The notes: generated by a model not told the origin, from the letters alone. A stretch of 64,000 bases of DNA from an uncultured archaeon (GCA_964486045.1 CAZALK010000002.1:64001-128000); one strand, 5' to 3'; shown: positions 1-64,000, counted from the first letter of the stretch. A program made the numbers and translations.

Positions 1-857
1 TATTTACATGGGAGGACCCAGACGCAAATAATACTGGGGTTGGTAGTGAAGATCGACTTGCTATAATGATTCTTTATCAAGATGCAAATGCTATGGCTGC
101 ACCATGCATGAACCCAGCTTCGAATGGAGCGACTACTAGCGGTACAGTAGACCAATGGCATTGGAAAGCCGCAAGGACGGATTCTGGTGGGGGAAAATAT
201 TCAGTGGTAAGCAGAGGAGGAATAAAATTCAATTTAACTAGTGGTAATGCTACCTATGAAAGTTTAGAATCTTCCAAAGGTTGGTTTGATTTCACAGCTA
301 ACCCTATTCCTACCGGAAACCCTCAAGTTGGAGATGTTGTTTATACAAATGGATCTGATGGTTCTTTTCTAATTGCTAATTCAACAGGTGCTACGAAATT
401 AGATCTCACTCCACATGATAATTCTTTTGCTGAAAATGAATTTATTGATACGACTTCTCGAAGGAGGTCTGGTGATAGTGAATATACTGCTTTTGGTATC
501 TTACCTACAGCTCTTAGTCCTGAGAGTCGTTATCTTGTTAAAGCTAAGGCCAATCATGCATCAGGTAATTGGACATTGGAGATGGTTAGAACCTTAGCAG
601 TCGTCAATCCTGGTGCGGATAAACCAATGATTAGTGGAGAACTTATAAAGTTTGCAGTTGCTGTCTATGACGGTGGTGTCGGTCATAACGAACACGAAAA
701 ATACATTACAAATGCATGGAAGACTTTACAATTAGGTCCAGTTCCAGTTATTACTCCCATTCCAGGATATCCATTGATGATGGTTGGATTAATAACCATT
801 GCATCAGTAGGTATTCTATTCATTATCGCAAAAAAATCGAAAATTATCAGAAATTAA
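1..857 (+). CDS. Ethylbenzene dehydrogenase-related (EB_dh/DOMON-like) heme-binding surface protein with Loki-CTERM-like anchor; 5'-truncated by window edge
   Basis: Frame is open from base 3 (FTWEDPD...SEDRLAIM). Motifs EDRLA, VDQWHWKAAR, WTLEMVR, FAVAVYDG match the paralog at 2494 and EB_dh-type proteins. C-terminus is IPGY + TM + basic tail. Confidence 0.75.
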   Translation, partial: FTWEDPDANNTGVGSEDRLAIMILYQDANAMAAPCMNPASNGATTSGTVDQWHWKAARTDSGGGKYSVVSRGGIKFNLTSGNATYESLESSKGWFDFTANPIPTGNPQVGDVVYTNGSDGSFLIANSTGATKLDLTPHDNSFAENEFIDTTSRRRSGDSEYTAFGILPTALSPESRYLVKAKANHASGNWTLEMVRTLAVVNPGADKPMISGELIKFAVAVYDGGVGHNEHEKYITNAWKTLQLGPVPVITPIPGYPLMMVGLITIASVGILFIIAKKSKIIRN

Positions 858-983
858 AAATTTATTTTTAATTAAATGTATAATCCAAAATCTTATTTTT
901 TTATTTTTTAATTTAACACCCAATTTAATAATGCCAACGAACTTTATATTTTATGGAACCATAGCTAAAAAACGCATCTTATT

Positions 984-2033
984 ATGACAACACGAGCAAG
1001 AAATGAGTCAAATGAAATTTATTATCAAATACAAAAAGTATATATGTTGTCTCTTCTGATAGAGCTAATAATTGCAAGGATCTTCTTTAGATTTGGGATG
1101 ATTTTTCTTCCGATGGGTGTTTACAACGCCATTTATTACATCGGAGTTATTGCAAGATATGTGGTCGTTTTTTTGAATTTCATACTCCTTGGATTGATTA
1201 TATATCGGGGAGCAATGTTGCTTTTTCTTAATTTTTCATTCCCAGTAGTAATCCCGGTAATAGGGCTATCCTTTGTGTTCTCCTTTTTTCTAAGCAGTTA
1301 TGCTTTTTATACTCTTAATCTTCCATTCCCAGTATTAATCCAGGTAATAAATCTGGTCGTAATTGGTTTTTCTTTAAATTATCTTATAATTCGAAATATA
1401 TTGAGAAAGGAGTTTGCAAAAGAGAAAATAATTTTCCCATTTTTAATAATACTTGTAATTACTTTGAACCTCGCTCTTATTCATCAAATTTTTTTCTCTT
1501 TAAATTCCATTTTTGAGATTCCTTATGCTTTTCATGGTTTCATGTTTGGTATTGCGCAATTAATGTCAGTTTTTGTAATTGCTCCACTTTTTTTTGCTTT
1601 ACCCTTCCTTTTTAGGGAAAAAATTGAGATAAAAGGATTTTTAAAAAAAATACCAATAATCCTAATTTGCGGTGCTGTTATCATAATTCTAGGCTTCATT
1701 AATTCACCCATCGTAATGGGTGAAACGGGTAATATGACTCCACCTATAATTTTTGGTTTGATGGTAGTTTTCGTTTCAGGGTATTATGAGATACAAGCTA
1801 GCTTACTACTCATAAACTGGTCTATCATAGTTCTTGGCTTATTTGCTCTTGGTGGTTACTTTTTATGGATTCTGGGAAAGTCAAAGAAAAATCAGACAAT
1901 GAAGCAGTATAGTTACGGAATGTTTGTTATTTTCTGTACAGCTTTTCTTTTTGTTGAGGCTTCAGATTCTTACTTTCTTATGGTACTTTTGAATGGTTTC
2001 CTTATTTTAACTTGGAGAGGCTCAGAATTCTAA
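984..2033 (+). CDS. Polytopic membrane protein (~9-10 TM), unknown function
   Basis: 349-aa ORF that is almost entirely hydrophobic segments; two His (LIHQ, FHG) in the middle. Confidence 0.7.
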   Translation: MTTRARNESNEIYYQIQKVYMLSLLIELIIARIFFRFGMIFLPMGVYNAIYYIGVIARYVVVFLNFILLGLIIYRGAMLLFLNFSFPVVIPVIGLSFVFSFFLSSYAFYTLNLPFPVLIQVINLVVIGFSLNYLIIRNILRKEFAKEKIIFPFLIILVITLNLALIHQIFFSLNSIFEIPYAFHGFMFGIAQLMSVFVIAPLFFALPFLFREKIEIKGFLKKIPIILICGAVIIILGFINSPIVMGETGNMTPPIIFGLMVVFVSGYYEIQASLLLINWSIIVLGLFALGGYFLWILGKSKKNQTMKQYSYGMFVIFCTAFLFVEASDSYFLMVLLNGFLILTWRGSEF

Positions 2034-2493
2034 TAAACTTTTATTTATTACTGTTTGCAGCATTTTTGCGATCTGCTCTTTTAAAGTTGAAAATTCATAA
2101 GGATTTGAAAAAAAAATATTACTGCTCTTACATTTCTTAAAATATAAGTTTTTCTATTATCTTTCTCTCTAAAATAACTTAATAACCGTTATAGCTAATT
2201 CATTTAAAAAGTTTAAAACAGAGTCGAATTGAGCACATAATTATTTATCTTGATTATTTTTATTGATTTTCTTCAAATAATAGCACAATTTCAGAAAATC
2301 ATTTGTTCCAAAATTTTTATTGAAACCTTACATTATGAAAGAAAAATGTTATCCATTTGAGTCAAAATAAGGATAAAACATTTCAGATCTTGATAAAATA
2401 AATTTAAATATTACTCTTTTCTTTAATCTAATATTCTTGGTGATTTTTCGAATCATCGAGTATTTTATCAAAAAATTAATATAGTTGACAAAA

Positions 2494-3732
2494 ATGAATA
2501 AAAAATCTAAAAAAGCAATAATGATTTCACTTGTGATCCTCTTGCCAATTGGGCTTATGATATCAAGCGTCTCCTCAAATTTGCAAGTAAGCGCAGCCGA
2601 TACCTTTAGACCCACTTTTTCCAGTAGTGAGTTAATACTTGATGGGCAAGGAAACGAAGCTGCTTGGACATCTGCAACTCCTTTGGTTATTACTACTACA
2701 GGAGGAACTACTACCCTCACTGCTATAACCTTAAAAGCGGTATATACAAGTGCAAACATCTATATATTGGCATCTTGGGCAGATTCTACATTCAGTATAA
2801 CACGAGATAAATATAATGTTACAGGCGGAGTTTTTGATACAGGTTTAGCAGGGAGTAATTCTGAGGACAGAATTGCCCTTTCATGGGAAATCGGGACAAT
2901 AGCAGGTTTTACCTCAAGTGGATGTGCTACATTTTGCCATTCTTTAGTTGGGAATGTTAATTTCACTAACTCTGGTGAGGTAGCTGATATGTGGCACATA
3001 AAAGCAGCAAGAGGTGGTGGTGCAACTAGCGCAACAATCGATGCCGCTCTTACAATTGATCCTGCGAGTTACGAAGCAACAGCAGGAACTATAACTTTGA
3101 ACGGGTATGCTGATGATAAACATGTAGATACTGTCACAAGACAAAGCGACGCTGGAACAAGCGTATATAGTGATAATACCAATGGGACTCATGCTGCGTG
3201 GATCGAAGCAAATCCAACAGATTGGATAGATGCAATGATATTAACTCAATCTGAAATTGATGGTGGACAAACTATTAACATTACTGAAGCTTTAACAAAT
3301 AGTTGGGCAAACTTAACTTGGGCAGTTAATAATTATACCGCGTTAGATGCTAACGTTCCTAGACATATATTAACTCCTCCCACCGGTAGCCGTGGTGATA
3401 TTGAAGTTTCAATGAGATGGGCAGATGGAATTTGGACAGTCGAGATAAAAAGAGCTCTTGATACTGGGAATGCAGCAGATGATGTTGCATTTACTGACAC
3501 ATCCGCAGGAATGTATCACTTCAGCGTTGCCTTAATGGATAATGAAGGGCAAGGTAAAAGTGGAATTCTTACTCATAGCAAATACACAGGTCCAATTGCA
3601 TTAACATTCGGTGCAGCACCAGGTACCCCTCCAGCAGCTATTCCAGGATTTAATTTAATATTAATAGTTGGAATCACTTTTGCAATCTCAGTAGTTACAA
3701 TTAAGCTAAGGAAATCAAGAATGAATAAATAA
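2494..3732 (+). CDS. EB_dh/DOMON-like exported heme protein with CxxxCH motif and Loki-CTERM-like anchor
   Basis: Signal peptide; LDG..NEAAW, IYILASWAD, EDRIA, GCATFCH, DMWHIKAAR, WTVEIKRAL, FSVALMDN; IPGF-TM-KLRK tail. ATG at 2494 preferred to TTG 2485. Confidence 0.8.
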   Translation: MNKKSKKAIMISLVILLPIGLMISSVSSNLQVSAADTFRPTFSSSELILDGQGNEAAWTSATPLVITTTGGTTTLTAITLKAVYTSANIYILASWADSTFSITRDKYNVTGGVFDTGLAGSNSEDRIALSWEIGTIAGFTSSGCATFCHSLVGNVNFTNSGEVADMWHIKAARGGGATSATIDAALTIDPASYEATAGTITLNGYADDKHVDTVTRQSDAGTSVYSDNTNGTHAAWIEANPTDWIDAMILTQSEIDGGQTINITEALTNSWANLTWAVNNYTALDANVPRHILTPPTGSRGDIEVSMRWADGIWTVEIKRALDTGNAADDVAFTDTSAGMYHFSVALMDNEGQGKSGILTHSKYTGPIALTFGAAPGTPPAAIPGFNLILIVGITFAISVVTIKLRKSRMNK

Positions 3733-3769
3733 GAATTTTTTAAAATCCCATTTTTTTTTTAAATATTTT

Positions 3770-4020
3770 CCTTTAACCTTGTGCTAATTCATCAAATATT
3801 TTTCACTTTGATCCCGTATTTGATATACGTTATAGTTTTAATGGTGTTAAGTTTGGTATTGCAAAGATAGAGTCAATTTTTTTAATTGCTCCACTTTTTT
3901 TTATCTTATCCTTTTCTTATAGCATAAAAAAGTATTACTAAACCTATATTTCTGAAAAATTTTATCAAATTATTTTTTCTAATTTAATTTTATTTAATAT
4001 TAGGGATTAGCTAATTTACT
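3770..4020 (+). pseudogene. Decayed copy of the internal part of the membrane-protein gene 984-2033
   Basis: Clear nucleotide similarity to ~1462-1710, e.g. ttcatcaaat.tttttc.cttt, gtttggtattgc and taattgctccactttttttt in the same order. Confidence 0.7.
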
Positions 4021-4456
4021 TTTTATTAAAATATTAACATATTTCTCTCTTTTTGAAACTAAATTCCTAAGTTTAGTTTATAACTAGATCACAATAACAT
4101 TAATGTAAAAAAAGGTTTCTGAAATTATCAAAAAAGAACATATAATTATTTGAGATTTTTGAATCTGATCATTTAACTAAAGTAAATTATCATTTCTATA
4201 AATATTTCTATTCAAAATTGGCGAAACAAACTTTTGATAATGTTCAATTTTATGATCGAATTTATTAAAGTCCTATTTTCGGTGTTTTAAATTGGGACTT
4301 CTAGAAGTAGAATATCGGGAATTGAAACAATTTATACTTTAATTGTTTAGATTCTCCAAGTTTAGAAATCCTTAAAATATAAGTTACTTTTACTAAAATT
4401 GAACCAAATTTTTAATAAAAACAATTTAAAATCAAAAATTAAAAAGGAAATATAAT

Positions 4457-5122
4457 ATGAGAAGAAGAAATATTTTAAAACTTTCCATTATAGCAATACT
4501 CTTAGTATCGGTTATTGGAGGAGCTTCAGCCTATCATGAGTATATTTATACTTTTGAAGAAGATCACACTGCCGGTTGTCATAATGGTAACGCTAACAAT
4601 GGAGAAAGCGTAATTGGAAATTTAACGATAACGATTACTCCGAGTGGATCTTTAGAAACCCTACAAGCGTTTACTATTGATGTTGTTATAAACAATTTTA
4701 CAGAGCTTGACAATAGTGCTTATGAGAATAGAACCACCATCGGCATTTCAAAAGATCTTGGAGATAATGCTGCCTTTCTAAGAGGTGTAAGTAATAAATC
4801 TTTTTCCAGGAGAACTAAAGTTGATAAATATGGAAGTGATTTGACACCTACAACACTTGATGCTGTTGCGCCACAAACTGCAGGAGTATACGAGCTTGTT
4901 ATTACAGCTGTCGCAGCTATGAACCAATCAGATGAAAGTGGATACAATTTCACCTTTGCTAAAGGTTCTATTAGTGTGACTGTTGTAGCACCTACTGGAC
5001 CTGCCGCAGCTCCAGGAACAATTTCAGGGGGCATTCTTACAATTATTCTAGGAAGTGTTTTTACTGTCTCTACCGTTATAATACTAAAAATGAGAAAGCG
5101 ATTTAGAAAAAAAGAACTCTAA
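4457..5122 (+). CDS. Exported, C-terminally anchored Ig/Reeler-like protein with N-terminal HxxxCH (putative atypical mono-heme protein)
   Basis: Signal peptide (ASA), HTAGCH near mature N-terminus, beta-rich domain with AP...G.Y.L, ISGG-TM-KMRKR tail; directly upstream of ccmC. Confidence 0.65.
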   Translation: MRRRNILKLSIIAILLVSVIGGASAYHEYIYTFEEDHTAGCHNGNANNGESVIGNLTITITPSGSLETLQAFTIDVVINNFTELDNSAYENRTTIGISKDLGDNAAFLRGVSNKSFSRRTKVDKYGSDLTPTTLDAVAPQTAGVYELVITAVAAMNQSDESGYNFTFAKGSISVTVVAPTGPAAAPGTISGGILTIILGSVFTVSTVIILKMRKRFRKKEL

Positions 5123-5130
5123 AATTAGTA

Positions 5131-5155
5131 TTTTAATTTTTTTTTTTTTTATTTA
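5131..5155 (+). terminator. Oligo-T archaeal-type terminator
   Basis: Long T run just after the stop at 5122; similar T tracts at ~893-912 and ~3751-3760. Confidence 0.45.
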
Positions 5156-5255
5156 AGAATCTCAAATTTTAAATTGGAATGAAAAAGGTCTTAAATGTTA
5201 AAAAATTTTCAAATTTAATCAAATAGAACAAAAACAAAATTGTATTGATAAGTTA

Positions 5256-5996
5256 ATGAGTATTAATTTACCAAATTTTATTCGAACTAATGGTTTGTTA
5301 ATTATTTCATTATACATGCTATTAATTAACTTATTCTTAATTATTGGATTAAGCGTTTCTAACTTAATAATATGGGGAGAAACGGGCAGAATTGTCTATA
5401 TAGTTTTTTTTTACCATGTATCGGGAGCATGGCTTTCATATTTTTCATTTGGGGTTAGTTTAGTTTCGCATGTTTTATATTTCAAATATAGGGATTTAAA
5501 ATGGAATAGAATTGGTACAATCAGCATTATAGTTGGGATTTTTTTTATTGCTTTTGCATTAATAACAGGATCTTTATTCTACAATGCCACTTCAGGAGGA
5601 TATAATAACATTTTTTGGCAGTGGAGTGATGGAAGGCAAACTATGACCCTTGTATTGTTTCTTTCTTATTTATCATACCTTATTTTTAGAACCATGATTG
5701 AAGATAAAGATAAGAAAGCAAAATTATCATCAGCTCTAGGAATTGCATTATTTCCTACTGTTCCTCTAAGTTACATTTCAGCAATAATATTTACGAGTTT
5801 GCATCCATTGATTAATCCCAGCGCAGGTACCGAAAGTCTCGTATCATACCGTGATCCTATAAAACTTTTTATTTTAATATTTAATTTAATCGCGATTTCT
5901 ATTTTATTTGTTTATCTAGTCCAGAAATTATATAATTTAGATTTGAATAAAGAAAAATTAAATGAAATTATCCAAAGAAAACTAATGGAGGAATGA
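5256..5996 (+). CDS. ccmC: Heme exporter / cytochrome c biogenesis protein CcmC
   Basis: 6 TM; FFYHV, degenerate WWD domain (WQWSDGRQT) and LHP histidines; ccm context. Confidence 0.88.
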   Translation: MSINLPNFIRTNGLLIISLYMLLINLFLIIGLSVSNLIIWGETGRIVYIVFFYHVSGAWLSYFSFGVSLVSHVLYFKYRDLKWNRIGTISIIVGIFFIAFALITGSLFYNATSGGYNNIFWQWSDGRQTMTLVLFLSYLSYLIFRTMIEDKDKKAKLSSALGIALFPTVPLSYISAIIFTSLHPLINPSAGTESLVSYRDPIKLFILIFNLIAISILFVYLVQKLYNLDLNKEKLNEIIQRKLMEE

Positions 5997-6148
5997 GTAT
6001 CCTGTCAGTACAATTCCAAGATATCATCACAATCACTATATGTTATTCATTATTTTGGGGTGTTATTATTATCTTAATCCTATATCCTAAACTCCGACTA
6101 AGAAAAATTTTAAAAAGAATTGAAAATTTTGAAAAAAATCTAGACTGA
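5993..6148 (+). CDS. ccmD: CcmD-like small membrane protein (51 aa, not in ORF track)
   Basis: ATGA overlap with ccmC stop; MSILSVQFQDIITITICYSLFWGVIIILILYPKLRLRKILKRIENFEKNLD has one TM with Y..xW and a basic helix; lies between ccmC and ccmE. Confidence 0.75.
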   Translation: MSILSVQFQDIITITICYSLFWGVIIILILYPKLRLRKILKRIENFEKNLD

Positions 6149-6160
6149 AGGAGGAAATAA

Positions 6161-6499
6161 ATGCATAAATCTAAGTTAATTGCGATTGGAGGAATTGTTG
6201 TCTCAATAATCGTTATTGTTTCATTGATATCAATAAACTCACGACCATATCTCCAGGTTTCTCAAGTTGTATCGAGTCCATCTCAATATAATAATAAACA
6301 AGTTCAAGTTATCGGAATAGTCCAAGGATTTTCTGGTGGAAATTTTAATTTAACCGAAAATGAGCACAGTGTATTGATTGATATGACCGGAGTTTCAATA
6401 CCAGATGAATTAGATAACGGTATACAAGTAGTAGTAACAGGTGTATTTGATTCTTCTTTAATTATAGTTGCGACTCAACTTCTTACGCAGTGTAGCTAA
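6161..6499 (+). CDS. ccmE: Heme chaperone CcmE (Cys-type, ends LLTQCS*)
   Basis: N-terminal TM, PYLQVSQV, OB-fold (VQVIGIV, GIQVVVTGVF), GGAGG SD, position after ccmCD. Confidence 0.82.
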   Translation: MHKSKLIAIGGIVVSIIVIVSLISINSRPYLQVSQVVSSPSQYNNKQVQVIGIVQGFSGGNFNLTENEHSVLIDMTGVSIPDELDNGIQVVVTGVFDSSLIIVATQLLTQCS

Positions 6500-6506
6500 A
6501 TTTGAT

Positions 6507-7232
6507 TCAATCATATAACAGAGTCTGAGAAAGTAAAATTAAGATTGAAATCATAAGAGTAATATGCGCTACTAGGAATATAATTTCATAGAACAACTCG
6601 GATATAAAACTACCCCCCAATATTTTTAAATTTAGAGAGATAATAGGAGCTGTAATTGGTAAAATTAAAGGAAATAATAAAATGGGTAACACAAAGGATT
6701 TATTTTTAACATACATCGAAAAAGCAGATACCATGCTACCGCATATGGATAAATCTAATGTCGGTAATAACACACCTAAAACAATAAAAATACCTAGTTG
6801 AGAAAGGCTCAAATTTTCAACTGACGGTACGGATAAAAAAATGCTGAAAAGGAATAAAATTACCTCAATAAAACTTAATAAAATTAAACAATAGAAAATT
6901 TTACTTAAAAGTATTATATTGCCTGATATTGGGGAAGAGATTAATCCCCCGAGTGTTCCAGACTCTTTTTCTTTAATAAATAACTTTGACATAAGATAAA
7001 TGAGGGTAAAAAAAATTATTAACCAAACTTCAATTACAAAAATTTCTAAAGGCATATTTTGAATTTGAGTGCTGAAGTTATACACCGATGAAAATATAAA
7101 AACTGAGATAATATCAAAAAGAAAAATAGAAAACATATCATTAATTTGCCTAATCTCCGATTTTATATCTTTAAACAGGATTGTTTTAAAAATTTTAAAT
7201 CGTGATTTTTGGTCTTTATCCTTATTATGCAA
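6507..7232 (-). CDS. ccmB: Heme exporter permease CcmB
   Basis: KDIKSEIR, EKESGTL, LPILLFPLILP motifs; 6 TM. Confidence 0.88.
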   Translation of the reverse strand: MHNKDKDQKSRFKIFKTILFKDIKSEIRQINDMFSIFLFDIISVFIFSSVYNFSTQIQNMPLEIFVIEVWLIIFFTLIYLMSKLFIKEKESGTLGGLISSPISGNIILLSKIFYCLILLSFIEVILFLFSIFLSVPSVENLSLSQLGIFIVLGVLLPTLDLSICGSMVSAFSMYVKNKSFVLPILLFPLILPITAPIISLNLKILGGSFISELFYEIIFLVAHITLMISILILLSQTLLYD

Positions 7233-7247
7233 CTATATGAAGTCACC

Positions 7248-7961
7248 CTAAAAATATGATTCAATTTGAATTTCTCTATATTCCTTTTTGGTAAGGAATT
7301 TATTGACCTTACCTCTTTTTAAAACAACGATTTCATCACAAATTTGTGTTAAGATCTCAATTTTATGAGTGGTAAGAATTATCGACACATTCTCTTTATC
7401 TCTCAACTCTATTAATGCATCAATTATTAATTTAGTTGTATTAAAGTCTAAACCTGAAAATGGCTCATCCAAAAACATAATCGAGGGATGATGCATAAAC
7501 ACCCTTATTAATTCTACTTTTTTTTTCATCCCATGCGATAAATTCTCAACAGGTTCGTGAATCCATTTTGTTAAGTTGAATTTTTTTGCGAATTTTTCAA
7601 TTTTGGTTTTAATCCTATTTTTATCAAAATTTTGGTGCAGATTATCATAGAACTTTAAGTTTTCAAAAATAGTCAATTCTTCATAGAGAAAAGATTCATC
7701 GGTTGAAATCCCTATTTTCTTCTTTAAAGCATTTGAATGGTTAATATAATCCATCCCTTTAATCACAATTCTCCCCAAAGTGGGAGTGATTAATCCACAC
7801 ATGATCTTTATTAAGGTTGTTTTTCCAGCTCCGTTCGCACCTGCTATTCCGATTATTGTATTTTCTTTAGTTTTAAAAGATATATTTTTGAGAGCAAAAA
7901 AGTAACCAAATTGTTTTGATACATTTACACAGTTTATTAATTCTTTTTTAGTCTCAATCAT
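7248..7961 (-). CDS. ccmA: Heme exporter ABC ATPase CcmA
   Basis: Walker A GANGAGKTT, LSHGM signature, LDEPF Walker B; immediately upstream of ccmB. Confidence 0.88.
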   Translation of the reverse strand: MIETKKELINCVNVSKQFGYFFALKNISFKTKENTIIGIAGANGAGKTTLIKIMCGLITPTLGRIVIKGMDYINHSNALKKKIGISTDESFLYEELTIFENLKFYDNLHQNFDKNRIKTKIEKFAKKFNLTKWIHEPVENLSHGMKKKVELIRVFMHHPSIMFLDEPFSGLDFNTTKLIIDALIELRDKENVSIILTTHKIEILTQICDEIVVLKRGKVNKFLTKKEYREIQIESYF

Positions 7962-8094
7962 GTAATAACCGTATTAACCATATCATATTTTAAAATGAAA
8001 GAAAATTCTATTTGATACTATCGAAAGAATTTAAAATGAAATTCAGCATTTTTATATCTTTAAATTAATAATAGAAAAAAAAGTTTTTCAGAGT

Positions 8095-9834
8095 TTATTT
8101 TATTTCATATTTGGGTTCAAGCTTCTTAATACTCTTTTTTTTTGTAAGGAACAAAGCAAGTATTGAAGGGACTATCCCGATTATTAATATAATAAATCCA
8201 GTAATGAAAAAGATATCTTGATACAATTCTAAATCAGGATTAATTAAAAATCCTATCATAATGAATGAAATTCCTACATGGATAATCGTTTTTGAATTTA
8301 ATCTAAAAAAGTATACAAATCCTTTTCTAATTTTAATATTCTTTGATAATTTGAAGATGGAAGCAAACATTGATGTGAAGTAGATTACCATTATCGGATT
8401 TATCCATACATTCAAGAGAAATAATAGTATGTAGGAAACGACTAATTGGATTGATATTCCAATAAGAATTGCTGCTATTATCCATTTAACCTCAAAATAC
8501 TCCCATAAAGAACAAAATATAAGTGTTACGGCTAATCCCACAGCTAACGTCAATGTTGTAATGATGAAGTATTCAGGACCGATATAAATAACATTGATGG
8601 GAAAATAACTTGACAGCAATAGAGTGAATGGAGGAACAAAAAGTCCAAAAATACAAACGAATGAGAAGGCAAACAAAAGAATATAACTCAAGTAGTTAAA
8701 GAAAAGCTTTTTATTCTTATATTCCTCCATTAAATAATCTAATACAATATATATAACATAAAGAGAAAAACATAATAAAATGAGTCCCACAACTACTACC
8801 CAGATTACTAACTCTGCTCCTCCTGCAAAAGAGTGGAGAGGACTTAGATTACCAGTTCTAGTAATAAGTGTAGAAAAAATAATTGCAAAGAAAATTAAAC
8901 TTACGTTTATTTTAATTAATAACGGATTTTTTTTTTTAAAAATTATTGTATGGAAGAATGCTGTAATAAAAAACCATGGAACAAGCAATACTGTTTCAAC
9001 TGGATCCCAACCCCAATATCTTCCCCAATTTAAAGCAATTTTAGCCCAATAAGCACCTAATCCAAGGCTTAAAGTTGAAACTAACCATCCAAATTTTAAG
9101 GAAAAATCGTAAAAATTTCGTTGATAGGAATTCAGCAATTTAGAGTTTCGAGTCATCACCTCAGCAATGATAATTGTAAAAGGGATTAAGAAGATCGCAT
9201 AGGTAATGAATGTAAAAAGTGGGTGCCAAATCATAAAGGGAGATATTAAAAGGGGGTTTAAACCTCGGCCAGTTGGGAATGCAAGTGTTAATTCAACGTT
9301 AAATGGGTTCATTGAAAATAAAATTATTGAAAATATTGTCGAAATAATTAAGGATGTTATTACAGAGCGTATAAACACTAGATCTTCTTTATTTTGATTC
9401 TTGATTCGATAAAAATTTATTACGATTGAATTAAACAGCATCCAGGTCATGATGGAACCGTCTTGACCTGCCCAAATCGCTACAATCTTATATATTAAAG
9501 GGAGTGTCGTAGCATTATAGTTCATGACATATACTACTTCGAAAATATTATTCAGAAAACTATACATCATGAGTATAAATATGACTAATGATAAACTCAT
9601 GTTGACTAAAGAGAAAATATAATAGTTCTGTTTTTTTATAAATAGAAAAATTATATCAACAATCATAAGAGCAATTAGTAAAAGAAGAAATAAATTACCT
9701 AAGATTAAGATAACAAAAATTCTATTACTAATTTCGATGAGGTCTAAAAGCACAGGAATGAATACAAATAAACTTGCCATTAGTACAAGATTAAGCGCAA
9801 TAATTTTTTTTGTTGATATTTGACTAATCTTCAT
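8095..9834 (-). CDS. ccmF: Cytochrome c heme lyase CcmF
   Basis: WAGQDGS, GRGLNPLL, WHP, WGRYWGWDPVET, LHSFA, IIHVG. Confidence 0.92.
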   Translation of the reverse strand: MKISQISTKKIIALNLVLMASLFVFIPVLLDLIEISNRIFVILILGNLFLLLLIALMIVDIIFLFIKKQNYYIFSLVNMSLSLVIFILMMYSFLNNIFEVVYVMNYNATTLPLIYKIVAIWAGQDGSIMTWMLFNSIVINFYRIKNQNKEDLVFIRSVITSLIISTIFSIILFSMNPFNVELTLAFPTGRGLNPLLISPFMIWHPLFTFITYAIFLIPFTIIIAEVMTRNSKLLNSYQRNFYDFSLKFGWLVSTLSLGLGAYWAKIALNWGRYWGWDPVETVLLVPWFFITAFFHTIIFKKKNPLLIKINVSLIFFAIIFSTLITRTGNLSPLHSFAGGAELVIWVVVVGLILLCFSLYVIYIVLDYLMEEYKNKKLFFNYLSYILLFAFSFVCIFGLFVPPFTLLLSSYFPINVIYIGPEYFIITTLTLAVGLAVTLIFCSLWEYFEVKWIIAAILIGISIQLVVSYILLFLLNVWINPIMVIYFTSMFASIFKLSKNIKIRKGFVYFFRLNSKTIIHVGISFIMIGFLINPDLELYQDIFFITGFIILIIGIVPSILALFLTKKKSIKKLEPKYEIK

Positions 9835-10155
9835 ATAAATTACCTCAATTGGAAATATTAATGAAAAATAATAAACATTTTCAATACTTATATTTTGGAC
9901 TAAAATGGGGAAATTTTAGCTATAATGGTTGTTCTGTGAGAGGAGATTTTGGTTAACTCTAAGTCTATTTTTATATAATTTTGGGACATATGTTAGATTT
10001 TTTCTATTGTTTCAAGATCAACTTTATTATCCTTGATTTTCTTCTTAAATAAAAAAAAATGTAAAATTTATAATTTAAAAGAAAGATTTTTTTCTATAGT
10101 CAAACTATTATTTTAATGATTATTTTTTACCATTAAAGAATTTAGTCTTGGATTC

Positions 10156-10482
10156 ATGTCAATCGAATTAACAAACAAATCCCGGGAATATATTGGTAAG
10201 AAGAATATAAACAATTTGTTTATTGATTTAATTTATATGGAGGAATCCTGTGCACAAATTTATGACCCTAAGATAAGAATAATTGAAAAAAGAGATCTAG
10301 AAAAATTTGAAGATTATGATAATATTTCTATTGATAATTTAACTTTATATATTTCAAATGCATTTACTAAAATTTATGGAAAACTTGACAAATATCTCCT
10401 GGATACAAGTGGGATTGTTAAGAAGAGTTTAGTTCTTAGGAATGTAGACTCAATTATAAGAAATATCTGTAAACCAAAATAA
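10156..10482 (+). CDS. Small hypothetical protein, loosely HesB-like/CC-Se-motif-like
   Basis: 108-aa ORF, IELTNKSREYI start, ESC; first gene before TlpA/ccdA. Confidence 0.5.
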   Translation: MSIELTNKSREYIGKKNINNLFIDLIYMEESCAQIYDPKIRIIEKRDLEKFEDYDNISIDNLTLYISNAFTKIYGKLDKYLLDTSGIVKKSLVLRNVDSIIRNICKPK

Positions 10483-10511
10483 AATCAAAAAGGAATGACG
10501 CTCCTAGAGTT

Positions 10512-11045
10512 ATGAAAAAAAAAATTTCACAAATACTTCCTCTATTTGTTATTGTTTTTGGAGCTATTTTTTTTGTCACCTTTATAGGTTTTGTAGCAAT
10601 ATCCGAATCTGGGAACACGGGATCTAATTTATACAACACAGATTTACCGTATGTAGATATTGACGGAGAGACAATAAGATTAACGGATCATAACGAAAAA
10701 GTCATAATTTTATATTTTTTTTATTTGAGTTGTCCATATTGTAAGATTTCAGATCCTTTTTTAGCAGCTATAGAAGATGATTATTTTAGCAGTCAGTTAT
10801 TAATCATTACTATTACTATTGCTACTGCAGATTCAGACATAAACCTTAATAATTGGAGAAATAACCTTAACGCTTCTTGGAATATTGTTCGTGATGACAT
10901 AAGTCTCACCTACGCCAGTAATTGGGATGTTGCATATACTCCTACAGCAGTAATTATCCATCTAGATAGCAATTTCTTGGAAATAATTGAGGGATCACTT
11001 AATTTTGATGCTAAAGTAAGAAGTGAACTTCAATTATTAATTTAA
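10512..11045 (+). CDS. Membrane-anchored TlpA/ResA/CcmG-like thioredoxin
   Basis: N-terminal TM, DIDGETIRL, CPYC, YTPT cis-Pro loop; followed by ccdA. Confidence 0.82.
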   Translation: MKKKISQILPLFVIVFGAIFFVTFIGFVAISESGNTGSNLYNTDLPYVDIDGETIRLTDHNEKVIILYFFYLSCPYCKISDPFLAAIEDDYFSSQLLIITITIATADSDINLNNWRNNLNASWNIVRDDISLTYASNWDVAYTPTAVIIHLDSNFLEIIEGSLNFDAKVRSELQLLI

Positions 11046-11102
11046 ATTATGAGAATATTTCTCGTCTAAAATCCAAACCAAAGTAATCTAATCCATTTAT
11101 CA

Positions 11103-11846
11103 ATGACAGATGTTTTTATTTTTTTTTTAGTATTAGGTGGTGGAATCCTTTCTTTTATCGCTCCCTGTAATATAGCTGTTTTACCATCTTTTATAAGCTA
11201 CGTTGGAAGTCAATCAAAAACTGCAAAGAAAAGCGCGTTATTGAGTCTATTCTTCTCATTAGGTTTTATTTTTATGTTTACTGTAATCTCTACTTTAATT
11301 ATTATTATTAGTGGTTTTATCAGATACACATTTTGGCTAAAGTTGTTTTCTGGAATAGTATTAATTCTTCTTTCTATCTATCTGTTTTTTTATAAACAGG
11401 TATCATCATCAACTCCTAAGTCGAATCTATCTTTAGAGGAAATAGATAATGAAGGAAATCATGCTCAAGATTTAAAAGGTGGATCGACTATAGATAAATC
11501 TAAAAGGAATTATGAAGGTTATTCAGGATCTTTTTTCCTCGGTTTTTCGCTAGCTTATTCATGGCTCCCATGTGTTACTCCCATTTACATGTCGGTGGTC
11601 ATAATTATTTCAAATCAAGCAGATTTCTTACTTGGTATCATTTTGTTTCTAGTTTATGGATTAGGAATTATGATCCCTTTTATTCTAATTGGAGTTTTAA
11701 TCGGGGTAATAAAGATGAGGTTTCTTGTAAAATTAATGAAAATAGGATCTAAGATTCAGAAAATTTTTGCTTTAATTTTATTTTATATAGGAATTGAGTT
11801 AGTTATGTCTGCGTTTGGGATTCCTGGTTTGATACCTTATTTCTAA
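11103..11846 (+). CDS. ccdA: Cytochrome c biogenesis disulfide reducer CcdA
   Basis: SFIAPC...LP and WLPCVTP motifs; 6 TM; YGLGIMIPF. Confidence 0.9.
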   Translation: MTDVFIFFLVLGGGILSFIAPCNIAVLPSFISYVGSQSKTAKKSALLSLFFSLGFIFMFTVISTLIIIISGFIRYTFWLKLFSGIVLILLSIYLFFYKQVSSSTPKSNLSLEEIDNEGNHAQDLKGGSTIDKSKRNYEGYSGSFFLGFSLAYSWLPCVTPIYMSVVIIISNQADFLLGIILFLVYGLGIMIPFILIGVLIGVIKMRFLVKLMKIGSKIQKIFALILFYIGIELVMSAFGIPGLIPYF

Positions 11847-11959
11847 AGTTTAATGAATTATTAACTCAATTTCTTCCTTCTTAGCTTTCTTACCATATCC
11901 TCAGGCTCAGTTGTCATTTTCTGACATCTTAATAAAACTTTTAGTAAGGGGATATTGAA

Positions 11960-12120
11960 ATCGAGAAACTTAATATCGGCAACCAGATTCCAAGTATCAC
12001 TACGAAATTTAAAACTTCTATTTATGAACTTTAAATGAAATAAGAGAATTAGAAAATGAAGATATTGTAGGTTTATCTAAATTAAAAAAGACAAAAGTAT
12101 TCCGAAATCCCCTTAGATAT
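11960..12120 (+). pseudogene. Frameshifted relic of a leucine-rich-repeat gene
   Basis: Manual translation across a frameshift gives RNLKLLFMNF/NEIRELENEDIVGLSKLKKTKVFRNPL, fitting LxxLxLxxNxIxxL...NPL. Confidence 0.45.
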
Positions 12121-12585
12121 AATTCAATTAAAATCAAAGGATGTTCCGGTTTTTATATAAAATATTAAAGGTTTTAATGGGTTTTAATTATAAATTAATT
12201 TCCTTTTCTTGATTGATAAATTCATTTTAGTAAAATGATCTATATCACCAATTTGTTAAGGATTAAATTATTCATCATCTAAATTTCCTAATTATTGACC
12301 CTAAAATAAATATATCAAATTTTTAATTGTCAGATCTTCTATCTCTTTTTTTTAAAAAAATTTGATCTATATCGGTCTTCTATAGGTTTGAATGATCAAT
12401 TCTGATAATACTTCATGATTAAATAATCCATTTTGATAATAAAATTAGAAAGGGTTTACTAAAAAGTAAGAATAATATACTAAAATCGATGCAGATTTTG
12501 CTAAAAAGTTATAAATGTGTGATCATATTTAATTATTAGAGTTAAAAAAATTTAATTATTCAAAATCTTTGGATGGATAGGAAAT

Positions 12586-13476
12586 ATGAAAAAAAAGGCT
12601 CTTATTATTTTTTTAAGTATCTTTAGTTTAATGATTGCGTTTGCAGCATTTAATGGAACGGCAAGGCCTGGTTATGGTGAAAATCATAGTGCTTGCCATG
12701 ATTCAGCAGGATATACGATTGAAACTAATGTTGAAGGGGATATTCTAGCCACTAATTCTTCAAATGTTGTTTTTAATATAACAGCGACGGGTACTAACTT
12801 GTTTGTGCAAGTAATTCCTGCCGCTGAAGATAATGATCTTTTTGTGATTTCACCCTCTACAAACAGAATAAATGATAGTTCGATAAATGATTTGGACCCA
12901 ACGGCAAATTCGATAATAGTAGAATTTAATGTCACAACACCTGCAACTGATGGTTATTACACTATTTTTATAATTGCAGGTGATGATACAACTGGTTCAG
13001 CCATAGATTTCGCGTATCACCGAATTATTATTAATGTCGGAGATGTTCAGGCACCTGTTGAAGATCCCATTGCAAAAATATTTTCGGCAATATTTGATCA
13101 TCTGGGATTTTACTTAGGGATGCCAGCCCTAATATTCTTATCGCTTGGAACTGTTTTAGTGTTAGTAGATGAGAATAAATTCGTCAAGTCGCATGGATTT
13201 CTTGCTGGAGCTTCTTGGATTTTGACCGTAATCAATGTAACAGCAGCCTTTATAAAAATTGAACCTCAAGCTTGGTTATTGGGTTATGAGTTGATTTATC
13301 ATATTCCTCACATAATTTTAGGAGCTGTAGGGTTAGTAACTGGATTTATTAGTATGTTATTCGGAATTGCAGCTGAACGACGTCCAGCCAGATTATGGGG
13401 ATATATAACATTAATTTGCTGGTGGGCAGCCTTCTTTACAGGTTATTTATTGAAACCTAATCTCTTCATATTTTAA
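12586..13476 (+). CDS. Exported HxxCH Ig/Reeler-like domain fused to a 4-TM cytochrome b561-like domain (copy 1)
   Basis: Signal peptide, GENHSACH, TPATDGYYTIFIIAGD; TM His in FDHLG, KSHG, HIPHIILG. Confidence 0.65.
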   Translation: MKKKALIIFLSIFSLMIAFAAFNGTARPGYGENHSACHDSAGYTIETNVEGDILATNSSNVVFNITATGTNLFVQVIPAAEDNDLFVISPSTNRINDSSINDLDPTANSIIVEFNVTTPATDGYYTIFIIAGDDTTGSAIDFAYHRIIINVGDVQAPVEDPIAKIFSAIFDHLGFYLGMPALIFLSLGTVLVLVDENKFVKSHGFLAGASWILTVINVTAAFIKIEPQAWLLGYELIYHIPHIILGAVGLVTGFISMLFGIAAERRPARLWGYITLICWWAAFFTGYLLKPNLFIF

Positions 13477-13507
13477 CTATTATAATAATTAAAAGTGTAA
13501 TCTTACA

Positions 13508-14995
13508 ATGAGAAAGACAAATAACAAACAAGTTAAAGAAAACAACAAACGAGTAGAAGAAAGGGACCTCGAGAGTCAATTTTTGGATTTTATATCCTCT
13601 TATCATGTTAGCACCAATCGATATGAACTTGAATCTGCTTCGGCTGATCTCACTTCATTACCATCCTATCATTATAAATTCAAAAATAAATATCTTGCAA
13701 GTTATATAGTTCGTCCAGCTAATACTGATGAGCTTTCCTTAGCAATTAAAAAGTGCAGGGATTTAAAAATCCCAGTTACAATTAGAGCTGCCGGTACGTC
13801 TTGCTTTTCTTCAGCAACGCCTTCTAAAGGTGGTGTTATTATTGATGTGCGAAGATTAAACAAAATCGTTGAAATTGACGTAGACAATAAAACAGTTAAA
13901 GTTGGGTCGGGGATTTCATGGCTTAATTTAATAGAAGCACTTGCAGATTATGGACTTGAACCTAAAGTTTTTCCAACAAGCTTTAAGACCTCATGCGTGA
14001 GCGGTTTTATTGCAACCCCGGGAAATGCAGGTATAGGTGTTATTAAATATGGCTCGATGGAGGATTCAATTATTTCATTAGAATTAGTTAAGCCTGACGG
14101 GTCAATAATTAAAATTTCAAAAGATTCCAAGGAAGAAATTTCTATTCATGATGTTATAGGAACATATGGAATTTATGGAGCGGTTGCGAGTGTTGAAATA
14201 TCTATAACTACATTGAAGACTTCATTAGAGATAATTGGTTATGGTTTTGACTCTGTTGAAGAGGCTTTCAACTTTTATTCAATAATTAAAAATAACCTCC
14301 CAAATAAACCCTTGTTCCTCTCAATTTCTGAGAGAAATTTCGAAAAATATTCTCATGTTAATTTCCCTGAAAGTGAATGGTTAGTATGGGCAGTTTTCTT
14401 TGATGATCCTGAGGAAACTTCAAAAAGTGTATCAGACATTAAAGATCATGCTTCCACACTGAATGCTGTTGAGGTTGAAAGTTCATATTTAAAAGAAAAA
14501 TGGCGGGATATTAGCGATGCTGAAGTAGCAATTGGATTATCAACAAGAAATTTAATATTTCAAGAATATTGGGTATCTGATGATAGAATAAAGGATTTTA
14601 TAGAACGTTACGTAAATAATCGAAAGAAATATAAATTTCCTGTTGCTTCTTACGCAATTTCAGGAGAAACGGGATGGACTCGGTTAAAAATCTTTGGACT
14701 TACTGATATCAACAGAACCCGAGAATTTTTCGCTGTTAAAGCTTTCTTACATGATTTGGCTGTTCAAGCATTCAGTCAGGGAGATAGACTCTATACTATA
14801 GGGATTGTCAATACTTTTTACTTACTTAAATTTAAAAAAGAGGAAGTACTAAACTGGAAAGCTTTGAAAGATAAATTAGATCCCCAATACTTGTTTAATT
14901 CACATCGATTAATTAAAGCTAACATGAAATTCTGGCGTGTAGCTCTGTTATTTAAAATGGCTAAAATCATGTACAAAATTTTTTGGAAAAAATAA
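13508..14995 (+). CDS. FAD-binding oxidoreductase, GlcD/D-lactate dehydrogenase (VAO/PCMH) family (copy 1)
   Basis: VRPANTDE, IRAAGTS, GGVIID, GTYGIYGAV, KDKLDPQYLFN. Confidence 0.88.
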   Translation: MRKTNNKQVKENNKRVEERDLESQFLDFISSYHVSTNRYELESASADLTSLPSYHYKFKNKYLASYIVRPANTDELSLAIKKCRDLKIPVTIRAAGTSCFSSATPSKGGVIIDVRRLNKIVEIDVDNKTVKVGSGISWLNLIEALADYGLEPKVFPTSFKTSCVSGFIATPGNAGIGVIKYGSMEDSIISLELVKPDGSIIKISKDSKEEISIHDVIGTYGIYGAVASVEISITTLKTSLEIIGYGFDSVEEAFNFYSIIKNNLPNKPLFLSISERNFEKYSHVNFPESEWLVWAVFFDDPEETSKSVSDIKDHASTLNAVEVESSYLKEKWRDISDAEVAIGLSTRNLIFQEYWVSDDRIKDFIERYVNNRKKYKFPVASYAISGETGWTRLKIFGLTDINRTREFFAVKAFLHDLAVQAFSQGDRLYTIGIVNTFYLLKFKKEEVLNWKALKDKLDPQYLFNSHRLIKANMKFWRVALLFKMAKIMYKIFWKK

Positions 14996-15102
14996 ACTGA
15001 ATGTTAAAATCAAATATAATAAAAAAGGAATAAAATATAACGATTTAATTTAAAATAATAATATTTTCAACTATTAAAGTACAAAAAAAGAGCGAATAAT
15101 AA

Positions 15103-16449
15103 ATGAGTGAAGGTAAAGAAAAGGAGGATTTAAAAAATGTAATTACTTCTGGTCCACCAGTAGCGGGGTTAGTCTCTCCTTCGAAAGAAAATCTTGTTGA
15201 ACCTACAGATCCAAAAGATCCAAAATACTCCTATGAACGTTGTACTCACTGTGGGTATTGTCGCCATGTTTGTAAAGTATATAATGTTTCTTGGAGTGAA
15301 ACTGATTATGCTGGTGGTCGAAACAGAATTATCAAAGCGCTTGATCGTAAGGATATTAAGTTTGACAAAGAAGATATTATCCCTTCTGTTTTTCGCTGTA
15401 TGTTATGTGGAAATTGTGCTGTTGTTTGTCCAGTGGGAGTTGATACTCTAAGTGTATTTCAACACTTTAGAAAAACAGTTGTAAAAAAGGGGGCGATGCC
15501 AGAAAAATTAAAAGTTTTAAGAGGTTCAATTATGGAGAATAATAATCCATTTCTTGAAAAACATGTTGATAGATTCAACTGGTGCGATTCCTGTGAAGAA
15601 GGGGCAAGAGCTTACGAACGTGCAAAACAAACTTCTGCTGTAAATGAGGGAAAACAAAACTCTTATAAGGTTGGCTATTTTACAGGCTGTACTTCTGCAT
15701 ATAGAAATAAGGAACTCGTTTCTGCTACAAGCCAAGTCTTGGAAAAACTAGGTATTGGATTTGTGGTTTTTCCTGAAGAAAAATGTTGTGGATCTGTTTT
15801 ATTTAGAACCGGATTAGAAGATGATGCTCTTGAAGTTGTGAAAAGTAACTATGAAATGATTCAAACCAGTGGGGTAGATGAGGTAGTTTTTTCTTGCTCT
15901 GGGTGTTTTTCAACCTTTATGTTAGAGTATTCTAAATTTGCAGGCGGTAATCTTGGATTCAATCTTTTTCATATAACTCAATACGCCTTAAAAGTTGCAA
16001 AAGAAAAAAATCTAAAGATAAGATATACAAAACGATCTAAAGAGGATCCCTTAATTATAACCTACCATGATCCTTGTCATTTAGGGAGATATTGTGGCGT
16101 TTATGAAGAACCAAGGGAACTTATTCGAAGAATAGAGGGGGTAAAGTTGTTAGAAATGAAACATAATAGAGATATGTCTTGGTGTTGTGGGGCTGGGGGT
16201 GGAGTGAAGGCTCTCTATGGGGATATCGCAGTAGAAGTTGGGAGAGACAGACTAGCTGAAACTCGTGCTTGTATGGTACGGATCCGGGAAGATCGTTTGA
16301 AAGAAGCTTTGGAAACTACTGCTGAAGTCTTAGTTAGTTCTTGTGTTTTTTGCAAGAATAATCTATTCCAAGTAGCAAATGAAGATAATTCGGCTATTAA
16401 AGTCATGGATATCTCACAGCTTTTGGCTGATTGTGAATTTATTAGATGA
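15103..16449 (+). CDS. GlcF/HdrD-like Fe-S oxidoreductase (2x[4Fe-4S] + 2 CCG domains) (copy 1)
   Basis: CxxCxxCxxxC twice, YFTGC, KCCG, YHDPCHLGR, WCCGAGGG, CVFC. Confidence 0.92.
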   Translation: MSEGKEKEDLKNVITSGPPVAGLVSPSKENLVEPTDPKDPKYSYERCTHCGYCRHVCKVYNVSWSETDYAGGRNRIIKALDRKDIKFDKEDIIPSVFRCMLCGNCAVVCPVGVDTLSVFQHFRKTVVKKGAMPEKLKVLRGSIMENNNPFLEKHVDRFNWCDSCEEGARAYERAKQTSAVNEGKQNSYKVGYFTGCTSAYRNKELVSATSQVLEKLGIGFVVFPEEKCCGSVLFRTGLEDDALEVVKSNYEMIQTSGVDEVVFSCSGCFSTFMLEYSKFAGGNLGFNLFHITQYALKVAKEKNLKIRYTKRSKEDPLIITYHDPCHLGRYCGVYEEPRELIRRIEGVKLLEMKHNRDMSWCCGAGGGVKALYGDIAVEVGRDRLAETRACMVRIREDRLKEALETTAEVLVSSCVFCKNNLFQVANEDNSAIKVMDISQLLADCEFIR

Positions 16450-16483
16450 CTCGTGTCAGTTTACTTTAAAATCTTCTAAAATT

Positions 16484-16861
16484 TTAATTCAATGGTTCGA
16501 AACCCACAATATGTGGTGTTTCTGTTAATTTACCGTTAGCCCATACCACTTTAACTTTCATACCAGGCTTTAAATTTTTTGGGTTTGCATTAAATATACG
16601 CATAATAACTGGTGTATCTGATAAGTCAACTTGGACCAAACCAAATAATTCTCGATTTTTTTTTCTTTGTTTTGAATTAAAATCCCCGATAAAGTTTTTT
16701 AACATTCCAGTGGGAGGTAATTCTATAAGTTCTATAGTTTTTTTAAAACAGGTTCGACAAGTTTTTAGGGGTGGAAAATAAATTATTCCACATTTTGTAC
16801 ATTTGGCACCATAAATTATTTTTTCATCCAATCCGTCATAAAACTCATCCAAAATATACAT
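16484..16861 (-). CDS. Zn-ribbon + OB-fold (DUF35/ChsH2-like) protein
   Basis: CTKCG..YFPP...CRTC; LKPGMKVKVVW. Confidence 0.85.
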   Translation of the reverse strand: MYILDEFYDGLDEKIIYGAKCTKCGIIYFPPLKTCRTCFKKTIELIELPPTGMLKNFIGDFNSKQRKKNRELFGLVQVDLSDTPVIMRIFNANPKNLKPGMKVKVVWANGKLTETPHIVGFEPLN

Positions 16862-17275
16862 AATTTTACTTTTCTGCCAATATATATTAATTTAAACTTA
16901 TCTTTCCAATAATAATATGATATTCTACATATTAAAAAGTTTTGATCTTAAACTATCACAATTATATTAGTTAATTATTGAATGATTTTATTAATTTAAG
17001 TAATAAATGTGATATTTTTAGTATGGATTATGTACCAAATTGTTGAAATGACCATCAAAAAACTATTTTGGTTTTTTTTGAGACACAATTTTTTTTATTC
17101 CTTGAATATTCTTAAGAAATTCATCCAATCTGCTATTATTGGTAATTATTAAAAATTAAAGTAAAAAATATATGGTTTAAAATTTTTTTGTTTCATAGTA
17201 TTATAATCTTTTATCAGTAGTACTAATTTTTATCAAATTCTGAAAATTAGAAATAGAAATTTTTGTGTGATTTAT

Positions 17276-18088
17276 ATGGATTTATCCCAAGATCAGATTA
17301 CAAGATACTCGCGTCAAATAGTACTCAAGGAAGTGGGTGGAGTAGGCCAAAAAAAGCTATTAAATTCAAAAGTTACTATAATTGGAAGTGGGGGATTAGG
17401 GTCTCCAGTTGCGTTTTACTTAACAGCTGCTGGAATCGGGAACATACAAATTGTTGATTTTGATACAGTTGACTTATCGAATTTACACAGACAAATTCTT
17501 CACTTTACTAATGATGTAAATAAGAAGAAGACCCAAAGTGCATATGAAAAGTTACATCAATTAAATCCTGATGTAAATATTGAAATTGTGGATGAAGCAC
17601 TTTTTCCGAATAATGTAAAAGAGATATTTAAAGAATCTACCTTTGTTATTGACGGTTCTGATAATATTCCGACTAAAATGCTAGTGAATGATGCTTGTAT
17701 CGGTTTGGGTATTCCTTTTAATATTGCTGGTGTTATTCGATTTAACGGTCAAATTATGACTGTTGTACCTGAAAAAAAAACTTCATGTTACAGATGTGTA
17801 TTTGGTGATATCTCTGAAAACGATCCAACTATGTCATGTTCTCAAGCGGGGGTAATAGGGTTAATACCCGGCATAGCTGGCTGTATCCAAGCTAATGAGG
17901 CAATAAAATATATTTTAAACATAGGAGATTTGATAACTAATAGGATGCTTTTCTTAGATTTATTAAAATATAGATTTAGCTTCATAAAAATAGTTAGAAA
18001 CGAGGATTGCTCTGCATGTGGGGATAACGCAAAAGATTTAGTTGAAACCTATAATTATAAGATCGGTGATGCATGTTTTGGTGAGTGA
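17276..18088 (+). CDS. moeB: ThiF/MoeB/UbaA-family E1-like adenylyltransferase
   Basis: RYSRQI, GSGGLGS, DFDTVDLSNLHRQ, CYRC, SCSQAG, CSAC; alternative GTG start at 17267. Confidence 0.9.
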   Translation: MDLSQDQITRYSRQIVLKEVGGVGQKKLLNSKVTIIGSGGLGSPVAFYLTAAGIGNIQIVDFDTVDLSNLHRQILHFTNDVNKKKTQSAYEKLHQLNPDVNIEIVDEALFPNNVKEIFKESTFVIDGSDNIPTKMLVNDACIGLGIPFNIAGVIRFNGQIMTVVPEKKTSCYRCVFGDISENDPTMSCSQAGVIGLIPGIAGCIQANEAIKYILNIGDLITNRMLFLDLLKYRFSFIKIVRNEDCSACGDNAKDLVETYNYKIGDACFGE

Positions 18089-18335
18089 AAAAGAGAACAA
18101 TAATATTCAAAAGTTAGATATAACTGGGAAAGTTTGTCCGATGACTTTTGTTTATACTAAACTAACTTTAGAAAAAATGAATTCTGGAGAAATTCTAGAA
18201 GTTACATTAGACTTTCCAGCTGCAGTAAAAAATGTGCCTACAAGTTGTGAAAGGCAAAATATAGGAGAATTACTGGATACTAAAACTATCGACAATGAAA
18301 AAAAAGTTTGGATTCTTACAATCAAAAAGATTTAA
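18081..18335 (+). CDS. tusA: Sulfur carrier TusA/SirA family
   Basis: LDITGKVCPMTFV; GTG start overlaps the moeB stop. Confidence 0.88.
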   Translation: MSEKENNNIQKLDITGKVCPMTFVYTKLTLEKMNSGEILEVTLDFPAAVKNVPTSCERQNIGELLDTKTIDNEKKVWILTIKKI

Positions 18336-18347
18336 GGCAAAAATGAT

Positions 18348-19376
18348 ATGACTGAGACTAAGAAGATAAAAAAAGGCAATTTGATCGGGCTTGGGTTAGT
18401 CTCTGGAGGATTAGATAGTTTAACTGCTTGTCTTTTGCTTAAACAGCAAGGGATTGAAATAATAGGACTAAATTTTAAATCTCCCTTTTGTCTTTGTGAT
18501 AAAGCGCTTAGTAATTCAGAATGTGGATTAAATTTATTCCATGAAAAACTTGGCATAAAGGTTTATAATTTATCCAAAGGAGATGATTATCTAGAAATTG
18601 TTCGTAATCCTAAGTTCGGTCACGGTAAGAATCTTAATCCGTGCATTGATTGCAGAATATACATTTTAAAAAAAGCAAAAGAATTTAACAAAAAAATTAA
18701 AGCTGATTTTATTTTCACTGGAGAGGTTCTTAACCAAAGACCTAAATCTCAACATCGGGAGGCACTTAAAATAGTTGAAAAAGAATCAGGACTAGAAAAA
18801 AAGCTATTAAGACCTCTATCTGCCCTAGAAATGGAGCCAACTATTTATGAAGAACAAGGGTTAATAGATAGAGCGAAATTATTAGGGATAAAAGGAAGAA
18901 GTAGAAAAAAACAAGTAGAATTAGCCAAAAAACACGGAATTCTCAACGAATACTATGCATGTGGTGGTTGTTTATTGACAGACATACACTTTTCAAGTCG
19001 GATGAGAGATTACTTTAAATATAACGTCATATTAAGGATGGAAGATGTCAGGATTTTAAAGTACGGACGCCATTTTCGTTTCAATAACTCAAAAATAATA
19101 GTGGGGCGAAATGAAGTAGAAAACAATATACTACTCCAACTTAAAAAACCTGAAGATTTAATATTAGAAGTAAAAACCGAGGTTGGACCAATAACGATAA
19201 TTCAAGGTGAAATAGATGATAACGTATTAAACTTTGCTGCAATGCTCACATTAAAATACTCCGATTTAAAAAGTTCAAAAGGAACAGTAATTTATGGAAA
19301 TAATTATCAAGATTTAGATAAAGAAATTAATGCTGGAATAAGAGACAAAATTATACTAGAAGAATTTAGCTTATAA
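18348..19376 (+). CDS. PP-loop tRNA thiouridylase, ThiI/MnmA-like with C-terminal DUF814-like domain
   Basis: SGGLDS, NPCIDCR, TGEVLNQRP, GGCLLTD, GRHFR, IVGRNE. Confidence 0.85.
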   Translation: MTETKKIKKGNLIGLGLVSGGLDSLTACLLLKQQGIEIIGLNFKSPFCLCDKALSNSECGLNLFHEKLGIKVYNLSKGDDYLEIVRNPKFGHGKNLNPCIDCRIYILKKAKEFNKKIKADFIFTGEVLNQRPKSQHREALKIVEKESGLEKKLLRPLSALEMEPTIYEEQGLIDRAKLLGIKGRSRKKQVELAKKHGILNEYYACGGCLLTDIHFSSRMRDYFKYNVILRMEDVRILKYGRHFRFNNSKIIVGRNEVENNILLQLKKPEDLILEVKTEVGPITIIQGEIDDNVLNFAAMLTLKYSDLKSSKGTVIYGNNYQDLDKEINAGIRDKIILEEFSL

Positions 19377-19613
19377 CGAATTCTATTGTTTTTTTGAAGT
19401 TTAACAACTGAGCTGAGAAGGGGTAATTTTCTCTTAATAATAATTTCATTTCAGCTTTAAATATGTGTGATTAAGATTTTTCCTTGAGAAATCAATTTGT
19501 GTGTATAAACATTACGTATTTATCGCATTTAGATAATATATAAATAAAGCTTCTATTTCTATTGACATACAAGAGAACTTAATATTATTCTAACAAATTT
19601 AGTGTGTATTATT

Positions 19614-22600
19614 ATGATTTCTAAAAAGAAAAATTTTTTTGAGAATTCTGATAACTTTATATCTCTCATTACTGAAGTGACAAACGATTTGCTAGTTGTA
19701 ACTCAAACTGATTATAACTTTAAAATTCAATTTATTAATGATTGTATCTTCTTGGAGAGATTAGGATATTCACGTAATTCAATAGAAGAAACTTCATTTT
19801 TGAATTTAATATATCTCGATGATGTTGAGAAAACAGTGAATTATTTAAAAAATAATATAAATTCTACGGCTCAATCACAAGAAATAAGAATCAAATCAAT
19901 GAAGGATAAATTTATTTGGGTTGAAATTACGGCAAAAAAATTTACTTATGGGGCTACTGATGAACAGATTTTGATAAATCTAAGAGATTTAACAAAACAA
20001 AAAGAAATTGAAGGTAAATTAAAAGAATCAAAACAAAAATTTGAAATATTTAACGAAAGATATCAGAATCTATTTAAAAATATGTTTGTAGGTTTCGCCT
20101 ATCACAAAATTATCGTGAATAAAGAGAATAAACCAATTGATTATGAATTCTTAGAAGCAAATCCTGCTTTTGAAAAACTTACTGGTTTAAAAGTAGATGA
20201 AATAGTTGGCAAGACTGTTAGAGAAATATTACCAGGAATAGAAAATGATCCTACAGATTGGATCGGGAAATATGGTAAGGTCGCACTATCGGGAATTCCA
20301 ATAACCTTTGAAAGCTATGCAGAACCTCTCGATCAGTGGTTTAGTATTACTGCATATTCCCCCAAAAACGAATATTTTGCTGTTATATTTACGAATATTA
20401 CTAAACACAAAAAAGCAGAATATGAGCTAAAGGAATCCGAAAACAAATTTAGGACCTTATTTGACAATGTTGGAGATTCTATAATAATTGTCGATCTTGA
20501 CAGTAATATACTTGAAGTTAATAAGACGGCATGCAAACACTTAGGATATTCTAAAGATGAATTGCTAAAAATGACACCAATGGATTTAGTGACTCCTGAA
20601 TATGCGGTACTTATTCTAAGTCGAATAAAAGAATTAACCCAAAAAGGTAGTGCTTTTTACGAGAGCATTACTGTTTCTAAGGACGGTGAAATACGTCCAG
20701 TTGAAATAAGTTCAAAAATTATTAATTATAAAAATGAAAAAGCAGTTCTTAGTGTAATTAGAGATATTACTGAACGAAATAGAGCAAAAGAAAAATTAAA
20801 AGAATCAGAAGAAAAATACCGATTAATTTCTGAAAATGCAAATGATATGATTGTAGTTCTAAATGATAAATTCGAATATGAATATCTTAATGAAAACATG
20901 CATAAACATTTATTAGGTTATTCAAAAAATGAGTTATTAGGAAAAACTCAATTGCATTTAATACATCCAGATGATTTAAAGCAAACAATCATTGCAACTA
21001 GTAGAATTTTAAGGAAAGGGAAAGGATCCCATCAAGTTAGGTTCTTACATAAGAATGGATCTTATAAGTGGTTAGAAATAACAGGCAAAACTTTTTTTGA
21101 TAGTAGAGGTGATAAAAAGGTTTTAGCAATATCAAGAGACATTACAGATCGTAAAGAAGTAGCAAAGAAATTAGAAGAATCAGAAGAAAAGTATCGATCC
21201 TTGTTTGAAAATATGAATGTTGGTTTTGCATATCATGAGGTCCTTGTTGATGACGAGAATAAACCTATCGATTACAAATATATTGAAGTAAATCCTGCCT
21301 TTGAGAAATTGACTTCCTTAAAAAAGGAAGATTTAATTGGGAAAACTGTTACTCAAGTATTACCTGGAATAAAGAATGATCCTGCAGATTGGATTGGTAA
21401 ATTCGGGAATGTTGGACTCACGGGAATTCCTTTAAATATAGAAGAATATTCAGAACCAATAAAAAAATGGTATAAAGTTTCAGGTTATTCTCCTAAGAGA
21501 CGGTTTTTTGCAGTAACGTTTACAGATATAACTGATCAAAAAGAAGTTGAAAGCAGAATCAGAGAATCTGAGGCTAAATATCATGATTTATTTGAAACAT
21601 CTCCTCTTGGAGTAATTCTTACTGATTTAAAAGGAGATATTATAGAATGCAATTCTGCTATCGAAGATATCACAGGATATCCGATTGAGAAATTCATTGG
21701 TAAAAACATCAGGGATTTAAGTATTTATTATGAAAATGGGCTTAAAGTCTTATTAGAAGGATTTAAAGACCTGTTAAACCAAAATAAATTGGAATATGTT
21801 GAGTTTCAGATAAAACATAGAAACAATCGATTAAGATGGGTTCAATTAAAGTCGAGAATCGTGAAAAGAAAGGAAGAAAGTTTCATTTTATCTGTTGTAA
21901 ATGATATTTCTACACAAAAAACGGCAGAAGAAGCATTAAAAGAAAGCGAAAAAAAATATAGAGACTTATTAGATAGTTCATCAATAGGTGTTATGGAAAT
22001 AGATGTCATAAACAACAGGATTTCCTATATTAATCCCAGATTATTAGCTATTATTGGTTATAAAAAAGAAGAATTAACAGGAGTGGCAATCCGTGATAAA
22101 ATTATCCATCCAAATGATTTAAGTAAATTAATCCCATCAAGTGAGGAAACAGATCTAGAATTTAGAATTATTGATAAATATGGAAATCTGAAATGGTTAA
22201 ATGGGAAGAAAATTCCTCACTTTGATGAGAATAAGGCTATAGTTAGTGTTAGATTTTGGCTAGATGATATTACTGAGAAAAAAATGTATGAAGAGCTTAT
22301 CTATGAGTTAAATATCAATTTCTTAAATTTTACCGCAGATATTAGAAATAATATAGAATTATTATTAAACACAGGGCTTAAATTACTAAATGGGGATCTT
22401 ATCCTGTATGCTCATAAGAATAGTTCAGATGGGGAAGAAAATTATCAGCTAATATCTTCAGATAATGAATCCCTTGTTTATACCCCTGAGGATTTTTTTG
22501 AGAATCTCTTTATAAGCGAGATCTTCAAGGAAGAACACGATTTTCCTCAATCATATTTTGATGTTGATAAAAAAAAATATGCAAGAACCGATCCATTTCT

Positions 22601-23513
22601 CAAAAAAAACGGAATTAAGGGTTGCTTTGGAAAAATTATCAGATCTCAAGACGACTTAGATAATGTTGTCTGTGTTTATTATAAAGAAAATCCTAAAATT
22701 ACTGGTCAAGATAAATTAGTAATGTTTTTAATTTGCGATGCAATCGAAATTGAACAAAGACGATGGCAAGTACAACAAGATTTAGAAAAACAAAACATTA
22801 CCTTAAATAAAATGAACCATTTGAAAACTGAGTTATTTTCGAGGACGTCTCATGAATTAAAAACTCCTTTGATATCAATTAAAGGCTTTACTGAACTTTT
22901 GCTAACACTCCATAAGTCTAAATTAGATACTGAAATGATATCAATTTTAGAAGAAATAAAAGAAGGCAGTAAACGTCTAGAAAAAACTATCAATTTGCTC
23001 CTTGAAGGTACGAAATTAGAAGCAGAACAATTAGAATTGAATCTTAGGGACGATGATTTAGCATTTCTAATAAAATTTTGCGTTAAGGAATTAAAGGGAC
23101 TCGCAACGCTTAGAAATCAAAATGTATCAATTAACTTACATGATGAATTAAAGACCGAATTCGACAAGGAAAGAATTTATGAGGTTATGTCAAATTTACT
23201 TCTTAATTCAATCAAGTATACACCACCAGGGGGAGTAATCTCAATTTTCTCTGAATCAAATGATAATTTTTATATAATTTCAATAAAAGACAACGGAATA
23301 GGATTTACAGAAGAAGAAAAAACCCAAGTTTTTAAGCAATTTGGAAAAATTGAACGTTACGGTCAAGGATGGGATGTTGCTATAGAAGGAACCGGTCTTG
23401 GGCTTTATATTACTAAAAAATTAGTTGAATTACATGGTGGAAAAATTTGGCTTGAATCGGAGGGAAGAAATAAAGGAAGTACATTCAAATTTTCCCTTCC
23501 AAGGAGAAATTGA
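19614..23513 (+). CDS. Multi-PAS sensor histidine kinase
   Basis: About 7 PAS repeats joined by LKESE linkers; SHELKTPL H-box, N box, DNGIG, GTGLGL; alternative GTG start at 19602. Confidence 0.93.
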   Translation: MISKKKNFFENSDNFISLITEVTNDLLVVTQTDYNFKIQFINDCIFLERLGYSRNSIEETSFLNLIYLDDVEKTVNYLKNNINSTAQSQEIRIKSMKDKFIWVEITAKKFTYGATDEQILINLRDLTKQKEIEGKLKESKQKFEIFNERYQNLFKNMFVGFAYHKIIVNKENKPIDYEFLEANPAFEKLTGLKVDEIVGKTVREILPGIENDPTDWIGKYGKVALSGIPITFESYAEPLDQWFSITAYSPKNEYFAVIFTNITKHKKAEYELKESENKFRTLFDNVGDSIIIVDLDSNILEVNKTACKHLGYSKDELLKMTPMDLVTPEYAVLILSRIKELTQKGSAFYESITVSKDGEIRPVEISSKIINYKNEKAVLSVIRDITERNRAKEKLKESEEKYRLISENANDMIVVLNDKFEYEYLNENMHKHLLGYSKNELLGKTQLHLIHPDDLKQTIIATSRILRKGKGSHQVRFLHKNGSYKWLEITGKTFFDSRGDKKVLAISRDITDRKEVAKKLEESEEKYRSLFENMNVGFAYHEVLVDDENKPIDYKYIEVNPAFEKLTSLKKEDLIGKTVTQVLPGIKNDPADWIGKFGNVGLTGIPLNIEEYSEPIKKWYKVSGYSPKRRFFAVTFTDITDQKEVESRIRESEAKYHDLFETSPLGVILTDLKGDIIECNSAIEDITGYPIEKFIGKNIRDLSIYYENGLKVLLEGFKDLLNQNKLEYVEFQIKHRNNRLRWVQLKSRIVKRKEESFILSVVNDISTQKTAEEALKESEKKYRDLLDSSSIGVMEIDVINNRISYINPRLLAIIGYKKEELTGVAIRDKIIHPNDLSKLIPSSEETDLEFRIIDKYGNLKWLNGKKIPHFDENKAIVSVRFWLDDITEKKMYEELIYELNINFLNFTADIRNNIELLLNTGLKLLNGDLILYAHKNSSDGEENYQLISSDNESLVYTPEDFFENLFISEIFKEEHDFPQSYFDVDKKKYARTDPFLKKNGIKGCFGKIIRSQDDLDNVVCVYYKENPKITGQDKLVMFLICDAIEIEQRRWQVQQDLEKQNITLNKMNHLKTELFSRTSHELKTPLISIKGFTELLLTLHKSKLDTEMISILEEIKEGSKRLEKTINLLLEGTKLEAEQLELNLRDDDLAFLIKFCVKELKGLATLRNQNVSINLHDELKTEFDKERIYEVMSNLLLNSIKYTPPGGVISIFSESNDNFYIISIKDNGIGFTEEEKTQVFKQFGKIERYGQGWDVAIEGTGLGLYITKKLVELHGGKIWLESEGRNKGSTFKFSLPRRN

Positions 23514-23674
23514 AAGTTTCCTCAAAATCCCAATTCCGTCTTATTTTAAATTTTTAATATTATCTGATAGTCAATAGAAGATTTAGAAGAATTGGACTCC
23601 TAATTTTTTTTAAAACTTGTTTTTTATTATTATATTGATGTTGATTTTATTAACCCTTTCCTGCAAAAATAAAG

Positions 23675-23920
23675 GTGAGAAGAATTAAAGGAGATAAGGA
23701 AGACCATGAACTAGAAGAGATAGAAGAAGTCAAAAAGTATTTTAAAAGAAACTATTCAATATTTTCAAAAAGAGTTCGAGAGTTACTAATGGATTTAGAG
23801 CTTCCTGAAAATAGAAAAAAACTTCTAATAAAGGAACTAGCTTTTTTACCAGAAAAAAAACAGATTAAATATATTGAAGAACTTTGCAGAATTTCCAACG
23901 TTAAAATTAGAGATTCTTAG
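23675..23920 (+). CDS. Hypothetical protein
   Basis: 81-aa charged helical ORF. Confidence 0.55.
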   Translation: MRRIKGDKEDHELEEIEEVKKYFKRNYSIFSKRVRELLMDLELPENRKKLLIKELAFLPEKKQIKYIEELCRISNVKIRDS

Positions 23921-24391
23921 ACGTTTCTTTTTTTAAAATTAAATTTTAAGAAAAGCATTTAATTTCTTGAATATTGGGGTTAAAAATAAAATATTTTTAT
24001 TAAAACAATATAAATTTAAAAAGTTGAGATGTAAATTAAAAGCCTTTCTTAATTTTAATGTCATTAAGTATGAGAAATAACTAAATTTGTATATTTTATT
24101 TTAAATTTCTTTAATTAATTTTTTATGATAAACTGTTTTACCCAAATTGAGGAGTTTTTGATTAAATTGAAACAAATTAGGAAGTAAAGTATATTACAAT
24201 TAAATACTAAAATCTTTACAACGAATATGATTATATGATTGAATTTGCTGAAAATCCAGTAAAAGAGAGATAATCTCTTCTATTGAAAAAAAAAAAATGG
24301 ACTTAGAAGTAAGTTTAATTCTGAAACCGAACAATTCAAATACTAAAAAAAATTTTAAAATAAAACAAATTTTATAAAAAGGATTTTCAAT

Positions 24392-25303
24392 ATGAAAAAG
24401 AGAATCATAGGAATATTATTTTTTTTTATAAGTGCCGTTACACTACTTTTCGTTCTAAACGCAACCGCAATCCCTCCTTATGGAAATGATCACAATTCTG
24501 CTTCATGTCATAATTCTCTCTCTGGAGCGTATACAATTACAACAAATACAACAGATATAATTACAGCAGATAATTCTTCAGTTATTAATATTGAAATAAC
24601 AGCCACAGGATCAAATTTATTTGTACAGGCTCGATTTAATGCAAAAGATAATGATGAGTTCGTAATTACAACTCTTAAACTAGAAGATAACACCGGATAT
24701 GATACAAATCCTAGTTTAAATGCAATGACAGTTGTTTTTAATATCACTACTCCAGCAACTGATGCTTATTACACTCTTTTTATCATAGCTGGAGATGACT
24801 TAGCTGGTCGGCCAGAGTTTGCTTATGCAAATATTGGGTTTAGTATAGGCGGAGTTCTTCCTCCGACAATTCCTATTGATTACATTGGAATAATTTTCTC
24901 TCACACAGCTAATTTTATTATAGGCGGAATAGCTATAATTACTCTCGCAGTTGGTACTGTCTTGTATTTAGTTAATCAAGAAAAATTCACTAAATCTCAT
25001 GGTCTTCTAGCTGGTACATCATTAATTTTCACGACAATCAACATAGTAGCAATAATTCCGTATTTAGCAAAACAGGGAGTCTTACTAGGTGTGGTTCAGT
25101 CATTACCCCTAACCTTTTTGCATATCATTTTAGGGACAATAGGATATGCAGCGGGAATCATAGCTTTTATAGCTGGGTTAAGCGGACATAGATCGAGAAT
25201 ATACGGTTTTATTGCTTTAGGTTGTTGGAGTTTTAATTATATACAAGGTTTTCTATCACTAATGGCTGCATTAAGTATAGTTCCAGCGGGGTTTATATTA
25301 TGA
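24392..25303 (+). CDS. Exported HxxxxCH Ig/Reeler-like domain fused to a 4-TM cytochrome b561-like domain (copy 2)
   Basis: Paralog of 12586 (ITATGSNLFVQ, TPATDAYYTLFIIAGD); HNSASCH; His in FSHT, KSHG, LHIILG, GHRSR. Confidence 0.65.
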   Translation: MKKRIIGILFFFISAVTLLFVLNATAIPPYGNDHNSASCHNSLSGAYTITTNTTDIITADNSSVINIEITATGSNLFVQARFNAKDNDEFVITTLKLEDNTGYDTNPSLNAMTVVFNITTPATDAYYTLFIIAGDDLAGRPEFAYANIGFSIGGVLPPTIPIDYIGIIFSHTANFIIGGIAIITLAVGTVLYLVNQEKFTKSHGLLAGTSLIFTTINIVAIIPYLAKQGVLLGVVQSLPLTFLHIILGTIGYAAGIIAFIAGLSGHRSRIYGFIALGCWSFNYIQGFLSLMAALSIVPAGFIL

Positions 25304-26781
25304 GTAAAACGAAATTTAAACTTTCAAGGAATCTCTCTGATATAAAGGCATCCTATTCAAAAATCAAAGAAGCAGGAATTGACTTCTCTCGCACATTATC
25401 CGAAAGGATTAGTTCAAGCGGTGATACAACTGGAACCCCATTTTATCATTTTCGGTGGAAACAACACTTTTTAGCTGATTATATAGCGTATCCTAAAAAC
25501 GATGAAGATATTATGAAGATAGTTCAATTGGCAAATGAATATACTATTTCAGTTACACCTAGAGGTGCTGGTAGCTGTTACTATGGATCTGGATCACCGA
25601 CTAATGGTGGTGTTGTAATTGATATGAAACGAATGAAAGAATGTCATATCAATAGAGATAACATGACCGCTACCGTTCAAACTGGTATCTGTTTCTCCCG
25701 ATTAATGGACCTTCTCGACGAACAGGATTTAGAATTAGGGTGTTATCCAACAAGCGCTCTTACAACAACCTTAGGTGGTTGGATTGGAACGGGGGGAGTA
25801 ATGGGTATTGGAACTTTACAAAATGGGCCTTTCTCAGATCAAATGGTTTCAATGAAAGTGGTAAGTCCAACAGGGGATTTAAAAGAATATGACAAAAAAG
25901 TTGATTTTGATCAATTTTTTGGTAGTAATGGAATTTTTGGAATAGTGACTGAAGTTGTATTAAAAGTCTTTCCTAAATCGAGAAAAATTGTTCCTCTTCT
26001 GCTTGGGTTTGAATCTCTGGGGGAATTATTAATGTCTATCAAAGATATACTTTCTAAAACAGACCCTTTTGTATTAAGGTTTTCAGATAAATATCATGAA
26101 TACAATTGTTCTGGTCTAAGTAGACACTCGCATTATATTTTTCTTTTATACAATGGGAGAAACAGGGATTTGGATGAAGATGTGAAAGAAGCTTTAAGGT
26201 TAGTAGAAAACTATAACGGAACTTTTTTAGGTAACAAGTTTTCAAACAGTACTTGGGATGATTATTTAAAACATGAATTAAAAATTAAACTTGAAACACC
26301 TGTCCAAATGCTTCAGCAAATTTATATTAATTTTGAAAAGACTGAATCCATTATTACCTATTTCGAAAAGTTGATAAAGAAAAATAAATTAAACCATTGC
26401 TTTTATGGGCTTATCAATAGAGATAATAATGTTAGACTTTGTCTTTATACCCCAACCGACAACGAATATTGGATGCATTTTATAGCAAGCAAGGCTGTTA
26501 TCAGTAGGGCTGTTAAATATGCATATAAGCTTGGTGGAAGAATTTATACTTACGGTCTTCAAAATACGATTTATTTACACAAATTCGAGAAAAATAAACT
26601 GAAGAGATTAAAAGAAAAAAAAGCAGAAGTTGATCCTAACTATATATTAAATCCACTTAAAATTGTGAAGTCAAAGATAAGTTTCTGGCGCGTCAATAGC
26701 ATGTTCGAGCTAATGTTGCGTTGGAGAAGGTGGGCTGTAAGACTAGGTCTTGCTAAAGAAATTCTAGTTCTAGATATATAA
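25300..26781 (+). CDS. FAD-binding oxidoreductase, GlcD family (copy 2)
   Basis: TPRGAGS, GGVVIDM, TLGGWIGTGG, GSNGIFGIVTE, DPNYILNP; ATGA overlap with the upstream gene. Confidence 0.88.
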   Translation: MSKTKFKLSRNLSDIKASYSKIKEAGIDFSRTLSERISSSGDTTGTPFYHFRWKQHFLADYIAYPKNDEDIMKIVQLANEYTISVTPRGAGSCYYGSGSPTNGGVVIDMKRMKECHINRDNMTATVQTGICFSRLMDLLDEQDLELGCYPTSALTTTLGGWIGTGGVMGIGTLQNGPFSDQMVSMKVVSPTGDLKEYDKKVDFDQFFGSNGIFGIVTEVVLKVFPKSRKIVPLLLGFESLGELLMSIKDILSKTDPFVLRFSDKYHEYNCSGLSRHSHYIFLLYNGRNRDLDEDVKEALRLVENYNGTFLGNKFSNSTWDDYLKHELKIKLETPVQMLQQIYINFEKTESIITYFEKLIKKNKLNHCFYGLINRDNNVRLCLYTPTDNEYWMHFIASKAVISRAVKYAYKLGGRIYTYGLQNTIYLHKFEKNKLKRLKEKKAEVDPNYILNPLKIVKSKISFWRVNSMFELMLRWRRWAVRLGLAKEILVLDI

Positions 26782-26804
26782 AATAAAGGGAAATTGAGCG
26801 AAAA

Positions 26805-28091
26805 ATGTCAAAAACAGAAGAAAAAAAAATACCAAAAACTAAGAAAAAAAAAGCAAAAAAGAAAATTTCAAAACGCTATATAAATTCAGTAGTTGAGGCT
26901 AGTAGTCCTTCTGAACAACGAATAAAATTTAAGGAATATTCAAATAATGACCTGATAAAAGCTTGTGCTAATTGCTCGATGTGCAGAGATGAATGCCCTA
27001 CTTATGTATCTCGAGAAGCAGAATCCTTTTATGCTGGTGGAAGAATGAGAATACTTAGAACGATTGTAGAACGTAATTTACCCATCACTGATGACTTTGT
27101 TGAAGCAATGTTTTTATGTACAACATGTAAACAATGCGAAGACATCTGTCCTATAGGTGTAAAATATGTGGATTTGATCGAAGAATTAAGAGCTGAACTT
27201 GTTCAAGAAGGGATAGGTCCTTACGGGAATCTAATCGGTTTTTCCAAAAGTATTTGTCTTAATAATAACCCGTACGGGGAACCCCCTTCTAAAAGAGCAG
27301 ATTGGGTTGAAGAAGGAATAAATGTAATTGAAAAAGGACCTTATGCTTATTTTGTTGGGTGTACATCTTCCTATAGAACACAAAGTGCAGCTGTAAGTAC
27401 TGGTAAGATTCTTACCAAAATTCTTGGAGGGATTGTATTACTTGGACCTGAAGAGGTTTGTTGCGGGAGCCCAATAATTCGGACTGGGCAAATTGACTTT
27501 CAATTAGAAATTGAAGAAGGAAAGTTTGTTCCTTTTACAGTTGAGGATTACATTACACGAAATATTGAAAATATCATAAAGAAGGAGGTAGAAGAAGTTA
27601 TCTTTTCTTGTTCTGGATGTTATAAAACCTCCACAGATGATTGGCCGAAATATTTTAGTAAAGACATTCCTTTTAAAAGAACTCATATATCACAATTCTT
27701 AGCTCGTTTAGTTGAACAAAACAAGATCCAATTCAAACCATTTAACAAAAAAGTCACATATCATGACCCTTGCCATCTAGGAAGACATCGAAAAGTCTAC
27801 GATGATCCGAGAACGGTATTACAAGCAATCCCAGAACTAGAGTTTATTGAAATGAGGAAAAATCGTAATCGGTCCAGATGTTGTGGTGCTGGTGGTGGAG
27901 TAAAGGCAGGATTCGCTGCAGATGCATTAAGTATTGCGACGGTTAGAGTTCAAGAGGCAATTGATGCTGGAGCAGATATTTTAGCTACTTCTTGTGTATT
28001 TTGCAAATATAACTTCTTAGACGCTAAAAAGGAAATGGGTGCCGACATCGAAATATTAAATATAGAGGATATCGTAGTAGATCTTTTATGA
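26805..28091 (+). CDS. GlcF/HdrD-like CCG Fe-S oxidoreductase (copy 2)
   Basis: CANCSMCRDECP, CTTCKQCEDICP, VCCG, YHDPCHLGR, RCCGAGGG. Confidence 0.92.
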   Translation: MSKTEEKKIPKTKKKKAKKKISKRYINSVVEASSPSEQRIKFKEYSNNDLIKACANCSMCRDECPTYVSREAESFYAGGRMRILRTIVERNLPITDDFVEAMFLCTTCKQCEDICPIGVKYVDLIEELRAELVQEGIGPYGNLIGFSKSICLNNNPYGEPPSKRADWVEEGINVIEKGPYAYFVGCTSSYRTQSAAVSTGKILTKILGGIVLLGPEEVCCGSPIIRTGQIDFQLEIEEGKFVPFTVEDYITRNIENIIKKEVEEVIFSCSGCYKTSTDDWPKYFSKDIPFKRTHISQFLARLVEQNKIQFKPFNKKVTYHDPCHLGRHRKVYDDPRTVLQAIPELEFIEMRKNRNRSRCCGAGGGVKAGFAADALSIATVRVQEAIDAGADILATSCVFCKYNFLDAKKEMGADIEILNIEDIVVDLL

Positions 28092-28395
28092 ATTTTCTGA
28101 GAGCAACTTAAAATAATTGATTTGAATTTCAATTCTTTATAATTTTTTTTTATTTCATTTGTCTTACAGATACAATAAACAAACCTATTTTACTTTCAAA
28201 TTAATATTGAAAAGTTTATCTAAAAAATTGGTACTTTTTAAAGAACTTAGATATAAGAATAAGCTCTCTCTTTTAAATTAGTTATAAAATTATTGTAACA
28301 ACTTTTTTATTAAAAAATACTTTATTTACTTAAAGATATTGAGATTATCAACAAAAACTTATTAATAATAAATTAAAAATCAAATTGATAATGCA

Positions 28396-28950
28396 ATGGA
28401 AAATATAAAATCTGATAAGATTGTTGAATTTACTGATGATTTAGCTGATTTACTGAGAGACGCTGGATATTTGGAAATTGGGGCATGCATAAGTTGCGGA
28501 ACTTGTACTGGTGGTTGCCCTTCTGGAAGACGAACCGCACTGAATACGAGAGCTTTAATAAGAAAAGCTCAATTAGGACTTGATGAAATCCTTTCAGATA
28601 AAGAGTTATGGTTCTGCTCAACATGTTATACCTGTTTAGAAAGATGTCCCCGAAGTGTACCAGTTACAGATGTAATAATTTATTTAAGAAACCTTGCTGT
28701 TCAAAGAGGTTTTATCCAAGAACCTCACCGAGTGTTATGCAAAATGTTTTATAATACAGGACACGGAGTTCCTATAAACGAAGAGAAATGGAACAAATTA
28801 AGAGAATACTATAAAATAAGCAGTATTCCTCCTACTACTCACAAATTTCCTAATGCTCAAAAAGAAGTTCAAACTCTTCTCAAAAGTACAGAGTTTGATA
28901 AACTTGTGGCTGTTGGAGATTTTGAAAAAAAAGCAGAGAATGGTGAATAG
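28396..28950 (+). CDS. hdrC: Heterodisulfide reductase subunit C
   Basis: CISCGTCTGGCPSG, LWFCSTCYTCLERCPR, TGHGVP. Confidence 0.95.
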   Translation: MENIKSDKIVEFTDDLADLLRDAGYLEIGACISCGTCTGGCPSGRRTALNTRALIRKAQLGLDEILSDKELWFCSTCYTCLERCPRSVPVTDVIIYLRNLAVQRGFIQEPHRVLCKMFYNTGHGVPINEEKWNKLREYYKISSIPPTTHKFPNAQKEVQTLLKSTEFDKLVAVGDFEKKAENGE

Positions 28951-28955
28951 AAATC

Positions 28956-29897
28956 ATGGTTTATAAGAAATTGAAGTATTCCCTTTTTTTAGGTTGCGTC
29001 ATTCCTAATAGATATTCTTTTATAGAAGCTGCTACAAGAAATGTTTTTGAAGAGTTAGGAATAGAATTGATCGATATGGATGGTGCATCTTGTTGTCCTG
29101 CACCAGGAGTGTTTCGAGGGTTTGATATAGATACATGGTTAGTAATAGGCGCAAGGAATATTAGTATTGCTGAAGAAAACGGAACAGACATCGCGCTGAT
29201 GTGTAATGGATGCTACGGAAGTTTACTTGACATAAATCATACATTAAAACATGATAAAAAAAAACTAAAAATGGTAAATCAACATCTTGCAAAAATCGGC
29301 AGGAAATTTCAAGGAACGTCAGAAATTAAACATGTAATGGATATTTTATATAATGATTATGGTGTAGACAGAATTAAAAAGCGAATGATCAACCCTTTGA
29401 ACTTAAATCTTGCTGTACATTACGGCTGTCATCTTTTAAAACCCTGTGAAATTCGACCTTGGGATAAGGAAGTTGAAGATCCACACTTTTTCGATGAGAT
29501 GGTAGAAACAACTGGGTGTAAAAGCTTAAATTACAAAGATAAACTGATGTGTTGTGGTGCCGGAGGTGGTGTAAGAGGTGCATTCAAGGAAGTTTCTCTC
29601 GATTTTACTAGAGAGAAATTAGAAAACATAGTTGCAAGTGGCGCTGATGCAATTATAACCGCTTGCCCATTCTGTCAATTACAACTTGACCTAGGTCAAT
29701 TAGAAGTAAATGGAATTTTTAAAGATAGAATTAATGCACCATTTAAAATTCCTGTAGTTTACTTTACTCAATTATTGGGTCTTGGGATGGGGATGACGAA
29801 TGATGAGCTTGGATTATTAAAAGAACATGATTTAGCAGGGGTTCCCCCATTTACTTCATTAGAACCTTTTTTACAAAAAATTGCTAAAAAAACATAA
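28956..29897 (+). CDS. hdrB: Heterodisulfide reductase subunit B
   Basis: FLGCVIPNRY, ASCCPAPG, CNGCYGSL, HYGCH, CCGAGGG, CPFCQLQ. Confidence 0.96.
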   Translation: MVYKKLKYSLFLGCVIPNRYSFIEAATRNVFEELGIELIDMDGASCCPAPGVFRGFDIDTWLVIGARNISIAEENGTDIALMCNGCYGSLLDINHTLKHDKKKLKMVNQHLAKIGRKFQGTSEIKHVMDILYNDYGVDRIKKRMINPLNLNLAVHYGCHLLKPCEIRPWDKEVEDPHFFDEMVETTGCKSLNYKDKLMCCGAGGGVRGAFKEVSLDFTREKLENIVASGADAIITACPFCQLQLDLGQLEVNGIFKDRINAPFKIPVVYFTQLLGLGMGMTNDELGLLKEHDLAGVPPFTSLEPFLQKIAKKT

Positions 29898-29911
29898 AAG
29901 GAGTTAAAAAT

Positions 29912-31924
29912 ATGGCAGAATCTAAAAAAGAAATAAAACTGACTGGTAGAGAAGATCCAAAAGTTGGTGTTTATGTTTGTTGGTGTGGAATAAACATTGG
30001 TGGTATTGTAGACGTTCCAAAACTCGTAGAATACGCCAAAACCTTACCCAATGTCGTTGAAGCTAAGGATTACAAGTTTTATTGCTCTGATATTGGACAA
30101 ACAATGATTCAAGAAGATATTAAGGCTGGTTTGATTAATCGTGTTGTTGTCGCCGCTTGTTCTCCAAGAATGCATGAACCTACATTCAGGACAGCGTGTC
30201 AGGAAGCTGGATTAAATAAATTTCTATTTGAACAAGCTAATATACGTGAGCACTGCACTTGGGTAAATGCAGATGATATTCCGGGAGCTACAAATATAGC
30301 TGAGGATCATATTAGAATAGCAGTGGCTAAAGCCTCAAATTTAATGCCTTTGGAGGTGACTAAGGTCAAGGTTGAACCATCTTGCCTTATAGTGGGTGCA
30401 GGAATATCTGGAATGAACGCCGCTTTGGATCTCGGAAATTCGGGTTATAAAGTCTATTTAGTGGAAAGAACATCTACTATAGGCGGACATATGGCCCAAT
30501 TAGATAAAACTTTCCCCACAATGGACTGCTCGGCTTGTACTATTACTCCTCGTATGACTGATGTATCCCGAAATCCTAATATAGAGTTATTAACATACTC
30601 AGAAGTAGAATCTATAGATGGTTTTGTAGGAAATTTTAATGTAAAAATAAAAAAAAAACCACATTATATTGACCAGAGCACATGCAATGGTTGCGGTGAT
30701 TGTGCTGAAGTATGCCCCATTGTATGTGGTAATGAATTTGATCTAGGAATGAAACCAAGAAAAGCCGCCTACATTCCTTTTCCACAAGCTGTTCCAGGCC
30801 AATATACTATAGATATGGATCATTGTATAGTATGCGGACTCTGTGCTGATGCTTGTGAACCTAGGTCTGTAAACTATGATGAAAAGCCAGAATTCATGGA
30901 AGTAAAAGTAGGCACTATAATTTTGGCAACTGGTTACGATGCTTTCGATCCTACTACTAAATTGAAGCAATATGGGTATGGAAAATATCCAAATGTTATT
31001 ACTGGTTTCCAAATGGAAAGACTTTTAAGTTCATTTGGACCGACGGAAGGCAAAATAAAAAGACCTTCAGATTTAAAAGAACCTAATACAGTGGTTTTTC
31101 TCCAATGTGTGGGTAGTCGAGATTTCTCAGGAAAAACTAATAAATATTGTTCAAGAGTTTGTTGCATGTATGCTACAAAACAAGCGCGTCAGTATAAGGA
31201 AAAGCATCCTGAAGCGAAAATTTATATTTTTTACATGGATATAAGAGCATTTGGTAAAGGCTATGAAGAATTCTATGAATCAGCTGGTAAAGATTACGGG
31301 GTTAAATACATTAGAGGTCGAATTGCCGAGGTTTTAGAGGATGAAAATCATGATATTCTTATACGAGCTGAAGATACTTTACTCCAACGACGAGTTGAAA
31401 TAAAAGTTGATATGTTAGTATTATCTGTAGGGTTAGAACCACGTAGCGATATGGAAGATGTAGCACGTAAATTTAATGTTCAAAGAACTGAAGACGGTTT
31501 TTTAATGGAAGCACATCCGAAGCTGCGTCCAGTTGACACGCTAACAGAGGGAATATTCTTGGCAGGAACAGTCCAAGGCCCAAAAGACATACCGGATGCA
31601 GTTGCTCAAGCAAAAGGTGCAGCATCAGGCGCAGCTACTTTAATGGCTCGAGGAGAAGTTGAGATCGAACCATACTATGCAAAAGTTCTTAATTATAAAT
31701 GTGCTGGCTGTAAAAGTTGTATCAGTCTATGTGCCTTTTCCGCTATAACATTCAATGAATTTGAAAAAGTTGCTGTTATTAACGAGATTCTTTGTAAAGG
31801 GTGTGGTACTTGTGTAGCAGCGTGTCCTTCGGATGCTATTGTTCAGAATCAATTTGGAGACATCCAAATCTTACCGATGATAGAGACCGCAATTCCACAA
31901 AAATCTAAAGCTGGAGGAGACTAA
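29912..31924 (+). CDS. hdrA: Heterodisulfide reductase subunit A
   Basis: VYVCWCGINIG, AACSPRMHE, DKTFPTMDCSAC, CVGSRD, YCSRVCC, HPKLRP, ferredoxin motifs. Confidence 0.97.
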   Translation: MAESKKEIKLTGREDPKVGVYVCWCGINIGGIVDVPKLVEYAKTLPNVVEAKDYKFYCSDIGQTMIQEDIKAGLINRVVVAACSPRMHEPTFRTACQEAGLNKFLFEQANIREHCTWVNADDIPGATNIAEDHIRIAVAKASNLMPLEVTKVKVEPSCLIVGAGISGMNAALDLGNSGYKVYLVERTSTIGGHMAQLDKTFPTMDCSACTITPRMTDVSRNPNIELLTYSEVESIDGFVGNFNVKIKKKPHYIDQSTCNGCGDCAEVCPIVCGNEFDLGMKPRKAAYIPFPQAVPGQYTIDMDHCIVCGLCADACEPRSVNYDEKPEFMEVKVGTIILATGYDAFDPTTKLKQYGYGKYPNVITGFQMERLLSSFGPTEGKIKRPSDLKEPNTVVFLQCVGSRDFSGKTNKYCSRVCCMYATKQARQYKEKHPEAKIYIFYMDIRAFGKGYEEFYESAGKDYGVKYIRGRIAEVLEDENHDILIRAEDTLLQRRVEIKVDMLVLSVGLEPRSDMEDVARKFNVQRTEDGFLMEAHPKLRPVDTLTEGIFLAGTVQGPKDIPDAVAQAKGAASGAATLMARGEVEIEPYYAKVLNYKCAGCKSCISLCAFSAITFNEFEKVAVINEILCKGCGTCVAACPSDAIVQNQFGDIQILPMIETAIPQKSKAGGD

Positions 31925-31926
31925 AA

Positions 31927-32364
31927 CTGAGTAGCCAAGTAAGTTTTAAACCTTATATTTTAGGAATTTTTTGTAATTGGTGTTCGTATGCTGGAGCGGA
32001 TCAAGCTGGAACTTCTCGTATGCAAAGACCTGCTAATTTAAGAATTGTAAGAGTAATGTGTGGTGGACGGGTTGATCCTCAATTTATTCTAAATGCTCTA
32101 AAAAATGGTGCTGACGGTGTTTTAGTAAGTCATTGTCATCCTGGAGATTGTCATTATGTTGAAGGGAATCTAAAAACAATTCGAAAATTACCTTTACTTC
32201 ATTTATACTTGAAACAATTTGGAATTAACCCAAAAAGAGTTAAATACGTATTTGTATCGGCTTCTGAAGGGATTGAGTTAACTAGAATCGTAAAGGAATT
32301 TGTAGAAGAACTAAATGAATTAGGTCCTAGCCCTATATTAAAAGAATTAAAAGTAAAAGTTTGA
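31927..32364 (+). CDS. mvhD: MvhD [2Fe-2S] subunit, CTG start
   Basis: The frame upstream of ATG 32020 encodes the essential FCNWCSYAGAD; VMCGGRVD, CHPGDCHY, SASEG; GGAGGA at 31913-31918 then CTG at 31927. Confidence 0.93.
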   Translation: MSSQVSFKPYILGIFCNWCSYAGADQAGTSRMQRPANLRIVRVMCGGRVDPQFILNALKNGADGVLVSHCHPGDCHYVEGNLKTIRKLPLLHLYLKQFGINPKRVKYVFVSASEGIELTRIVKEFVEELNELGPSPILKELKVKV

Positions 32365-32385
32365 GGTAAATGAGGTAAGTTAAAA

Positions 32386-34152
32386 ATGTATCCAAGGGTA
32401 AAAAGAATCAAGAATGATAAAATTGACGAGGTTATTGTAAACTTCTACCTCGAAAATCAGGCATTAGAATATAATAGGGAAGATTGTGTTGGGTGTGGAG
32501 TTTGTTTCAAAGTATGCCCGAAGGAAGCAATTAGCGATCCTAAAGATAACGGTGTGATTGACACAAGTTTTTCATTTGATGATTTAGATAAGGCAGTTAT
32601 CAGTTCGAACAATTGTTGTTTTTGCGGATTATGCGCTTCCCTGTGTAAAATAATTGGGATTGAAAATGACAAACCAAAACTCTTAGAAGATTGCTCTGAA
32701 TGTTCTAAATGTACTAGATTTTGTGCAAGAACCTATATAACGGAAGGTGAACTTGAAGAAGCAATTTTTAATGGAAAAACTCGAACAAATCCTTTATTCG
32801 GATATTTTCAAAAAGCTATTACAGCACAAACAACTAATAAACATGCGCTAGAAGTGGCCCAAAATGGTGGAACATGTTCTACAATCCTTATTCACGCTCT
32901 CGAGACAGGATTAATTGATGGTGCACTTCTTACGGGAATGGATGAAAATTGGAAGCCAAAACCTATCATCGCAACAACAAAAGAAGAGATATTATCCGCT
33001 GGTGGCTCCAGATATACTATGGCACCTTCGTTGCTCGTTTATAGTGAGGCAATTATTAAACATAAGCTCAAAAAACTAGCATTCGTTGGAATGCCCTGCC
33101 AAATTGATGCTGTCAGAAAACTCCAATTAGACTCGCCTTTTTCTGAGCAATTAGGAAAAATAACTTTGACCATTGGGTTATATTGCTCATCAAATTATAC
33201 ATATGAATTAATGGAAAAACTAGTAGTTGAAAAGCTTGAAGTGCCTATTAATGAAGTAAAGAAAATCGACATCTCAAAAGGTAAGTTATTTGTATATAAG
33301 AAAGATGGTGAAGTTAAAAAAATTGGAGTAAAACAAACCGTACCGTATTATTGGGATAGCTGCAAATATTGTGATGATTACACTGCTGAATTTGCTGACA
33401 TCTCTTTAGGAAGTGTTGGGGCGCCTACAGATGATTGGAATAGTGTGTTCATTCGTTCAGATTTAGGGATGAAAATTTTCGACGATCTAGTCGCTGCTGG
33501 AAAAATAACAACTGCTAATGATTTTGAGATCGAAAGACTTGAGAGAGAATGTACTCGTAAAAAGAAAAACGTGGTTGATTTAGAAAAGAAATACTTGAGT
33601 GTTGAGGATCTCGAGGCTTACTTCATAACTACTGAGGATCTAATACCAGAAGTTCCCGATCCACTTGCATGTGCTTATTGCGGCACATGTGCAATTATGT
33701 GTCCTTGGTCCACTATAACGTTAAAAAAGGATGGTCAAGCAATAGAATTAAAAGACATTGAGATTGTAGAAAAAAATGTCGTGCCAAGTTTAAACATTAA
33801 GCTCACTGACTGTGATATTATTAAGAGAAAAGCAAAGGTCTATGTCGAAGGCAAAATGGATTTAAATTGGGATAAATGTATCAATTGTTTATCTTGCATT
33901 GAAGTTTGTCCAACGGGAGCCTTTTTTAGTGCTGATATTCCAAATGAAGGACCAGCGTTGGAATATAATGGTGTAAAATATGAACAAGGAAGATGGCGTG
34001 AAGTAGATTATGACGATGATAAATGTATTCGATGTGGCGCTTGCGTCATGGCATGTCCAACTAGCACTATGACTTTAATTATTGACAAGGTCAATTTCTC
34101 TGGGGAATATCAAGATGTTTTCTGGTTGGATGTAATACAGCGTCTTAAGTGA
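32386..34152 (+). CDS. FrhB/FdhB-like F420-binding subunit embedded in polyferredoxin domains
   Basis: AQNGG, GSRY, FVGMPCQ, IGLYC, CKYCDDYTAEFADISLGSVG, flanked by several CxxCxxCxxxCP motifs on both sides. Confidence 0.9.
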   Translation: MYPRVKRIKNDKIDEVIVNFYLENQALEYNREDCVGCGVCFKVCPKEAISDPKDNGVIDTSFSFDDLDKAVISSNNCCFCGLCASLCKIIGIENDKPKLLEDCSECSKCTRFCARTYITEGELEEAIFNGKTRTNPLFGYFQKAITAQTTNKHALEVAQNGGTCSTILIHALETGLIDGALLTGMDENWKPKPIIATTKEEILSAGGSRYTMAPSLLVYSEAIIKHKLKKLAFVGMPCQIDAVRKLQLDSPFSEQLGKITLTIGLYCSSNYTYELMEKLVVEKLEVPINEVKKIDISKGKLFVYKKDGEVKKIGVKQTVPYYWDSCKYCDDYTAEFADISLGSVGAPTDDWNSVFIRSDLGMKIFDDLVAAGKITTANDFEIERLERECTRKKKNVVDLEKKYLSVEDLEAYFITTEDLIPEVPDPLACAYCGTCAIMCPWSTITLKKDGQAIELKDIEIVEKNVVPSLNIKLTDCDIIKRKAKVYVEGKMDLNWDKCINCLSCIEVCPTGAFFSADIPNEGPALEYNGVKYEQGRWREVDYDDDKCIRCGACVMACPTSTMTLIIDKVNFSGEYQDVFWLDVIQRLK

Positions 34153-34223
34153 TAAATAGATTATAATCAAAATTTTTTTAATCCTTTTTCTTTAGTTTCA
34201 ACTTTAATAATATTTTTATTACT
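34141..34223 (+). repeat. 83-bp direct repeat, copy A (end of FrhB gene + terminator); copy B at 40322-40404
   Basis: cgtct(t/g)aag(t/g)gataaatagattataatcaaaatttttttaatcctttttctttagtttcaac...; 4 mismatches by manual alignment. Confidence 0.9.
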
Positions 34224-34389
34224 AATTTTCGATCATACAGACCAGCATCATTTCTTAGCATTCGATAGTTCTTTTAATGATATATTGGAGATACTTGGAA
34301 ATCTCTTTAGAAATAAGATAGATCGTAACATTCAAATACAAGATTTTAGAGTATAAATAGACCAAATAAAATTGAATTTTTCTCTTTTT

Positions 34390-35550
34390 CTATTTTAGAA
34401 TATTAACTTTTCTTCGTTTAAGATTGTTCACTAGACTTGAGAAGTCATCATCTAATCCCTTCAGAAATAAACTTTTTAGATTTTTAAGATATAGTATCGA
34501 CAAAGGTAATTCTTTTATTGGATTTTCTCTAATGTCCAAGCTTTTGAGTGATGACATATATCCAATCGATTCTGGAATAGTTTTGATTAAATTATTTCCA
34601 ATTACAAAATCTTTAAGGGATGTGAGTTTTCCAATAGACTCTGGTAAAACTTTTATTAAATTGCTACCAACAAATAACAATTCTAGATGAGCCAGATTGC
34701 TGATAGAAGCGGGTAGTTTCTTTAATTTGTTGTGTTGCAGCTTTAATTGCTTTAATTTTTCAAGATTTACTAATGATTCTGGAATCTCCTTTAATTGGTT
34801 ATCAGATACATCAAGGACTTGGAGCTGATCAAATTCATCGATCCACTCTGGTAAGGTTTCCAGTTGATTTCTACTGAGAACAAGTCCCTCCAATAGCTTC
34901 AATTCTCTAATAATTTCTGGTATCTTGCTAATTCCGCAATTATCTAAGCTTACCCATTTAACTACGCCGTTTTCTACCACAATTCCATAAGAATGTGGAT
35001 TTAGTCTTGTGTTAATTTTCATAGGAATTCCTAATGACATTCCCAGCTTAGTTATAATATCCCCGTTTTTAACAAGACTTAAGAACTCTTCTCTAGACAA
35101 AACATCTAGATAACCTTCATCTCTGAGGAAAGATTGAATATTCTTATTACCGGACATAAACCTTTCTGCTATCTCTTCTTTATATCTCTTTTTAGCCAAC
35201 GGGTCTCCGCTTTCATATAGCTTTTGTAGCAAAGAAAATGCGAGATTGGAATGTAAGAGACGCGTATTATAATCGTTTTCATACCACACTTGAAGATTTG
35301 AGCAGTGCCCCCAGAATTCTACTTCTGGAGATATATTATAGTGATAGCCTTCTACCTCTTCGAGTAATGGATCTAACAATTCAGCAGCGTCATCAATCGA
35401 ATCTATATTGGTAAGTGAACTTATTTCTTCTACTGGAATATTAATCAGAAGAAAAGTACATTGTTGAAATAACTCTCCCTTTATATAAATGTTTGATTTT
35501 TTGTCTTCAAGCCTGAGTGTTATATATTCATTTATTTTAAATTCATTCAT
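34390..35550 (-). CDS. Lokiarchaeal leucine-rich-repeat protein
   Basis: N-terminal FKINEYITLRLE / EFWGHCSNLQVW domain, then about 8 LxxLxLxxNxLxxLP repeats. Confidence 0.9.
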   Translation of the reverse strand: MNEFKINEYITLRLEDKKSNIYIKGELFQQCTFLLINIPVEEISSLTNIDSIDDAAELLDPLLEEVEGYHYNISPEVEFWGHCSNLQVWYENDYNTRLLHSNLAFSLLQKLYESGDPLAKKRYKEEIAERFMSGNKNIQSFLRDEGYLDVLSREEFLSLVKNGDIITKLGMSLGIPMKINTRLNPHSYGIVVENGVVKWVSLDNCGISKIPEIIRELKLLEGLVLSRNQLETLPEWIDEFDQLQVLDVSDNQLKEIPESLVNLEKLKQLKLQHNKLKKLPASISNLAHLELLFVGSNLIKVLPESIGKLTSLKDFVIGNNLIKTIPESIGYMSSLKSLDIRENPIKELPLSILYLKNLKSLFLKGLDDDFSSLVNNLKRRKVNILK

Positions 35551-35713
35551 TTCTTATATTTTTATCACAAATTCACTATCAAAGATTTAAATTAACATGA
35601 AATAATAGATGCTCTATTAATTTAAACTTAAAGTCTTATTCAATTTTAAGATTTAATATCGAGGCTAAATTTTTAGTGTTAGAATTTTGACGAATTAAAT
35701 TTCATTTCACAAG

Positions 35714-35818
35714 TGCCCTAAGGATGTAATGACATTAAATATTGACAAAGTAAATTTCTCTGGCGAATATCAAGAGATCTTCTGGCTGGACGTGATACAG
35801 CGTCTAAAAACGTTGTAA
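35714..35818 (+). pseudogene. Diverged second copy of the last ~33 codons of the FrhB-polyferredoxin gene
   Basis: CPKDVMTLNIDKVNFSGEYQEIFWLDVIQRLKTL* versus CPTSTMTLIIDKVNFSGEYQDVFWLDVIQRLK* at 34054-34152. Confidence 0.9.
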
Positions 35819-36002
35819 AATTGTATGCAATTATCCTCTATCGCTATTTTCATTTGTGAGGAGTGGAAAAGAAGGGAGATCCTTAACTATTAATTTTTTC
35901 TTTTTTCTCTTTTTTTTTTTTTTTTCATCCTGTATAAGTATTTAATTTCCGTATTCACCAATAACATAAACAGAAACTGAATTATAATATTTTTTTATTT
36001 AC

Positions 36003-36344
36003 AAGGTCAAGACTTCTGATAGCGTACCTGAAGCTGACTTATCGTTTATTCCTGAAATTGATAATAAATAATTAAGTGACTTACGGTAGGACCCCAAAAT
36101 TGAAATGTTAATTATTTCACCCGCAGACCTAACGTGTAGTAGGGATAGTGATGGAGATGATAATTGGGGTGAAGTTACCCGAGATAACCTATATGGATTA
36201 GATGAAATCTCTTGGATACCAGAAGTATATGTAGGGAGATTTCCTGCAAACGATGCTAATGAACTTGAAATTATGGTTAATAGAACATTAAAATATGAAA
36301 AAAGTCCCAGAAAACAGTATAGTAAAAGCAGTACAAATCCATAA
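36003..36344 (+). pseudogene. Relic of a C25 (gingipain-like) peptidase gene, N-terminal part
   Basis: DSDGDDNWGE and PEVYVGRFP...NRTLKYEK are C25-like; in-frame stops at 36069 and 36087; apparent internal deletion after EMLIISP. Confidence 0.7.
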
Positions 36345-36453
36345 CAACAAAGATTATTAAAAACTTTTTTTTATTATGTATTTAACAATCAATTTCAAAG
36401 ATTATTTACCTTAAGGATCAAATTCTTTAAAAATATGAAGTGTGAGATAAGTT

Positions 36454-39400
36454 ATGGATGTTTTAACTAAAGTTAAGAATAATTCTAATGAGAATTTCCG
36501 AAAGATGATCGAAAATTTAGACGTGGGCTTCTATAAGGGTGATTCAGATGGGAATCTCTTAATGTATAACCGGGCATTAAAAGAAATATTAGGTTTTGAA
36601 CCCTCAAAAGATTTAGCTGGCAACCTAGCAGAATATTTTTTTAAAAACAAAGCAGATCAAAAAATTTTTTATAGAGAATTAATGGAAATGGGAAGAGTTA
36701 AGGATTATATTGTTCAAGTAAAGAAACCAAATGGAAAAATTATAATGGTTCAAATCAATGCACATGTTGTGAAAGAATTTGATGATAAACTAACTACTAT
36801 CGAGGGGAATGTTATTGATATTTCCGAAAGTTATCAATTAGAACATAGACTAAACGAATCTGAAGAGAATTGTCGAACTTTTATGGAAACTGCCAAAGAT
36901 TTTATGCACATCATTGATAATAAAGGCAAAATAATCTATGCAAATAGAGATTTCTTTGGCTATAAAAAAGAGGAATTAATGAATATGCGCATCACTGAAC
37001 TGATCGCAGAAGAAGAACTGCCTATATTCACTCTGGAATTGAAAAGCTTAATTGGAAATGGCAGCATTACTCTAACGGATCTGTCTTGTAAAAGTAAGGA
37101 CGGTACTAAAATTATCGGGGAATTAAGTGCGGTTGCAATATATGGTACTGATGGAAAATTTAACGGCGCCATAAGTATCTTCAATGACATTACCGAACGC
37201 AAGAAGATGGAAGAAATATTACTAAATAACGAGGAATTATTCAGAGATTTTTTTGAAAGTGCCGCCGTCGGGTTTCATATTTTCGGACCAGACCGTATCA
37301 TCACAAAAATGAATGAATATGAGTTGAACTTGTTAGGTTACAGTCGTGAGGAAATCATCGATAAAAAAACATGGTATGACATTATCATTCCAGAACAGAG
37401 ATCTCAGTTTGAGAAGCACTGGAACGATATTCTAGAAAAAGGTTCAGTCAAAAACTTGGAATATACATTAATACATAAGGATGGGCATTTTATTGATGTG
37501 CTCCTTAATGCATCTTCGAGATTTGATGAAAATGGTAATTTAATTAATACTCGCGGTAGTGTCATAGATATTACCAGACGTAGGAAGGTGGAGCAAGCGT
37601 TAAGGGAGTCTGAACATAATCTTGGAGAACGCATTAAGGAATTAAATTGTCTTTATGGAATTTCTCAACTTGTTGAAAAACCTGAGGTCTCATCAGAAGA
37701 AATTATACGTGGAACTCTTGAGTTGATCCCACCTGCTTGGCAATTTCCAGAGGTGACCTGCGCAAGAATTATATATCATAAAAAATTGTACAAAACGGAA
37801 AATTTTAAAGAAACCGAATGGAAATTAACAACTCGAGTTGAAGTTTTTGAGAAACCAATGGAAATTGAAGTTTATTACCTTGAAGTTAACCCATTTCTTA
37901 AAGAAGAAATAAATTTAATAAACGATATTGGAAAGCGGTTAAAGGTTATTTTTGAGCATATGGAAGCAGAACAAAAATTAAAAGAATCTGAAGAGAAATT
38001 AAAAAAATTAAACTTAGAACTGGAACAAAGAATAGATGAAAGAACTAAAGATTTAAAAGAATCTGAACATGATCTTGGAGAACGCGTTAAGGAATTAAAT
38101 TGTCTTTTTGGAATTTCTCAACTTGTTGAAAAACCTGAGGTCTCATGTGAAGAAATTATACGTGGAACTCTCGACCTAATTCCACCAGCATGGCAATTTT
38201 CAGAGATAACGTGTGCAAGAATATCCCTTAACGGACAAGAATTTAAAACGAAAAATTTTAAGGAGACTGCGTGGAAGCAAAAAGCCGGTATAAAAAGAAG
38301 TGATGAAATTATAGGAACTATTGAAGTTTATTATTTGAAAGATAAGCCTATATTCGATGAGGGACCTTTCTTGAGGGAAGAGAGAAACTTAATTAATGCC
38401 CTTACTGAAATATTAGGAAGATATTTCGAGCGCAAGATGGCAGAACAAAAATTAAAAGAATCCGAAGAAAAATTTAGAGCACTTTTTAACAATACTAATG
38501 ATTCAATTTTTATTCTTGACAGAGATAGTCAATTTATTGAGATAAATAAAACAGCTTGCGAAAGATTGGGTTATATCAGAGAAGAATTATTGAAAATGGG
38601 TCCTAAAGATATCCTCCCTCCAGAATATAAAATTGATATACAAGCGAATATTAAAACTCTTTTTGAAAAAGGAGAAACAGTGGTAGAAGCTGAACAGATG
38701 ACAAAAGATGGAGATAGATTTCCTGTTGAAATTGGTTCCCGTATTTTTAATTTCGGGGGAAAAAAAGCAATTATTAGTGTTGCCCGAGATATTTCAGAGC
38801 GTAAAGTAGTAGAACAAAAATTAAAAGAATCAGAAAAGCAATACCATGAATCATATAATCGAGCTAATTTTTATAAAGATCTATTTGCCCATGATATAAA
38901 CAATATTCTTCAAATTATTACATCTTCAGCTGATCTTATCTCTATTCAGTTAGGAGATTTTGAAAAATCCAAGATATTACGAAACTTTACTAAAATTATC
39001 AATCAACAAGTTAAGAGAGGAGTAAAATTAGTAAAGAATGTTCATATTCTCTCAAAACTTGAAGAAGAGAATATAATTGTTCAATCAATTAAAGTTGATG
39101 AGACATTAAGAAAATCAATAGAATTCATTAAAAAATCATATAAAGATAGGCAATTACATCTTCAAGTTGACTCAGCAGATGTAGATTTTATAGTCCAAGC
39201 AAATCTACTACTACAAGACGTTTTTGAGAACATATTGATAAATGGTGTGAAATATAATGAAAACCCAAATATTGAAATTCTAATCAGAATTTCAAAAGTT
39301 CAAATCGATAATGCGGCCTTCATTAGAATGGAATTTATTGATAATGGAATCGGAATTCCAGATGATAGAAAAGAGATAATATTTAAAAAAGGAAATAGAA

Positions 39401-39552
39401 AGTTAAAGGGTGACAAAGGAATGGGATTGGGGCTCTCTTTAGTTAGTAAAATCATTAGCAGTTTTAATGGAAAAATCCGTGTTGTAGATAAAACAGAGGG
39501 AAATTATAGCAAGGGGTGTAATTTCATTATAGAGTTGCCTATTAAAAAATAA
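36454..39552 (+). CDS. Multi-PAS/GAF-like sensor histidine kinase
   Basis: PAS repeats, two ER(I/V)KELNCL modules, AHDINN H-box, DNGIG, GMGLGL. Confidence 0.92.
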   Translation: MDVLTKVKNNSNENFRKMIENLDVGFYKGDSDGNLLMYNRALKEILGFEPSKDLAGNLAEYFFKNKADQKIFYRELMEMGRVKDYIVQVKKPNGKIIMVQINAHVVKEFDDKLTTIEGNVIDISESYQLEHRLNESEENCRTFMETAKDFMHIIDNKGKIIYANRDFFGYKKEELMNMRITELIAEEELPIFTLELKSLIGNGSITLTDLSCKSKDGTKIIGELSAVAIYGTDGKFNGAISIFNDITERKKMEEILLNNEELFRDFFESAAVGFHIFGPDRIITKMNEYELNLLGYSREEIIDKKTWYDIIIPEQRSQFEKHWNDILEKGSVKNLEYTLIHKDGHFIDVLLNASSRFDENGNLINTRGSVIDITRRRKVEQALRESEHNLGERIKELNCLYGISQLVEKPEVSSEEIIRGTLELIPPAWQFPEVTCARIIYHKKLYKTENFKETEWKLTTRVEVFEKPMEIEVYYLEVNPFLKEEINLINDIGKRLKVIFEHMEAEQKLKESEEKLKKLNLELEQRIDERTKDLKESEHDLGERVKELNCLFGISQLVEKPEVSCEEIIRGTLDLIPPAWQFSEITCARISLNGQEFKTKNFKETAWKQKAGIKRSDEIIGTIEVYYLKDKPIFDEGPFLREERNLINALTEILGRYFERKMAEQKLKESEEKFRALFNNTNDSIFILDRDSQFIEINKTACERLGYIREELLKMGPKDILPPEYKIDIQANIKTLFEKGETVVEAEQMTKDGDRFPVEIGSRIFNFGGKKAIISVARDISERKVVEQKLKESEKQYHESYNRANFYKDLFAHDINNILQIITSSADLISIQLGDFEKSKILRNFTKIINQQVKRGVKLVKNVHILSKLEEENIIVQSIKVDETLRKSIEFIKKSYKDRQLHLQVDSADVDFIVQANLLLQDVFENILINGVKYNENPNIEILIRISKVQIDNAAFIRMEFIDNGIGIPDDRKEIIFKKGNRKLKGDKGMGLGLSLVSKIISSFNGKIRVVDKTEGNYSKGCNFIIELPIKK

Positions 39553-39720
39553 TGCATTATTGCAGTATTAAATTACCTTATATCCTCTTTTTAAGCCAAT
39601 CTTCCTTAAAAATGCAATATTTATAATCATCCACATACACACCAGGTTGATCAAAAGGTATTTGATTTAGGGATAAATTCTGAAGATGTGAAAGGACTAA
39701 AAAGTTCAGCAAGTGTGTCA

Positions 39721-40278
39721 GAGTTATGGAATTATACCACGGGAAATTAGGTGCGTTCTTCTCCGGTGTTGGGAGACGTGGACAATGATAGTAAACTCGA
39801 AGTGGTGGTGGGAAGCGATGATTATAAAATATATGCATTTAATCCCGTTCCTTCTGGTGAAAGAATTTATTGGCAAGGATTATCTGGAAATACTACATTT
39901 TCAAGGCAAAAAAACCTAGAAGCAGTTGATCCCGATCTTGACATGCTTTCTAGCTACTCGGAGACAAGGATTTATTTTTCAGATCCAGAAGATCCCGATA
40001 CTGATAAAGATGGATTATCAGATGGTGATGAAGTTTTAAATTACGGCACAGATCCCCTTGATACTGACACAGATGGTGACGGCTTTTTTGATGGAATAGA
40101 GGTTGCTTCGGGTACCGATCCATTAGATCCAAACAATTATCCAGGCGCACAACCCCCAACCCAACCTTCACCAAGCATTCAAGGATATAATATTTACATA
40201 CTAATGGGAGTAGTAGCTGTTAGCACGTTAATACTCATAAAGAAAAAGATTTGGGCTTCTAGAACTAAAAAAGTTTGA
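39721..40278 (+). pseudogene. 3' fragment of an FG-GAP/VCBS + Ca-binding DxDxDG repeat surface protein with Loki-CTERM-like anchor
   Basis: ELWNYTTGN*VRSSPVLGDVDNDSKLEVVVGS with in-frame TAG at 39748; DTDKDGLSDGDEV repeats; IQGY-TM-KKK; no signal peptide. Confidence 0.7.
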
Positions 40279-40321
40279 TATATAGATTAATGAAAGAATT
40301 ACTAATTTTTTTTTGTTGAAA

Positions 40322-40404
40322 CGTCTGAAGGGATAAATAGATTATAATCAAAATTTTTTTAATCCTTTTTCTTTAGTTTCAACATTAATAATATTTTCAT
40401 TACT
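40322..40404 (+). repeat. 83-bp direct repeat, copy B
   Basis: Matches 34141-34223; reads RLKG* in the FrhB frame. Confidence 0.9.
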
Positions 40405-40431
40405 TATGTTTCTTGGAGTAAAAAACATGAT

Positions 40432-41790
40432 TCATAAATCTTTTAGTGATTCAACTGAAGCTAAGCCTTCTGATTCCAATTTTGCTAGTTCTCTATCTAA
40501 CTTTTCTCTTTTCACTTCAATATTTTTTTGTTTTATTTTTAATTTCTCTTGGTCTGATTCCACTCTGGCGCGTTCTTGACTTAAGTTCTCATTTTCAACA
40601 ACGAATTTTTCTTGTGCGTTTTTTAAAATTTCTCGTTCTTTTTCTATTTGACTTTTCTCAGTTTCTATTTTTTCTCGTTCTACTTTCATCGCTTCACTCT
40701 CGATTTTCAAATTATCTCGTTGATTTTTTATTTGATTCCTCTCAGTCTCTATTTTTTCGTACTCTACTTTAATTGCATCATGCTCTATTTTCAAATTATC
40801 TCGTTCTCTTTCTATTTGATTACTCTCAGATTTAATTTTTTCTCTCTCGACATTCCTTGCTTCACGTTCGATTTTCAAATCGTCCCGTTCTTTTTCAATT
40901 TGACTATTCTCAGAATCTAGTTTTCTCCGTTCTATGCTTATTATTTCTTTTTCTGTTTCCAATTTAGCATTTTCTTGAATTAAATTCTTATTTTCAATTT
41001 CATATTTTTCTTGTGCGTTTTTTAATATTTCTCGTTCTTGTCCAATTTGATTTTTCTCAGCTTCCATTTTTTCTTGCTCTACATTCATTGATTCTAATTC
41101 AATTTCTAAATTTTTTAGTTTTTCCTGAAATAATTCTTTTTCAGTTTCAAATTCTTCCCTTTCAGCATCTAGTTCTTTCCGTCTTTCCTCAGGGCTCTTC
41201 CATGTTTTCAATTCATCTGTACTAGCTCCTAATTTTATTTCACACTTGTTCAACAAACCATCAAATGCTGACATTGAAAGGAAATCTTGTTCCTTTGCCA
41301 TATCATATTTTTCTCTCATGTCTTCATATAAAGCAGTTTTATTGACGAGGTTTGGATGATTAAGGAAACCTAAAAATGTAATAAGAGACTTTTTTGTTTT
41401 TTCGGGTAAACTCATACCTGATGTACTGCTTAAAAATTCATCAACTTGTTTTTTGGATTCTTCTATTGCCTTAGCATAAATAACTGGTTCTCCTCTAGTT
41501 GAGTGTGATTGTGAAATGTCAGTCTTTTTAAAACTACTTTCTTTACTAAATTTTATGCTAAGTTGATCTAATTTGCGATTAACACCCTCCATCTTGATAA
41601 AATTGGACTCTTTTGCCAAATAATAAACATCAATTATTTCTTCAACTAATCTTGAGTTTTCTTGTAGTTTAGGGTGATCAAGGTACCAAATAAGAGATTC
41701 TAACCTAACTTCAGTTTTTTTTGGTACACCTAACCATTCTTTACTACTTTTCTCTAGCAGATCTTTTTTAATTAAAGATACTTTCTCCAT
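40432..41790 (-). CDS. Coiled-coil protein with duplicated N-terminal domain and 28-aa repeats
   Basis: Two L(D/N)HP.L modules; (E/Q)RD(D/N)LKIE recurs every 28 aa. Confidence 0.75.
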   Translation of the reverse strand: MEKVSLIKKDLLEKSSKEWLGVPKKTEVRLESLIWYLDHPKLQENSRLVEEIIDVYYLAKESNFIKMEGVNRKLDQLSIKFSKESSFKKTDISQSHSTRGEPVIYAKAIEESKKQVDEFLSSTSGMSLPEKTKKSLITFLGFLNHPNLVNKTALYEDMREKYDMAKEQDFLSMSAFDGLLNKCEIKLGASTDELKTWKSPEERRKELDAEREEFETEKELFQEKLKNLEIELESMNVEQEKMEAEKNQIGQEREILKNAQEKYEIENKNLIQENAKLETEKEIISIERRKLDSENSQIEKERDDLKIEREARNVEREKIKSESNQIERERDNLKIEHDAIKVEYEKIETERNQIKNQRDNLKIESEAMKVEREKIETEKSQIEKEREILKNAQEKFVVENENLSQERARVESDQEKLKIKQKNIEVKREKLDRELAKLESEGLASVESLKDL

Positions 41791-42039
41791 GAAATTTCTA
41801 ATAGTGTCAGAATTTTTATATATACGTTTTACGTACAAAAAAGGTAATTTATTCAAGATTCAATATGAGGTAGAAACTAAGAAAAATCGTACATTCCTAA
41901 CAGAGATTCTCGCAAATAATTAATAAAATTAGAATATTTCGCTTACCTAAATAAAAATAGTTTTATTTCTTAGATTTTTAATCTATAAATGGAAGACTAT
42001 TGTTTTTTGATTTTCAGATACTTTTGTTAAAAAATAATT

Positions 42040-42666
42040 ATGATTGATAAATGGTTGTCTAAAACCAAATTTAGAGAGAAATTCGAGAGTTTGGTAGCAA
42101 AAACGTTTATGGGAAAAATAACGGCAAATCAACTTACTATTTTTGGTTTAATCACAGGTCTTTTAAGTGCTTTGTCCATATTTTTAAGTGGTGTATTTCA
42201 AAGTTTATTATTTATAATTATTTCAGCTATTTTAATGGGAATCTCGTTTATTATTGATACGTTAGATGGTCCAATTGCAAGACATGGAGGAACTACTTTG
42301 TTTGGGGGAATATTAGATATTTTTTGTGATCGTACTGTAGAAGTCTTTATTCTAATTGCTTTAATTTCGACGAGTCCATTAGTTTTAATGTGGCCAGGAT
42401 TATTTTCATTAGGTTCAATCATATTATGTATTTCAATGTTCTTAATAGTAGGTGGTCTAATGAAAACAGAAGAAATAGATGATTCAAAAAAAGTAATATA
42501 CTACAGAGGTAGCCTCATAGAAAGATCTGAAACCTTTATATTTTTGTTACTTTTGAATATATTAATTCCATGGAGAAGTATTATATTATGGATTTTTTCA
42601 GCCTTAGTCTTTTTAACAGCAATGTTAAGGTTACGTGATGCTTATTCCATTTTTAAAGAAAACTAA
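42040..42666 (+). CDS. CDP-alcohol phosphatidyltransferase family protein
   Basis: TANQLT, DTLDGPIAR...GGILDIFCDR, IERSET. Confidence 0.92.
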   Translation: MIDKWLSKTKFREKFESLVAKTFMGKITANQLTIFGLITGLLSALSIFLSGVFQSLLFIIISAILMGISFIIDTLDGPIARHGGTTLFGGILDIFCDRTVEVFILIALISTSPLVLMWPGLFSLGSIILCISMFLIVGGLMKTEEIDDSKKVIYYRGSLIERSETFIFLLLLNILIPWRSIILWIFSALVFLTAMLRLRDAYSIFKEN

Positions 42667-42732
42667 ATTTAGCGATTGAATAAACAATTTATTATAAAAA
42701 TATTTTAAAACTAAAAAAATCTAATAACTAAT

Positions 42733-44043
42733 ATGAACTCTGAAACTCAATCTTCGTCAAATGAAATATTAAAAACTATTCGAAAAGAAAATGAAGGGAA
42801 GTCTGGAATAATTTGTCTAAATTGTTTATTGGTACGGACGAGGTTTAAGGAGATTTATGCTTACATGAAAAAAAACAATATCTCAGACCCAGAAGATGAC
42901 ACATTAACTAAATTAGAATTACTCGATCATATCAGCGTGAATTTATTTAAAAAATTTCAAAAAGATCCCAATATACAAGAAAGGCATAAAACTCCTTTAG
43001 CATTTATAGGGAATACAATCATAAATGATGAAAAATTGAGTGATTATCTAACTAGATTTGATTTTATATCAAAACAAGAGTTAATTGATATATTTGCAGA
43101 TTATTGTGCTGACTATGGCATTTCCGTTTATACTACTACAGAGATTAAAGATTTTTCTTTGGATTTATACCTAATTAAAAAAAAACCGATGCTTAGAACT
43201 GAAGCTGTCTTCGTAAGAACGGGTGAAGAGATGACTGAAGAAAACTATGAACATACTTTCTACCAAATGAGCGAAGCATCGAAAGTAGCTATATGGACGG
43301 TTTTTGTTACAACTCCAAGAGGTGTATGTAATATAGGTTTTGAAAGATTGATTTCTGATATGCAAAAGTTACGAGCATGGTTTTACGTTATCGATCCAAT
43401 CCATAGGAAAATTCTAGGAATCTTTAAAGGCAAAAAATCAAAAAACCAAGATTTAAGAATCAGAGATGATTACATCCAAAAATTACCGCACGAACCAATT
43501 CGAGCTCCATCTCGATTAACTAAAATTTCTAAATATTACTTTAAGGAAGGTGAAGCGTATAATTCTAAATCCTATGTTATGTTCGAACTACTTTCCAAGG
43601 AAGTATTACTCACTGAAGAACATTCCATAGTAGTTACACCAAAATTTAAAGATATCTTCAGAAGCCTTTTAATTATAGACCCTATATCAGGGATCAGCAT
43701 GGTTTCACATTCAAGCGAGGATTATCCAGTTGATAAAGAATTAGTATCGGGATTTTTGTCAGCAATGGACTCTTTCGTCTCAGAAATTGGTGGTACTTCT
43801 TCTATGAAGGAAATTAGTTATAAAGGCTTGTATATACATGCAGCATATGGTCAATACGTAAAGCTTGCTCTATTTTTATCCAAACCGGCTCACCAAAGCT
43901 TAAAGGAAAGGTTAATCTTTTTTTTAAATCATTTTGAAAAACATTACCACGACCAAGTAACAGCATTTAAAAAAACAGCAAACATCTCTGTTTTTGACCA
44001 TCAAAAGATATCTTCAATCATAAAAGAGATACTGAGTATTTAG
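42733..44043 (+). CDS. Hypothetical protein with C-terminal longin-like domain
   Basis: LLIID..SGISM...LVSGFLSAMDSFVSEI pattern typical of Asgard longin-like domains. Confidence 0.65.
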   Translation: MNSETQSSSNEILKTIRKENEGKSGIICLNCLLVRTRFKEIYAYMKKNNISDPEDDTLTKLELLDHISVNLFKKFQKDPNIQERHKTPLAFIGNTIINDEKLSDYLTRFDFISKQELIDIFADYCADYGISVYTTTEIKDFSLDLYLIKKKPMLRTEAVFVRTGEEMTEENYEHTFYQMSEASKVAIWTVFVTTPRGVCNIGFERLISDMQKLRAWFYVIDPIHRKILGIFKGKKSKNQDLRIRDDYIQKLPHEPIRAPSRLTKISKYYFKEGEAYNSKSYVMFELLSKEVLLTEEHSIVVTPKFKDIFRSLLIIDPISGISMVSHSSEDYPVDKELVSGFLSAMDSFVSEIGGTSSMKEISYKGLYIHAAYGQYVKLALFLSKPAHQSLKERLIFFLNHFEKHYHDQVTAFKKTANISVFDHQKISSIIKEILSI

Positions 44044-44165
44044 AAATATAAAGAAAACATTAGAACTAGCTTGTTTTGAAAGATACTTGACTCTCATTTT
44101 TTTTAACTTAAAACCTTAACTTATTTATACCCTAGTCTGCTTTTTTAATAATAAAGTTAAAAGAA

Positions 44166-44561
44166 GTGATAATTATTCAGACGTTAAAGAAACCAATTGG
44201 AGTTAAAAATGGAAAATTTCATCCTTGTCCAAAATCTCCTAACTGTGTATCTACTCAGAGTGAGGATAAAAAACATAGGATGGAACCATTAAGTTACACT
44301 ACCACAATAGGAGAAGTTAAAACGAAGATAAAGGATATCATAGGTTCCTTTAAAAGAACTAAGTTAATTACAGACGATGACGACTATTTACATTTTGAAT
44401 TTAGAACTGCTACTTTCAAATTTGTGGATGATGTTGAATTTTACTTTGATGATTCTGCTAAACTCGTACACTTCCGTTCTAGAGCTCGCATGGGTTATTC
44501 GGACATGGGAGTTAACAAAAAAAGAATGAAGAAAGTTAGTGTTTTATATAAAAAATCTTAA
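44166..44561 (+). CDS. DUF1499 family protein
   Basis: PCPKSPNCVSTQ, FKFVDDVEF, RSRARMGYSDMGVN. Confidence 0.9.
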   Translation: MIIIQTLKKPIGVKNGKFHPCPKSPNCVSTQSEDKKHRMEPLSYTTTIGEVKTKIKDIIGSFKRTKLITDDDDYLHFEFRTATFKFVDDVEFYFDDSAKLVHFRSRARMGYSDMGVNKKRMKKVSVLYKKS

Positions 44562-44695
44562 ATTTTTTTAATATTTTTTAATTCTGTTGCCTTTTTGGTG
44601 ATTTTGAGATGATCTGAGGTATAGCTTTAAATAAATCGTCGATACAGGTATTTAGTTAGAAAGAAGAAACATTTAATAAAGTAATAAAATTTTAT

Positions 44696-45262
44696 TTAGT
44701 CAATTTCAAATACTTCAGTGCTAACCATTTTTTGTATGTTGGTGATTCTTTTTGTTTCCTCTTTATCACTCGGATCCATCATGATTATCCTTATTAAGAT
44801 CAATCCCCTTTTGCTAAATTGAGGTGTTGGAACGACAATTTCATTCTTGTTCTTCTTATAAGGTACTCCTCGCTTTTTCAGTATGATTTCTATGCCTTGT
44901 CCGTATTTTTGTTTAGCTTCTAGGTCATTCAAAGTAAAATAACAATCTTGGTTACGACCATGGAAAGTTATAGACCAGTAAACTCCATCAGGTACCTTTG
45001 CCTGAATCCTCAATAATTTTCTGTGAACATCATAGATACAAGCAGATACCATAGCATGGGGCGTTGGGTAGGGTACAAGGCGAGATGCTGCAGAAGTTAC
45101 TGGCCCATGTAAAAAAATATTTGGCTTTCGATAACTTGGGAATTTTTTCAGCCGCTTATCCGTAAGATTGTATGTGTAAAGGGTAATACCAAGGATGTAT
45201 AACAATCTTGCGAGAATTAAAGTTATAATAAACCATATCATCATCTCAATAAAAATTATCAT
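44696..45262 (-). CDS. DUF1254-like protein with N-terminal TM
   Basis: VPYPTP..SACIYD, YWSITF, GLILIR; coupled to the DUF1214 gene. Confidence 0.7.
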   Translation of the reverse strand: MIIFIEMMIWFIITLILARLLYILGITLYTYNLTDKRLKKFPSYRKPNIFLHGPVTSAASRLVPYPTPHAMVSACIYDVHRKLLRIQAKVPDGVYWSITFHGRNQDCYFTLNDLEAKQKYGQGIEIILKKRGVPYKKNKNEIVVPTPQFSKRGLILIRIIMMDPSDKEETKRITNIQKMVSTEVFEID

Positions 45263-45846
45263 GATTCTTGATCCTCTTGAATAATTATTGGTAGATTCGT
45301 AATTTCACTATTTTCAATCATAGATGATTTAGGATTATAGCACCGTAGAGTTATTCGAAAATGCCCACTCTGATCACCTAAGGGTATCCAATTACCAGGC
45401 TGTTCTTCAGTAGACAAATTGATCACCCATGATCCATCAGGTTCACGCTTTATATCAGTCCTGGAAAAAGAAAATCGATTATATTGATTAGGAATGAAAA
45501 AGCCATCTCGATTTACAGATAAACACCACCAACGTGTATTGGGATCCTCACCTTCAATCCTATATTTATATTTGTAAGTGATCTGGTTTCCTCTAGAATC
45601 TACATCAGCACCCCAGTAGATCGCTTCCTCACGATTCATACCAAAACCAGCATTTTTAGCAATCCTCACTCTATGAATTCTTAATGCTTCTTTGCTCCCC
45701 TCCCCGCGCTTATTTGTAATCCAACAACCATTCTTAATAATATCATAATCCCCAGATGTAGCACGGCGGAGTTGATACCAACCCCAAAAATAAGCTAAAC
45801 CTGCTGCGATGATTGGACTTGATATAATCAATATCAGTAGCAACAT
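45259..45846 (-). CDS. DUF1214 protein with N-terminal TM
   Basis: EEAIYW..DS.G, RWWCL, PNQYNRFS, PGNWIP, ITLRCYNP. Confidence 0.82.
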   Translation of the reverse strand: MLLLILIISSPIIAAGLAYFWGWYQLRRATSGDYDIIKNGCWITNKRGEGSKEALRIHRVRIAKNAGFGMNREEAIYWGADVDSRGNQITYKYKYRIEGEDPNTRWWCLSVNRDGFFIPNQYNRFSFSRTDIKREPDGSWVINLSTEEQPGNWIPLGDQSGHFRITLRCYNPKSSMIENSEITNLPIIIQEDQES

Positions 45847-46104
45847 TATTTTTACTTTTAATTTCTCTCTTTTATATAGTTCTTTAATTGGGATTTATAT
45901 AGACTAATAATCATAATAAAGATTAAACCTTAATTTTATGACATTTTTTCTTATTTAATTTTTATGATTTAGTTGTTTTTTATTGACTAATCAAATATTT
46001 CTTATCTTAAAGTGATTATTTATTAATGATAAATAAAGAGAAGATTAAAATTCCTAACTTTCTCTTTTAGTAATAGCGAAATAGTAATTATTCACGTGGT
46101 TTAT

Positions 46105-46473
46105 ATGAATGAAAAAAAATTAGTTTTTGTATATAATGCTGATTCAGGGATTGTTAACATAGTCAAAGATTATTGGCATAAGCTACTTAGACCTAGTACT
46201 TATCAATGTAATTTATGTGCTCAGACATTTTCTGCTTTTGGTATGAAAAGAGACTGGAAAAAATTTATCAATAAATTAGATTTTGAAGCAGAATTTTTAC
46301 ATAAAGATGAATTTGAGGAAAGATATAATGTAACTGATGCAAATTTCCCCTCAGCTTATTTAAAGAATGGCATTTCGATTGATTTATTAATAAATCATGA
46401 AGAAATGAACGGGGTTAAATCTCTAGATGAATTGGAAGCTTTATTGATAGCTAAACTAAGTTCTATTTCATAG
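46105..46473 (+). CDS. Conserved hypothetical protein (FVYNADSG / CNLC family), paralog 1
   Basis: LVFVYNADSG, YQCNLC, FLHKDEF; alternative GTG start at 46096. Confidence 0.8.
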   Translation: MNEKKLVFVYNADSGIVNIVKDYWHKLLRPSTYQCNLCAQTFSAFGMKRDWKKFINKLDFEAEFLHKDEFEERYNVTDANFPSAYLKNGISIDLLINHEEMNGVKSLDELEALLIAKLSSIS

Positions 46474-46569
46474 TTTTCTTTTTCTTTTTTCAATAATGGA
46501 ATTATTAATTAGTAATAAAATAATTTTAAATATTGAGTTAGGTAATAAATCTAAAAATCAGTGATTTAA

Positions 46570-46980
46570 GTGAATGAAATTAGTAAAGTTAAATTAATTT
46601 TCGTATACAATGCTGATGCAGGCGGATTTTTTAGTGGAATTAAAGACACTTTACATAAAACTTTTAGAAAAAGTACATACCAATGCAATCTATGTGCTGT
46701 AACCTTTGGAGCATTTGGTATGAAAAAAGAATGGAAGAATTATGTCAATAATTTAGATGCCCCTGTGGAGTTTTTTAAGAAAGATAAATTCAAGTTTGAA
46801 TTCTTACATAAAGATGAATTTGAAGAAAAATATCTTATTAAAGATGCTAAGTTTCCCTCAGCTTATATTATAAAAGAGGGTAGATTAGAGTTATTCATTA
46901 CTGAAGACGAAATGAATGTTATAAAATCAATTGAAGAATTAAAAGAGATCATCGATGAAAGGTTGCCCAAATATCTCTAA
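46570..46980 (+). CDS. Conserved hypothetical protein, tandem paralog 2
   Basis: LIFVYNADAG, YQCNLC, FLHKDEF. Confidence 0.8.
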   Translation: MNEISKVKLIFVYNADAGGFFSGIKDTLHKTFRKSTYQCNLCAVTFGAFGMKKEWKNYVNNLDAPVEFFKKDKFKFEFLHKDEFEEKYLIKDAKFPSAYIIKEGRLELFITEDEMNVIKSIEELKEIIDERLPKYL

Positions 46981-47025
46981 AACTAATAAACCAGATCCAC
47001 TAAGGAACTATATTTTAATAAATAT

Positions 47026-49107
47026 TTAACTCCACTTTGATTCAAGGTATTCGAGCATTTTATCCACTTCTTGAGTTGGGGGTTTACAAGTTTTGTTTAT
47101 ACAAACATATGCAGTAGCTTTTCCATCTAAATCATCAAAAAATTGTACAAAATTAGAATAATTATCTATTTCTGGTAGTTTTTGTTCTGTTTTTCTTAGT
47201 ATAAATACTTTATTTGGAACGTACGTTTTATTAATTGCCTGAATCATTGTTATAGTGTCTTCTGCATTGGTTTCTCCACCAATCACCAACGAATAAGATG
47301 GACCAATTGCAAAGTCTAACGCGACCAAAAATTGTGTATAAGCCATGGGATTAGCTTTAATCTTTTCAGAAAATACTCTATGAAGTATGTCTGCCATTTC
47401 TTCTAATTCAATATTACCTGTAAAAAAACTTAATCTCAGCATATTTAGCATAGCAATCGAATTTCCTGATGGAATTGCACCATCATAAACTTCCTTTTGC
47501 CTGGTCAAAAGTTCTTCGCTATCAATGGCAGTGAAATAAAAACCACCAATATTATCATCCCAAAATCTTTCTATCTGCTTTTGATGTAGTTCTAACGCAG
47601 ATTTTAAGTAAATAATTTCAAATGTTGCTTCATACAATTCAATTAATCCCCAAATGAGAAAAGAATAATCAGTCAAATAACCTTGGATTTCTGAAGATCC
47701 GTCTTTATATCGATGTAATACGCCGTTATTTGAAGTATAAAGGTTCGATAAAATAAAATTAACTGCTTTTATAGCAGTATTTAAGTATATTTCATCTTGA
47801 AATGCTACAGCACCCTTTGCGAGGGCAGCAATCATTAATCCATTCCAATCGGTTAAAATTTTATCATCTTTATGAGGATGAACTCTATTTTCTCTTGACT
47901 CAAATATTTTTAACCGAATTCTTTCAAGTTTATCTTGAAGTTTTTTTTCAGGTAGATGATTTAGATGTAGTATATTTTTACCAGTTTTTTTACTTGAAGC
48001 TTCCTCTAAATAATTACCAAGTTCTTCAATATTAAGAACTGAGGTAATTAAACTATGTTCTTCCTTTTCAAGAACGTCTTCTAATTCTTTTTTAGACCAA
48101 ATATAAAATTTCCCTTCCTCTCCATCACTATCGGCATCCTCAGCGGAAAAAAATCCACCATCAGGTGAGATCATATCTCTAATAACATAAGTAAAAATCT
48201 CTTGAGCAATTTTTTTATATTCGGAATTTTTAGTCGCTTGGTAAGCTTCGATATATGCAATAGCTATCAAAGCTTGATCATAAAGCATTTTTTCAAAGTG
48301 AGGTACTAGCCAAGAAGAATCAGTTGAATATCTATGGAAACCAAACCCAATATGATCATAAATACCTCCCTTTCTCATAGCTTGAAGAGTTTTCTCCACC
48401 ATTTCCAATGCCTTTTTATCACCAGTACGTTTCCAATACCTAAGTAAAAATATTAGATTATGAGGAGTTGGGAATTTTGGACGGTTACCAAATCCCCCAT
48501 TAATTTTATCATATTGTTTTAATAGCATTTCATAAGCTTTTCTAAGAGAATGCTCATCAAATTTTTCCCCAGGTGATTCTTGATCGAGATTTTTAAGGTT
48601 TAAAGTAATTTTGTTCGCAGAATTTAATAATTCATTTCTTTGGCTATCCCATAGATTTTTAATTCGCGTAATTAATTCAATTAGCCCAATTCTACCAAAT
48701 CGAGTTTTTTTTGGAAAATATGTACCTGCAAAGAAAGGCTTCTTATCAGGGGTCATGATAATAGTAAGTGGCCACCCTCCTGAGCCAGTCATCATCTGAC
48801 AAATAGCCATATAAATTTTATCAATATCAGGGCGTTCTTCCCTATCCACTTTTATAGATATAAACATGTCGTTCATCAATTCTGCAACTTGCGGGGAGGA
48901 AAATGATTCCTCTCTCATTGTATGGCACCAATGGCAACTAGAATATCCTATTGATAAAAAAATTGGTTTATCTTCCTTTCGCGCTTTATTAAAAGCTTCT
49001 TCTCCCCATGGATACCAATCTACTGGATTTTCAGCATGTTGAAGTAAATAAGGACTTTTTTGATTCAATAAATGATTTTTGAAAGTCGTTTCTAAGTTAT
49101 TACTAAT
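47026..49107 (-). CDS. yyaL: Thioredoxin-domain protein YyaL/SPATA20 (DUF255 + glycosidase-like fold); probable ATT start
   Basis: [49 protein letters not shown]; frame open back to ATT 49107 behind a GAGGTGA SD. Confidence 0.9.
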
Positions 49108-49122
49108 TTATAGTTCACCTCT

Positions 49123-49692
49123 TCATTCACTATGCTTATTGTTATAATTATTTATGAAGATGAAATCTTCGAGATTTTTTCTAGGGGGTCTTTGTTCTTC
49201 TCCTAACTTCATTTTATCAGAAAGTACGGGATTAGTATCCTTAGAATGTTTTCCAATGATAACGAGAGTAATTAATCTCATTTCTTTTGGAATTCCAAGA
49301 ATTCCTTTTGTCGCACCTTCTTTAAAACCTGCGATAGGATGGGCTACTAACCCTAGCTCCGTAGCACGTAATATTAACATTGCAGTAGCCATTCCTGTAT
49401 CAAATAAATAATAAATTCGCTTTCCAATGTTACAATCATTTTCAGGTTTGCTGAAAACCGCAATTATCATTGAAGCTTTTTCCACCCATTCATTACCTTC
49501 TGATAAGACTGTAAATAACTGTTTTAAGGTATCTTGATCATGCACAAAGACAAATCTCCATGGTTGCATATTCCCACAAGATGGAGCAATTTGAGCTACT
49601 TTTGCAAAATCATTAATTAAATCTTTTGATATTTCTATAGGATCGAGGGACCTATAAGCTCTTCTATTTTCAATTGCCTCTTTAACATTCAT
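49123..49692 (-). CDS. Nitroreductase family protein
   Basis: AIENRRAYR, APSCGNMQPWRF, ATELGL. Confidence 0.92.
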   Translation of the reverse strand: MNVKEAIENRRAYRSLDPIEISKDLINDFAKVAQIAPSCGNMQPWRFVFVHDQDTLKQLFTVLSEGNEWVEKASMIIAVFSKPENDCNIGKRIYYLFDTGMATAMLILRATELGLVAHPIAGFKEGATKGILGIPKEMRLITLVIIGKHSKDTNPVLSDKMKLGEEQRPPRKNLEDFIFINNYNNKHSE

Positions 49693-49894
49693 TATGATGT
49701 ATTGATAAAAACTTGAATTTATCAATGTTAACATTATGAGTTATTACTTTTACAAGAAATTGGTTTAAATTATTAATAATATTATTGAAGTTTGTCTTAT
49801 AATTTATTAGGTTCTTAGTTTAGAATTTAGTTATCAATTAAAAAATATATTACTATCGATTGTAATATTACTATAGAGTTTTTCAATATATAGA

Positions 49895-50830
49895 TTAAAG
49901 TGAGGTTAGATCAACCACCTTACCTGTTTTGGCAGATTTATATATACCAAAAATAGCCTTCATAGTGCCTAAGTTATCCTTACCATTACTGATGGGTTCT
50001 TTTTCATGTTGACAGCAATCAGCAAAATGTAAAATCTCGTTTATATAGGGATCTTTATTAGATAATCCTTCCATAACTGGAATAATAGGAGTGAACTTAT
50101 TTTTTAGCCCGGCATCACGGTCTTTAGCAGATATAATCACAGGAGCAAGAAATTGTTTGATATTTATCTCACCAATGGGTGGATCAGAAGAGACAGTTGC
50201 GTCTTCCCCAAAAATTATGTATCTATGGGACCACGGAGAGACCGTTGTAAACGAACTCATAACATATCCAATTGCTCCATTTTCAAAATATAGATTTGCT
50301 ATTACTCTATCTTCAGCATTATTAGAAAAAAATGGATGATTGGTCCGTGCTTTAGCAATAACTTTCTTAATATCTCTAATATAATATCGGAAAAGATCAA
50401 TGCTATGAATCGAGAGAGTTATAAGCGAGCCACCACCAGATCGAAGACCATAAAAATACCAATGAATATTATTGGGAGCATTTATAATTTTAGATCGAGG
50501 TGGAATTGAGCCCATTACATCAAAACTTTGAACATTCCATACTTCTCCTAAATCCCCATTTCTTATTATTTTGTGAACTGTTTGTGATTGAGGTAAATAC
50601 CTTAAATTCTGACCAATCATAAAGGTGACTCCCGCTTTATCAGTTTTCTTGAATATCTCTCTACAATCATCCATCTTTATAGCCATAGGTTTTTCTAAGA
50701 GAATATGCTTTCCTGCAGCAACAGCATCCAAAATTAATTGATAATGAGTATTATGGGTATTATAAATATCAACAGCGTCTATATCGGCGTTTTCTAACAG
50801 GTCTTCGGCCATATTTTCGCTAGTTATTAT
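49895..50830 (-). pseudogene. Gfo/Idh/MocA oxidoreductase lacking its N-terminal Rossmann strand
   Basis: DIDAVDI, GKHILLEKPMA, GGGSL...IHSID; no GxGxxG, and the ORF N-terminus is antisense to the 50841 ORF. Confidence 0.7.
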
Positions 50831-50840
50831 TGTCTGTATT

Positions 50841-51125
50841 TTGATGATAGGATTATCAGCTTTTAAATTCAAGAAAGATTTAAAAAATGGAATAATAAAA
50901 AAAAAATATTCCCTAATTCCTGCTATAGTTATAATCATAAGCGTTATAACGTGGATGATTATGATGGAAATTGCCGAATTAGAAATTTACGATCTTAGTA
51001 TGTGGAAGCGCTATACACCTAATTTTGGGGTGATAGGAATGTTTTTAGGTACCTCCCTAATTATTAGCGGTTTTGTATTATTAAGAAAATCTGACCTAAG
51101 AGATATTAATTTAAGTTCTGAATAA
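50841..51125 (+). CDS. Small membrane protein or gene fragment
   Basis: Two TM segments; lies in a rearranged region. Confidence 0.4.
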   Translation: MMIGLSAFKFKKDLKNGIIKKKYSLIPAIVIIISVITWMIMMEIAELEIYDLSMWKRYTPNFGVIGMFLGTSLIISGFVLLRKSDLRDINLSSE

Positions 51126-51439
51126 GAACATGCATGAAAAAGATTAATTTAAAATTCTCTATTCTTAGAATATCTGCTTATACTTTTTTAATCAGAAGAT
51201 AATTTTTAACCTCTTTATGAAAGAAAAAGTAAATTAAAATCACTGATGAAATGTATAACACAACGGTTATACTATTCAAAATATCTATTGCTAAGAAATA
51301 TCCTACAATTGATATGAAAAGGATTAAACAAACAGTTAGAATGAAGGACAAAATTGGGATTATTATATCTAATTCTGTTATATCTTTGAGCACATCTATC
51401 AGATACCGGCTTATTAAGAATATTAAAGATAGTAATAAT

Positions 51440-51514
51440 GGAAGAATTTATGAGGGTACTTCAGAAATTATGAAGGTAGTTATTGCTAATCAAATTTTAA
51501 AAGGAAACATATAA
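51440..51514 (+). pseudogene. Extreme C-terminal relic of an acyl-CoA dehydrogenase
   Basis: GRIYEGTSEIMKVVIANQILKG matches the IYEGTSE signature. Confidence 0.75.
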
Positions 51515-51637
51515 GTTAGCATTAAGAATATTTGTGATTTTTAAACAAGCGTCTATGTCATTTTTAGAAGAACGCAAAAGATTAATTTGATTTTTAATTT
51601 TAAAAAGTATAAAAATTCAAATTTCAATATTGATAAA

Positions 51638-52996
51638 ATGTACAAATATAGTGTATCTATTCTAGGAACAGGATTTATTGGATTATGTTCCGCTGCTTGT
51701 TTTGCTCAAAAAGATATAAAAGTATTTGCATCTACACATAATCAAAAGAAAGCAGAAATGATTAATAATGCAATATCTCCTTTTTATGAGAAAGGATTAG
51801 CAGAAATGCTTACTGAGATAAAAAAAGAAAAAGCAGAGCTTCTGAAATGTTTAACTAATCCAGTTCAAGCAGTGTTAGAAACAGAAGTCTCAATGATCAC
51901 CCAAGGAACACCAATGAGACCAGATAAATCCATAAATTTAGGTTTTATAGAGAGTACAGCACGAGAAATAGGTGAAGCTATCAAAAAAAGTGATAAATAT
52001 CATTTAGTTGTAGTTAGATCTACTGTTGTTCCAGGAACTACAAGGAATTTAGTAGGTAAAACGATTACTAATGTCTCTGGTAAAGAAGCTGGTAAGGATT
52101 TTGGATTATGTATGCAACCTGAATTTTTAGCAGAGGGTAGGTCGATTGAAGATACTCTTCGACCTGATCGGATTATTATTGGTGAAATTGACGAAAGAAG
52201 TGGAGCGATGCTTCAAGAGTTATATGAATATTTTTATGGGGATCATTTAAAAAATTGTCCTATAAAGAGAATGAACCTAGAGAGCGCTGAACTAGTCAAA
52301 TACGGAAATAATTGCCTATTAGCAACAAAGATTTCTTATGCTAATGAATTTGCGAACCTTGCTGAATTAGTTCCTAATGTTGATGTAGCCCAAGTTATGG
52401 AAGGCGTAGGCTTAGATTACAGGATTAATCATAGGTTTCTTGGCGCTGGTGTAGGTTTTGGAGGTGCATGTTTTCATAAAGACGTAAATGCTATAACTAA
52501 ATGGTCAAGATCTAAAGGTTATACTTCAAAAATACTAGAAGCAGTGTTGGAGAGAAATGATCTCAGGGCTATTCGGATTGTTGATATAGCTGAAGGGCTA
52601 ATAGGAAAATTAGAAGGGAAAAAAATTACACTACTTGGCCTTTCTTTTAAACCTGGAACTGATGATATGAGAGAAGCGCCAAGTATAAGAATTATAAACG
52701 AATTATTAAGAAGAAATGTGACCGATATAGTGGGATATGATCCTAAAGCTAAAGAATCAGCAGAAGAAGCAATAGGCAGTAAAATAGAATATGCTGATTC
52801 GATTGACGAAGCGTTAAAGGATTCAGAATGTGTTCTGTTGGTTACTGAATGGGAAGAATTTAAGACATTAACACCAGATGATTTTAAGAAATGGATGAAA
52901 ACTCCTAATCTCGTAGATGGAAGAAGACTCTATGATTATGAAAAATTCAATAGCGCTTTACCATTTAGAGCAATCGGTCGTATTAATTTAGCTTAA
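51638..52996 (+). CDS. ugd: UDP-glucose/GDP-mannose dehydrogenase family
   Basis: GTGFIG, RSTVVPGTT, PEFLAEG, AELVKY, GFGGACFHKD, FKPGTDDMRE, DGRR. Confidence 0.93.
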   Translation: MYKYSVSILGTGFIGLCSAACFAQKDIKVFASTHNQKKAEMINNAISPFYEKGLAEMLTEIKKEKAELLKCLTNPVQAVLETEVSMITQGTPMRPDKSINLGFIESTAREIGEAIKKSDKYHLVVVRSTVVPGTTRNLVGKTITNVSGKEAGKDFGLCMQPEFLAEGRSIEDTLRPDRIIIGEIDERSGAMLQELYEYFYGDHLKNCPIKRMNLESAELVKYGNNCLLATKISYANEFANLAELVPNVDVAQVMEGVGLDYRINHRFLGAGVGFGGACFHKDVNAITKWSRSKGYTSKILEAVLERNDLRAIRIVDIAEGLIGKLEGKKITLLGLSFKPGTDDMREAPSIRIINELLRRNVTDIVGYDPKAKESAEEAIGSKIEYADSIDEALKDSECVLLVTEWEEFKTLTPDDFKKWMKTPNLVDGRRLYDYEKFNSALPFRAIGRINLA

Positions 52997-53138
52997 AACT
53001 TTAAACTTTTCTATATAATAATGTAATTTTTTTGACCATCTTTTTATCTATATAAATGGAAACATTAATTTTATAGGCAAGCTATTATATATGTATGAGT
53101 AATAGATGATAAAATATAATTGAGAGAAAAGGTAAAAA

Positions 53139-53393
53139 ATGAAAGTTTATAAAGATTCCATCGAGGAAATAAAAGAAAGTATGATTGTGGTTAAGAAAAA
53201 CTGTGAATTGTGTGGGAAAAAAGTAAAAATGTATCAGAGGAAATATGATAGACCCTATAAATTTGTTTTTATAAATATCACTCAAAACCCTCCAAAGCAT
53301 TATTTTTGTTCTAAAAAATGTAAAACCACGTGGATCTTTAAGCCAAATAAGCGCCGAAATTATAATTTAGAAGCACCTATCCCAAATCCTTAA
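53139..53393 (+). CDS. Small TRASH/MYM-type zinc-finger protein
   Basis: CELCGK...FCSKKC. Confidence 0.6.
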   Translation: MKVYKDSIEEIKESMIVVKKNCELCGKKVKMYQRKYDRPYKFVFINITQNPPKHYFCSKKCKTTWIFKPNKRRNYNLEAPIPNP

Positions 53394-53783
53394 GTTTAAG
53401 AATAGTACCTAAATTATAAAACAGTAATTAGAATTTAGAAATATAATATCTAATCTCTCTTGATATATTTGTTCCTTTTTATAAATTTAACCAACTTTTA
53501 ATTTACCTTTAACTTTTTTTATTGAAAGATTTTTAAATATAAACTTTTTCAGGTCTAAAGATTTAAATATGAAATACCTACTCTAAATTTGAACTGTTTC
53601 ATTACAAATGTACTTCTCAAAAAAATTTTTGAAATATTCTCGAAACCACAATTCAATTTAATTATGGCCTTCAAATATAATATTCATTGTTAAAATTGAT
53701 TTAATTGAAAAATTAGAAGTTAAAGTAGTTATAAGATACGGGGAGGAATTATACCTAACGATAACAAGATATATAATTTATTT

Positions 53784-54386
53784 ATGGGAATCTCTTCAAA
53801 AAAAGGGTCAAAGTATGCTAAAGAAGTAATAGACAAGCATAAAAAAGAAAAAAATGTAGAACAAGAAGAAACAGAAAAAGCCATAATTATAGAAAAATTT
53901 GAAAATTCCTTAGATATATTGTTTATCATGTTTATGAACTTAATTCAATTAAAAACAGGCTCCAGAATTGGAATGTCAGTTTCTACGGATTTAACTCGAG
54001 ATACATCAAAACTATTTACCGAAAGAATCGATAAATTCCATAATATTTTAGATAAAAACCGAGAAGTTTTAAATGATAAAATTGTTGAGAAAACGGGTAA
54101 ATATTTTGAAATTTTTGCTCCATCGGAGCTTTTAACCCCAGATGAATTCTTAAAATCAGATATAGCTTTAAATATATTAAAGGAATTTATCCATAAATAC
54201 AATAGATCTCTGAGTAGTTTTGATCGTATTTCAACAGCGTTAAAACAGTTGACTAATATCTCAAAACTTGACGGGGATTTTAAAGAACCACAAGTCAAGA
54301 AAGACAAAAAATTTATAGAGGCACTTTTGAAATTGATGATCTTAATCTCCAAACCTCCAAAAGGTATCTATGATTTTTTATCCTAA
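53784..54386 (+). CDS. Hypothetical protein
   Basis: 200-aa ORF, no recognised motif. Confidence 0.6.
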   Translation: MGISSKKGSKYAKEVIDKHKKEKNVEQEETEKAIIIEKFENSLDILFIMFMNLIQLKTGSRIGMSVSTDLTRDTSKLFTERIDKFHNILDKNREVLNDKIVEKTGKYFEIFAPSELLTPDEFLKSDIALNILKEFIHKYNRSLSSFDRISTALKQLTNISKLDGDFKEPQVKKDKKFIEALLKLMILISKPPKGIYDFLS

Positions 54387-54479
54387 TATTTTATGGCAAA
54401 TAAAGGAAATCCTTTATGTTCAGATATAGATCAAGTTTTAAACATTTCAAATACCAAAAACGTAATTAATCAAACCTTA

Positions 54480-54719
54480 ACTTATCAGGTTAGTTATTGG
54501 GTTGAAATTTCCGTACAACTTCTTGTGATAATCAGATTTTTAAGTTCGATAGAACACTCCTAATGTGGCTTTTTGTCTCTTTTTAGCAGCTTTTATAGTT
54601 TTAAGATGTGTTTCTGGTTCTTTTTCAAGATATTCAATTTGTTTGCTATATTCTGTCCATTTACGGTAACAAATTGCTGGTTGTAATAACTCTATAAACG
54701 AAAATCCTCCATTAAGTGT
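54480..54719 (-). pseudogene. Relic of 2-oxoacid:ferredoxin oxidoreductase beta subunit C-terminus
   Basis: Manual translation GGFSFIELLQPAICY...ATLGVFYRT*KSDYH resembles KorB/PorB GFSFIEVLQPC...GVFY. Confidence 0.6.
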
Positions 54720-54819
54720 GGTTTAAAAACTTAGTCTAAATTTCGATGATTGATAAGAAATATTTATCTTTTTCTTTGGTAGTCTTATGTTGATTTTCAA
54801 AAAATGATGAAAATAATTA

Positions 54820-54846
54820 TATATACTAGAAATGATCTAGTATACA
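54820..54846. promoter_or_regulatory. Perfect inverted repeat, probable antitoxin operator
   Basis: TATATACTAGA-aatga-TCTAGTATATA, ending 10 nt before ATG 54857. Confidence 0.7.
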
Positions 54847-54856
54847 TAGAACAATT

Positions 54857-55156
54857 ATGAAAATTCTATCAGTAAGAATAGATGATGATCTTGATGAAAA
54901 GTTACGGTTTTTAATGGCAAGCTTAAAAAAAAAAGATAAATCATCATACATCCGTCAATTATTAGAGAAAAGTCTAACTGAGGAAATGTTTGTAATTCTT
55001 TGTAACCAAGTTGGTGAAAAAAACATGAGTGCCTGGAAAGCTGCGGAAAAGGCTGGAGTCTCACTAAGAAAGATGATGGAGGAATTAAAAAAGCGAAATG
55101 TATCAGGATACGATGAACAAGCTATGAAGGAAGATATTGAATATGTCTTAAATTGA
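54857..55156 (+). CDS. UPF0175-family antitoxin (RHH + HTH)
   Basis: LSVRIDD, S..IRQLL, SAWKAAEKAGVS; overlaps the PIN gene. Confidence 0.85.
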   Translation: MKILSVRIDDDLDEKLRFLMASLKKKDKSSYIRQLLEKSLTEEMFVILCNQVGEKNMSAWKAAEKAGVSLRKMMEELKKRNVSGYDEQAMKEDIEYVLN

Positions 55157-55695
55157 ATAGCCAGAATATGATTGGAATTTTAAATGCTTCACCATTGATA
55201 TATCTAAGCAAAATTGGTGCATTATCTTTAATACCAAAGCTTTTTACTGAATGTTACACCACACTAATCGTTAAAAAGGAGGTATTAAGCAATGACAATG
55301 TTGCTGAATTTTCAGTTTTAAAAGATTCTTTTTCAAGTTGGCTTTTATTAAAAGAACCCATAAATCGAAAACTCGCTCACAGATTAGAAGAATTACACAT
55401 TCATGCTGGAGAAGCGTCAGTGTTAGCTCTTGCAAAGGAATTTCAAGATAATAGTAGAGAAAATGTTATTATTATTGATGATTTAGCAGCACGAGAGATT
55501 GCTAGGACATTGGGTTTAAAAGTCATAGGTACAATAGGCGTCCTCATCAAAGCAACACGAGATAAATTTATTGGTATAGAAAAATGTAAAAATTTTCTTC
55601 ATATTCTGGTAGAAAATACTACATTTAGGATAGCTTCTGCTCTATACTCAAAAATCCTTAAAGAAATTGAAAATATTAATGATAAATTTAACTAA
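55153..55695 (+). CDS. DUF3368 PIN-domain toxin
   Basis: ILNASPLI, HAGEASVLALA, IIDDLAAR, GTIGVL. Confidence 0.88.
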   Translation: MNSQNMIGILNASPLIYLSKIGALSLIPKLFTECYTTLIVKKEVLSNDNVAEFSVLKDSFSSWLLLKEPINRKLAHRLEELHIHAGEASVLALAKEFQDNSRENVIIIDDLAAREIARTLGLKVIGTIGVLIKATRDKFIGIEKCKNFLHILVENTTFRIASALYSKILKEIENINDKFN

Positions 55696-55799
55696 ATACT
55701 CAACACTTTAAAAATTCATAAATTTTTTCATTTAGATCCAAGGATTTTGCAGATTTTATCTAATCCTGTTTCCCTCGACAGTCTTTTAGTAATCGTGTT

Positions 55800-56003
55800 A
55801 TAATCTCCATATGATTCCTTGTGATATACCTGTTTTTTTAATAATATTAAGCAATTTTGGGTCAAAGTTTTGAGAATGATATTCTCTTTGCCATTCTTCA
55901 TCTCAATCCCACGTATTCAAAATATATTCCTTTAATGGTTTTTTTTTAAGCATGTATAAGAAATAGAAGTCCTTAGATTTGGCTTAATATAATTTCAACA
56001 CAT
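55800..56003 (-). pseudogene. Relic of a GNAT acetyltransferase
   Basis: DFYFLYMLKKKT/LKEYILNTWD*DEEWQREYHSQNFDP (one frameshift, one stop) resembles the WGWDEEWQ GNAT subfamily. Confidence 0.55.
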
Positions 56004-56008
56004 CATTT

Positions 56009-56509
56009 TTATTGCTTCTTTTTCATTATCTCTGTTATTAGTTTATTCCATGTCCAGATGATAACTGCTTTAGTTTCTGGAATTGTTCTAAGGACTTTTT
56101 CTAGCTCTTTATCTTCAGTTAAAAGAATACCATCAAGAGCCACTGCTGCTCCTGATATCCAACAATCCAAAAAATCTAAATGACCCGAGTGCCTAATGAT
56201 TGAAGCTATTAAACTTGCTTTTGGGTTTAATTCGGGATTAAAAATATTTACAGGTGAATTAAGAACTGTTGGGAGTATCAGTTGATATCTGTCTAAAATA
56301 CTAAAATCATTTTGCTTTTTATATTCATTAAGTAGCTTAAAAACAGTTTCTATTAGACATATTGATGGGAGAAATATATCATATTTCTTTATACCGTTTT
56401 TCCATAGTAATTTTATTTGTTCTTCAAATTTGAGAGAAACATCAATTTTGATACCAAAAAGAGGTAAAACATACGTTGTATCGAGAATTATTGAATTAAT
56501 ATTCTTCAT
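56009..56509 (-). CDS. vapC: PIN-domain (VapC-like) toxin
   Basis: IILDTTY, CLIE, DFLDCWI, LLTED. Confidence 0.85.
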   Translation of the reverse strand: MKNINSIILDTTYVLPLFGIKIDVSLKFEEQIKLLWKNGIKKYDIFLPSICLIETVFKLLNEYKKQNDFSILDRYQLILPTVLNSPVNIFNPELNPKASLIASIIRHSGHLDFLDCWISGAAVALDGILLTEDKELEKVLRTIPETKAVIIWTWNKLITEIMKKKQ

Positions 56510-56756
56510 TAGTTAACTTCTCCTGAATCTTTCTCTCCTTTTCAATATCTCTTTCAATATTATCTGGAGTACCTGTAGCAATGGTGGTCATAGATAATGC
56601 CTCTTCGACAGAATAAATTTTCTTTATAATTAATTCACCTTCATGGGCTTCAATCATTATCTGATCCCCGGGTTTAATGCCTGAGGCATCTCGTAATGGT
56701 TTTTTCGGCAAAATATCTCCTTTTTTTCCAACAACCGTCTTATCTTGTATAGTCAT
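56496..56756 (-). CDS. vapB: AbrB/MazE-type antitoxin
   Basis: VGKKGDILPKKPLRDASGIKPGD...ELIIKK; overlaps the PIN gene. Confidence 0.85.
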   Translation of the reverse strand: MTIQDKTVVGKKGDILPKKPLRDASGIKPGDQIMIEAHEGELIIKKIYSVEEALSMTTIATGTPDNIERDIEKERKIQEKLTNEEY

Positions 56757-56764
56757 AAAATATA

Positions 56765-56818
56765 TATGTTTTTCAGAATATTTATGTTTTTTCAGAAATT
56801 ACAATATTTTTGAAAAAC
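56765..56818. promoter_or_regulatory. Direct/inverted repeats upstream of the AbrB antitoxin (probable operator)
   Basis: TATGTTTTT(T)CAGAA twice, followed by the inverted TTTGAAAAAC. Confidence 0.55.
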
Positions 56819-56834
56819 TCTCTTCCCTAGATAC

Positions 56835-59800
56835 TTATTTAACAATTGGTAGAGTGAAGTAAAAAGTACTTCCTTTACTTTTTCCCTCAGATTCCATCCA
56901 GATTTTCCCCCCATGCGACTCCACAATTCTTTTTGAAATATATAATCCTAAACCCGTACCATCAATCCCTAAATCAAGCCCTTGCCCATACCGTTCAATT
57001 TTACCAAATTTTTGAAAGATTATCTTTTTCTGCTCGTTAGTAAAGCCGATTCCATTGTCTTTTACAGAAATGATCATAAAATCTCCTTCTAATTCAGTTT
57101 TTACTTCAATTTTACCCATTGGTGGAGTATACTTAATCGCATTAGTTATCAAATTTGAAAGAACGCGGTGAATCTCCTCTTTTTCAATATTAACGTACAA
57201 ATCATTTATTATTTCTAATTTAATTGATTGCTTCCTCATTTTTGCCAGCGATTCCAATTCATGCACGCAAAATTTAATAAGAAACGATAAATCCTCTCTT
57301 TGTAATTTTGGTTTTAATTCAGGTGATTCTAATCGAGATGTTTTCAAAAGGTTGTTAATAATATTCTGAAGTCTTTCGCACCCATCATTTATCTCTCTTA
57401 GATTGGAAATAATACCAGTATCTAATTGATCAGCATATAATGATAGAATAAGATCAGAAAAACCTTTAATTGAAATGAGAGGGGTTTTTAATTCGTGCGA
57501 TGCCCTTCTAAGAAATTCGGACTTCAATTTACTTAGCTCTTTTAATTTTTCTTCTACTTTTTTACGTTGTGTATTCTCAATCATTATCCCCTGAACAGCT
57601 TCTAATTTTTTTTTACTATCGTAAATTTTCTGAACTTGATTTAAAATCCATCGAATTTCTCCATTTTTGCGTATGATTCGATATTCTAAACTCTCAGCTT
57701 CAGCTGATGTAGAATGAAATAAGTCAACTTTTTTTCGAATTGTTGCTGTATCATCGGGATAAATAATTTGAATCCATTTTACTTTTCCTGTTTCAAAATC
57801 CTCAGCATTATATCCTGTAATTTCCTCAACCGCACCATCAATGAATGCAAATGAGAAATCTTGATATCCTTGAAATGCAATCCCTTGAATTTTTTGTACA
57901 AAATTGCGATATTTTTCTTCAGAATCTTTTAATTTTTGTTCAATTTTCTTTCTCTCGGTAATGTCTTTGAAGATACCTCTAGCACCCTTAAATTTTCCAT
58001 CAGAACCATACATTGCAACTACGTTTAATTCCCCTATAATTTTAGTACCATCTTTCCCTTTACAATATAAATCTGTTAAAGTAATTCTGCCATTTTTAAT
58101 TAAATTTTTCAATTCTGGAGCGAATATAGGTAGTGTTTCCTCGGCGATCAATTCAGTGATGTGCATATTCATTAATTCCTTTTTTTTATAGCCAATGAAA
58201 TCTCTATTTGCATAGATGATTTTACCTTTATCATCAATGATGTGCATAAAATCTTTAGCAGTTTCCATAAAAGTTCGATGTTTTTCTTCGGATTCCTTTA
58301 ATTCTTGTTTCGTCTTCATACGCTCGGTAATATCTACACCGATTGACTCAAAAGAGACAATTTCATCATCAACATCAAGTATTGGAATAATAGTATACTC
58401 CACTATAACTTCACGACCATCTTTAGCTATCCAATTAAGAACAGCGTTCTTTATTGGTTTTTTATTTTTGTATATCTCATCATTAATTTGTTTTAGCTTT
58501 TCTACATAATCAGGATGAATTATTTTAAATCCAAGGTCATTATTGGATGACCACTCTTCCTTTGAATATCCGAACAACCTCTCAGCAGCAGGATTTACAG
58601 GAATTGAGTGTATAATATCTTTTCCTTTGATTTTCACTCGGAAAATAGCTACATTGGCATTATCAGTTAGACGTTCATAACTTTCCTTTAAATTTCTGAT
58701 TTCTTCTTCGGCTTTCTTGCGTTCGGTAATATCAAAGATGATCCCTTGAGCACCTTCCATTTTTTTTTCATAATCATATTTCTTATGAATATTTTCTGAA
58801 ACCCATTTAGTTTCCCCATCTTTCCTGACGATTTGATACTCTCGACTGTCACTTTCTGCTGAAATTGAATGAAACGATTCAACTTTTTTTTGAACTCTTG
58901 ATACATCATCAGGATGAATAATTTGATCCCATTTTATTCTTTCTGTCATAAAATCTTCAGTTGTATATCCAGTAATTTCCTCAACCGCACCTTCAAAAAA
59001 AGTAGCTGAAAAATCTTGGTATCCTTGATACGCGATCCCTTGAATATTTTGCACAAAATTTCGATATTTTTCTTCAGATTCTTTTAATTTTAGTTCGGCT
59101 TTCTTTTGTTCGGTGATATCAAATATTACACCACTAACTTTAATGGGCTTATTTTGGTTATCACATATGTTTTGAAAATGTTCTTGAATCCATGCAATTT
59201 TTTTATCTTTGTGAATAATACGAAATTCTTGTACAGCTGAATAATGAGGAATAGTGCGAATTTTTTTAGCATTCTCAAGTATATTAGGAAGATCATCAGG
59301 ATATATAAGTTGATCCCATGTTATTTCTCTAGAAAGAAATTTCTTTTCGAGGTATCCAGTTATTTTCTCGATATTACCAAGGAAAAAAGAAGATTTAAAG
59401 TACAAGTCACCTTCATAAGCTATTCCTTGAAAATTTTCGAGGAAATAACGATATTTTTCTTCAGATACTTTTAATTTTTGTGTCCTTCTCTCAACCTTCT
59501 GTTCTAACTTGTGAGTTAGATTTTTTAATTTTTCTTCAGACTCTTTTAATTTTACCTCCTTTGCTTTATATTCTGTTAAATCAACAAAAGTCTCTTCAGA
59601 AGAAATAATTTCTCCATCAAATCCCTTATTTAATTTTATATTTACTTGTAAAAAGATCTTTTCTCCATCTATTTTTTTAGCTGGAGCTAAGTATTTCCTA
59701 ACGGTGCTTTCTTTATAAAGAATATCTCTGAATTTACTCCGCTCTTTAGAATTTAACCAATAATTTAAACCTTTAGTACCAACTAATCTTTTTTTTGGAT

Positions 59801-59945
59801 TATATCCAAAAATCTTATTTTAAGTAAAATTATGATTTAAAATAATACCATCGATCCCAACTTTTACATAACCAATATCTAAATCATTAAGTGTTTCTAG
59901 TAAAACTTCTTCTGGATTATAATTTTCATTACTTACAGATGTCAT
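56835..59945 (-). pseudogene. Multi-PAS histidine kinase with a single in-frame TAA at codon 42
   Basis: Frame reads MTSVSNEN from ATG 59945 (GAGGT upstream) to TAA at 59822-59820, then stays open to 56835; SHELKTPL, DNGIG. Confidence 0.82.
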
Positions 59946-60069
59946 AATTTATCATACCTCTCTTACTTATGAAGAAATCACTCTATTTGGTTAAATAAAT
60001 AGAACTAATTAAATATTAATATAAAATGAAATACGGTTTTATTAACTTTTGTCAAATTTCAACATTGAA

Positions 60070-60443
60070 TCCTAAAAACTTTTATACTGAATTAATTAAA
60101 AGAACCTGTAAATCGACAACTCGTCGAGAGAATAGAAGAATTACACATTCATGCTGGAGAAGCGTCAGTATTAGCCCTTGCAAAGGAATTTCAAGATAAT
60201 AGTAGAGAAAACGTTATTATAATTGATGATTTAGCAGCACGAGAGATTGCTAGGACATTGGGTTTAAAAGTCACAGGTACGATAGGTATCCTCATCAAAG
60301 CAACACGCCTTAAATTTATTGGGAGGGTAAAATGTAAAAATTTTCTGCATAATCTCGTAGAAAATACTACATTTAGGATATCTTCTGCTCTATACTCAAA
60401 AATCCTTAAAGAAATTGAAATGATTAATGATAAAGATCTTTAA
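60070..60443 (+). pseudogene. 5'-deleted duplicate of the DUF3368 PIN toxin gene
   Basis: Highly similar to ~55347-55686 (gaagaattacacattcatgctggagaagcgtcagt...); no antitoxin and no 5' end. Confidence 0.88.
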
Positions 60444-60531
60444 TCCAAATAAACACTGAATTTATAATCTAAAAACACCCATTCTAAATCTATAAATTTA
60501 GGAAAAAGTTAAGGAAAAAAGCAAAATATTA

Positions 60532-63500
60532 TTATTTTTTTGCAATTGGAAGAGTAAAGTAAAAAGTAGTTCCTCTACTTTTCCCTTCTGATTCCATCCA
60601 GATTTTTCCTTGATGTGATTCGACAATTCTTTTAGCAATATAAAGTCCTAATCCAGTCCCATCAATCCCTAAATCAAGTCCTTGCCCATAACGTTCAATT
60701 TTGCCAAATTGTTGAAAGATTATCTTTTTCTGCTCGCTAGTGAAGCCTATTCCATTGTCCTTTACCGAAATAACTACAAAATCTTTTTTTAACTCAGTTT
60801 TTATTGTAATTTTACCCTTTGGTGGAGTGTACTTAATTGCATTAGTTAGCAAGTTTGAAATAACGTCATGAATCTCTTCTTTTTCAATATTTGCGTACAA
60901 ATCGCTGTGTACATCTAATTTAATCATTTGATTCCTTTTTTCTGCCAAAGATTCTAATTCATGTACGCAGTATTTAATAAGAAATGATAAATCTTCTTTT
61001 TGGAATTTTGGTTCTAATTCAGGTGATTCTAATCTTGACGTTTTTAAAAGGTTATTAATAATATTCTGGAGTCTTTCACACCCGCCATTTATCTCTCTAA
61101 GTTTTGAAATAATAACTGGATCTAATTGATCAATATATAGAGATAAAATAAGATCGGAGAATCCCTTAATTGAAATAAGTGGGGTTTTTAATTCGTGAGA
61201 CGCCCTTCTAAGGAATTCTGACTTCAATTTACTTAACTCTTTTAATTCTTCCTCTACCTTTTTACTTTGAGTAATATCAACTATGATTCCCTGAACTCCT
61301 TCAATCATTTTTATATTATCATAGATCTTCTGATTTTTCTCTAAAATCCATCGAAGTTCTCCATCCTTCCGTACAACTCGATATTCTCGACTGTCAGTTT
61401 CAGCAGAAGTAGAATGAAATGTTTCAACCTTTTTTTGAATTATTGGTCTATCATCAGGATAAATAATGTGATCCCATTTTATTCTTCCTGTTCTAAAATC
61501 TTCAGGAGTATATCCTGTAATATCCTCAACGGCACCATCGAAAAAAGCAACTGAGAAATCTTGGTAACCTTGAAATGCAATCCCTTGAATATTTTGCACA
61601 AAAGTTCGATATTTTTCTTCAGATTCTTTTAATTTTAGTTCTGCTCTTTTTTTTTCGGTTACATCCATAGAATGGCCCACTAAAGCAGTAACTTTACCAG
61701 ACTGAAATACTGGGCCAACCCAAACTTCGAAAAATCGAACATCACCTTCTTTCGTTATATAATTTGTGAAATATGTGACTGGTTTACCTGTTTTCCAAAC
61801 TGAATTAAATGAATTTCTCGCTACTTGGTGAAATTCTTGTGGTACGAAAGTGTAAACAGAAGTACCAATGACTTCTTCTTTTGAAAGATCGGGAACTGTG
61901 CGGTTAATAGAGAGAATTCTATGTTCTCTATCTAACAACATTATGTGAGCAGGTGAGTTCTCACTAAGAGCCTTCCATTTTTCTTGGGATTCTTTTAATT
62001 TTTTTTCAAATTCCACACGTTCAGTGATATCAATAGCAGAACCAAGAATTTGTAATACTTGACCACCGCTATTTCTTTTGAACACCATAGCTCTATCAAA
62101 TACATGCACCCACTGCCCATTTTTATGTCTAAATCGATATTCCCCCTCGATTATCTCATTATCTGCTGCACTCATTAATTTTTCCATGACTTGATTAAAT
62201 TTACTTTCATCACTGGGGTGTAGTATACTTGGAAGAACATTATTTTCTAAACCAGATAATTCTTCAGGAGTATATCCCAGTATTGCTTTAACATGTGGAG
62301 CAGAATATATATTCTGGTTTTTTTCCCAATCATAAATGTATACGTGACTTGGAACTGTATTTAAAATATTTTTAACAAATTTTTCCGATTCTTTTAAACT
62401 TTGCTCTGCGTTTTTACTTTCTGTAATGTCTTGTAGTGTCGCAAGAAAATGTTTTACCGATCCATCTGAATTTCTGATGCAAGATATCGTCAAATGGGCA
62501 TAAATAATTTCTCCATTTTTTTTAATATATCGTTTATCTATTTGATAGCTATCTATTTCACCTTTCAGAATTTTATTAAATTGCTCAACATCAGATTGTA
62601 AGTCTTCGGGATAACTAAGATCTGCCCATGTCTTTTCTAGCAGTTCTTCTCTTGTAAATCCAAATATTTCGCAGATTTGATCATTATAATATACCCATTT
62701 CTTATCTATTGAAATAATTGCCATTCCAATATTTCCAAAATCCAAGAATCCCCGGAATTTTTCTTCGGATTCTTTTAATTTCAGTTCTGCTTGTTTTTTT
62801 TCTGTTACATCCATGGAATGACTCACTAAGGCGAAAACCTTACCAGATTGAATTACTGGGCCAATCCAAACATCAAAAAACTGAGTTTCACCTTCTTTAG
62901 TTATGTAGTTTGTGGAATATGTAGTTGGTTCCCCTGTTTCCCAAACTGAATTAAGAGAATCTCTCGCTATTTGGTGAAATTCTTGTGGTACGAAAGTGTA
63001 AACAGAAGTACCAATGACTTCTTCTTTTGAAAGATCGGGAACTGTGCGGTTAATAGAGAGAATTCTATGTTCTCTATCTAACAACATTATGTGAGCAGGT
63101 GAGTTCTCACTAAGAGCCTTCCATTTTTCTTGGGATTCTTTTAATTTTAGCTCTGCATCTTTGGCTTCGGTAATATCTCGTATTATAGTAATTATTTGAA
63201 TAACATTTTCTTCATCATCAAAAATAGGGATTTTTCGAGTCTCTGTTGTAATTTCTTTTCCATCAAGGAATGTGCATTCGACTGTTATCAGTGGGCTCTT
63301 ATTGTTAAAAACTGAACGATATTCGTCTAATACATTGTCAGGTAAGAAAGGGAAAGCTTCGTTTATAGTCATTCCGATCAAGATTTTACCTAAGTTAAAA
63401 TTTATAATAGATTCTCTAAGAGCGTCATTAATTAAGACAATTTCGAGATCTTGATTAATTACATGCAGCGGGTCTTCTAGTCCATTAATAATAGCCCGTA

Positions 63501-63945
63501 GTTTTTCCTCAGATTCCTTTAATTTTTCTTCTGCCATCTTACGTTTAGTTATATCAACAGAACGAACTAAATATCCTACAATCTGACCAGCATCAAGTAG
63601 AGGACTAACTTGAGCTTCAAAAAAATAATTATCCCCTTCTTTATCACGGTATCCCGTCTCATAATTGCCTAATTCACCAGTATTTAAGACTTTTTCAAAA
63701 ACCTTTTTCATATTCTCTCTATATTTTTCTAGAACGAATTGATAAATTGGTTTGCCAATCACTTCCTCAATACTTAAATCAGGGACAGTACGATTAATTA
63801 GCAATATATTGCCTTTGAGATCTAGCTGCATTATATAATCAGGAGTAAATTGAGTTATAGAACGCCATCTTTCTTCAGATTCTAACAATTTTTGAATAGT
63901 ATTTTTTTCATTAGATATTTGCTGATTTGAATTCATAAATCCCAA
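60532..63945 (-). CDS. Multi-PAS sensor histidine kinase
   Basis: About 7 PAS modules; kinase core nearly the same as 56835 (SKLKSEFLRRASHELKTPL). Confidence 0.93.
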   Translation of the reverse strand: MGFMNSNQQISNEKNTIQKLLESEERWRSITQFTPDYIMQLDLKGNILLINRTVPDLSIEEVIGKPIYQFVLEKYRENMKKVFEKVLNTGELGNYETGYRDKEGDNYFFEAQVSPLLDAGQIVGYLVRSVDITKRKMAEEKLKESEEKLRAIINGLEDPLHVINQDLEIVLINDALRESIINFNLGKILIGMTINEAFPFLPDNVLDEYRSVFNNKSPLITVECTFLDGKEITTETRKIPIFDDEENVIQIITIIRDITEAKDAELKLKESQEKWKALSENSPAHIMLLDREHRILSINRTVPDLSKEEVIGTSVYTFVPQEFHQIARDSLNSVWETGEPTTYSTNYITKEGETQFFDVWIGPVIQSGKVFALVSHSMDVTEKKQAELKLKESEEKFRGFLDFGNIGMAIISIDKKWVYYNDQICEIFGFTREELLEKTWADLSYPEDLQSDVEQFNKILKGEIDSYQIDKRYIKKNGEIIYAHLTISCIRNSDGSVKHFLATLQDITESKNAEQSLKESEKFVKNILNTVPSHVYIYDWEKNQNIYSAPHVKAILGYTPEELSGLENNVLPSILHPSDESKFNQVMEKLMSAADNEIIEGEYRFRHKNGQWVHVFDRAMVFKRNSGGQVLQILGSAIDITERVEFEKKLKESQEKWKALSENSPAHIMLLDREHRILSINRTVPDLSKEEVIGTSVYTFVPQEFHQVARNSFNSVWKTGKPVTYFTNYITKEGDVRFFEVWVGPVFQSGKVTALVGHSMDVTEKKRAELKLKESEEKYRTFVQNIQGIAFQGYQDFSVAFFDGAVEDITGYTPEDFRTGRIKWDHIIYPDDRPIIQKKVETFHSTSAETDSREYRVVRKDGELRWILEKNQKIYDNIKMIEGVQGIIVDITQSKKVEEELKELSKLKSEFLRRASHELKTPLISIKGFSDLILSLYIDQLDPVIISKLREINGGCERLQNIINNLLKTSRLESPELEPKFQKEDLSFLIKYCVHELESLAEKRNQMIKLDVHSDLYANIEKEEIHDVISNLLTNAIKYTPPKGKITIKTELKKDFVVISVKDNGIGFTSEQKKIIFQQFGKIERYGQGLDLGIDGTGLGLYIAKRIVESHQGKIWMESEGKSRGTTFYFTLPIAKK
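61825..62002. repeat. 178-bp exact intragenic repeat (second copy 62971-63148)
   Basis: Identical by manual comparison; encodes KLKESQEKWKALSENSPAH...PQEFHQ. Confidence 0.88.
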
Positions 63946-64000
63946 CTTTTAACATGTAAAATCCAGATTTTGGTTTAAAAATCTAACAAAATTAAAGTAA

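Follow-up and report, generated by a model that had tools for sequence, protein, structure and literature searches.

A ccm-linked gene module encoding candidate single-cysteine c-type cytochromes in Asgard archaea

Introduction

Does an archaeal region of 34 kb that combines heme proteins, a cytochrome c maturation (Ccm) system and flavoprotein/Fe-S operons represent one electron-transfer locus, and which proteins would its Ccm system serve? The question arose from a 64,000-nucleotide stretch of DNA (here called the window) of an Asgard archaeon of the Lokiarchaeia type. The original prediction treated positions 1 to 34152 as a single trans-membrane or extracellular electron-transfer locus comprising EB_dh heme proteins, System I ccm genes with TlpA/CcdA, two operons for an exported H-xn-C-H (HxnCH) protein with a membrane domain, a GlcD-like flavoprotein and a CCG Fe-S protein, and HdrCBA-MvhD-FrhB. 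All of these components are indeed encoded there; only the "b561-like" label of the membrane domain fails. We found no published description of this module in the literature. Genes lie on the plus strand unless indicated.

Results

The conserved core

Comparison of the locus across relatives showed that the 34 kb are not one co-inherited unit, as had been proposed, and that the conserved core within them measures about 12 kb. The order of this core, namely the small HxnCH protein, ccmC, a ccmD-like open reading frame (ORF) and ccmE, followed by ccmB, ccmA and ccmF, and then by the HxnCH-four-transmembrane (4-TM) protein, the GlcD-like flavoprotein and the CCG protein, is kept in 24/26 named Promethearchaeota loci. 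In 24 of the 26, ccmF lies immediately ahead of the last three genes. The longer flanks of the named loci contain ccmC-ccmE and ccmB-ccmA with the small HxnCH gene ahead of them. Additionally, 12 loci encode a large HxxCH protein, from 798 to more than 1,280 aa in length, between ccmA and ccmF, and Big_7 Ig domains were found in the one such protein that was scanned. We class the EB_dh proteins, TlpA/CcdA, the second operon and HdrCBA-MvhD-FrhB as additions to the core or as its neighbors. This genome has enlarged the module by the second paralogous operon, the EB_dh proteins and TlpA/CcdA, and further by a third related operon on contig C5 and a complete Ahb cluster. Across genomes, three of the predicted parts (EB_dh, CcdA and FrhB-like proteins) occur independently.

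Exported proteins with an H-xn-C-H motif

Core protein a (12586-13476) consists of a signal peptide, the motif HSACH, an Ig-like sandwich and a 4-TM domain, and its gene adjoins ccmF in relatives' loci. Its paralog b (24392-25303; 44% identity) reads HNSASCH, and a small exported protein with an Ig-like sandwich and a C-terminal anchor (4457-5122), whose gene heads the ccmC strand, reads HTAGCH. In an alignment of 25 orthologs with a mean column identity of 53%, H34, C37 and H38 do not vary; judged from this alignment, conservation of the HxxCH motif is far beyond chance. In the small protein, Hx3CH lies close to the mature N terminus, alignment A4 shows no variation at C41 or H42, and an AF2 model (pLDDT 70) predicts a generic Ig/MG sandwich.

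In another Asgard family, f31, orthologs read CSVCH, CSDCH, CGDCH or CDNTGCH at the same N-terminal position, and they belong to the same [cytochrome-4TM]-[GlcD-like]-[CCG] operon, beside ccm genes. The f31 ortholog of the small protein likewise reads CGDCH. At the level of sequence homology, we regard these canonical-motif orthologs as the decisive evidence for reading the motif as a heme site. Of the family representatives in which an N-terminal motif is present, 39 carry C-xn-CH, 16 carry H-xn-CH and 26 carry x-CH; in the set of 62 rows from which the tree was built, 8 of the x-CH sequences are C-x-CH. All classes have the Cys-His pair as their common core. In the closed 6.04-Mb genome of a Ccm-negative relative, Ala replaces the motif Cys (GAHSDGWYSI). 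The predicted lack of exported canonical CxxCH proteins holds for the window and extends to the whole 5.18-Mb, 99%-complete assembly, where none of the 46 ORFs with CxxCH (Zn ribbons, ferredoxins and the like) has a signal peptide.

CcmC/F is present in every one of the 26 genomes that encode a full-length ortholog (E < 1e-117). Within the own genus, both occur in 18 genomes, a membrane-domain fragment alone in 1, Ccm alone in 1 and neither in 34; in family f31, the counts are 40 with both, 1 with the homolog only and 5 with Ccm only. In the Ccm-only genome of the own genus, ccmF lies at a contig end. Genomes G273 (93% complete) and G282 (78% complete) have xCH or CxCH homologs with CcmC/F undetected, which counts against our preferred reading. 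That Ccm serves the HxnCH proteins is very probable, in agreement with the original prediction, given that they share a gene order with ccm, co-occur with Ccm across genomes and have orthologs with canonical CxxCH. By analogy, the behavior of E. coli System I speaks against this: single-cysteine cytochromes are very poor substrates there and trap a CcmE-heme-cytochrome intermediate (PMC3268396).

An altered Ccm machine

The plus strand encodes CcmC (5256-5996; PF01578, TIGR01191), a 51-aa single-TM CcmD-like candidate overlapping the ccmC stop by 4 nt (5993-6148) and CcmE (6161-6499; PF03100); the minus strand encodes CcmB (6507-7232; PF03379), the ABC ATPase CcmA (7248-7961; PF00005 and gene order) and the 579-aa CcmF (8095-9834; PF01578, TIGR00353). 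No CcmH or CcmI was seen. CcmE keeps the heme-binding Cys and is devoid of the Tyr of CxxxY and of the C-terminal tail: it ends ...LLTQCS-stop, and all 12 CcmE orthologs of family f1 (13 rows, L001 being the same as L012) end with QCS, whereas f31 CcmE has ..SCPSKYEATTTP (CPSKY). In CcmC, the WWD motif is altered to FWQWSDGRQT and both His ligands are retained; f31 CcmC, aligned with it, reads YWNW-DPRET. CcmF retains WGRYWGWDPVET, WHP, FFHT and IIHVG and lacks the outer C-terminal domain of roughly 100 aa that is present in the aligned f31 CcmF. In these alignments, the CcmE end, the CcmC WWD motif and the CcmF C terminus have changed together with the client motif.

The CcmD-like ORF lies between ccmC and ccmE in 11 loci, a count that includes L001 and L012, which are overlapping stretches of one contig. 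Pfam CcmD is a leading match in three orthologs, below threshold (16.5-22.6 bits; cut-off, 25.6). To our knowledge, archaea have been reported to lack CcmD.

The membrane domain

The membrane domain has four TM helices with invariant H172, H203 and H242, conserved across three Asgard families. The signal peptide and the conserved basic loops ENKFVKxHG and AAERKPAK, which lie inside, place one of these His at the outer end of helix 1, another at the outer end of helix 3 and the third at the inner end of helix 2. The b561 fold has six TM helices, and the "b561-like" label was rejected: the domain has four, does not match PF03188, finds DUF420 as its best Pfam match only below threshold (E 0.0014; 19 bits; cut-off, 30.5) and retrieved only generic four-helix bundles in a fold search. 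It is a four-helix, three-His family without a Pfam model. We infer that the two outer His hold a heme b; against this count the number of conserved His, only three, the inner of which has no conserved partner, and the lack of a match to known heme-b families.

The flavoprotein/CCG operons

Both paralogous operons encode an exported domain with 4 TM, then an FAD_binding_4 protein, then a protein with 2x[4Fe-4S] and two CCG domains. In operon a, core protein a is followed by a GlcD-like FAD flavoprotein (13508-14995; PF01565; VAO/PCMH, D-2-hydroxyacid dehydrogenase-like) and an HdrD/TfrB/GlcF-like protein (15103-16449), whose orthologs share 78-84% identity among themselves. In operon b, flavoprotein b (25300-26781) has a start that overlaps the preceding stop by 4 nt, and CCG protein b follows (26805-28091). 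The third related operon on C5 lies ahead of a heme-membrane::HdrC fusion and HdrB. These operons support the [cytochrome-4TM]-[flavoprotein]-[CCG] build of a transmembrane electron module that had been predicted.

The solved relatives nearest to the GlcD-like flavoprotein are glycolate oxidase, LctD and D-LDH. In NCBIfam, the CCG protein is nearest to TfrB (best match), LdhH, GlpC, GlcF, TmcB, HmcF and DsrK. TfrB is a thiol:fumarate reductase subunit, and the membrane partners on which TmcB, HmcF and DsrK dock are cytochrome b subunits. For every named enzyme, the scores of the GlcD-like and CCG proteins stay far under the curated cut-off (127 bits for flavoprotein a against TIGR00387, cut-off 568; 93 versus 333 bits), and any substrate is therefore a guess.

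Accessory genes, neighbors and heme supply

Two exported proteins with a C-terminal TM anchor pass the PF09459 cut-off: an EB_dh/DOMON-like protein cut at its 5' end (3-857; 50.7 bits) and an EB_dh protein (2485-3732; 79.5 bits). The latter has G-C-x3-C-H (CATFCH), a CX3CH, and is a probable two-cysteine Ccm client; the former has "AAPCM" where its paralog has "ATFCH", and weak, sub-threshold matches to the DMSO-reductase type II heme b subunit and Sulfolobus CbsA. Homologs from archaea and bacteria keep the CX3CH; in some Asgard ones the site reads GGxxxCH. An EB_dh protein with CX3CH, the sole two-Cys candidate, occurs in just 3/135 family genomes and is absent from 27/30 Ccm+ family genomes, which takes EB_dh out of the locus that had been proposed. 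A 349-aa polytopic membrane protein (984-2033), for which Pfam and NCBIfam gave no family, is encoded after an EB_dh gene here and in locus L031.

TlpA/CcdA had also been counted as part of the locus. The exported ResA/TlpA-like thioredoxin with CPYC (10512-11045) and the thiol-reductant transporter CcdA (11103-11846; PF02683) travel with a gene for a 108-aa protein of unknown function (10156-10482; weak match to a CC/Se motif family only), in G229 too. CcdA was found in 4/30 Ccm+ family genomes and in 13 Ccm- genomes; its absence from 26/30 Ccm+ genomes is expected if no disulfide needs reducing.

The second operon adjoins HdrC, HdrB, HdrA, MvhD and a 588-aa FrhB-polyferredoxin fusion (28396-34152; Pfam, NCBIfam). 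The genus has no full-length ortholog of this FrhB-like protein, its paralogs of roughly 50% identity occur with and without Ccm, and only one other locus, L016, has a resembling Hdr-type adjacency. HdrCBA-MvhD-FrhB is a neighbor rather than the predicted part of the locus, and a conserved link to the core was not found among the compared loci.

The complete Ahb heme-synthesis cluster lies 8.5-18 kb upstream on the same contig, a point in favor of our preferred reading. HemB occurs in 1/135 family genomes (this one) and in about 6/102 Ccm+ Asgard genomes, and most carriers would therefore have to import heme, which counts against our preferred reading.

Discussion

We consider it probable, with moderate confidence, that the HxnCH proteins are single-thioether c-type cytochromes at the outer end of a dehydrogenase complex that works without quinone. 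A remodeled archaeal System I (CcmABC, the CcmD-like ORF, CcmE and CcmF) would mature exported Ig-like c-type cytochromes of a lineage-specific family, with one heme near the mature N terminus held via one thioether to the invariant Cys and by the adjacent His. The first Cys of an ancestral CxxCH would have been replaced by His, giving H-x2-4-C-H. One of these candidate cytochromes is fused to the 4-TM domain, in which the outer His of helices 1 and 3 would hold heme b, and would be co-transcribed with the cytoplasmic FAD flavoprotein and the HdrD/TfrB-like Fe-S/CCG protein. Electrons would flow from a substrate (a D-2-hydroxyacid or similar) to FAD, the Fe-S/CCG clusters, the membrane heme and the outer heme c, with the small anchored HxnCH cytochrome as the next carrier; EB_dh heme proteins may come after it in this genome. 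Here we infer heme binding, the membrane heme b, complex formation, substrate, direction and acceptor. Extracellular electron transfer would likewise be conjecture, as are the metal or humic reduction and the partner transfer originally put forward. If this reading is true, cytochromes with one Cys would be invisible to ordinary cytochrome screens.

The same architecture might also conduct electrons inward, the outer cytochromes gathering them from a partner, reduced humics, Fe(II) or sulfide, and the CCG protein reducing a cytoplasmic disulfide or 2-oxoacid. HdrDE and DsrMK are disulfide reducers, the CCG domains of HdrB/D, DsrK and TfrB work in thiol/disulfide chemistry, and the best match to TfrB, the second operon abutting HdrCBA-MvhD and the C5 relative ahead of HdrB all fit this direction. 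We nevertheless find inward flow unlikely: every operon has a VAO-type flavoprotein whose solved relatives are substrate-oxidizing dehydrogenases, the Hdr adjacency is not conserved, and no disulfide carrier was identified. It seems quite improbable that Ccm serves two-Cys clients only, such as the EB_dh CX3CH protein, and that the HxnCH proteins are mere neighbors binding heme noncovalently or not at all. This would suit the poor handling of single-Cys motifs by laboratory System I (PMC3268396), the presence of a CX3CH client, TlpA and CcdA in this genome, and the homologs kept in the two Ccm-less MAGs. However, 27/30 Ccm+ family genomes have no EB_dh CX3CH, and within the examined ccm flanks of EB_dh-less Ccm+ family genomes HxnCH proteins are the only exported CH-motif proteins; furthermore, the Cys is invariant in 25 orthologs and Ala in the closed Ccm-less genome.

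That H-x-x-C-H is a Cu, Zn or Fe site, the exported domain being a metallochaperone or a cupredoxin-like electron carrier, we judge very improbable. Many proteins do bind Cu and Zn through His/Cys/His triads, the domain has an Ig-like sandwich fold, and the UniRef name of one homolog starts "Cytochrome oxidase subu..."; but orthologs have textbook CxxCH, CX3CH or CX4CH, the first His is absent in many members (the 26 x-CH representatives), and gene linkage is tight with ccm and not with copper genes. Just as improbable is that the exported one-heme proteins act in heme capture, storage or detoxification, instead of electron transfer, in organisms that cannot make heme. It would account for the missing HemB in most carriers and for the large surface forms, whose long Ig-repeat chains bear one site at the tip, but covalent attachment by Ccm leaves heme unavailable for reuse, and both the His-bearing membrane fusion and the operon partners, a flavoprotein and an Fe-S protein, point to a redox function.

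The proposed single-thioether module has partial counterparts elsewhere. The streamlined archaeal System I of Methanosarcina acetivorans, with CcmABCEF and a CcmE-CxxxY whose Tyr was called universal in archaea (PMC9084895), and also a Desulfovibrio variant, share with the present system CcmA, B, C, E and F, no CcmH/CcmI seen, a CcmE using Cys not His, and a CcmF keeping the WWD motif and His. Here, however, CcmE stops two residues past the Cys without the Tyr, CcmC has an insertion in WWD, CcmF lacks the outer C-terminal domain, a CcmD-like ORF is conserved, and the candidate clients have one cysteine. The mitochondrial cytochromes c/c1 of Euglenozoa are naturally occurring single-cysteine (F/AxxCH) c-type cytochromes (PMC8262978); as in the candidates described here, the first Cys of CxxCH is replaced and the maturation system is divergent. 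Theirs are class I, alpha-helical and served by a different eukaryotic system, whereas here we find an Ig-like sandwich, usually His at position 1 and a System I derivative.

HdrDE, DsrMK(JOP), TmcABCD, HmcABCDEF and the fused "iron-sulfur-binding reductase" 9ojn also encode a cytoplasmic 2x[4Fe-4S] + CCG protein beside a membrane subunit that bears His, and Tmc, Hmc and Dsr add an outward-facing cytochrome c next to the CCG protein. The present membrane subunit, in contrast, is a 4-TM, 3-His domain that is unrelated to theirs and fused directly to the outer cytochrome; the electron input is a VAO-type flavoprotein, and the operon showed no quinone-related subunit. GlcDEF and the D-lactate dehydrogenases LctD/LDHD share the FAD_binding_4 flavoprotein and GlcF-like Fe-S/CCG partner; besides the low scores, the present operons differ in having no GlcE and a membrane cytochrome subunit in place of quinone or O2 coupling.

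The 4457-5122 protein resembles cytochrome f in design only (signal peptide, heme motif at most about 20 residues from the mature N terminus, beta-sandwich, one C-terminal TM), without sequence similarity, and its model matches cytochrome f weakly and undistinctively (Z 6.9, rmsd 4.2 Å, rank 39). The 3-857 and 2485-3732 proteins are exported and membrane-anchored like Sulfolobus CbsA. Compared with ethylbenzene dehydrogenase gamma and the DMSO-reductase type II heme b subunit (PF09459), no catalytic molybdoenzyme partner is encoded nearby, and one copy bears a CX3CH of the covalent type, which is a trait of a subfamily that includes bacterial homologs.

Gene content of the region

The genome assembly under study comprises 5.18 Mb in 45 contigs (99% complete, 7.8% contamination, approximately 30% GC), and the window spans C2:64001-128000. 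All genes listed in the original prediction were borne out by ORF calling together with Pfam and NCBIfam searches. Two EB_dh proteins (3-857 and 2485-3732; PF09459) and a polytopic membrane protein without family in Pfam or NCBIfam (984-2033) are followed by a 221-aa exported, anchored protein called from its ORF (4457-5122). Next come ccmC and ccmE and then, on the opposite strand, ccmB, ccmA and ccmF (5256-9834; Pfam, NCBIfam), as well as a 108-aa protein of no known function, a ResA/TlpA-like thioredoxin and CcdA (10156-11846). Two paralogous three-gene operons (12586-16449 and 24392-28091) each encode an exported domain fused to four transmembrane (TM) helices, a GlcD-like flavoprotein and a CCG Fe-S protein. 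Finally, hdrC, hdrB, hdrA, mvhD and a gene for an FrhB-polyferredoxin fusion occupy 28396-34152. The Asgard assignment holds, since the homologs come from MAGs named "Promethearchaeota archaeon" and the public runs with DNA of the locus are marine sediment metagenomes. Among the public runs listed, none was an RNA data set containing the locus.

A conserved core with genome-specific additions

The region had been proposed to form one 34-kb locus. The distributions of EB_dh, FrhB and CcdA led us to reject this: the 34 kb consist of a conserved core to which this genome has added accretions of its own, because the EB_dh proteins, the FrhB fusion and the second operon fall outside the conserved unit. 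The EB_dh proteins scored 50.7 and 79.5 bits (gathering cut-off, 33.3), and the one harboring CX3CH belongs to a subfamily in which G-C-x3-C-H is kept in bacteria and archaea, some Asgard members having GGxxxCH. This protein was found in only 3 of the 135 genomes of the same Asgard family. The two paralogs differ at the haem site (AAPCMN at 3-857, GCATFCH at 2485-3732), which suggests that a predicted Met-type or single-Cys site stands beside a CX3CH site. For the 588-aa FrhB fusion, the genus contains no full-length ortholog; paralogs of the fusion are present in Ccm-positive and Ccm-negative genomes alike. The second operon shares 44% identity with the first, of which it is a diverged paralog.

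The accretions continue in the upstream region. C2:45913-55582 (L037:1913-11582), 8.5-18 kb upstream of the window, encodes the complete haem pathway of the siroheme (Ahb) route, which comprises AhbC, a CobA-HemD fusion, HemC, HemA, a fusion of AhbB with precorrin-2 dehydrogenase, AhbA, AhbD, HemL and HemB. Within the 135-genome family, HemB (PF00490) was found in this genome only; of the 400 Asgard genomes, just 19 have it, as do about 6 of the 102 that carry CcmC/F. Because HemB is so rare, most Ccm-bearing Asgard archaea look like tetrapyrrole auxotrophs.

A third related module lies on another contig (C5:152750-157580; L038:2751-7581). It encodes a small anchored THGGCH protein, a 304-aa STIGCH-4TM paralog, a 440-aa 6-TM-HdrC fusion and HdrB. 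The paralog, whose motif reads xxGCH, lacks the membrane histidines H172 and H242 of the window's protein. In the 440-aa protein, a part with six TM helices is fused to an HdrC-type 2x[4Fe-4S] domain; its H-x13-H and H-x12-H are spaced as in the di-haem domains of ferric reductases and NOX. Similar loci were found in genomes G229 and G189. The C5 module shows the same design principle with different parts.

Single-cysteine motifs as predicted haem c sites

The product of each operon's first gene starts with a signal peptide. An H-x2/4-C-H motif stands approximately 10 residues past the predicted cleavage site, and an Ig-like sandwich and a short linker then lead to four TM helices (AF2 model, pLDDT 80). 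In agreement with export to the outer face, the N termini are signal-peptide-like and the 4-TM part obeys the positive-inside rule. H34, C37, H38, H172, H203 and H242 were invariant in alignments of 22 and of 25 homologs (53% mean column identity). C37 and H38 were invariant in both A1 and A3, the alignments of this protein, as were C41 and H42 in A4, the alignment of the small protein at 4457.

The motifs HSACH, HNSASCH and HTAGCH in the window contain a single cysteine each, and none has the CxxCH or CX3-4CH of a c-type cytochrome. HTAGCH belongs to the small 4457 protein; in the EB_dh protein encoded at 2485, the motif reads CATFCH. In a whole-genome scan, none of the 46 CxxCH ORFs encoded an exported CxxCH protein; the exported CH-motif proteins of the genome are four in the window and two on contig C5 (THGGCH and STIGCH). 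In a second Asgard family (f31), the orthologs carry CSVCH, CSDCH, CGDCH or CDNTGCH at the equivalent position, in a matching operon beside ccm genes. Because of this, we read the motif as a haem c site and the HxnCH proteins of the window, i.e., exported proteins with H-x2-4-C-H and one cysteine, as predicted haem c proteins with a putative thioether bond.

When 1.84 billion representatives were searched with a profile, the family of the operon's first protein (HCH4TM) came to only 111 members. Among the representatives with the N-terminal domain, 39 had C-xn-CH, 16 H-xn-CH, 26 x-CH and 3 another motif. In the family tree, which is unrooted, a nearly pure CxnCH clade stands apart from a 47-row clade that changes the first position repeatedly and keeps Cys-His. 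A closed 6.04-Mb Ccm-negative relative has an alanine at the cysteine position. Eight rows of the tree set read C-x-CH, and this single-residue spacer recurs in representatives P0208, P0210, P0211, P0215, P0222, P0225, P0231 and P0276. The usual haem c motif variants are CXXCH, CX3CH, CX4CH and CX15CH, and the C-x-C-H spacing is not among them.

Searches by fold and profile gave no specific relative. With the two AF2 models as queries, the fold searches yielded nothing beyond generic Ig/macroglobulin sandwiches and four-helix bundles. Cytochrome f ranked 39th (Z 6.9), and the four-helix matches to Cox3 (Z 12.1) and a designed di-haem bundle (Z 10.3) were within the noise range for helical bundles; no specific fold relative is claimed for either model. 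A PDB profile search with A1 returned nothing meaningful. The "choice-of-anchor V" model (NF041895) matched none of the window proteins and reached 22.8 bits, against a cut-off of 42, in a large relative only. In the literature, we found no paper on HXXCH motifs or HxxCH cytochromes, on Asgard Ccm or cytochromes of such kind or on this operon.

Association with Ccm across Asgard genomes

The order ccmF followed by HCH4TM-GlcD-CCG was found in 24 of 26 named loci, and longer flanks showed the small HxnCH gene, ccmC and ccmE, then ccmB and ccmA, upstream of this block. Across 400 Asgard genomes, a homolog was present in 86 and CcmC/F in 102; all 26 genomes with a full-length ortholog were Ccm positive. 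Within the genus, 18 genomes had both, 1 the homolog only, 1 Ccm only (with ccmF at a contig end) and 34 neither; the corresponding numbers in f31 were 40, 1, 5 and 43. We give counts rather than statistics because of the non-independence of related genomes. Some Ccm-negative genomes encode standalone 4-TM homologs that lack the cytochrome domain.

The maturation system is thus present and co-inherited with the HxnCH proteins, with the exception of two incomplete MAGs. In G273:C12 (L039:967-1881) and G282:C77 (L040:951-1859), the homologs have NCH and C-N-C-H motifs and stand in front of GlcD-like genes; neither CcmC nor CcmF was found in these MAGs (93% and 78% complete, respectively). This reflects either gaps in the assemblies or a branch of the family that has become independent of Ccm.

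In 12 loci (L013, L017, L019, L020, L023, L027-L029, L031, L032, L034 and L036), large exported HxxCH/Hx3CH proteins of 798 to over 1,280 aa are encoded between ccmA and ccmF. The N-terminal CH of these surface proteins is their sole CH, and the one scanned (L013) contains Big_7 Ig domains. In the genome studied here, this giant gene is absent and tlpA-ccdA occupies its position.

An altered System I

The archaeal System I set CcmA, B, C, E and F was identified by Pfam and NCBIfam, and no CcmH-like gene (CcmH/CcmI) was found in the cluster. CcmE of the window's family keeps its cysteine and ends in ILTQCS-stop in 12 of 12 orthologs examined, without CxxxY; CcmE of f31 ends in SCPSKYEATTTP, with a CPSKY motif. 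In archaeal CcmE, CxxxY has been called universal and the cysteine shown to be necessary (PMC9084895). CcmC reads FWQWSDGRQT, compared to YWNW-DPRET in f31, and thus has one additional residue and an altered first half of the WWD motif, with both His kept. CcmF retains the WWD motif and four conserved His (WGRYWGWDPVET, WHP, FFHT and IIHVG in the alignment) and lacks approximately 100 residues, the outer C-terminal domain.

A 51-aa single-TM ORF (5993-6148, + strand) has a 4-nt overlap with the ccmC stop. This ORF is kept between ccmC and ccmE in 11 related loci, two of which are overlapping fetches of one contig, and Pfam CcmD was a leading, sub-threshold match in 3 of 3 orthologs tested. To our knowledge, archaea have been reported to lack CcmD.

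CcdA orthologs were found in only 4 of 30 Ccm-positive genomes of the family, a rarity that fits clients incapable of forming an intramolecular disulfide. Both EB_dh and the CcdA-TlpA cluster are present in the studied genome and in G229, while G230 has EB_dh without a CcdA match and G187 and G207 have CcdA without EB_dh. These data are suggestive of CcdA/TlpA being confined to genomes with two-cysteine EB_dh clients but do not establish it. In Escherichia coli, single-cysteine variants are poor System I substrates and stall as CcmE-haem-cytochrome adducts (PMC3268396); the changed C terminus of CcmE may therefore represent a plausible adaptation to single-cysteine clients.

The membrane domain and its cytoplasmic partners

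The membrane domain had been labeled b561-like. This label did not survive: the domain has four TM helices and three invariant His, compared to six TM helices and four conserved His in b561, and PF03188 gave no match at E = 10. An Atlas feature search scored 0.76-0.81 for DUF420 and b561 (b561, 0.76), values that serve as leads only. DUF420 (PF04238) reached 19.3 bits with the domain alone and 14.2 bits with a standalone homolog, below the gathering cut-off of 30.5. The three His are conserved across f1 (the window's family), f31 and a further Asgard family, f3. H172 and H242 are located at the outer ends of helices 1 and 3, and we infer that a haem b could be held between them; H203, at the inner end of helix 2, has no conserved partner.

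The CCG subunit matches PF13183 and twice PF02754 (2x[4Fe-4S] plus two CCG), as in HdrDE, DsrMK, Tmc and Hmc. It is nearest to TfrB and also matches LdhH, GlpC, GlcF, TmcB, HmcF and DsrK, all below curated cut-offs; the GlcF model NF008434 scored 93 and 72 bits against a cut-off of 333. The flavoprotein is a distant relative of GlcD/LctD/D-LDH (TIGR00387, 127 and 112 bits against 568). Neither operon contains a GlcE gene. By these scores and this gene content, the proteins are not assigned to GlcDEF or D-lactate dehydrogenase. The 4-TM domain, unlike a NarI/HdrE-type di-haem b subunit, matches no known cytochrome b family. Operon structure and conserved cytoplasmic loops would fit a putative complex of the membrane subunit with the CCG protein. 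A complex prediction with the CCG protein, the 4-TM domain and two haems gave a score of 0.00, which counts neither for nor against binding.

Possible function

On sequence evidence, the module is a real, conserved and undescribed variant on the c-type cytochrome/System I theme, coupled to a predicted new membrane dehydrogenase architecture, for which extracellular electron transfer is plausible. Beyond this, we propose with little confidence that Lokiarchaeia-type Asgard archaea have a System I re-engineered for one-cysteine cytochromes, and that it is these cytochromes in which a quinone-independent wire would end on the outer side. The re-engineering would consist of a CcmE with Cys and without Tyr, an altered CcmC WWD motif, a CcmF without its outer domain and a CcmD-like subunit, usually without the thiol-reduction branch. 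The His in place of the first Cys may serve for recognition or as a ligand, or may form a second, His-vinyl covalent link similar to the one known in the cyanobacterial haemoglobin GlbN. In this way, mostly haem-auxotrophic archaea could oxidize 2-hydroxyacids and deliver the electrons to external acceptors or to syntrophic partners.

Two rules, the rejection of single-cysteine substrates by laboratory System I (PMC3268396) and the CxxxY of archaeal CcmE (PMC9084895), appear broken together in dozens of genomes, which makes the reading of System I substrates and the release of haem from CcmE directly testable. Screens for CxxCH call these organisms cytochrome-free, and the family, which has no Pfam or NCBIfam model, is thus invisible to standard annotation. 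Lokiarchaeia are modeled as fermenters that need H2 or formate transfer. If our proposal is true, the module of flavoprotein, Fe-S protein, membrane haem and outer haem would provide them with a membrane electron outlet and allow interspecies electron transfer other than by H2 or formate in the closest prokaryotic relatives of eukaryotes, which bears on syntrophy scenarios for eukaryogenesis. Since most carriers are apparently unable to make tetrapyrroles, the question of haem sharing in sediments is also raised.

Other genes in the window

Four very large multi-PAS histidine kinases are encoded in the 64 kb (19602-23513 and 36454-39552 on the + strand, 56835-59405 and 60532-63945 on the - strand), and one of these separates the two cytochrome operons. 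Redox state and haem are among the signals that PAS domains can detect. Three genes without an evident tie to the cytochrome module lie between the first operon and this kinase (16484-19376) and encode a ChsH2-type Zn-ribbon/OB protein, a ThiF/MoeB-type E1-like enzyme and a fusion of a ThiI-like PP-loop protein with an NFACT-R RNA-binding domain.

Follow-up and report, generated by a model that had tools for sequence, protein, structure and literature searches.

Three exported proteins encoded in a 64,000-nucleotide stretch of DNA from an uncultured archaeon (hereafter the window), whose genome (G000) was treated as a member of the class Lokiarchaeia, carry a His-xn-Cys-His motif (H-xn-CH) at the site of a heme-attachment motif. 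The H-xn-CH domains are real and, as judged from sequence, would constitute a candidate variant of the c-type cytochrome and of its System I maturation. We give slightly better than even odds (about 0.55) to the reading that a derived System I matures these proteins into c-type cytochromes with a single thioether, and that the first His of the motif (the slot His) is a non-covalent residue of the heme pocket. If they are single-Cys cytochromes, they would make up a class of surface cytochromes that has stayed hidden, with an attachment route that E. coli System I handles very poorly. Two open questions in the field are what cytochromes c gain from two thioethers and how CcmE frees its heme; a natural single-Cys System I with matched CcmE and CcmF changes, set beside a two-Cys control in Thorarchaeota, would make both testable. 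Screens for CxxCH overlook these candidates in approximately one fifth of Lokiarchaeia genomes (30 of 161), so estimates of trans-membrane, and possibly of extracellular, electron transfer in these relatives of eukaryotes may be too low. Literature searches for HxxCH with heme, for Lokiarchaeia Ccm and for Lokiarchaeia or Asgard cytochromes, which covered sources other than subscription journals, found nothing on these proteins.

Motif proteins and their genomic setting

The first-pass annotation had described three exported proteins with H-x(2-4)-C-H shortly after a predicted signal peptide, and all three are genuine, in-frame proteins, named here by their gene starts 4457, 12586 and 24392 (Table 1). 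In each of them the motif lies behind an N-terminal hydrophobic helix, export being predicted by a hydropathy rule rather than a signal-peptide predictor. C41 is the sole Cys in the entire 4457 protein, and the one extra Cys of the 12586 and 24392 proteins (C278 in both) lies within the final membrane helix, so that the motif Cys is indeed the only one in each exported domain. The similar beta-rich domains noticed at first reading are homologous, as a single profile recovers the three window domains together with two further paralogues on contig C5 of the host genome (E 1e-45 to 5e-25) and nothing else below 0.04. One C5 paralogue reads H-G-G-C-H and the other S-T-I-G-C-H, without the first His. 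Chance would be expected to yield about 0.007 H-x(2-4)-CH motifs within the first 30 mature residues of the 171 exported-looking ORFs of this genome, in comparison to four seen, and the motif is therefore not a product of chance. A further ORF (C1:500615; A-L-E-C-H) was ruled out as a member of the Ig-like domain family.

Table 1. Features of the window, with positions counted from its first nucleotide
Feature	Position	Strand	Remarks
EB_dh paralogue	1..857	+	single-Cys A-P-C-M at same site; starts upstream, C2:63718
Exported EB_dh-family protein	2485..3732	+	C-x3-C-H at 2923-2940
Short-type domain gene	4457..5122	+	exported Ig-like domain, H-x3-C-H, C-terminal membrane anchor, directly upstream of ccmC
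Motif H37-T-A-G-C41-H42 of gene 4457-5122	4565..4582	+	
ccmC	5256..5996	+	PF01578 E 7e-10; both His kept; WWD variant W-Q-W-S-D-x-R
ccmD-like 51-aa single-helix gene	5993..6148	+	conserved between ccmC and ccmE; PF04995 E 0.009, below cut-off
ccmE, ends Q-C-S-stop	6161..6499	+	PF03100; retains the heme-binding Cys but not the Tyr of CxxxY
ccmB	6507..7232	-	PF03379 E 9e-10
ccmA ABC ATPase	7248..7961	-	PF00005 and position
ccmF	8095..9834	-	PF01578 E 4e-23; WWD and four His kept; ~130-residue outer domain between last two helices missing
Membrane-anchored thioredoxin (CPYC) and CcdA-like thiol-reduction pair	10512..11846	+	
Fused gene, copy 1	12586..13476	+	exported H-x2-C-H domain and four-helix membrane domain (conserved H172, H203, H239, H242, M257)
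Motif H34-S-A-C37-H38 of gene 12586-13476	12685..12699	+	
GlcD-like FAD protein and GlcF/HdrD-like 4Fe-4S/CCG protein	13508..16449	+	after 12586
Fused gene, copy 2	24392..25303	+	exported domain H-x4-C-H; membrane His 171, 203, 244, 266
Motif H34-N-S-A-S-C39-H40 of gene 24392-25303	24491..24511	+	
Second FAD and Fe-S/CCG pair	25300..28091	+	after 24392 (stop/start overlap)

As first noted, one of these genes adjoins ccmC, with 4457 lying 133 bp upstream. Domain genes of related genomes stand directly before ccmC, between ccmA and ccmF, or head-to-head with ccmF; in most ccm loci examined they are interleaved within the ccm block, and a more divergent metagenomic locus has an identical layout. 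Some of these genes encode surface proteins of 800–1500 aa whose sole mature Cys is that of the motif. The thioredoxin/CcdA-like pair recurred in just one other Lokiarchaeia ccm region among those examined. A heme biosynthesis cluster, recognised by reading of the sequence, lies 8–17 kb upstream.

In AlphaFold models the motif loop is followed by an Ig-like beta-sandwich, and the fused form also has a four-helix bundle (pLDDT 91 and 84). With the three window proteins as queries, sequence searches of Pfam, NCBIfam and PDB found no family that passed its cut-off, and fold searches with the beta-domain returned generic Ig-like matches (Z up to 9.6) and a Reeler-containing cluster at TM 0.59. As for the suggested likeness to choice-of-anchor V/Reeler proteins, 20 of 64 domains matched the choice-of-anchor V model NF041895 weakly, but the best among the matches listed scored 26.7 bits against a curated cut-off of 42 and the three window proteins gave no match to this model. 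Within the membrane part of the 120 homologues of 12586, H172, H203 and H242 were invariant, H239 was present in 115 and M257 was nearly invariant, with similar residues also found in the membrane domains of Thorarchaeota; the four-helix domain had no Pfam match and its fold matches were generic bundles. In the topology that we infer, H172 and H239/H242 would lie on the outer side and H203 on the inner side, together with M257 (H266 in copy 2), a set of residues that would suffice for one or two b hemes. Fusion of the motif domain to this His-bearing bundle, ahead of FAD/Fe-S dehydrogenase genes, suggests trans-membrane electron transfer. A similar combination of an outer c heme, membrane b hemes and a cytoplasmic CCG Fe-S protein is found in Tmc, Hmc, DsrMKJOP and HdrDE complexes; the arrangement predicted here differs from theirs in having an unrelated four-helix membrane domain, a monoheme Ig domain and a GlcD-like FAD partner.

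Conservation and register of the motif

Conservation of the motif was high among 120 homologues of the 12586 protein, of which those with names were Asgard archaea (Promethearchaeota, Lokiarchaeota and similar labels), the basis on which the host genome was placed in Lokiarchaeia. The Cys and the His that follows it were invariant, and the first His was present in 119 of the 120 aligned rows at a spacing of 2 (85), 4 (34) or 1 (1), while CxxCH or a first Cys was found in none of these close homologues. The Cys-His core of the exported domain was likewise invariant in each of three alignments (A2, A3 and A4).

A profile built from 64 domains identified homologues in 41 genomes of Thorarchaeota, another Asgard family, in which the motif reads C-x2-CH (17), C-x4-CH (11), C-x3-CH (2) or has rarer spacings, in the same register as the His forms. 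Gene order in these genomes was the same and some of the genes were found beside ccmF and cytochromes with 6–7 hemes. A Pro stands exactly six positions ahead of the slot residue in 117 of the 120 His forms and in 19 of the 32 Cys forms, with x2 and x4 spacers alike, and this shared register and Pro spacing place the His at the position of the first Cys (Cys1). The proposal that His replaces the first Cys is thus borne out; its extension to three divergent paralogues holds for the position but is not established for independent replacement, as the best topology of a motif-free tree separates the His paralogue lineages (support 82/50) and a single clade was not rejected (p-AU 0.214). We therefore make no claim that the His arose more than once among the paralogues.

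Among 150 more distant representatives, 72 had H-xn-CH, 40 had C-xn-CH and 18 had a lone CH. The spacer ranged from 1 to 6 and the first His was missing in several homologues, including x-x-x-CH paralogues without the slot His in Ccm-bearing genomes (the second C5 paralogue of the host, G107, G067 and G122).

The Ccm system and its probable clients

By its sequence, the Lokiarchaeia machine is a derived System I that has been remodelled but is intact. CcmA, B, C, E and F are all present in the window, and CcmC and CcmF retain their WWD motifs and His residues, which counts in favour of single-thioether attachment. The CcmE proteins of 30 Lokiarchaeia loci end in QCS-stop (27), QCST (1) or YCCDRS (2), and those of 27 Thorarchaeota-type loci have CxxxY, reading C-P-S-K/R-Y. 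Selenocysteine incorporation or read-through after the CcmE Cys was discarded, as the stop codon is TAA, TAG or TGA depending on the genome. Lokiarchaeia CcmF is without the outer domain of approximately 130 residues that Thorarchaeota CcmF has. In archaeal CcmE, CxxxY was previously described as universal, and CcmD as absent (PMC9084895). The Tyr of E. coli CcmE is dispensable (PMC3601427); its loss could therefore leave the chemistry unchanged, and truncation alone proves no mechanism.

Homologues of the motif domain occur almost only in genomes that possess Ccm. The two checks of the first-pass annotation that could be made by computation, on conservation of the motif and on the presence of Ccm alongside it, thus both supported that annotation. 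Our survey of 161 Lokiarchaeia genomes found ccmF or ccmE in 30, every one of which had the domain, together with three genomes that had the domain without Ccm (30 of 33 domain-bearing genomes thus have Ccm) and 128 with neither, although the Ccm genomes are related (two genera) and the genes are linked, so that this co-occurrence is a pattern rather than independent evidence or a statistical test. In Thorarchaeota, a ccmE match was found in 36 of 41 domain genomes. The homologue in G016, a single-contig genome without Ccm, reads G-A-H, having lost the Cys and kept the His, and this loss counts for single-thioether attachment. In G151 (93% complete) and G160 (78%) the C-H was kept and Ccm was undetected, which counts against single-thioether attachment unless ccm was missed in these assemblies.

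No exported CxxCH cytochrome was found in the host genome, as its 36 CxxCH ORFs all failed the export filter and resemble zinc-ribbon, Fe-S or cytoplasmic proteins; the only two-Cys exported heme motif found in it is the C-x3-C-H of the EB_dh-family protein. The cytochrome screen of other genomes covered three families. Cytochrom_C (PF00034) and C554 (PF13435) were detected in none of the 30 Ccm-bearing Lokiarchaeia genomes, while the named control genomes matched both and two Thorarchaeota matched PF13435; EB_dh was present in 4 of the 30. This scarcity of other substrates counts in favour of single-thioether attachment, and the Ig-like one-Cys domains are likely the main clients of Lokiarchaeia Ccm. 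EB_dh, an unrelated fold, has also lost Cys1 in G108 (G-A-T-K-C-H), and another EB_dh paralogue type has P-C-M.

Possible modes of heme attachment

In known systems the first Cys of the motif binds the 2-vinyl of heme, the second Cys the 4-vinyl and the His the iron (PMC3268396; PMC3601427). In the single-thioether explanation, export of the protein and removal of its signal peptide would place the motif close to the mature N-terminus, which would start with X-Pro in the fused type. Heme from the nearby biosynthesis cluster would then be handed by CcmC to the shortened CcmE, at its terminal Cys, and from there to CcmF. The motif Cys would add to the 4-vinyl and the next His would bind iron, as in CxxCH. 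Because the first Cys is missing, the bond from CcmE to the other vinyl would be broken with nothing put in its place, a step that the remodelled CcmE and CcmF would have to permit. The slot His, as a non-covalent pocket residue, could offer a hydrogen bond, aid heme release or, less likely, act as a ligand. The beta-domain alignments contain no conserved Met or His that could serve as the distal ligand, which makes the N-terminal amine a candidate for the sixth position on the iron. Cytochrome f, whose iron is ligated by its N-terminal amine, resembles these proteins in its beta-rich exported domain, heme motif near the mature N-terminus, C-terminal anchor and X-Pro start; the fold match was weak (Z 6.9, rmsd 4.2, rank 31) and the motif spacing differs, and we regard the resemblance as a lead only. 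In the fused copies electrons would be relayed by the b hemes of the four-helix bundle between the outer c heme and a cytoplasmic FAD/Fe-S dehydrogenase, whereas the short anchored type would be a carrier at the surface.

Further observations count against this explanation. E. coli System I is very poor with single-Cys substrates and traps a CcmE-heme-cytochrome adduct (PMC3268396), so that the Lokiarchaeia system would need another route of heme release, and simple loss of Cys1 leaves the conservation of the slot His unexplained. Both would be accommodated by a mixed double linkage, in which the 4-vinyl carries the Cys and the 2-vinyl is joined by a C-N bond to the slot His, with this His replacing Cys1 in freeing heme from CcmE and so sidestepping the trapped intermediate. 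The His sits exactly at Cys1, shares the choice of 2-, 3- or 4-residue spacers with Thorarchaeota C-xn-CH and is conserved far above what neutral replacement would leave (119 of 120), and His-vinyl bonds are known in GlbN (PMC11951088) and E. coli CcmE (PMC3268396). GlbN is a precedent for the His-2-vinyl bond itself, but is autocatalytic and differs in fold and motif order, and no published maturation system was found that forms such a bond on a substrate. We nevertheless consider mixed linkage unlikely, as single-Cys forms without the slot His persist in Ccm genomes (the C5 paralogue, G107, G067, G122 and the G108 EB_dh) and x-CH accounts for 18 of 150 distant matches; maturation should accordingly not need the slot His, and single-thioether attachment is preferred for this reason. 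If the mixed linkage were true, HxxCH would be a genuine c-type motif with a linkage of which no report was found, formed by a System I whose CcmE is truncated and whose CcmF has no outer domain, and would likewise mark hidden Lokiarchaeia surface cytochromes.

Alternatively, the trimmed Ccm may serve as a heme exporter and loader, with Cys and His ligating a non-covalent b-type heme (thiolate/His or bis-His). The shortening of both CcmE and CcmF can be interpreted in this way, as can the Ccm-less homologue that keeps His and not Cys and the two Ccm-negative assemblies that retain C-H. However, the invariant C-H core matches the second Cys and the His of real C-xn-CH homologues, the heme-binding Cys of CcmE and the ligase motifs of CcmF are conserved, and a neighbouring Cys and His would probably be ill placed for opposite faces of one iron, all of which render this loading function improbable. 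We place still less weight on a surface Ig domain that binds Cu, Ni or Zn through a His-Cys-His site and has nothing to do with heme, a reading whose Cu/Ni form had been raised in the first-pass annotation. One Cys with two His would make a credible set of metal ligands, and the domain does occur in three genomes in which Ccm was not detected, but a spacer of 1–6 residues and the occasional absence of the first His mean that ligand spacing is not fixed, homologues have canonical CxxCH, the neighbourhood encodes ccm rather than metal handling, and Ccm would be left almost clientless in most of these genomes.

The preferred single-thioether reading, the exported domain and the Ccm system each have partial parallels elsewhere. 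Euglenozoan cytochromes c and c1 (AAQCH, FAPCH; PMC8262978) have likewise replaced Cys1 and kept the second Cys and His, although they have a eukaryotic class I fold, a non-polar replacement and KCCS in comparison to the archaeal Ig-like fold, conserved His and System I found here. SfmD (PMC8179489) is a precedent for a prokaryotic single Cys-4-vinyl bond, but is autocatalytic, with another fold and the motif HxnHxxxC. Igni_0759 of Ignicoccus (cluster 38), a Reeler/spondin-like monoheme cytochrome c that is itself predicted only (PMC4429474), and NF041895 proteins would share a predicted exported beta-sandwich, an N-terminal heme motif and an optional C-terminal anchor with the window proteins; Igni_0759 has CxxCH, unlike the H-xn-CH here, and is likened on its published description. 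System I* of M. acetivorans (CcmABCEF; PMC9084895) shares CcmABCEF and a Cys-type CcmE with the Lokiarchaeia system, which differs in having a CcmE without Tyr and tail, a CcmF without the outer domain, a CcmD-like gene and mostly single-Cys apparent substrates.

A CcmD-like gene in the ccm loci

Between ccmC and ccmE, a small CcmD-like gene was kept at 27 Lokiarchaeia loci, whereas archaea, and their System I, have been described as lacking CcmD (PMC9084895). A homologue matched PF04995 at E 8e-4. In the related Ccm-possessing genome G067 (L045), ccmF was present as two copies side by side, CcmE ended in Y-C-C-D-R-S, and two large single-Cys proteins with C-x2/3-H read C-D-T-G-H and C-G-S-G-H.

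Features in the window, elsewhere in its source genome (G000) and in related loci (L)
Feature	Position	Remark
EB_dh paralogue, single-Cys A-P-C-M	window 1-857 (C2:63718); L066:1336-2520	
CcmD-like small gene	window 5993-6148	between ccmC and ccmE; PF04995 E 0.009 (below cut-off)
Multi-PAS histidine kinase	window 19602-23513	between 12586 and 24392 modules
hdrCBA-like cluster	window 28396-31924	after 24392 module
Putative heme biosynthesis cluster	G000 C2:47118-55582	upstream of window; sequence reading only
Two further HxxCH-domain-family paralogues	G000 C5:152750-157580	
G067 entry	L045:6713-10980, 11047-14627	
Surface proteins, 800-1500 aa	L049:6911-11452; L050:8876-11737; L052:9774-12170	within ccm block
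H-x3-CH domain fused to LanC-like/GH76-like domain	L176:192-2462; L177:927-3185	
Single-Cys x-CH domains, third Asgard family (f15)	L110:8794-9756; L111:2125-5826	

HxxCH proteins and their gene neighbourhoods

The fused paralogue on contig C5 was followed by one membrane HdrC-like and one HdrB-like gene in place of the FAD/Fe-S pair. The putative heme biosynthesis cluster, on C2 ahead of the window, would comprise hemA, C, L, B, SUMT, Ahb-like regulators/decarboxylase and radical SAM genes. In the surface proteins a long, repeat-like stalk bore a single HxxCH domain at the N-terminus, with no other heme motif, and ccm genes lay near the L177 fusion.

Other N-terminal Cys/His motifs

No ccmE was detected in f15, despite a PF01578 gene. 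In the EB_dh paralogue of the window and of L066, A-P-C-M stands where the neighbour carries C-x3-C-H, and is possibly a Cys-Met heme site. Exported, distantly EB_dh-like proteins from Ccm-negative Lokiarchaeia (L067-L074) start with a further conserved motif, Y/W-(P)-G-(D/E)-G-D-C-x3-H.
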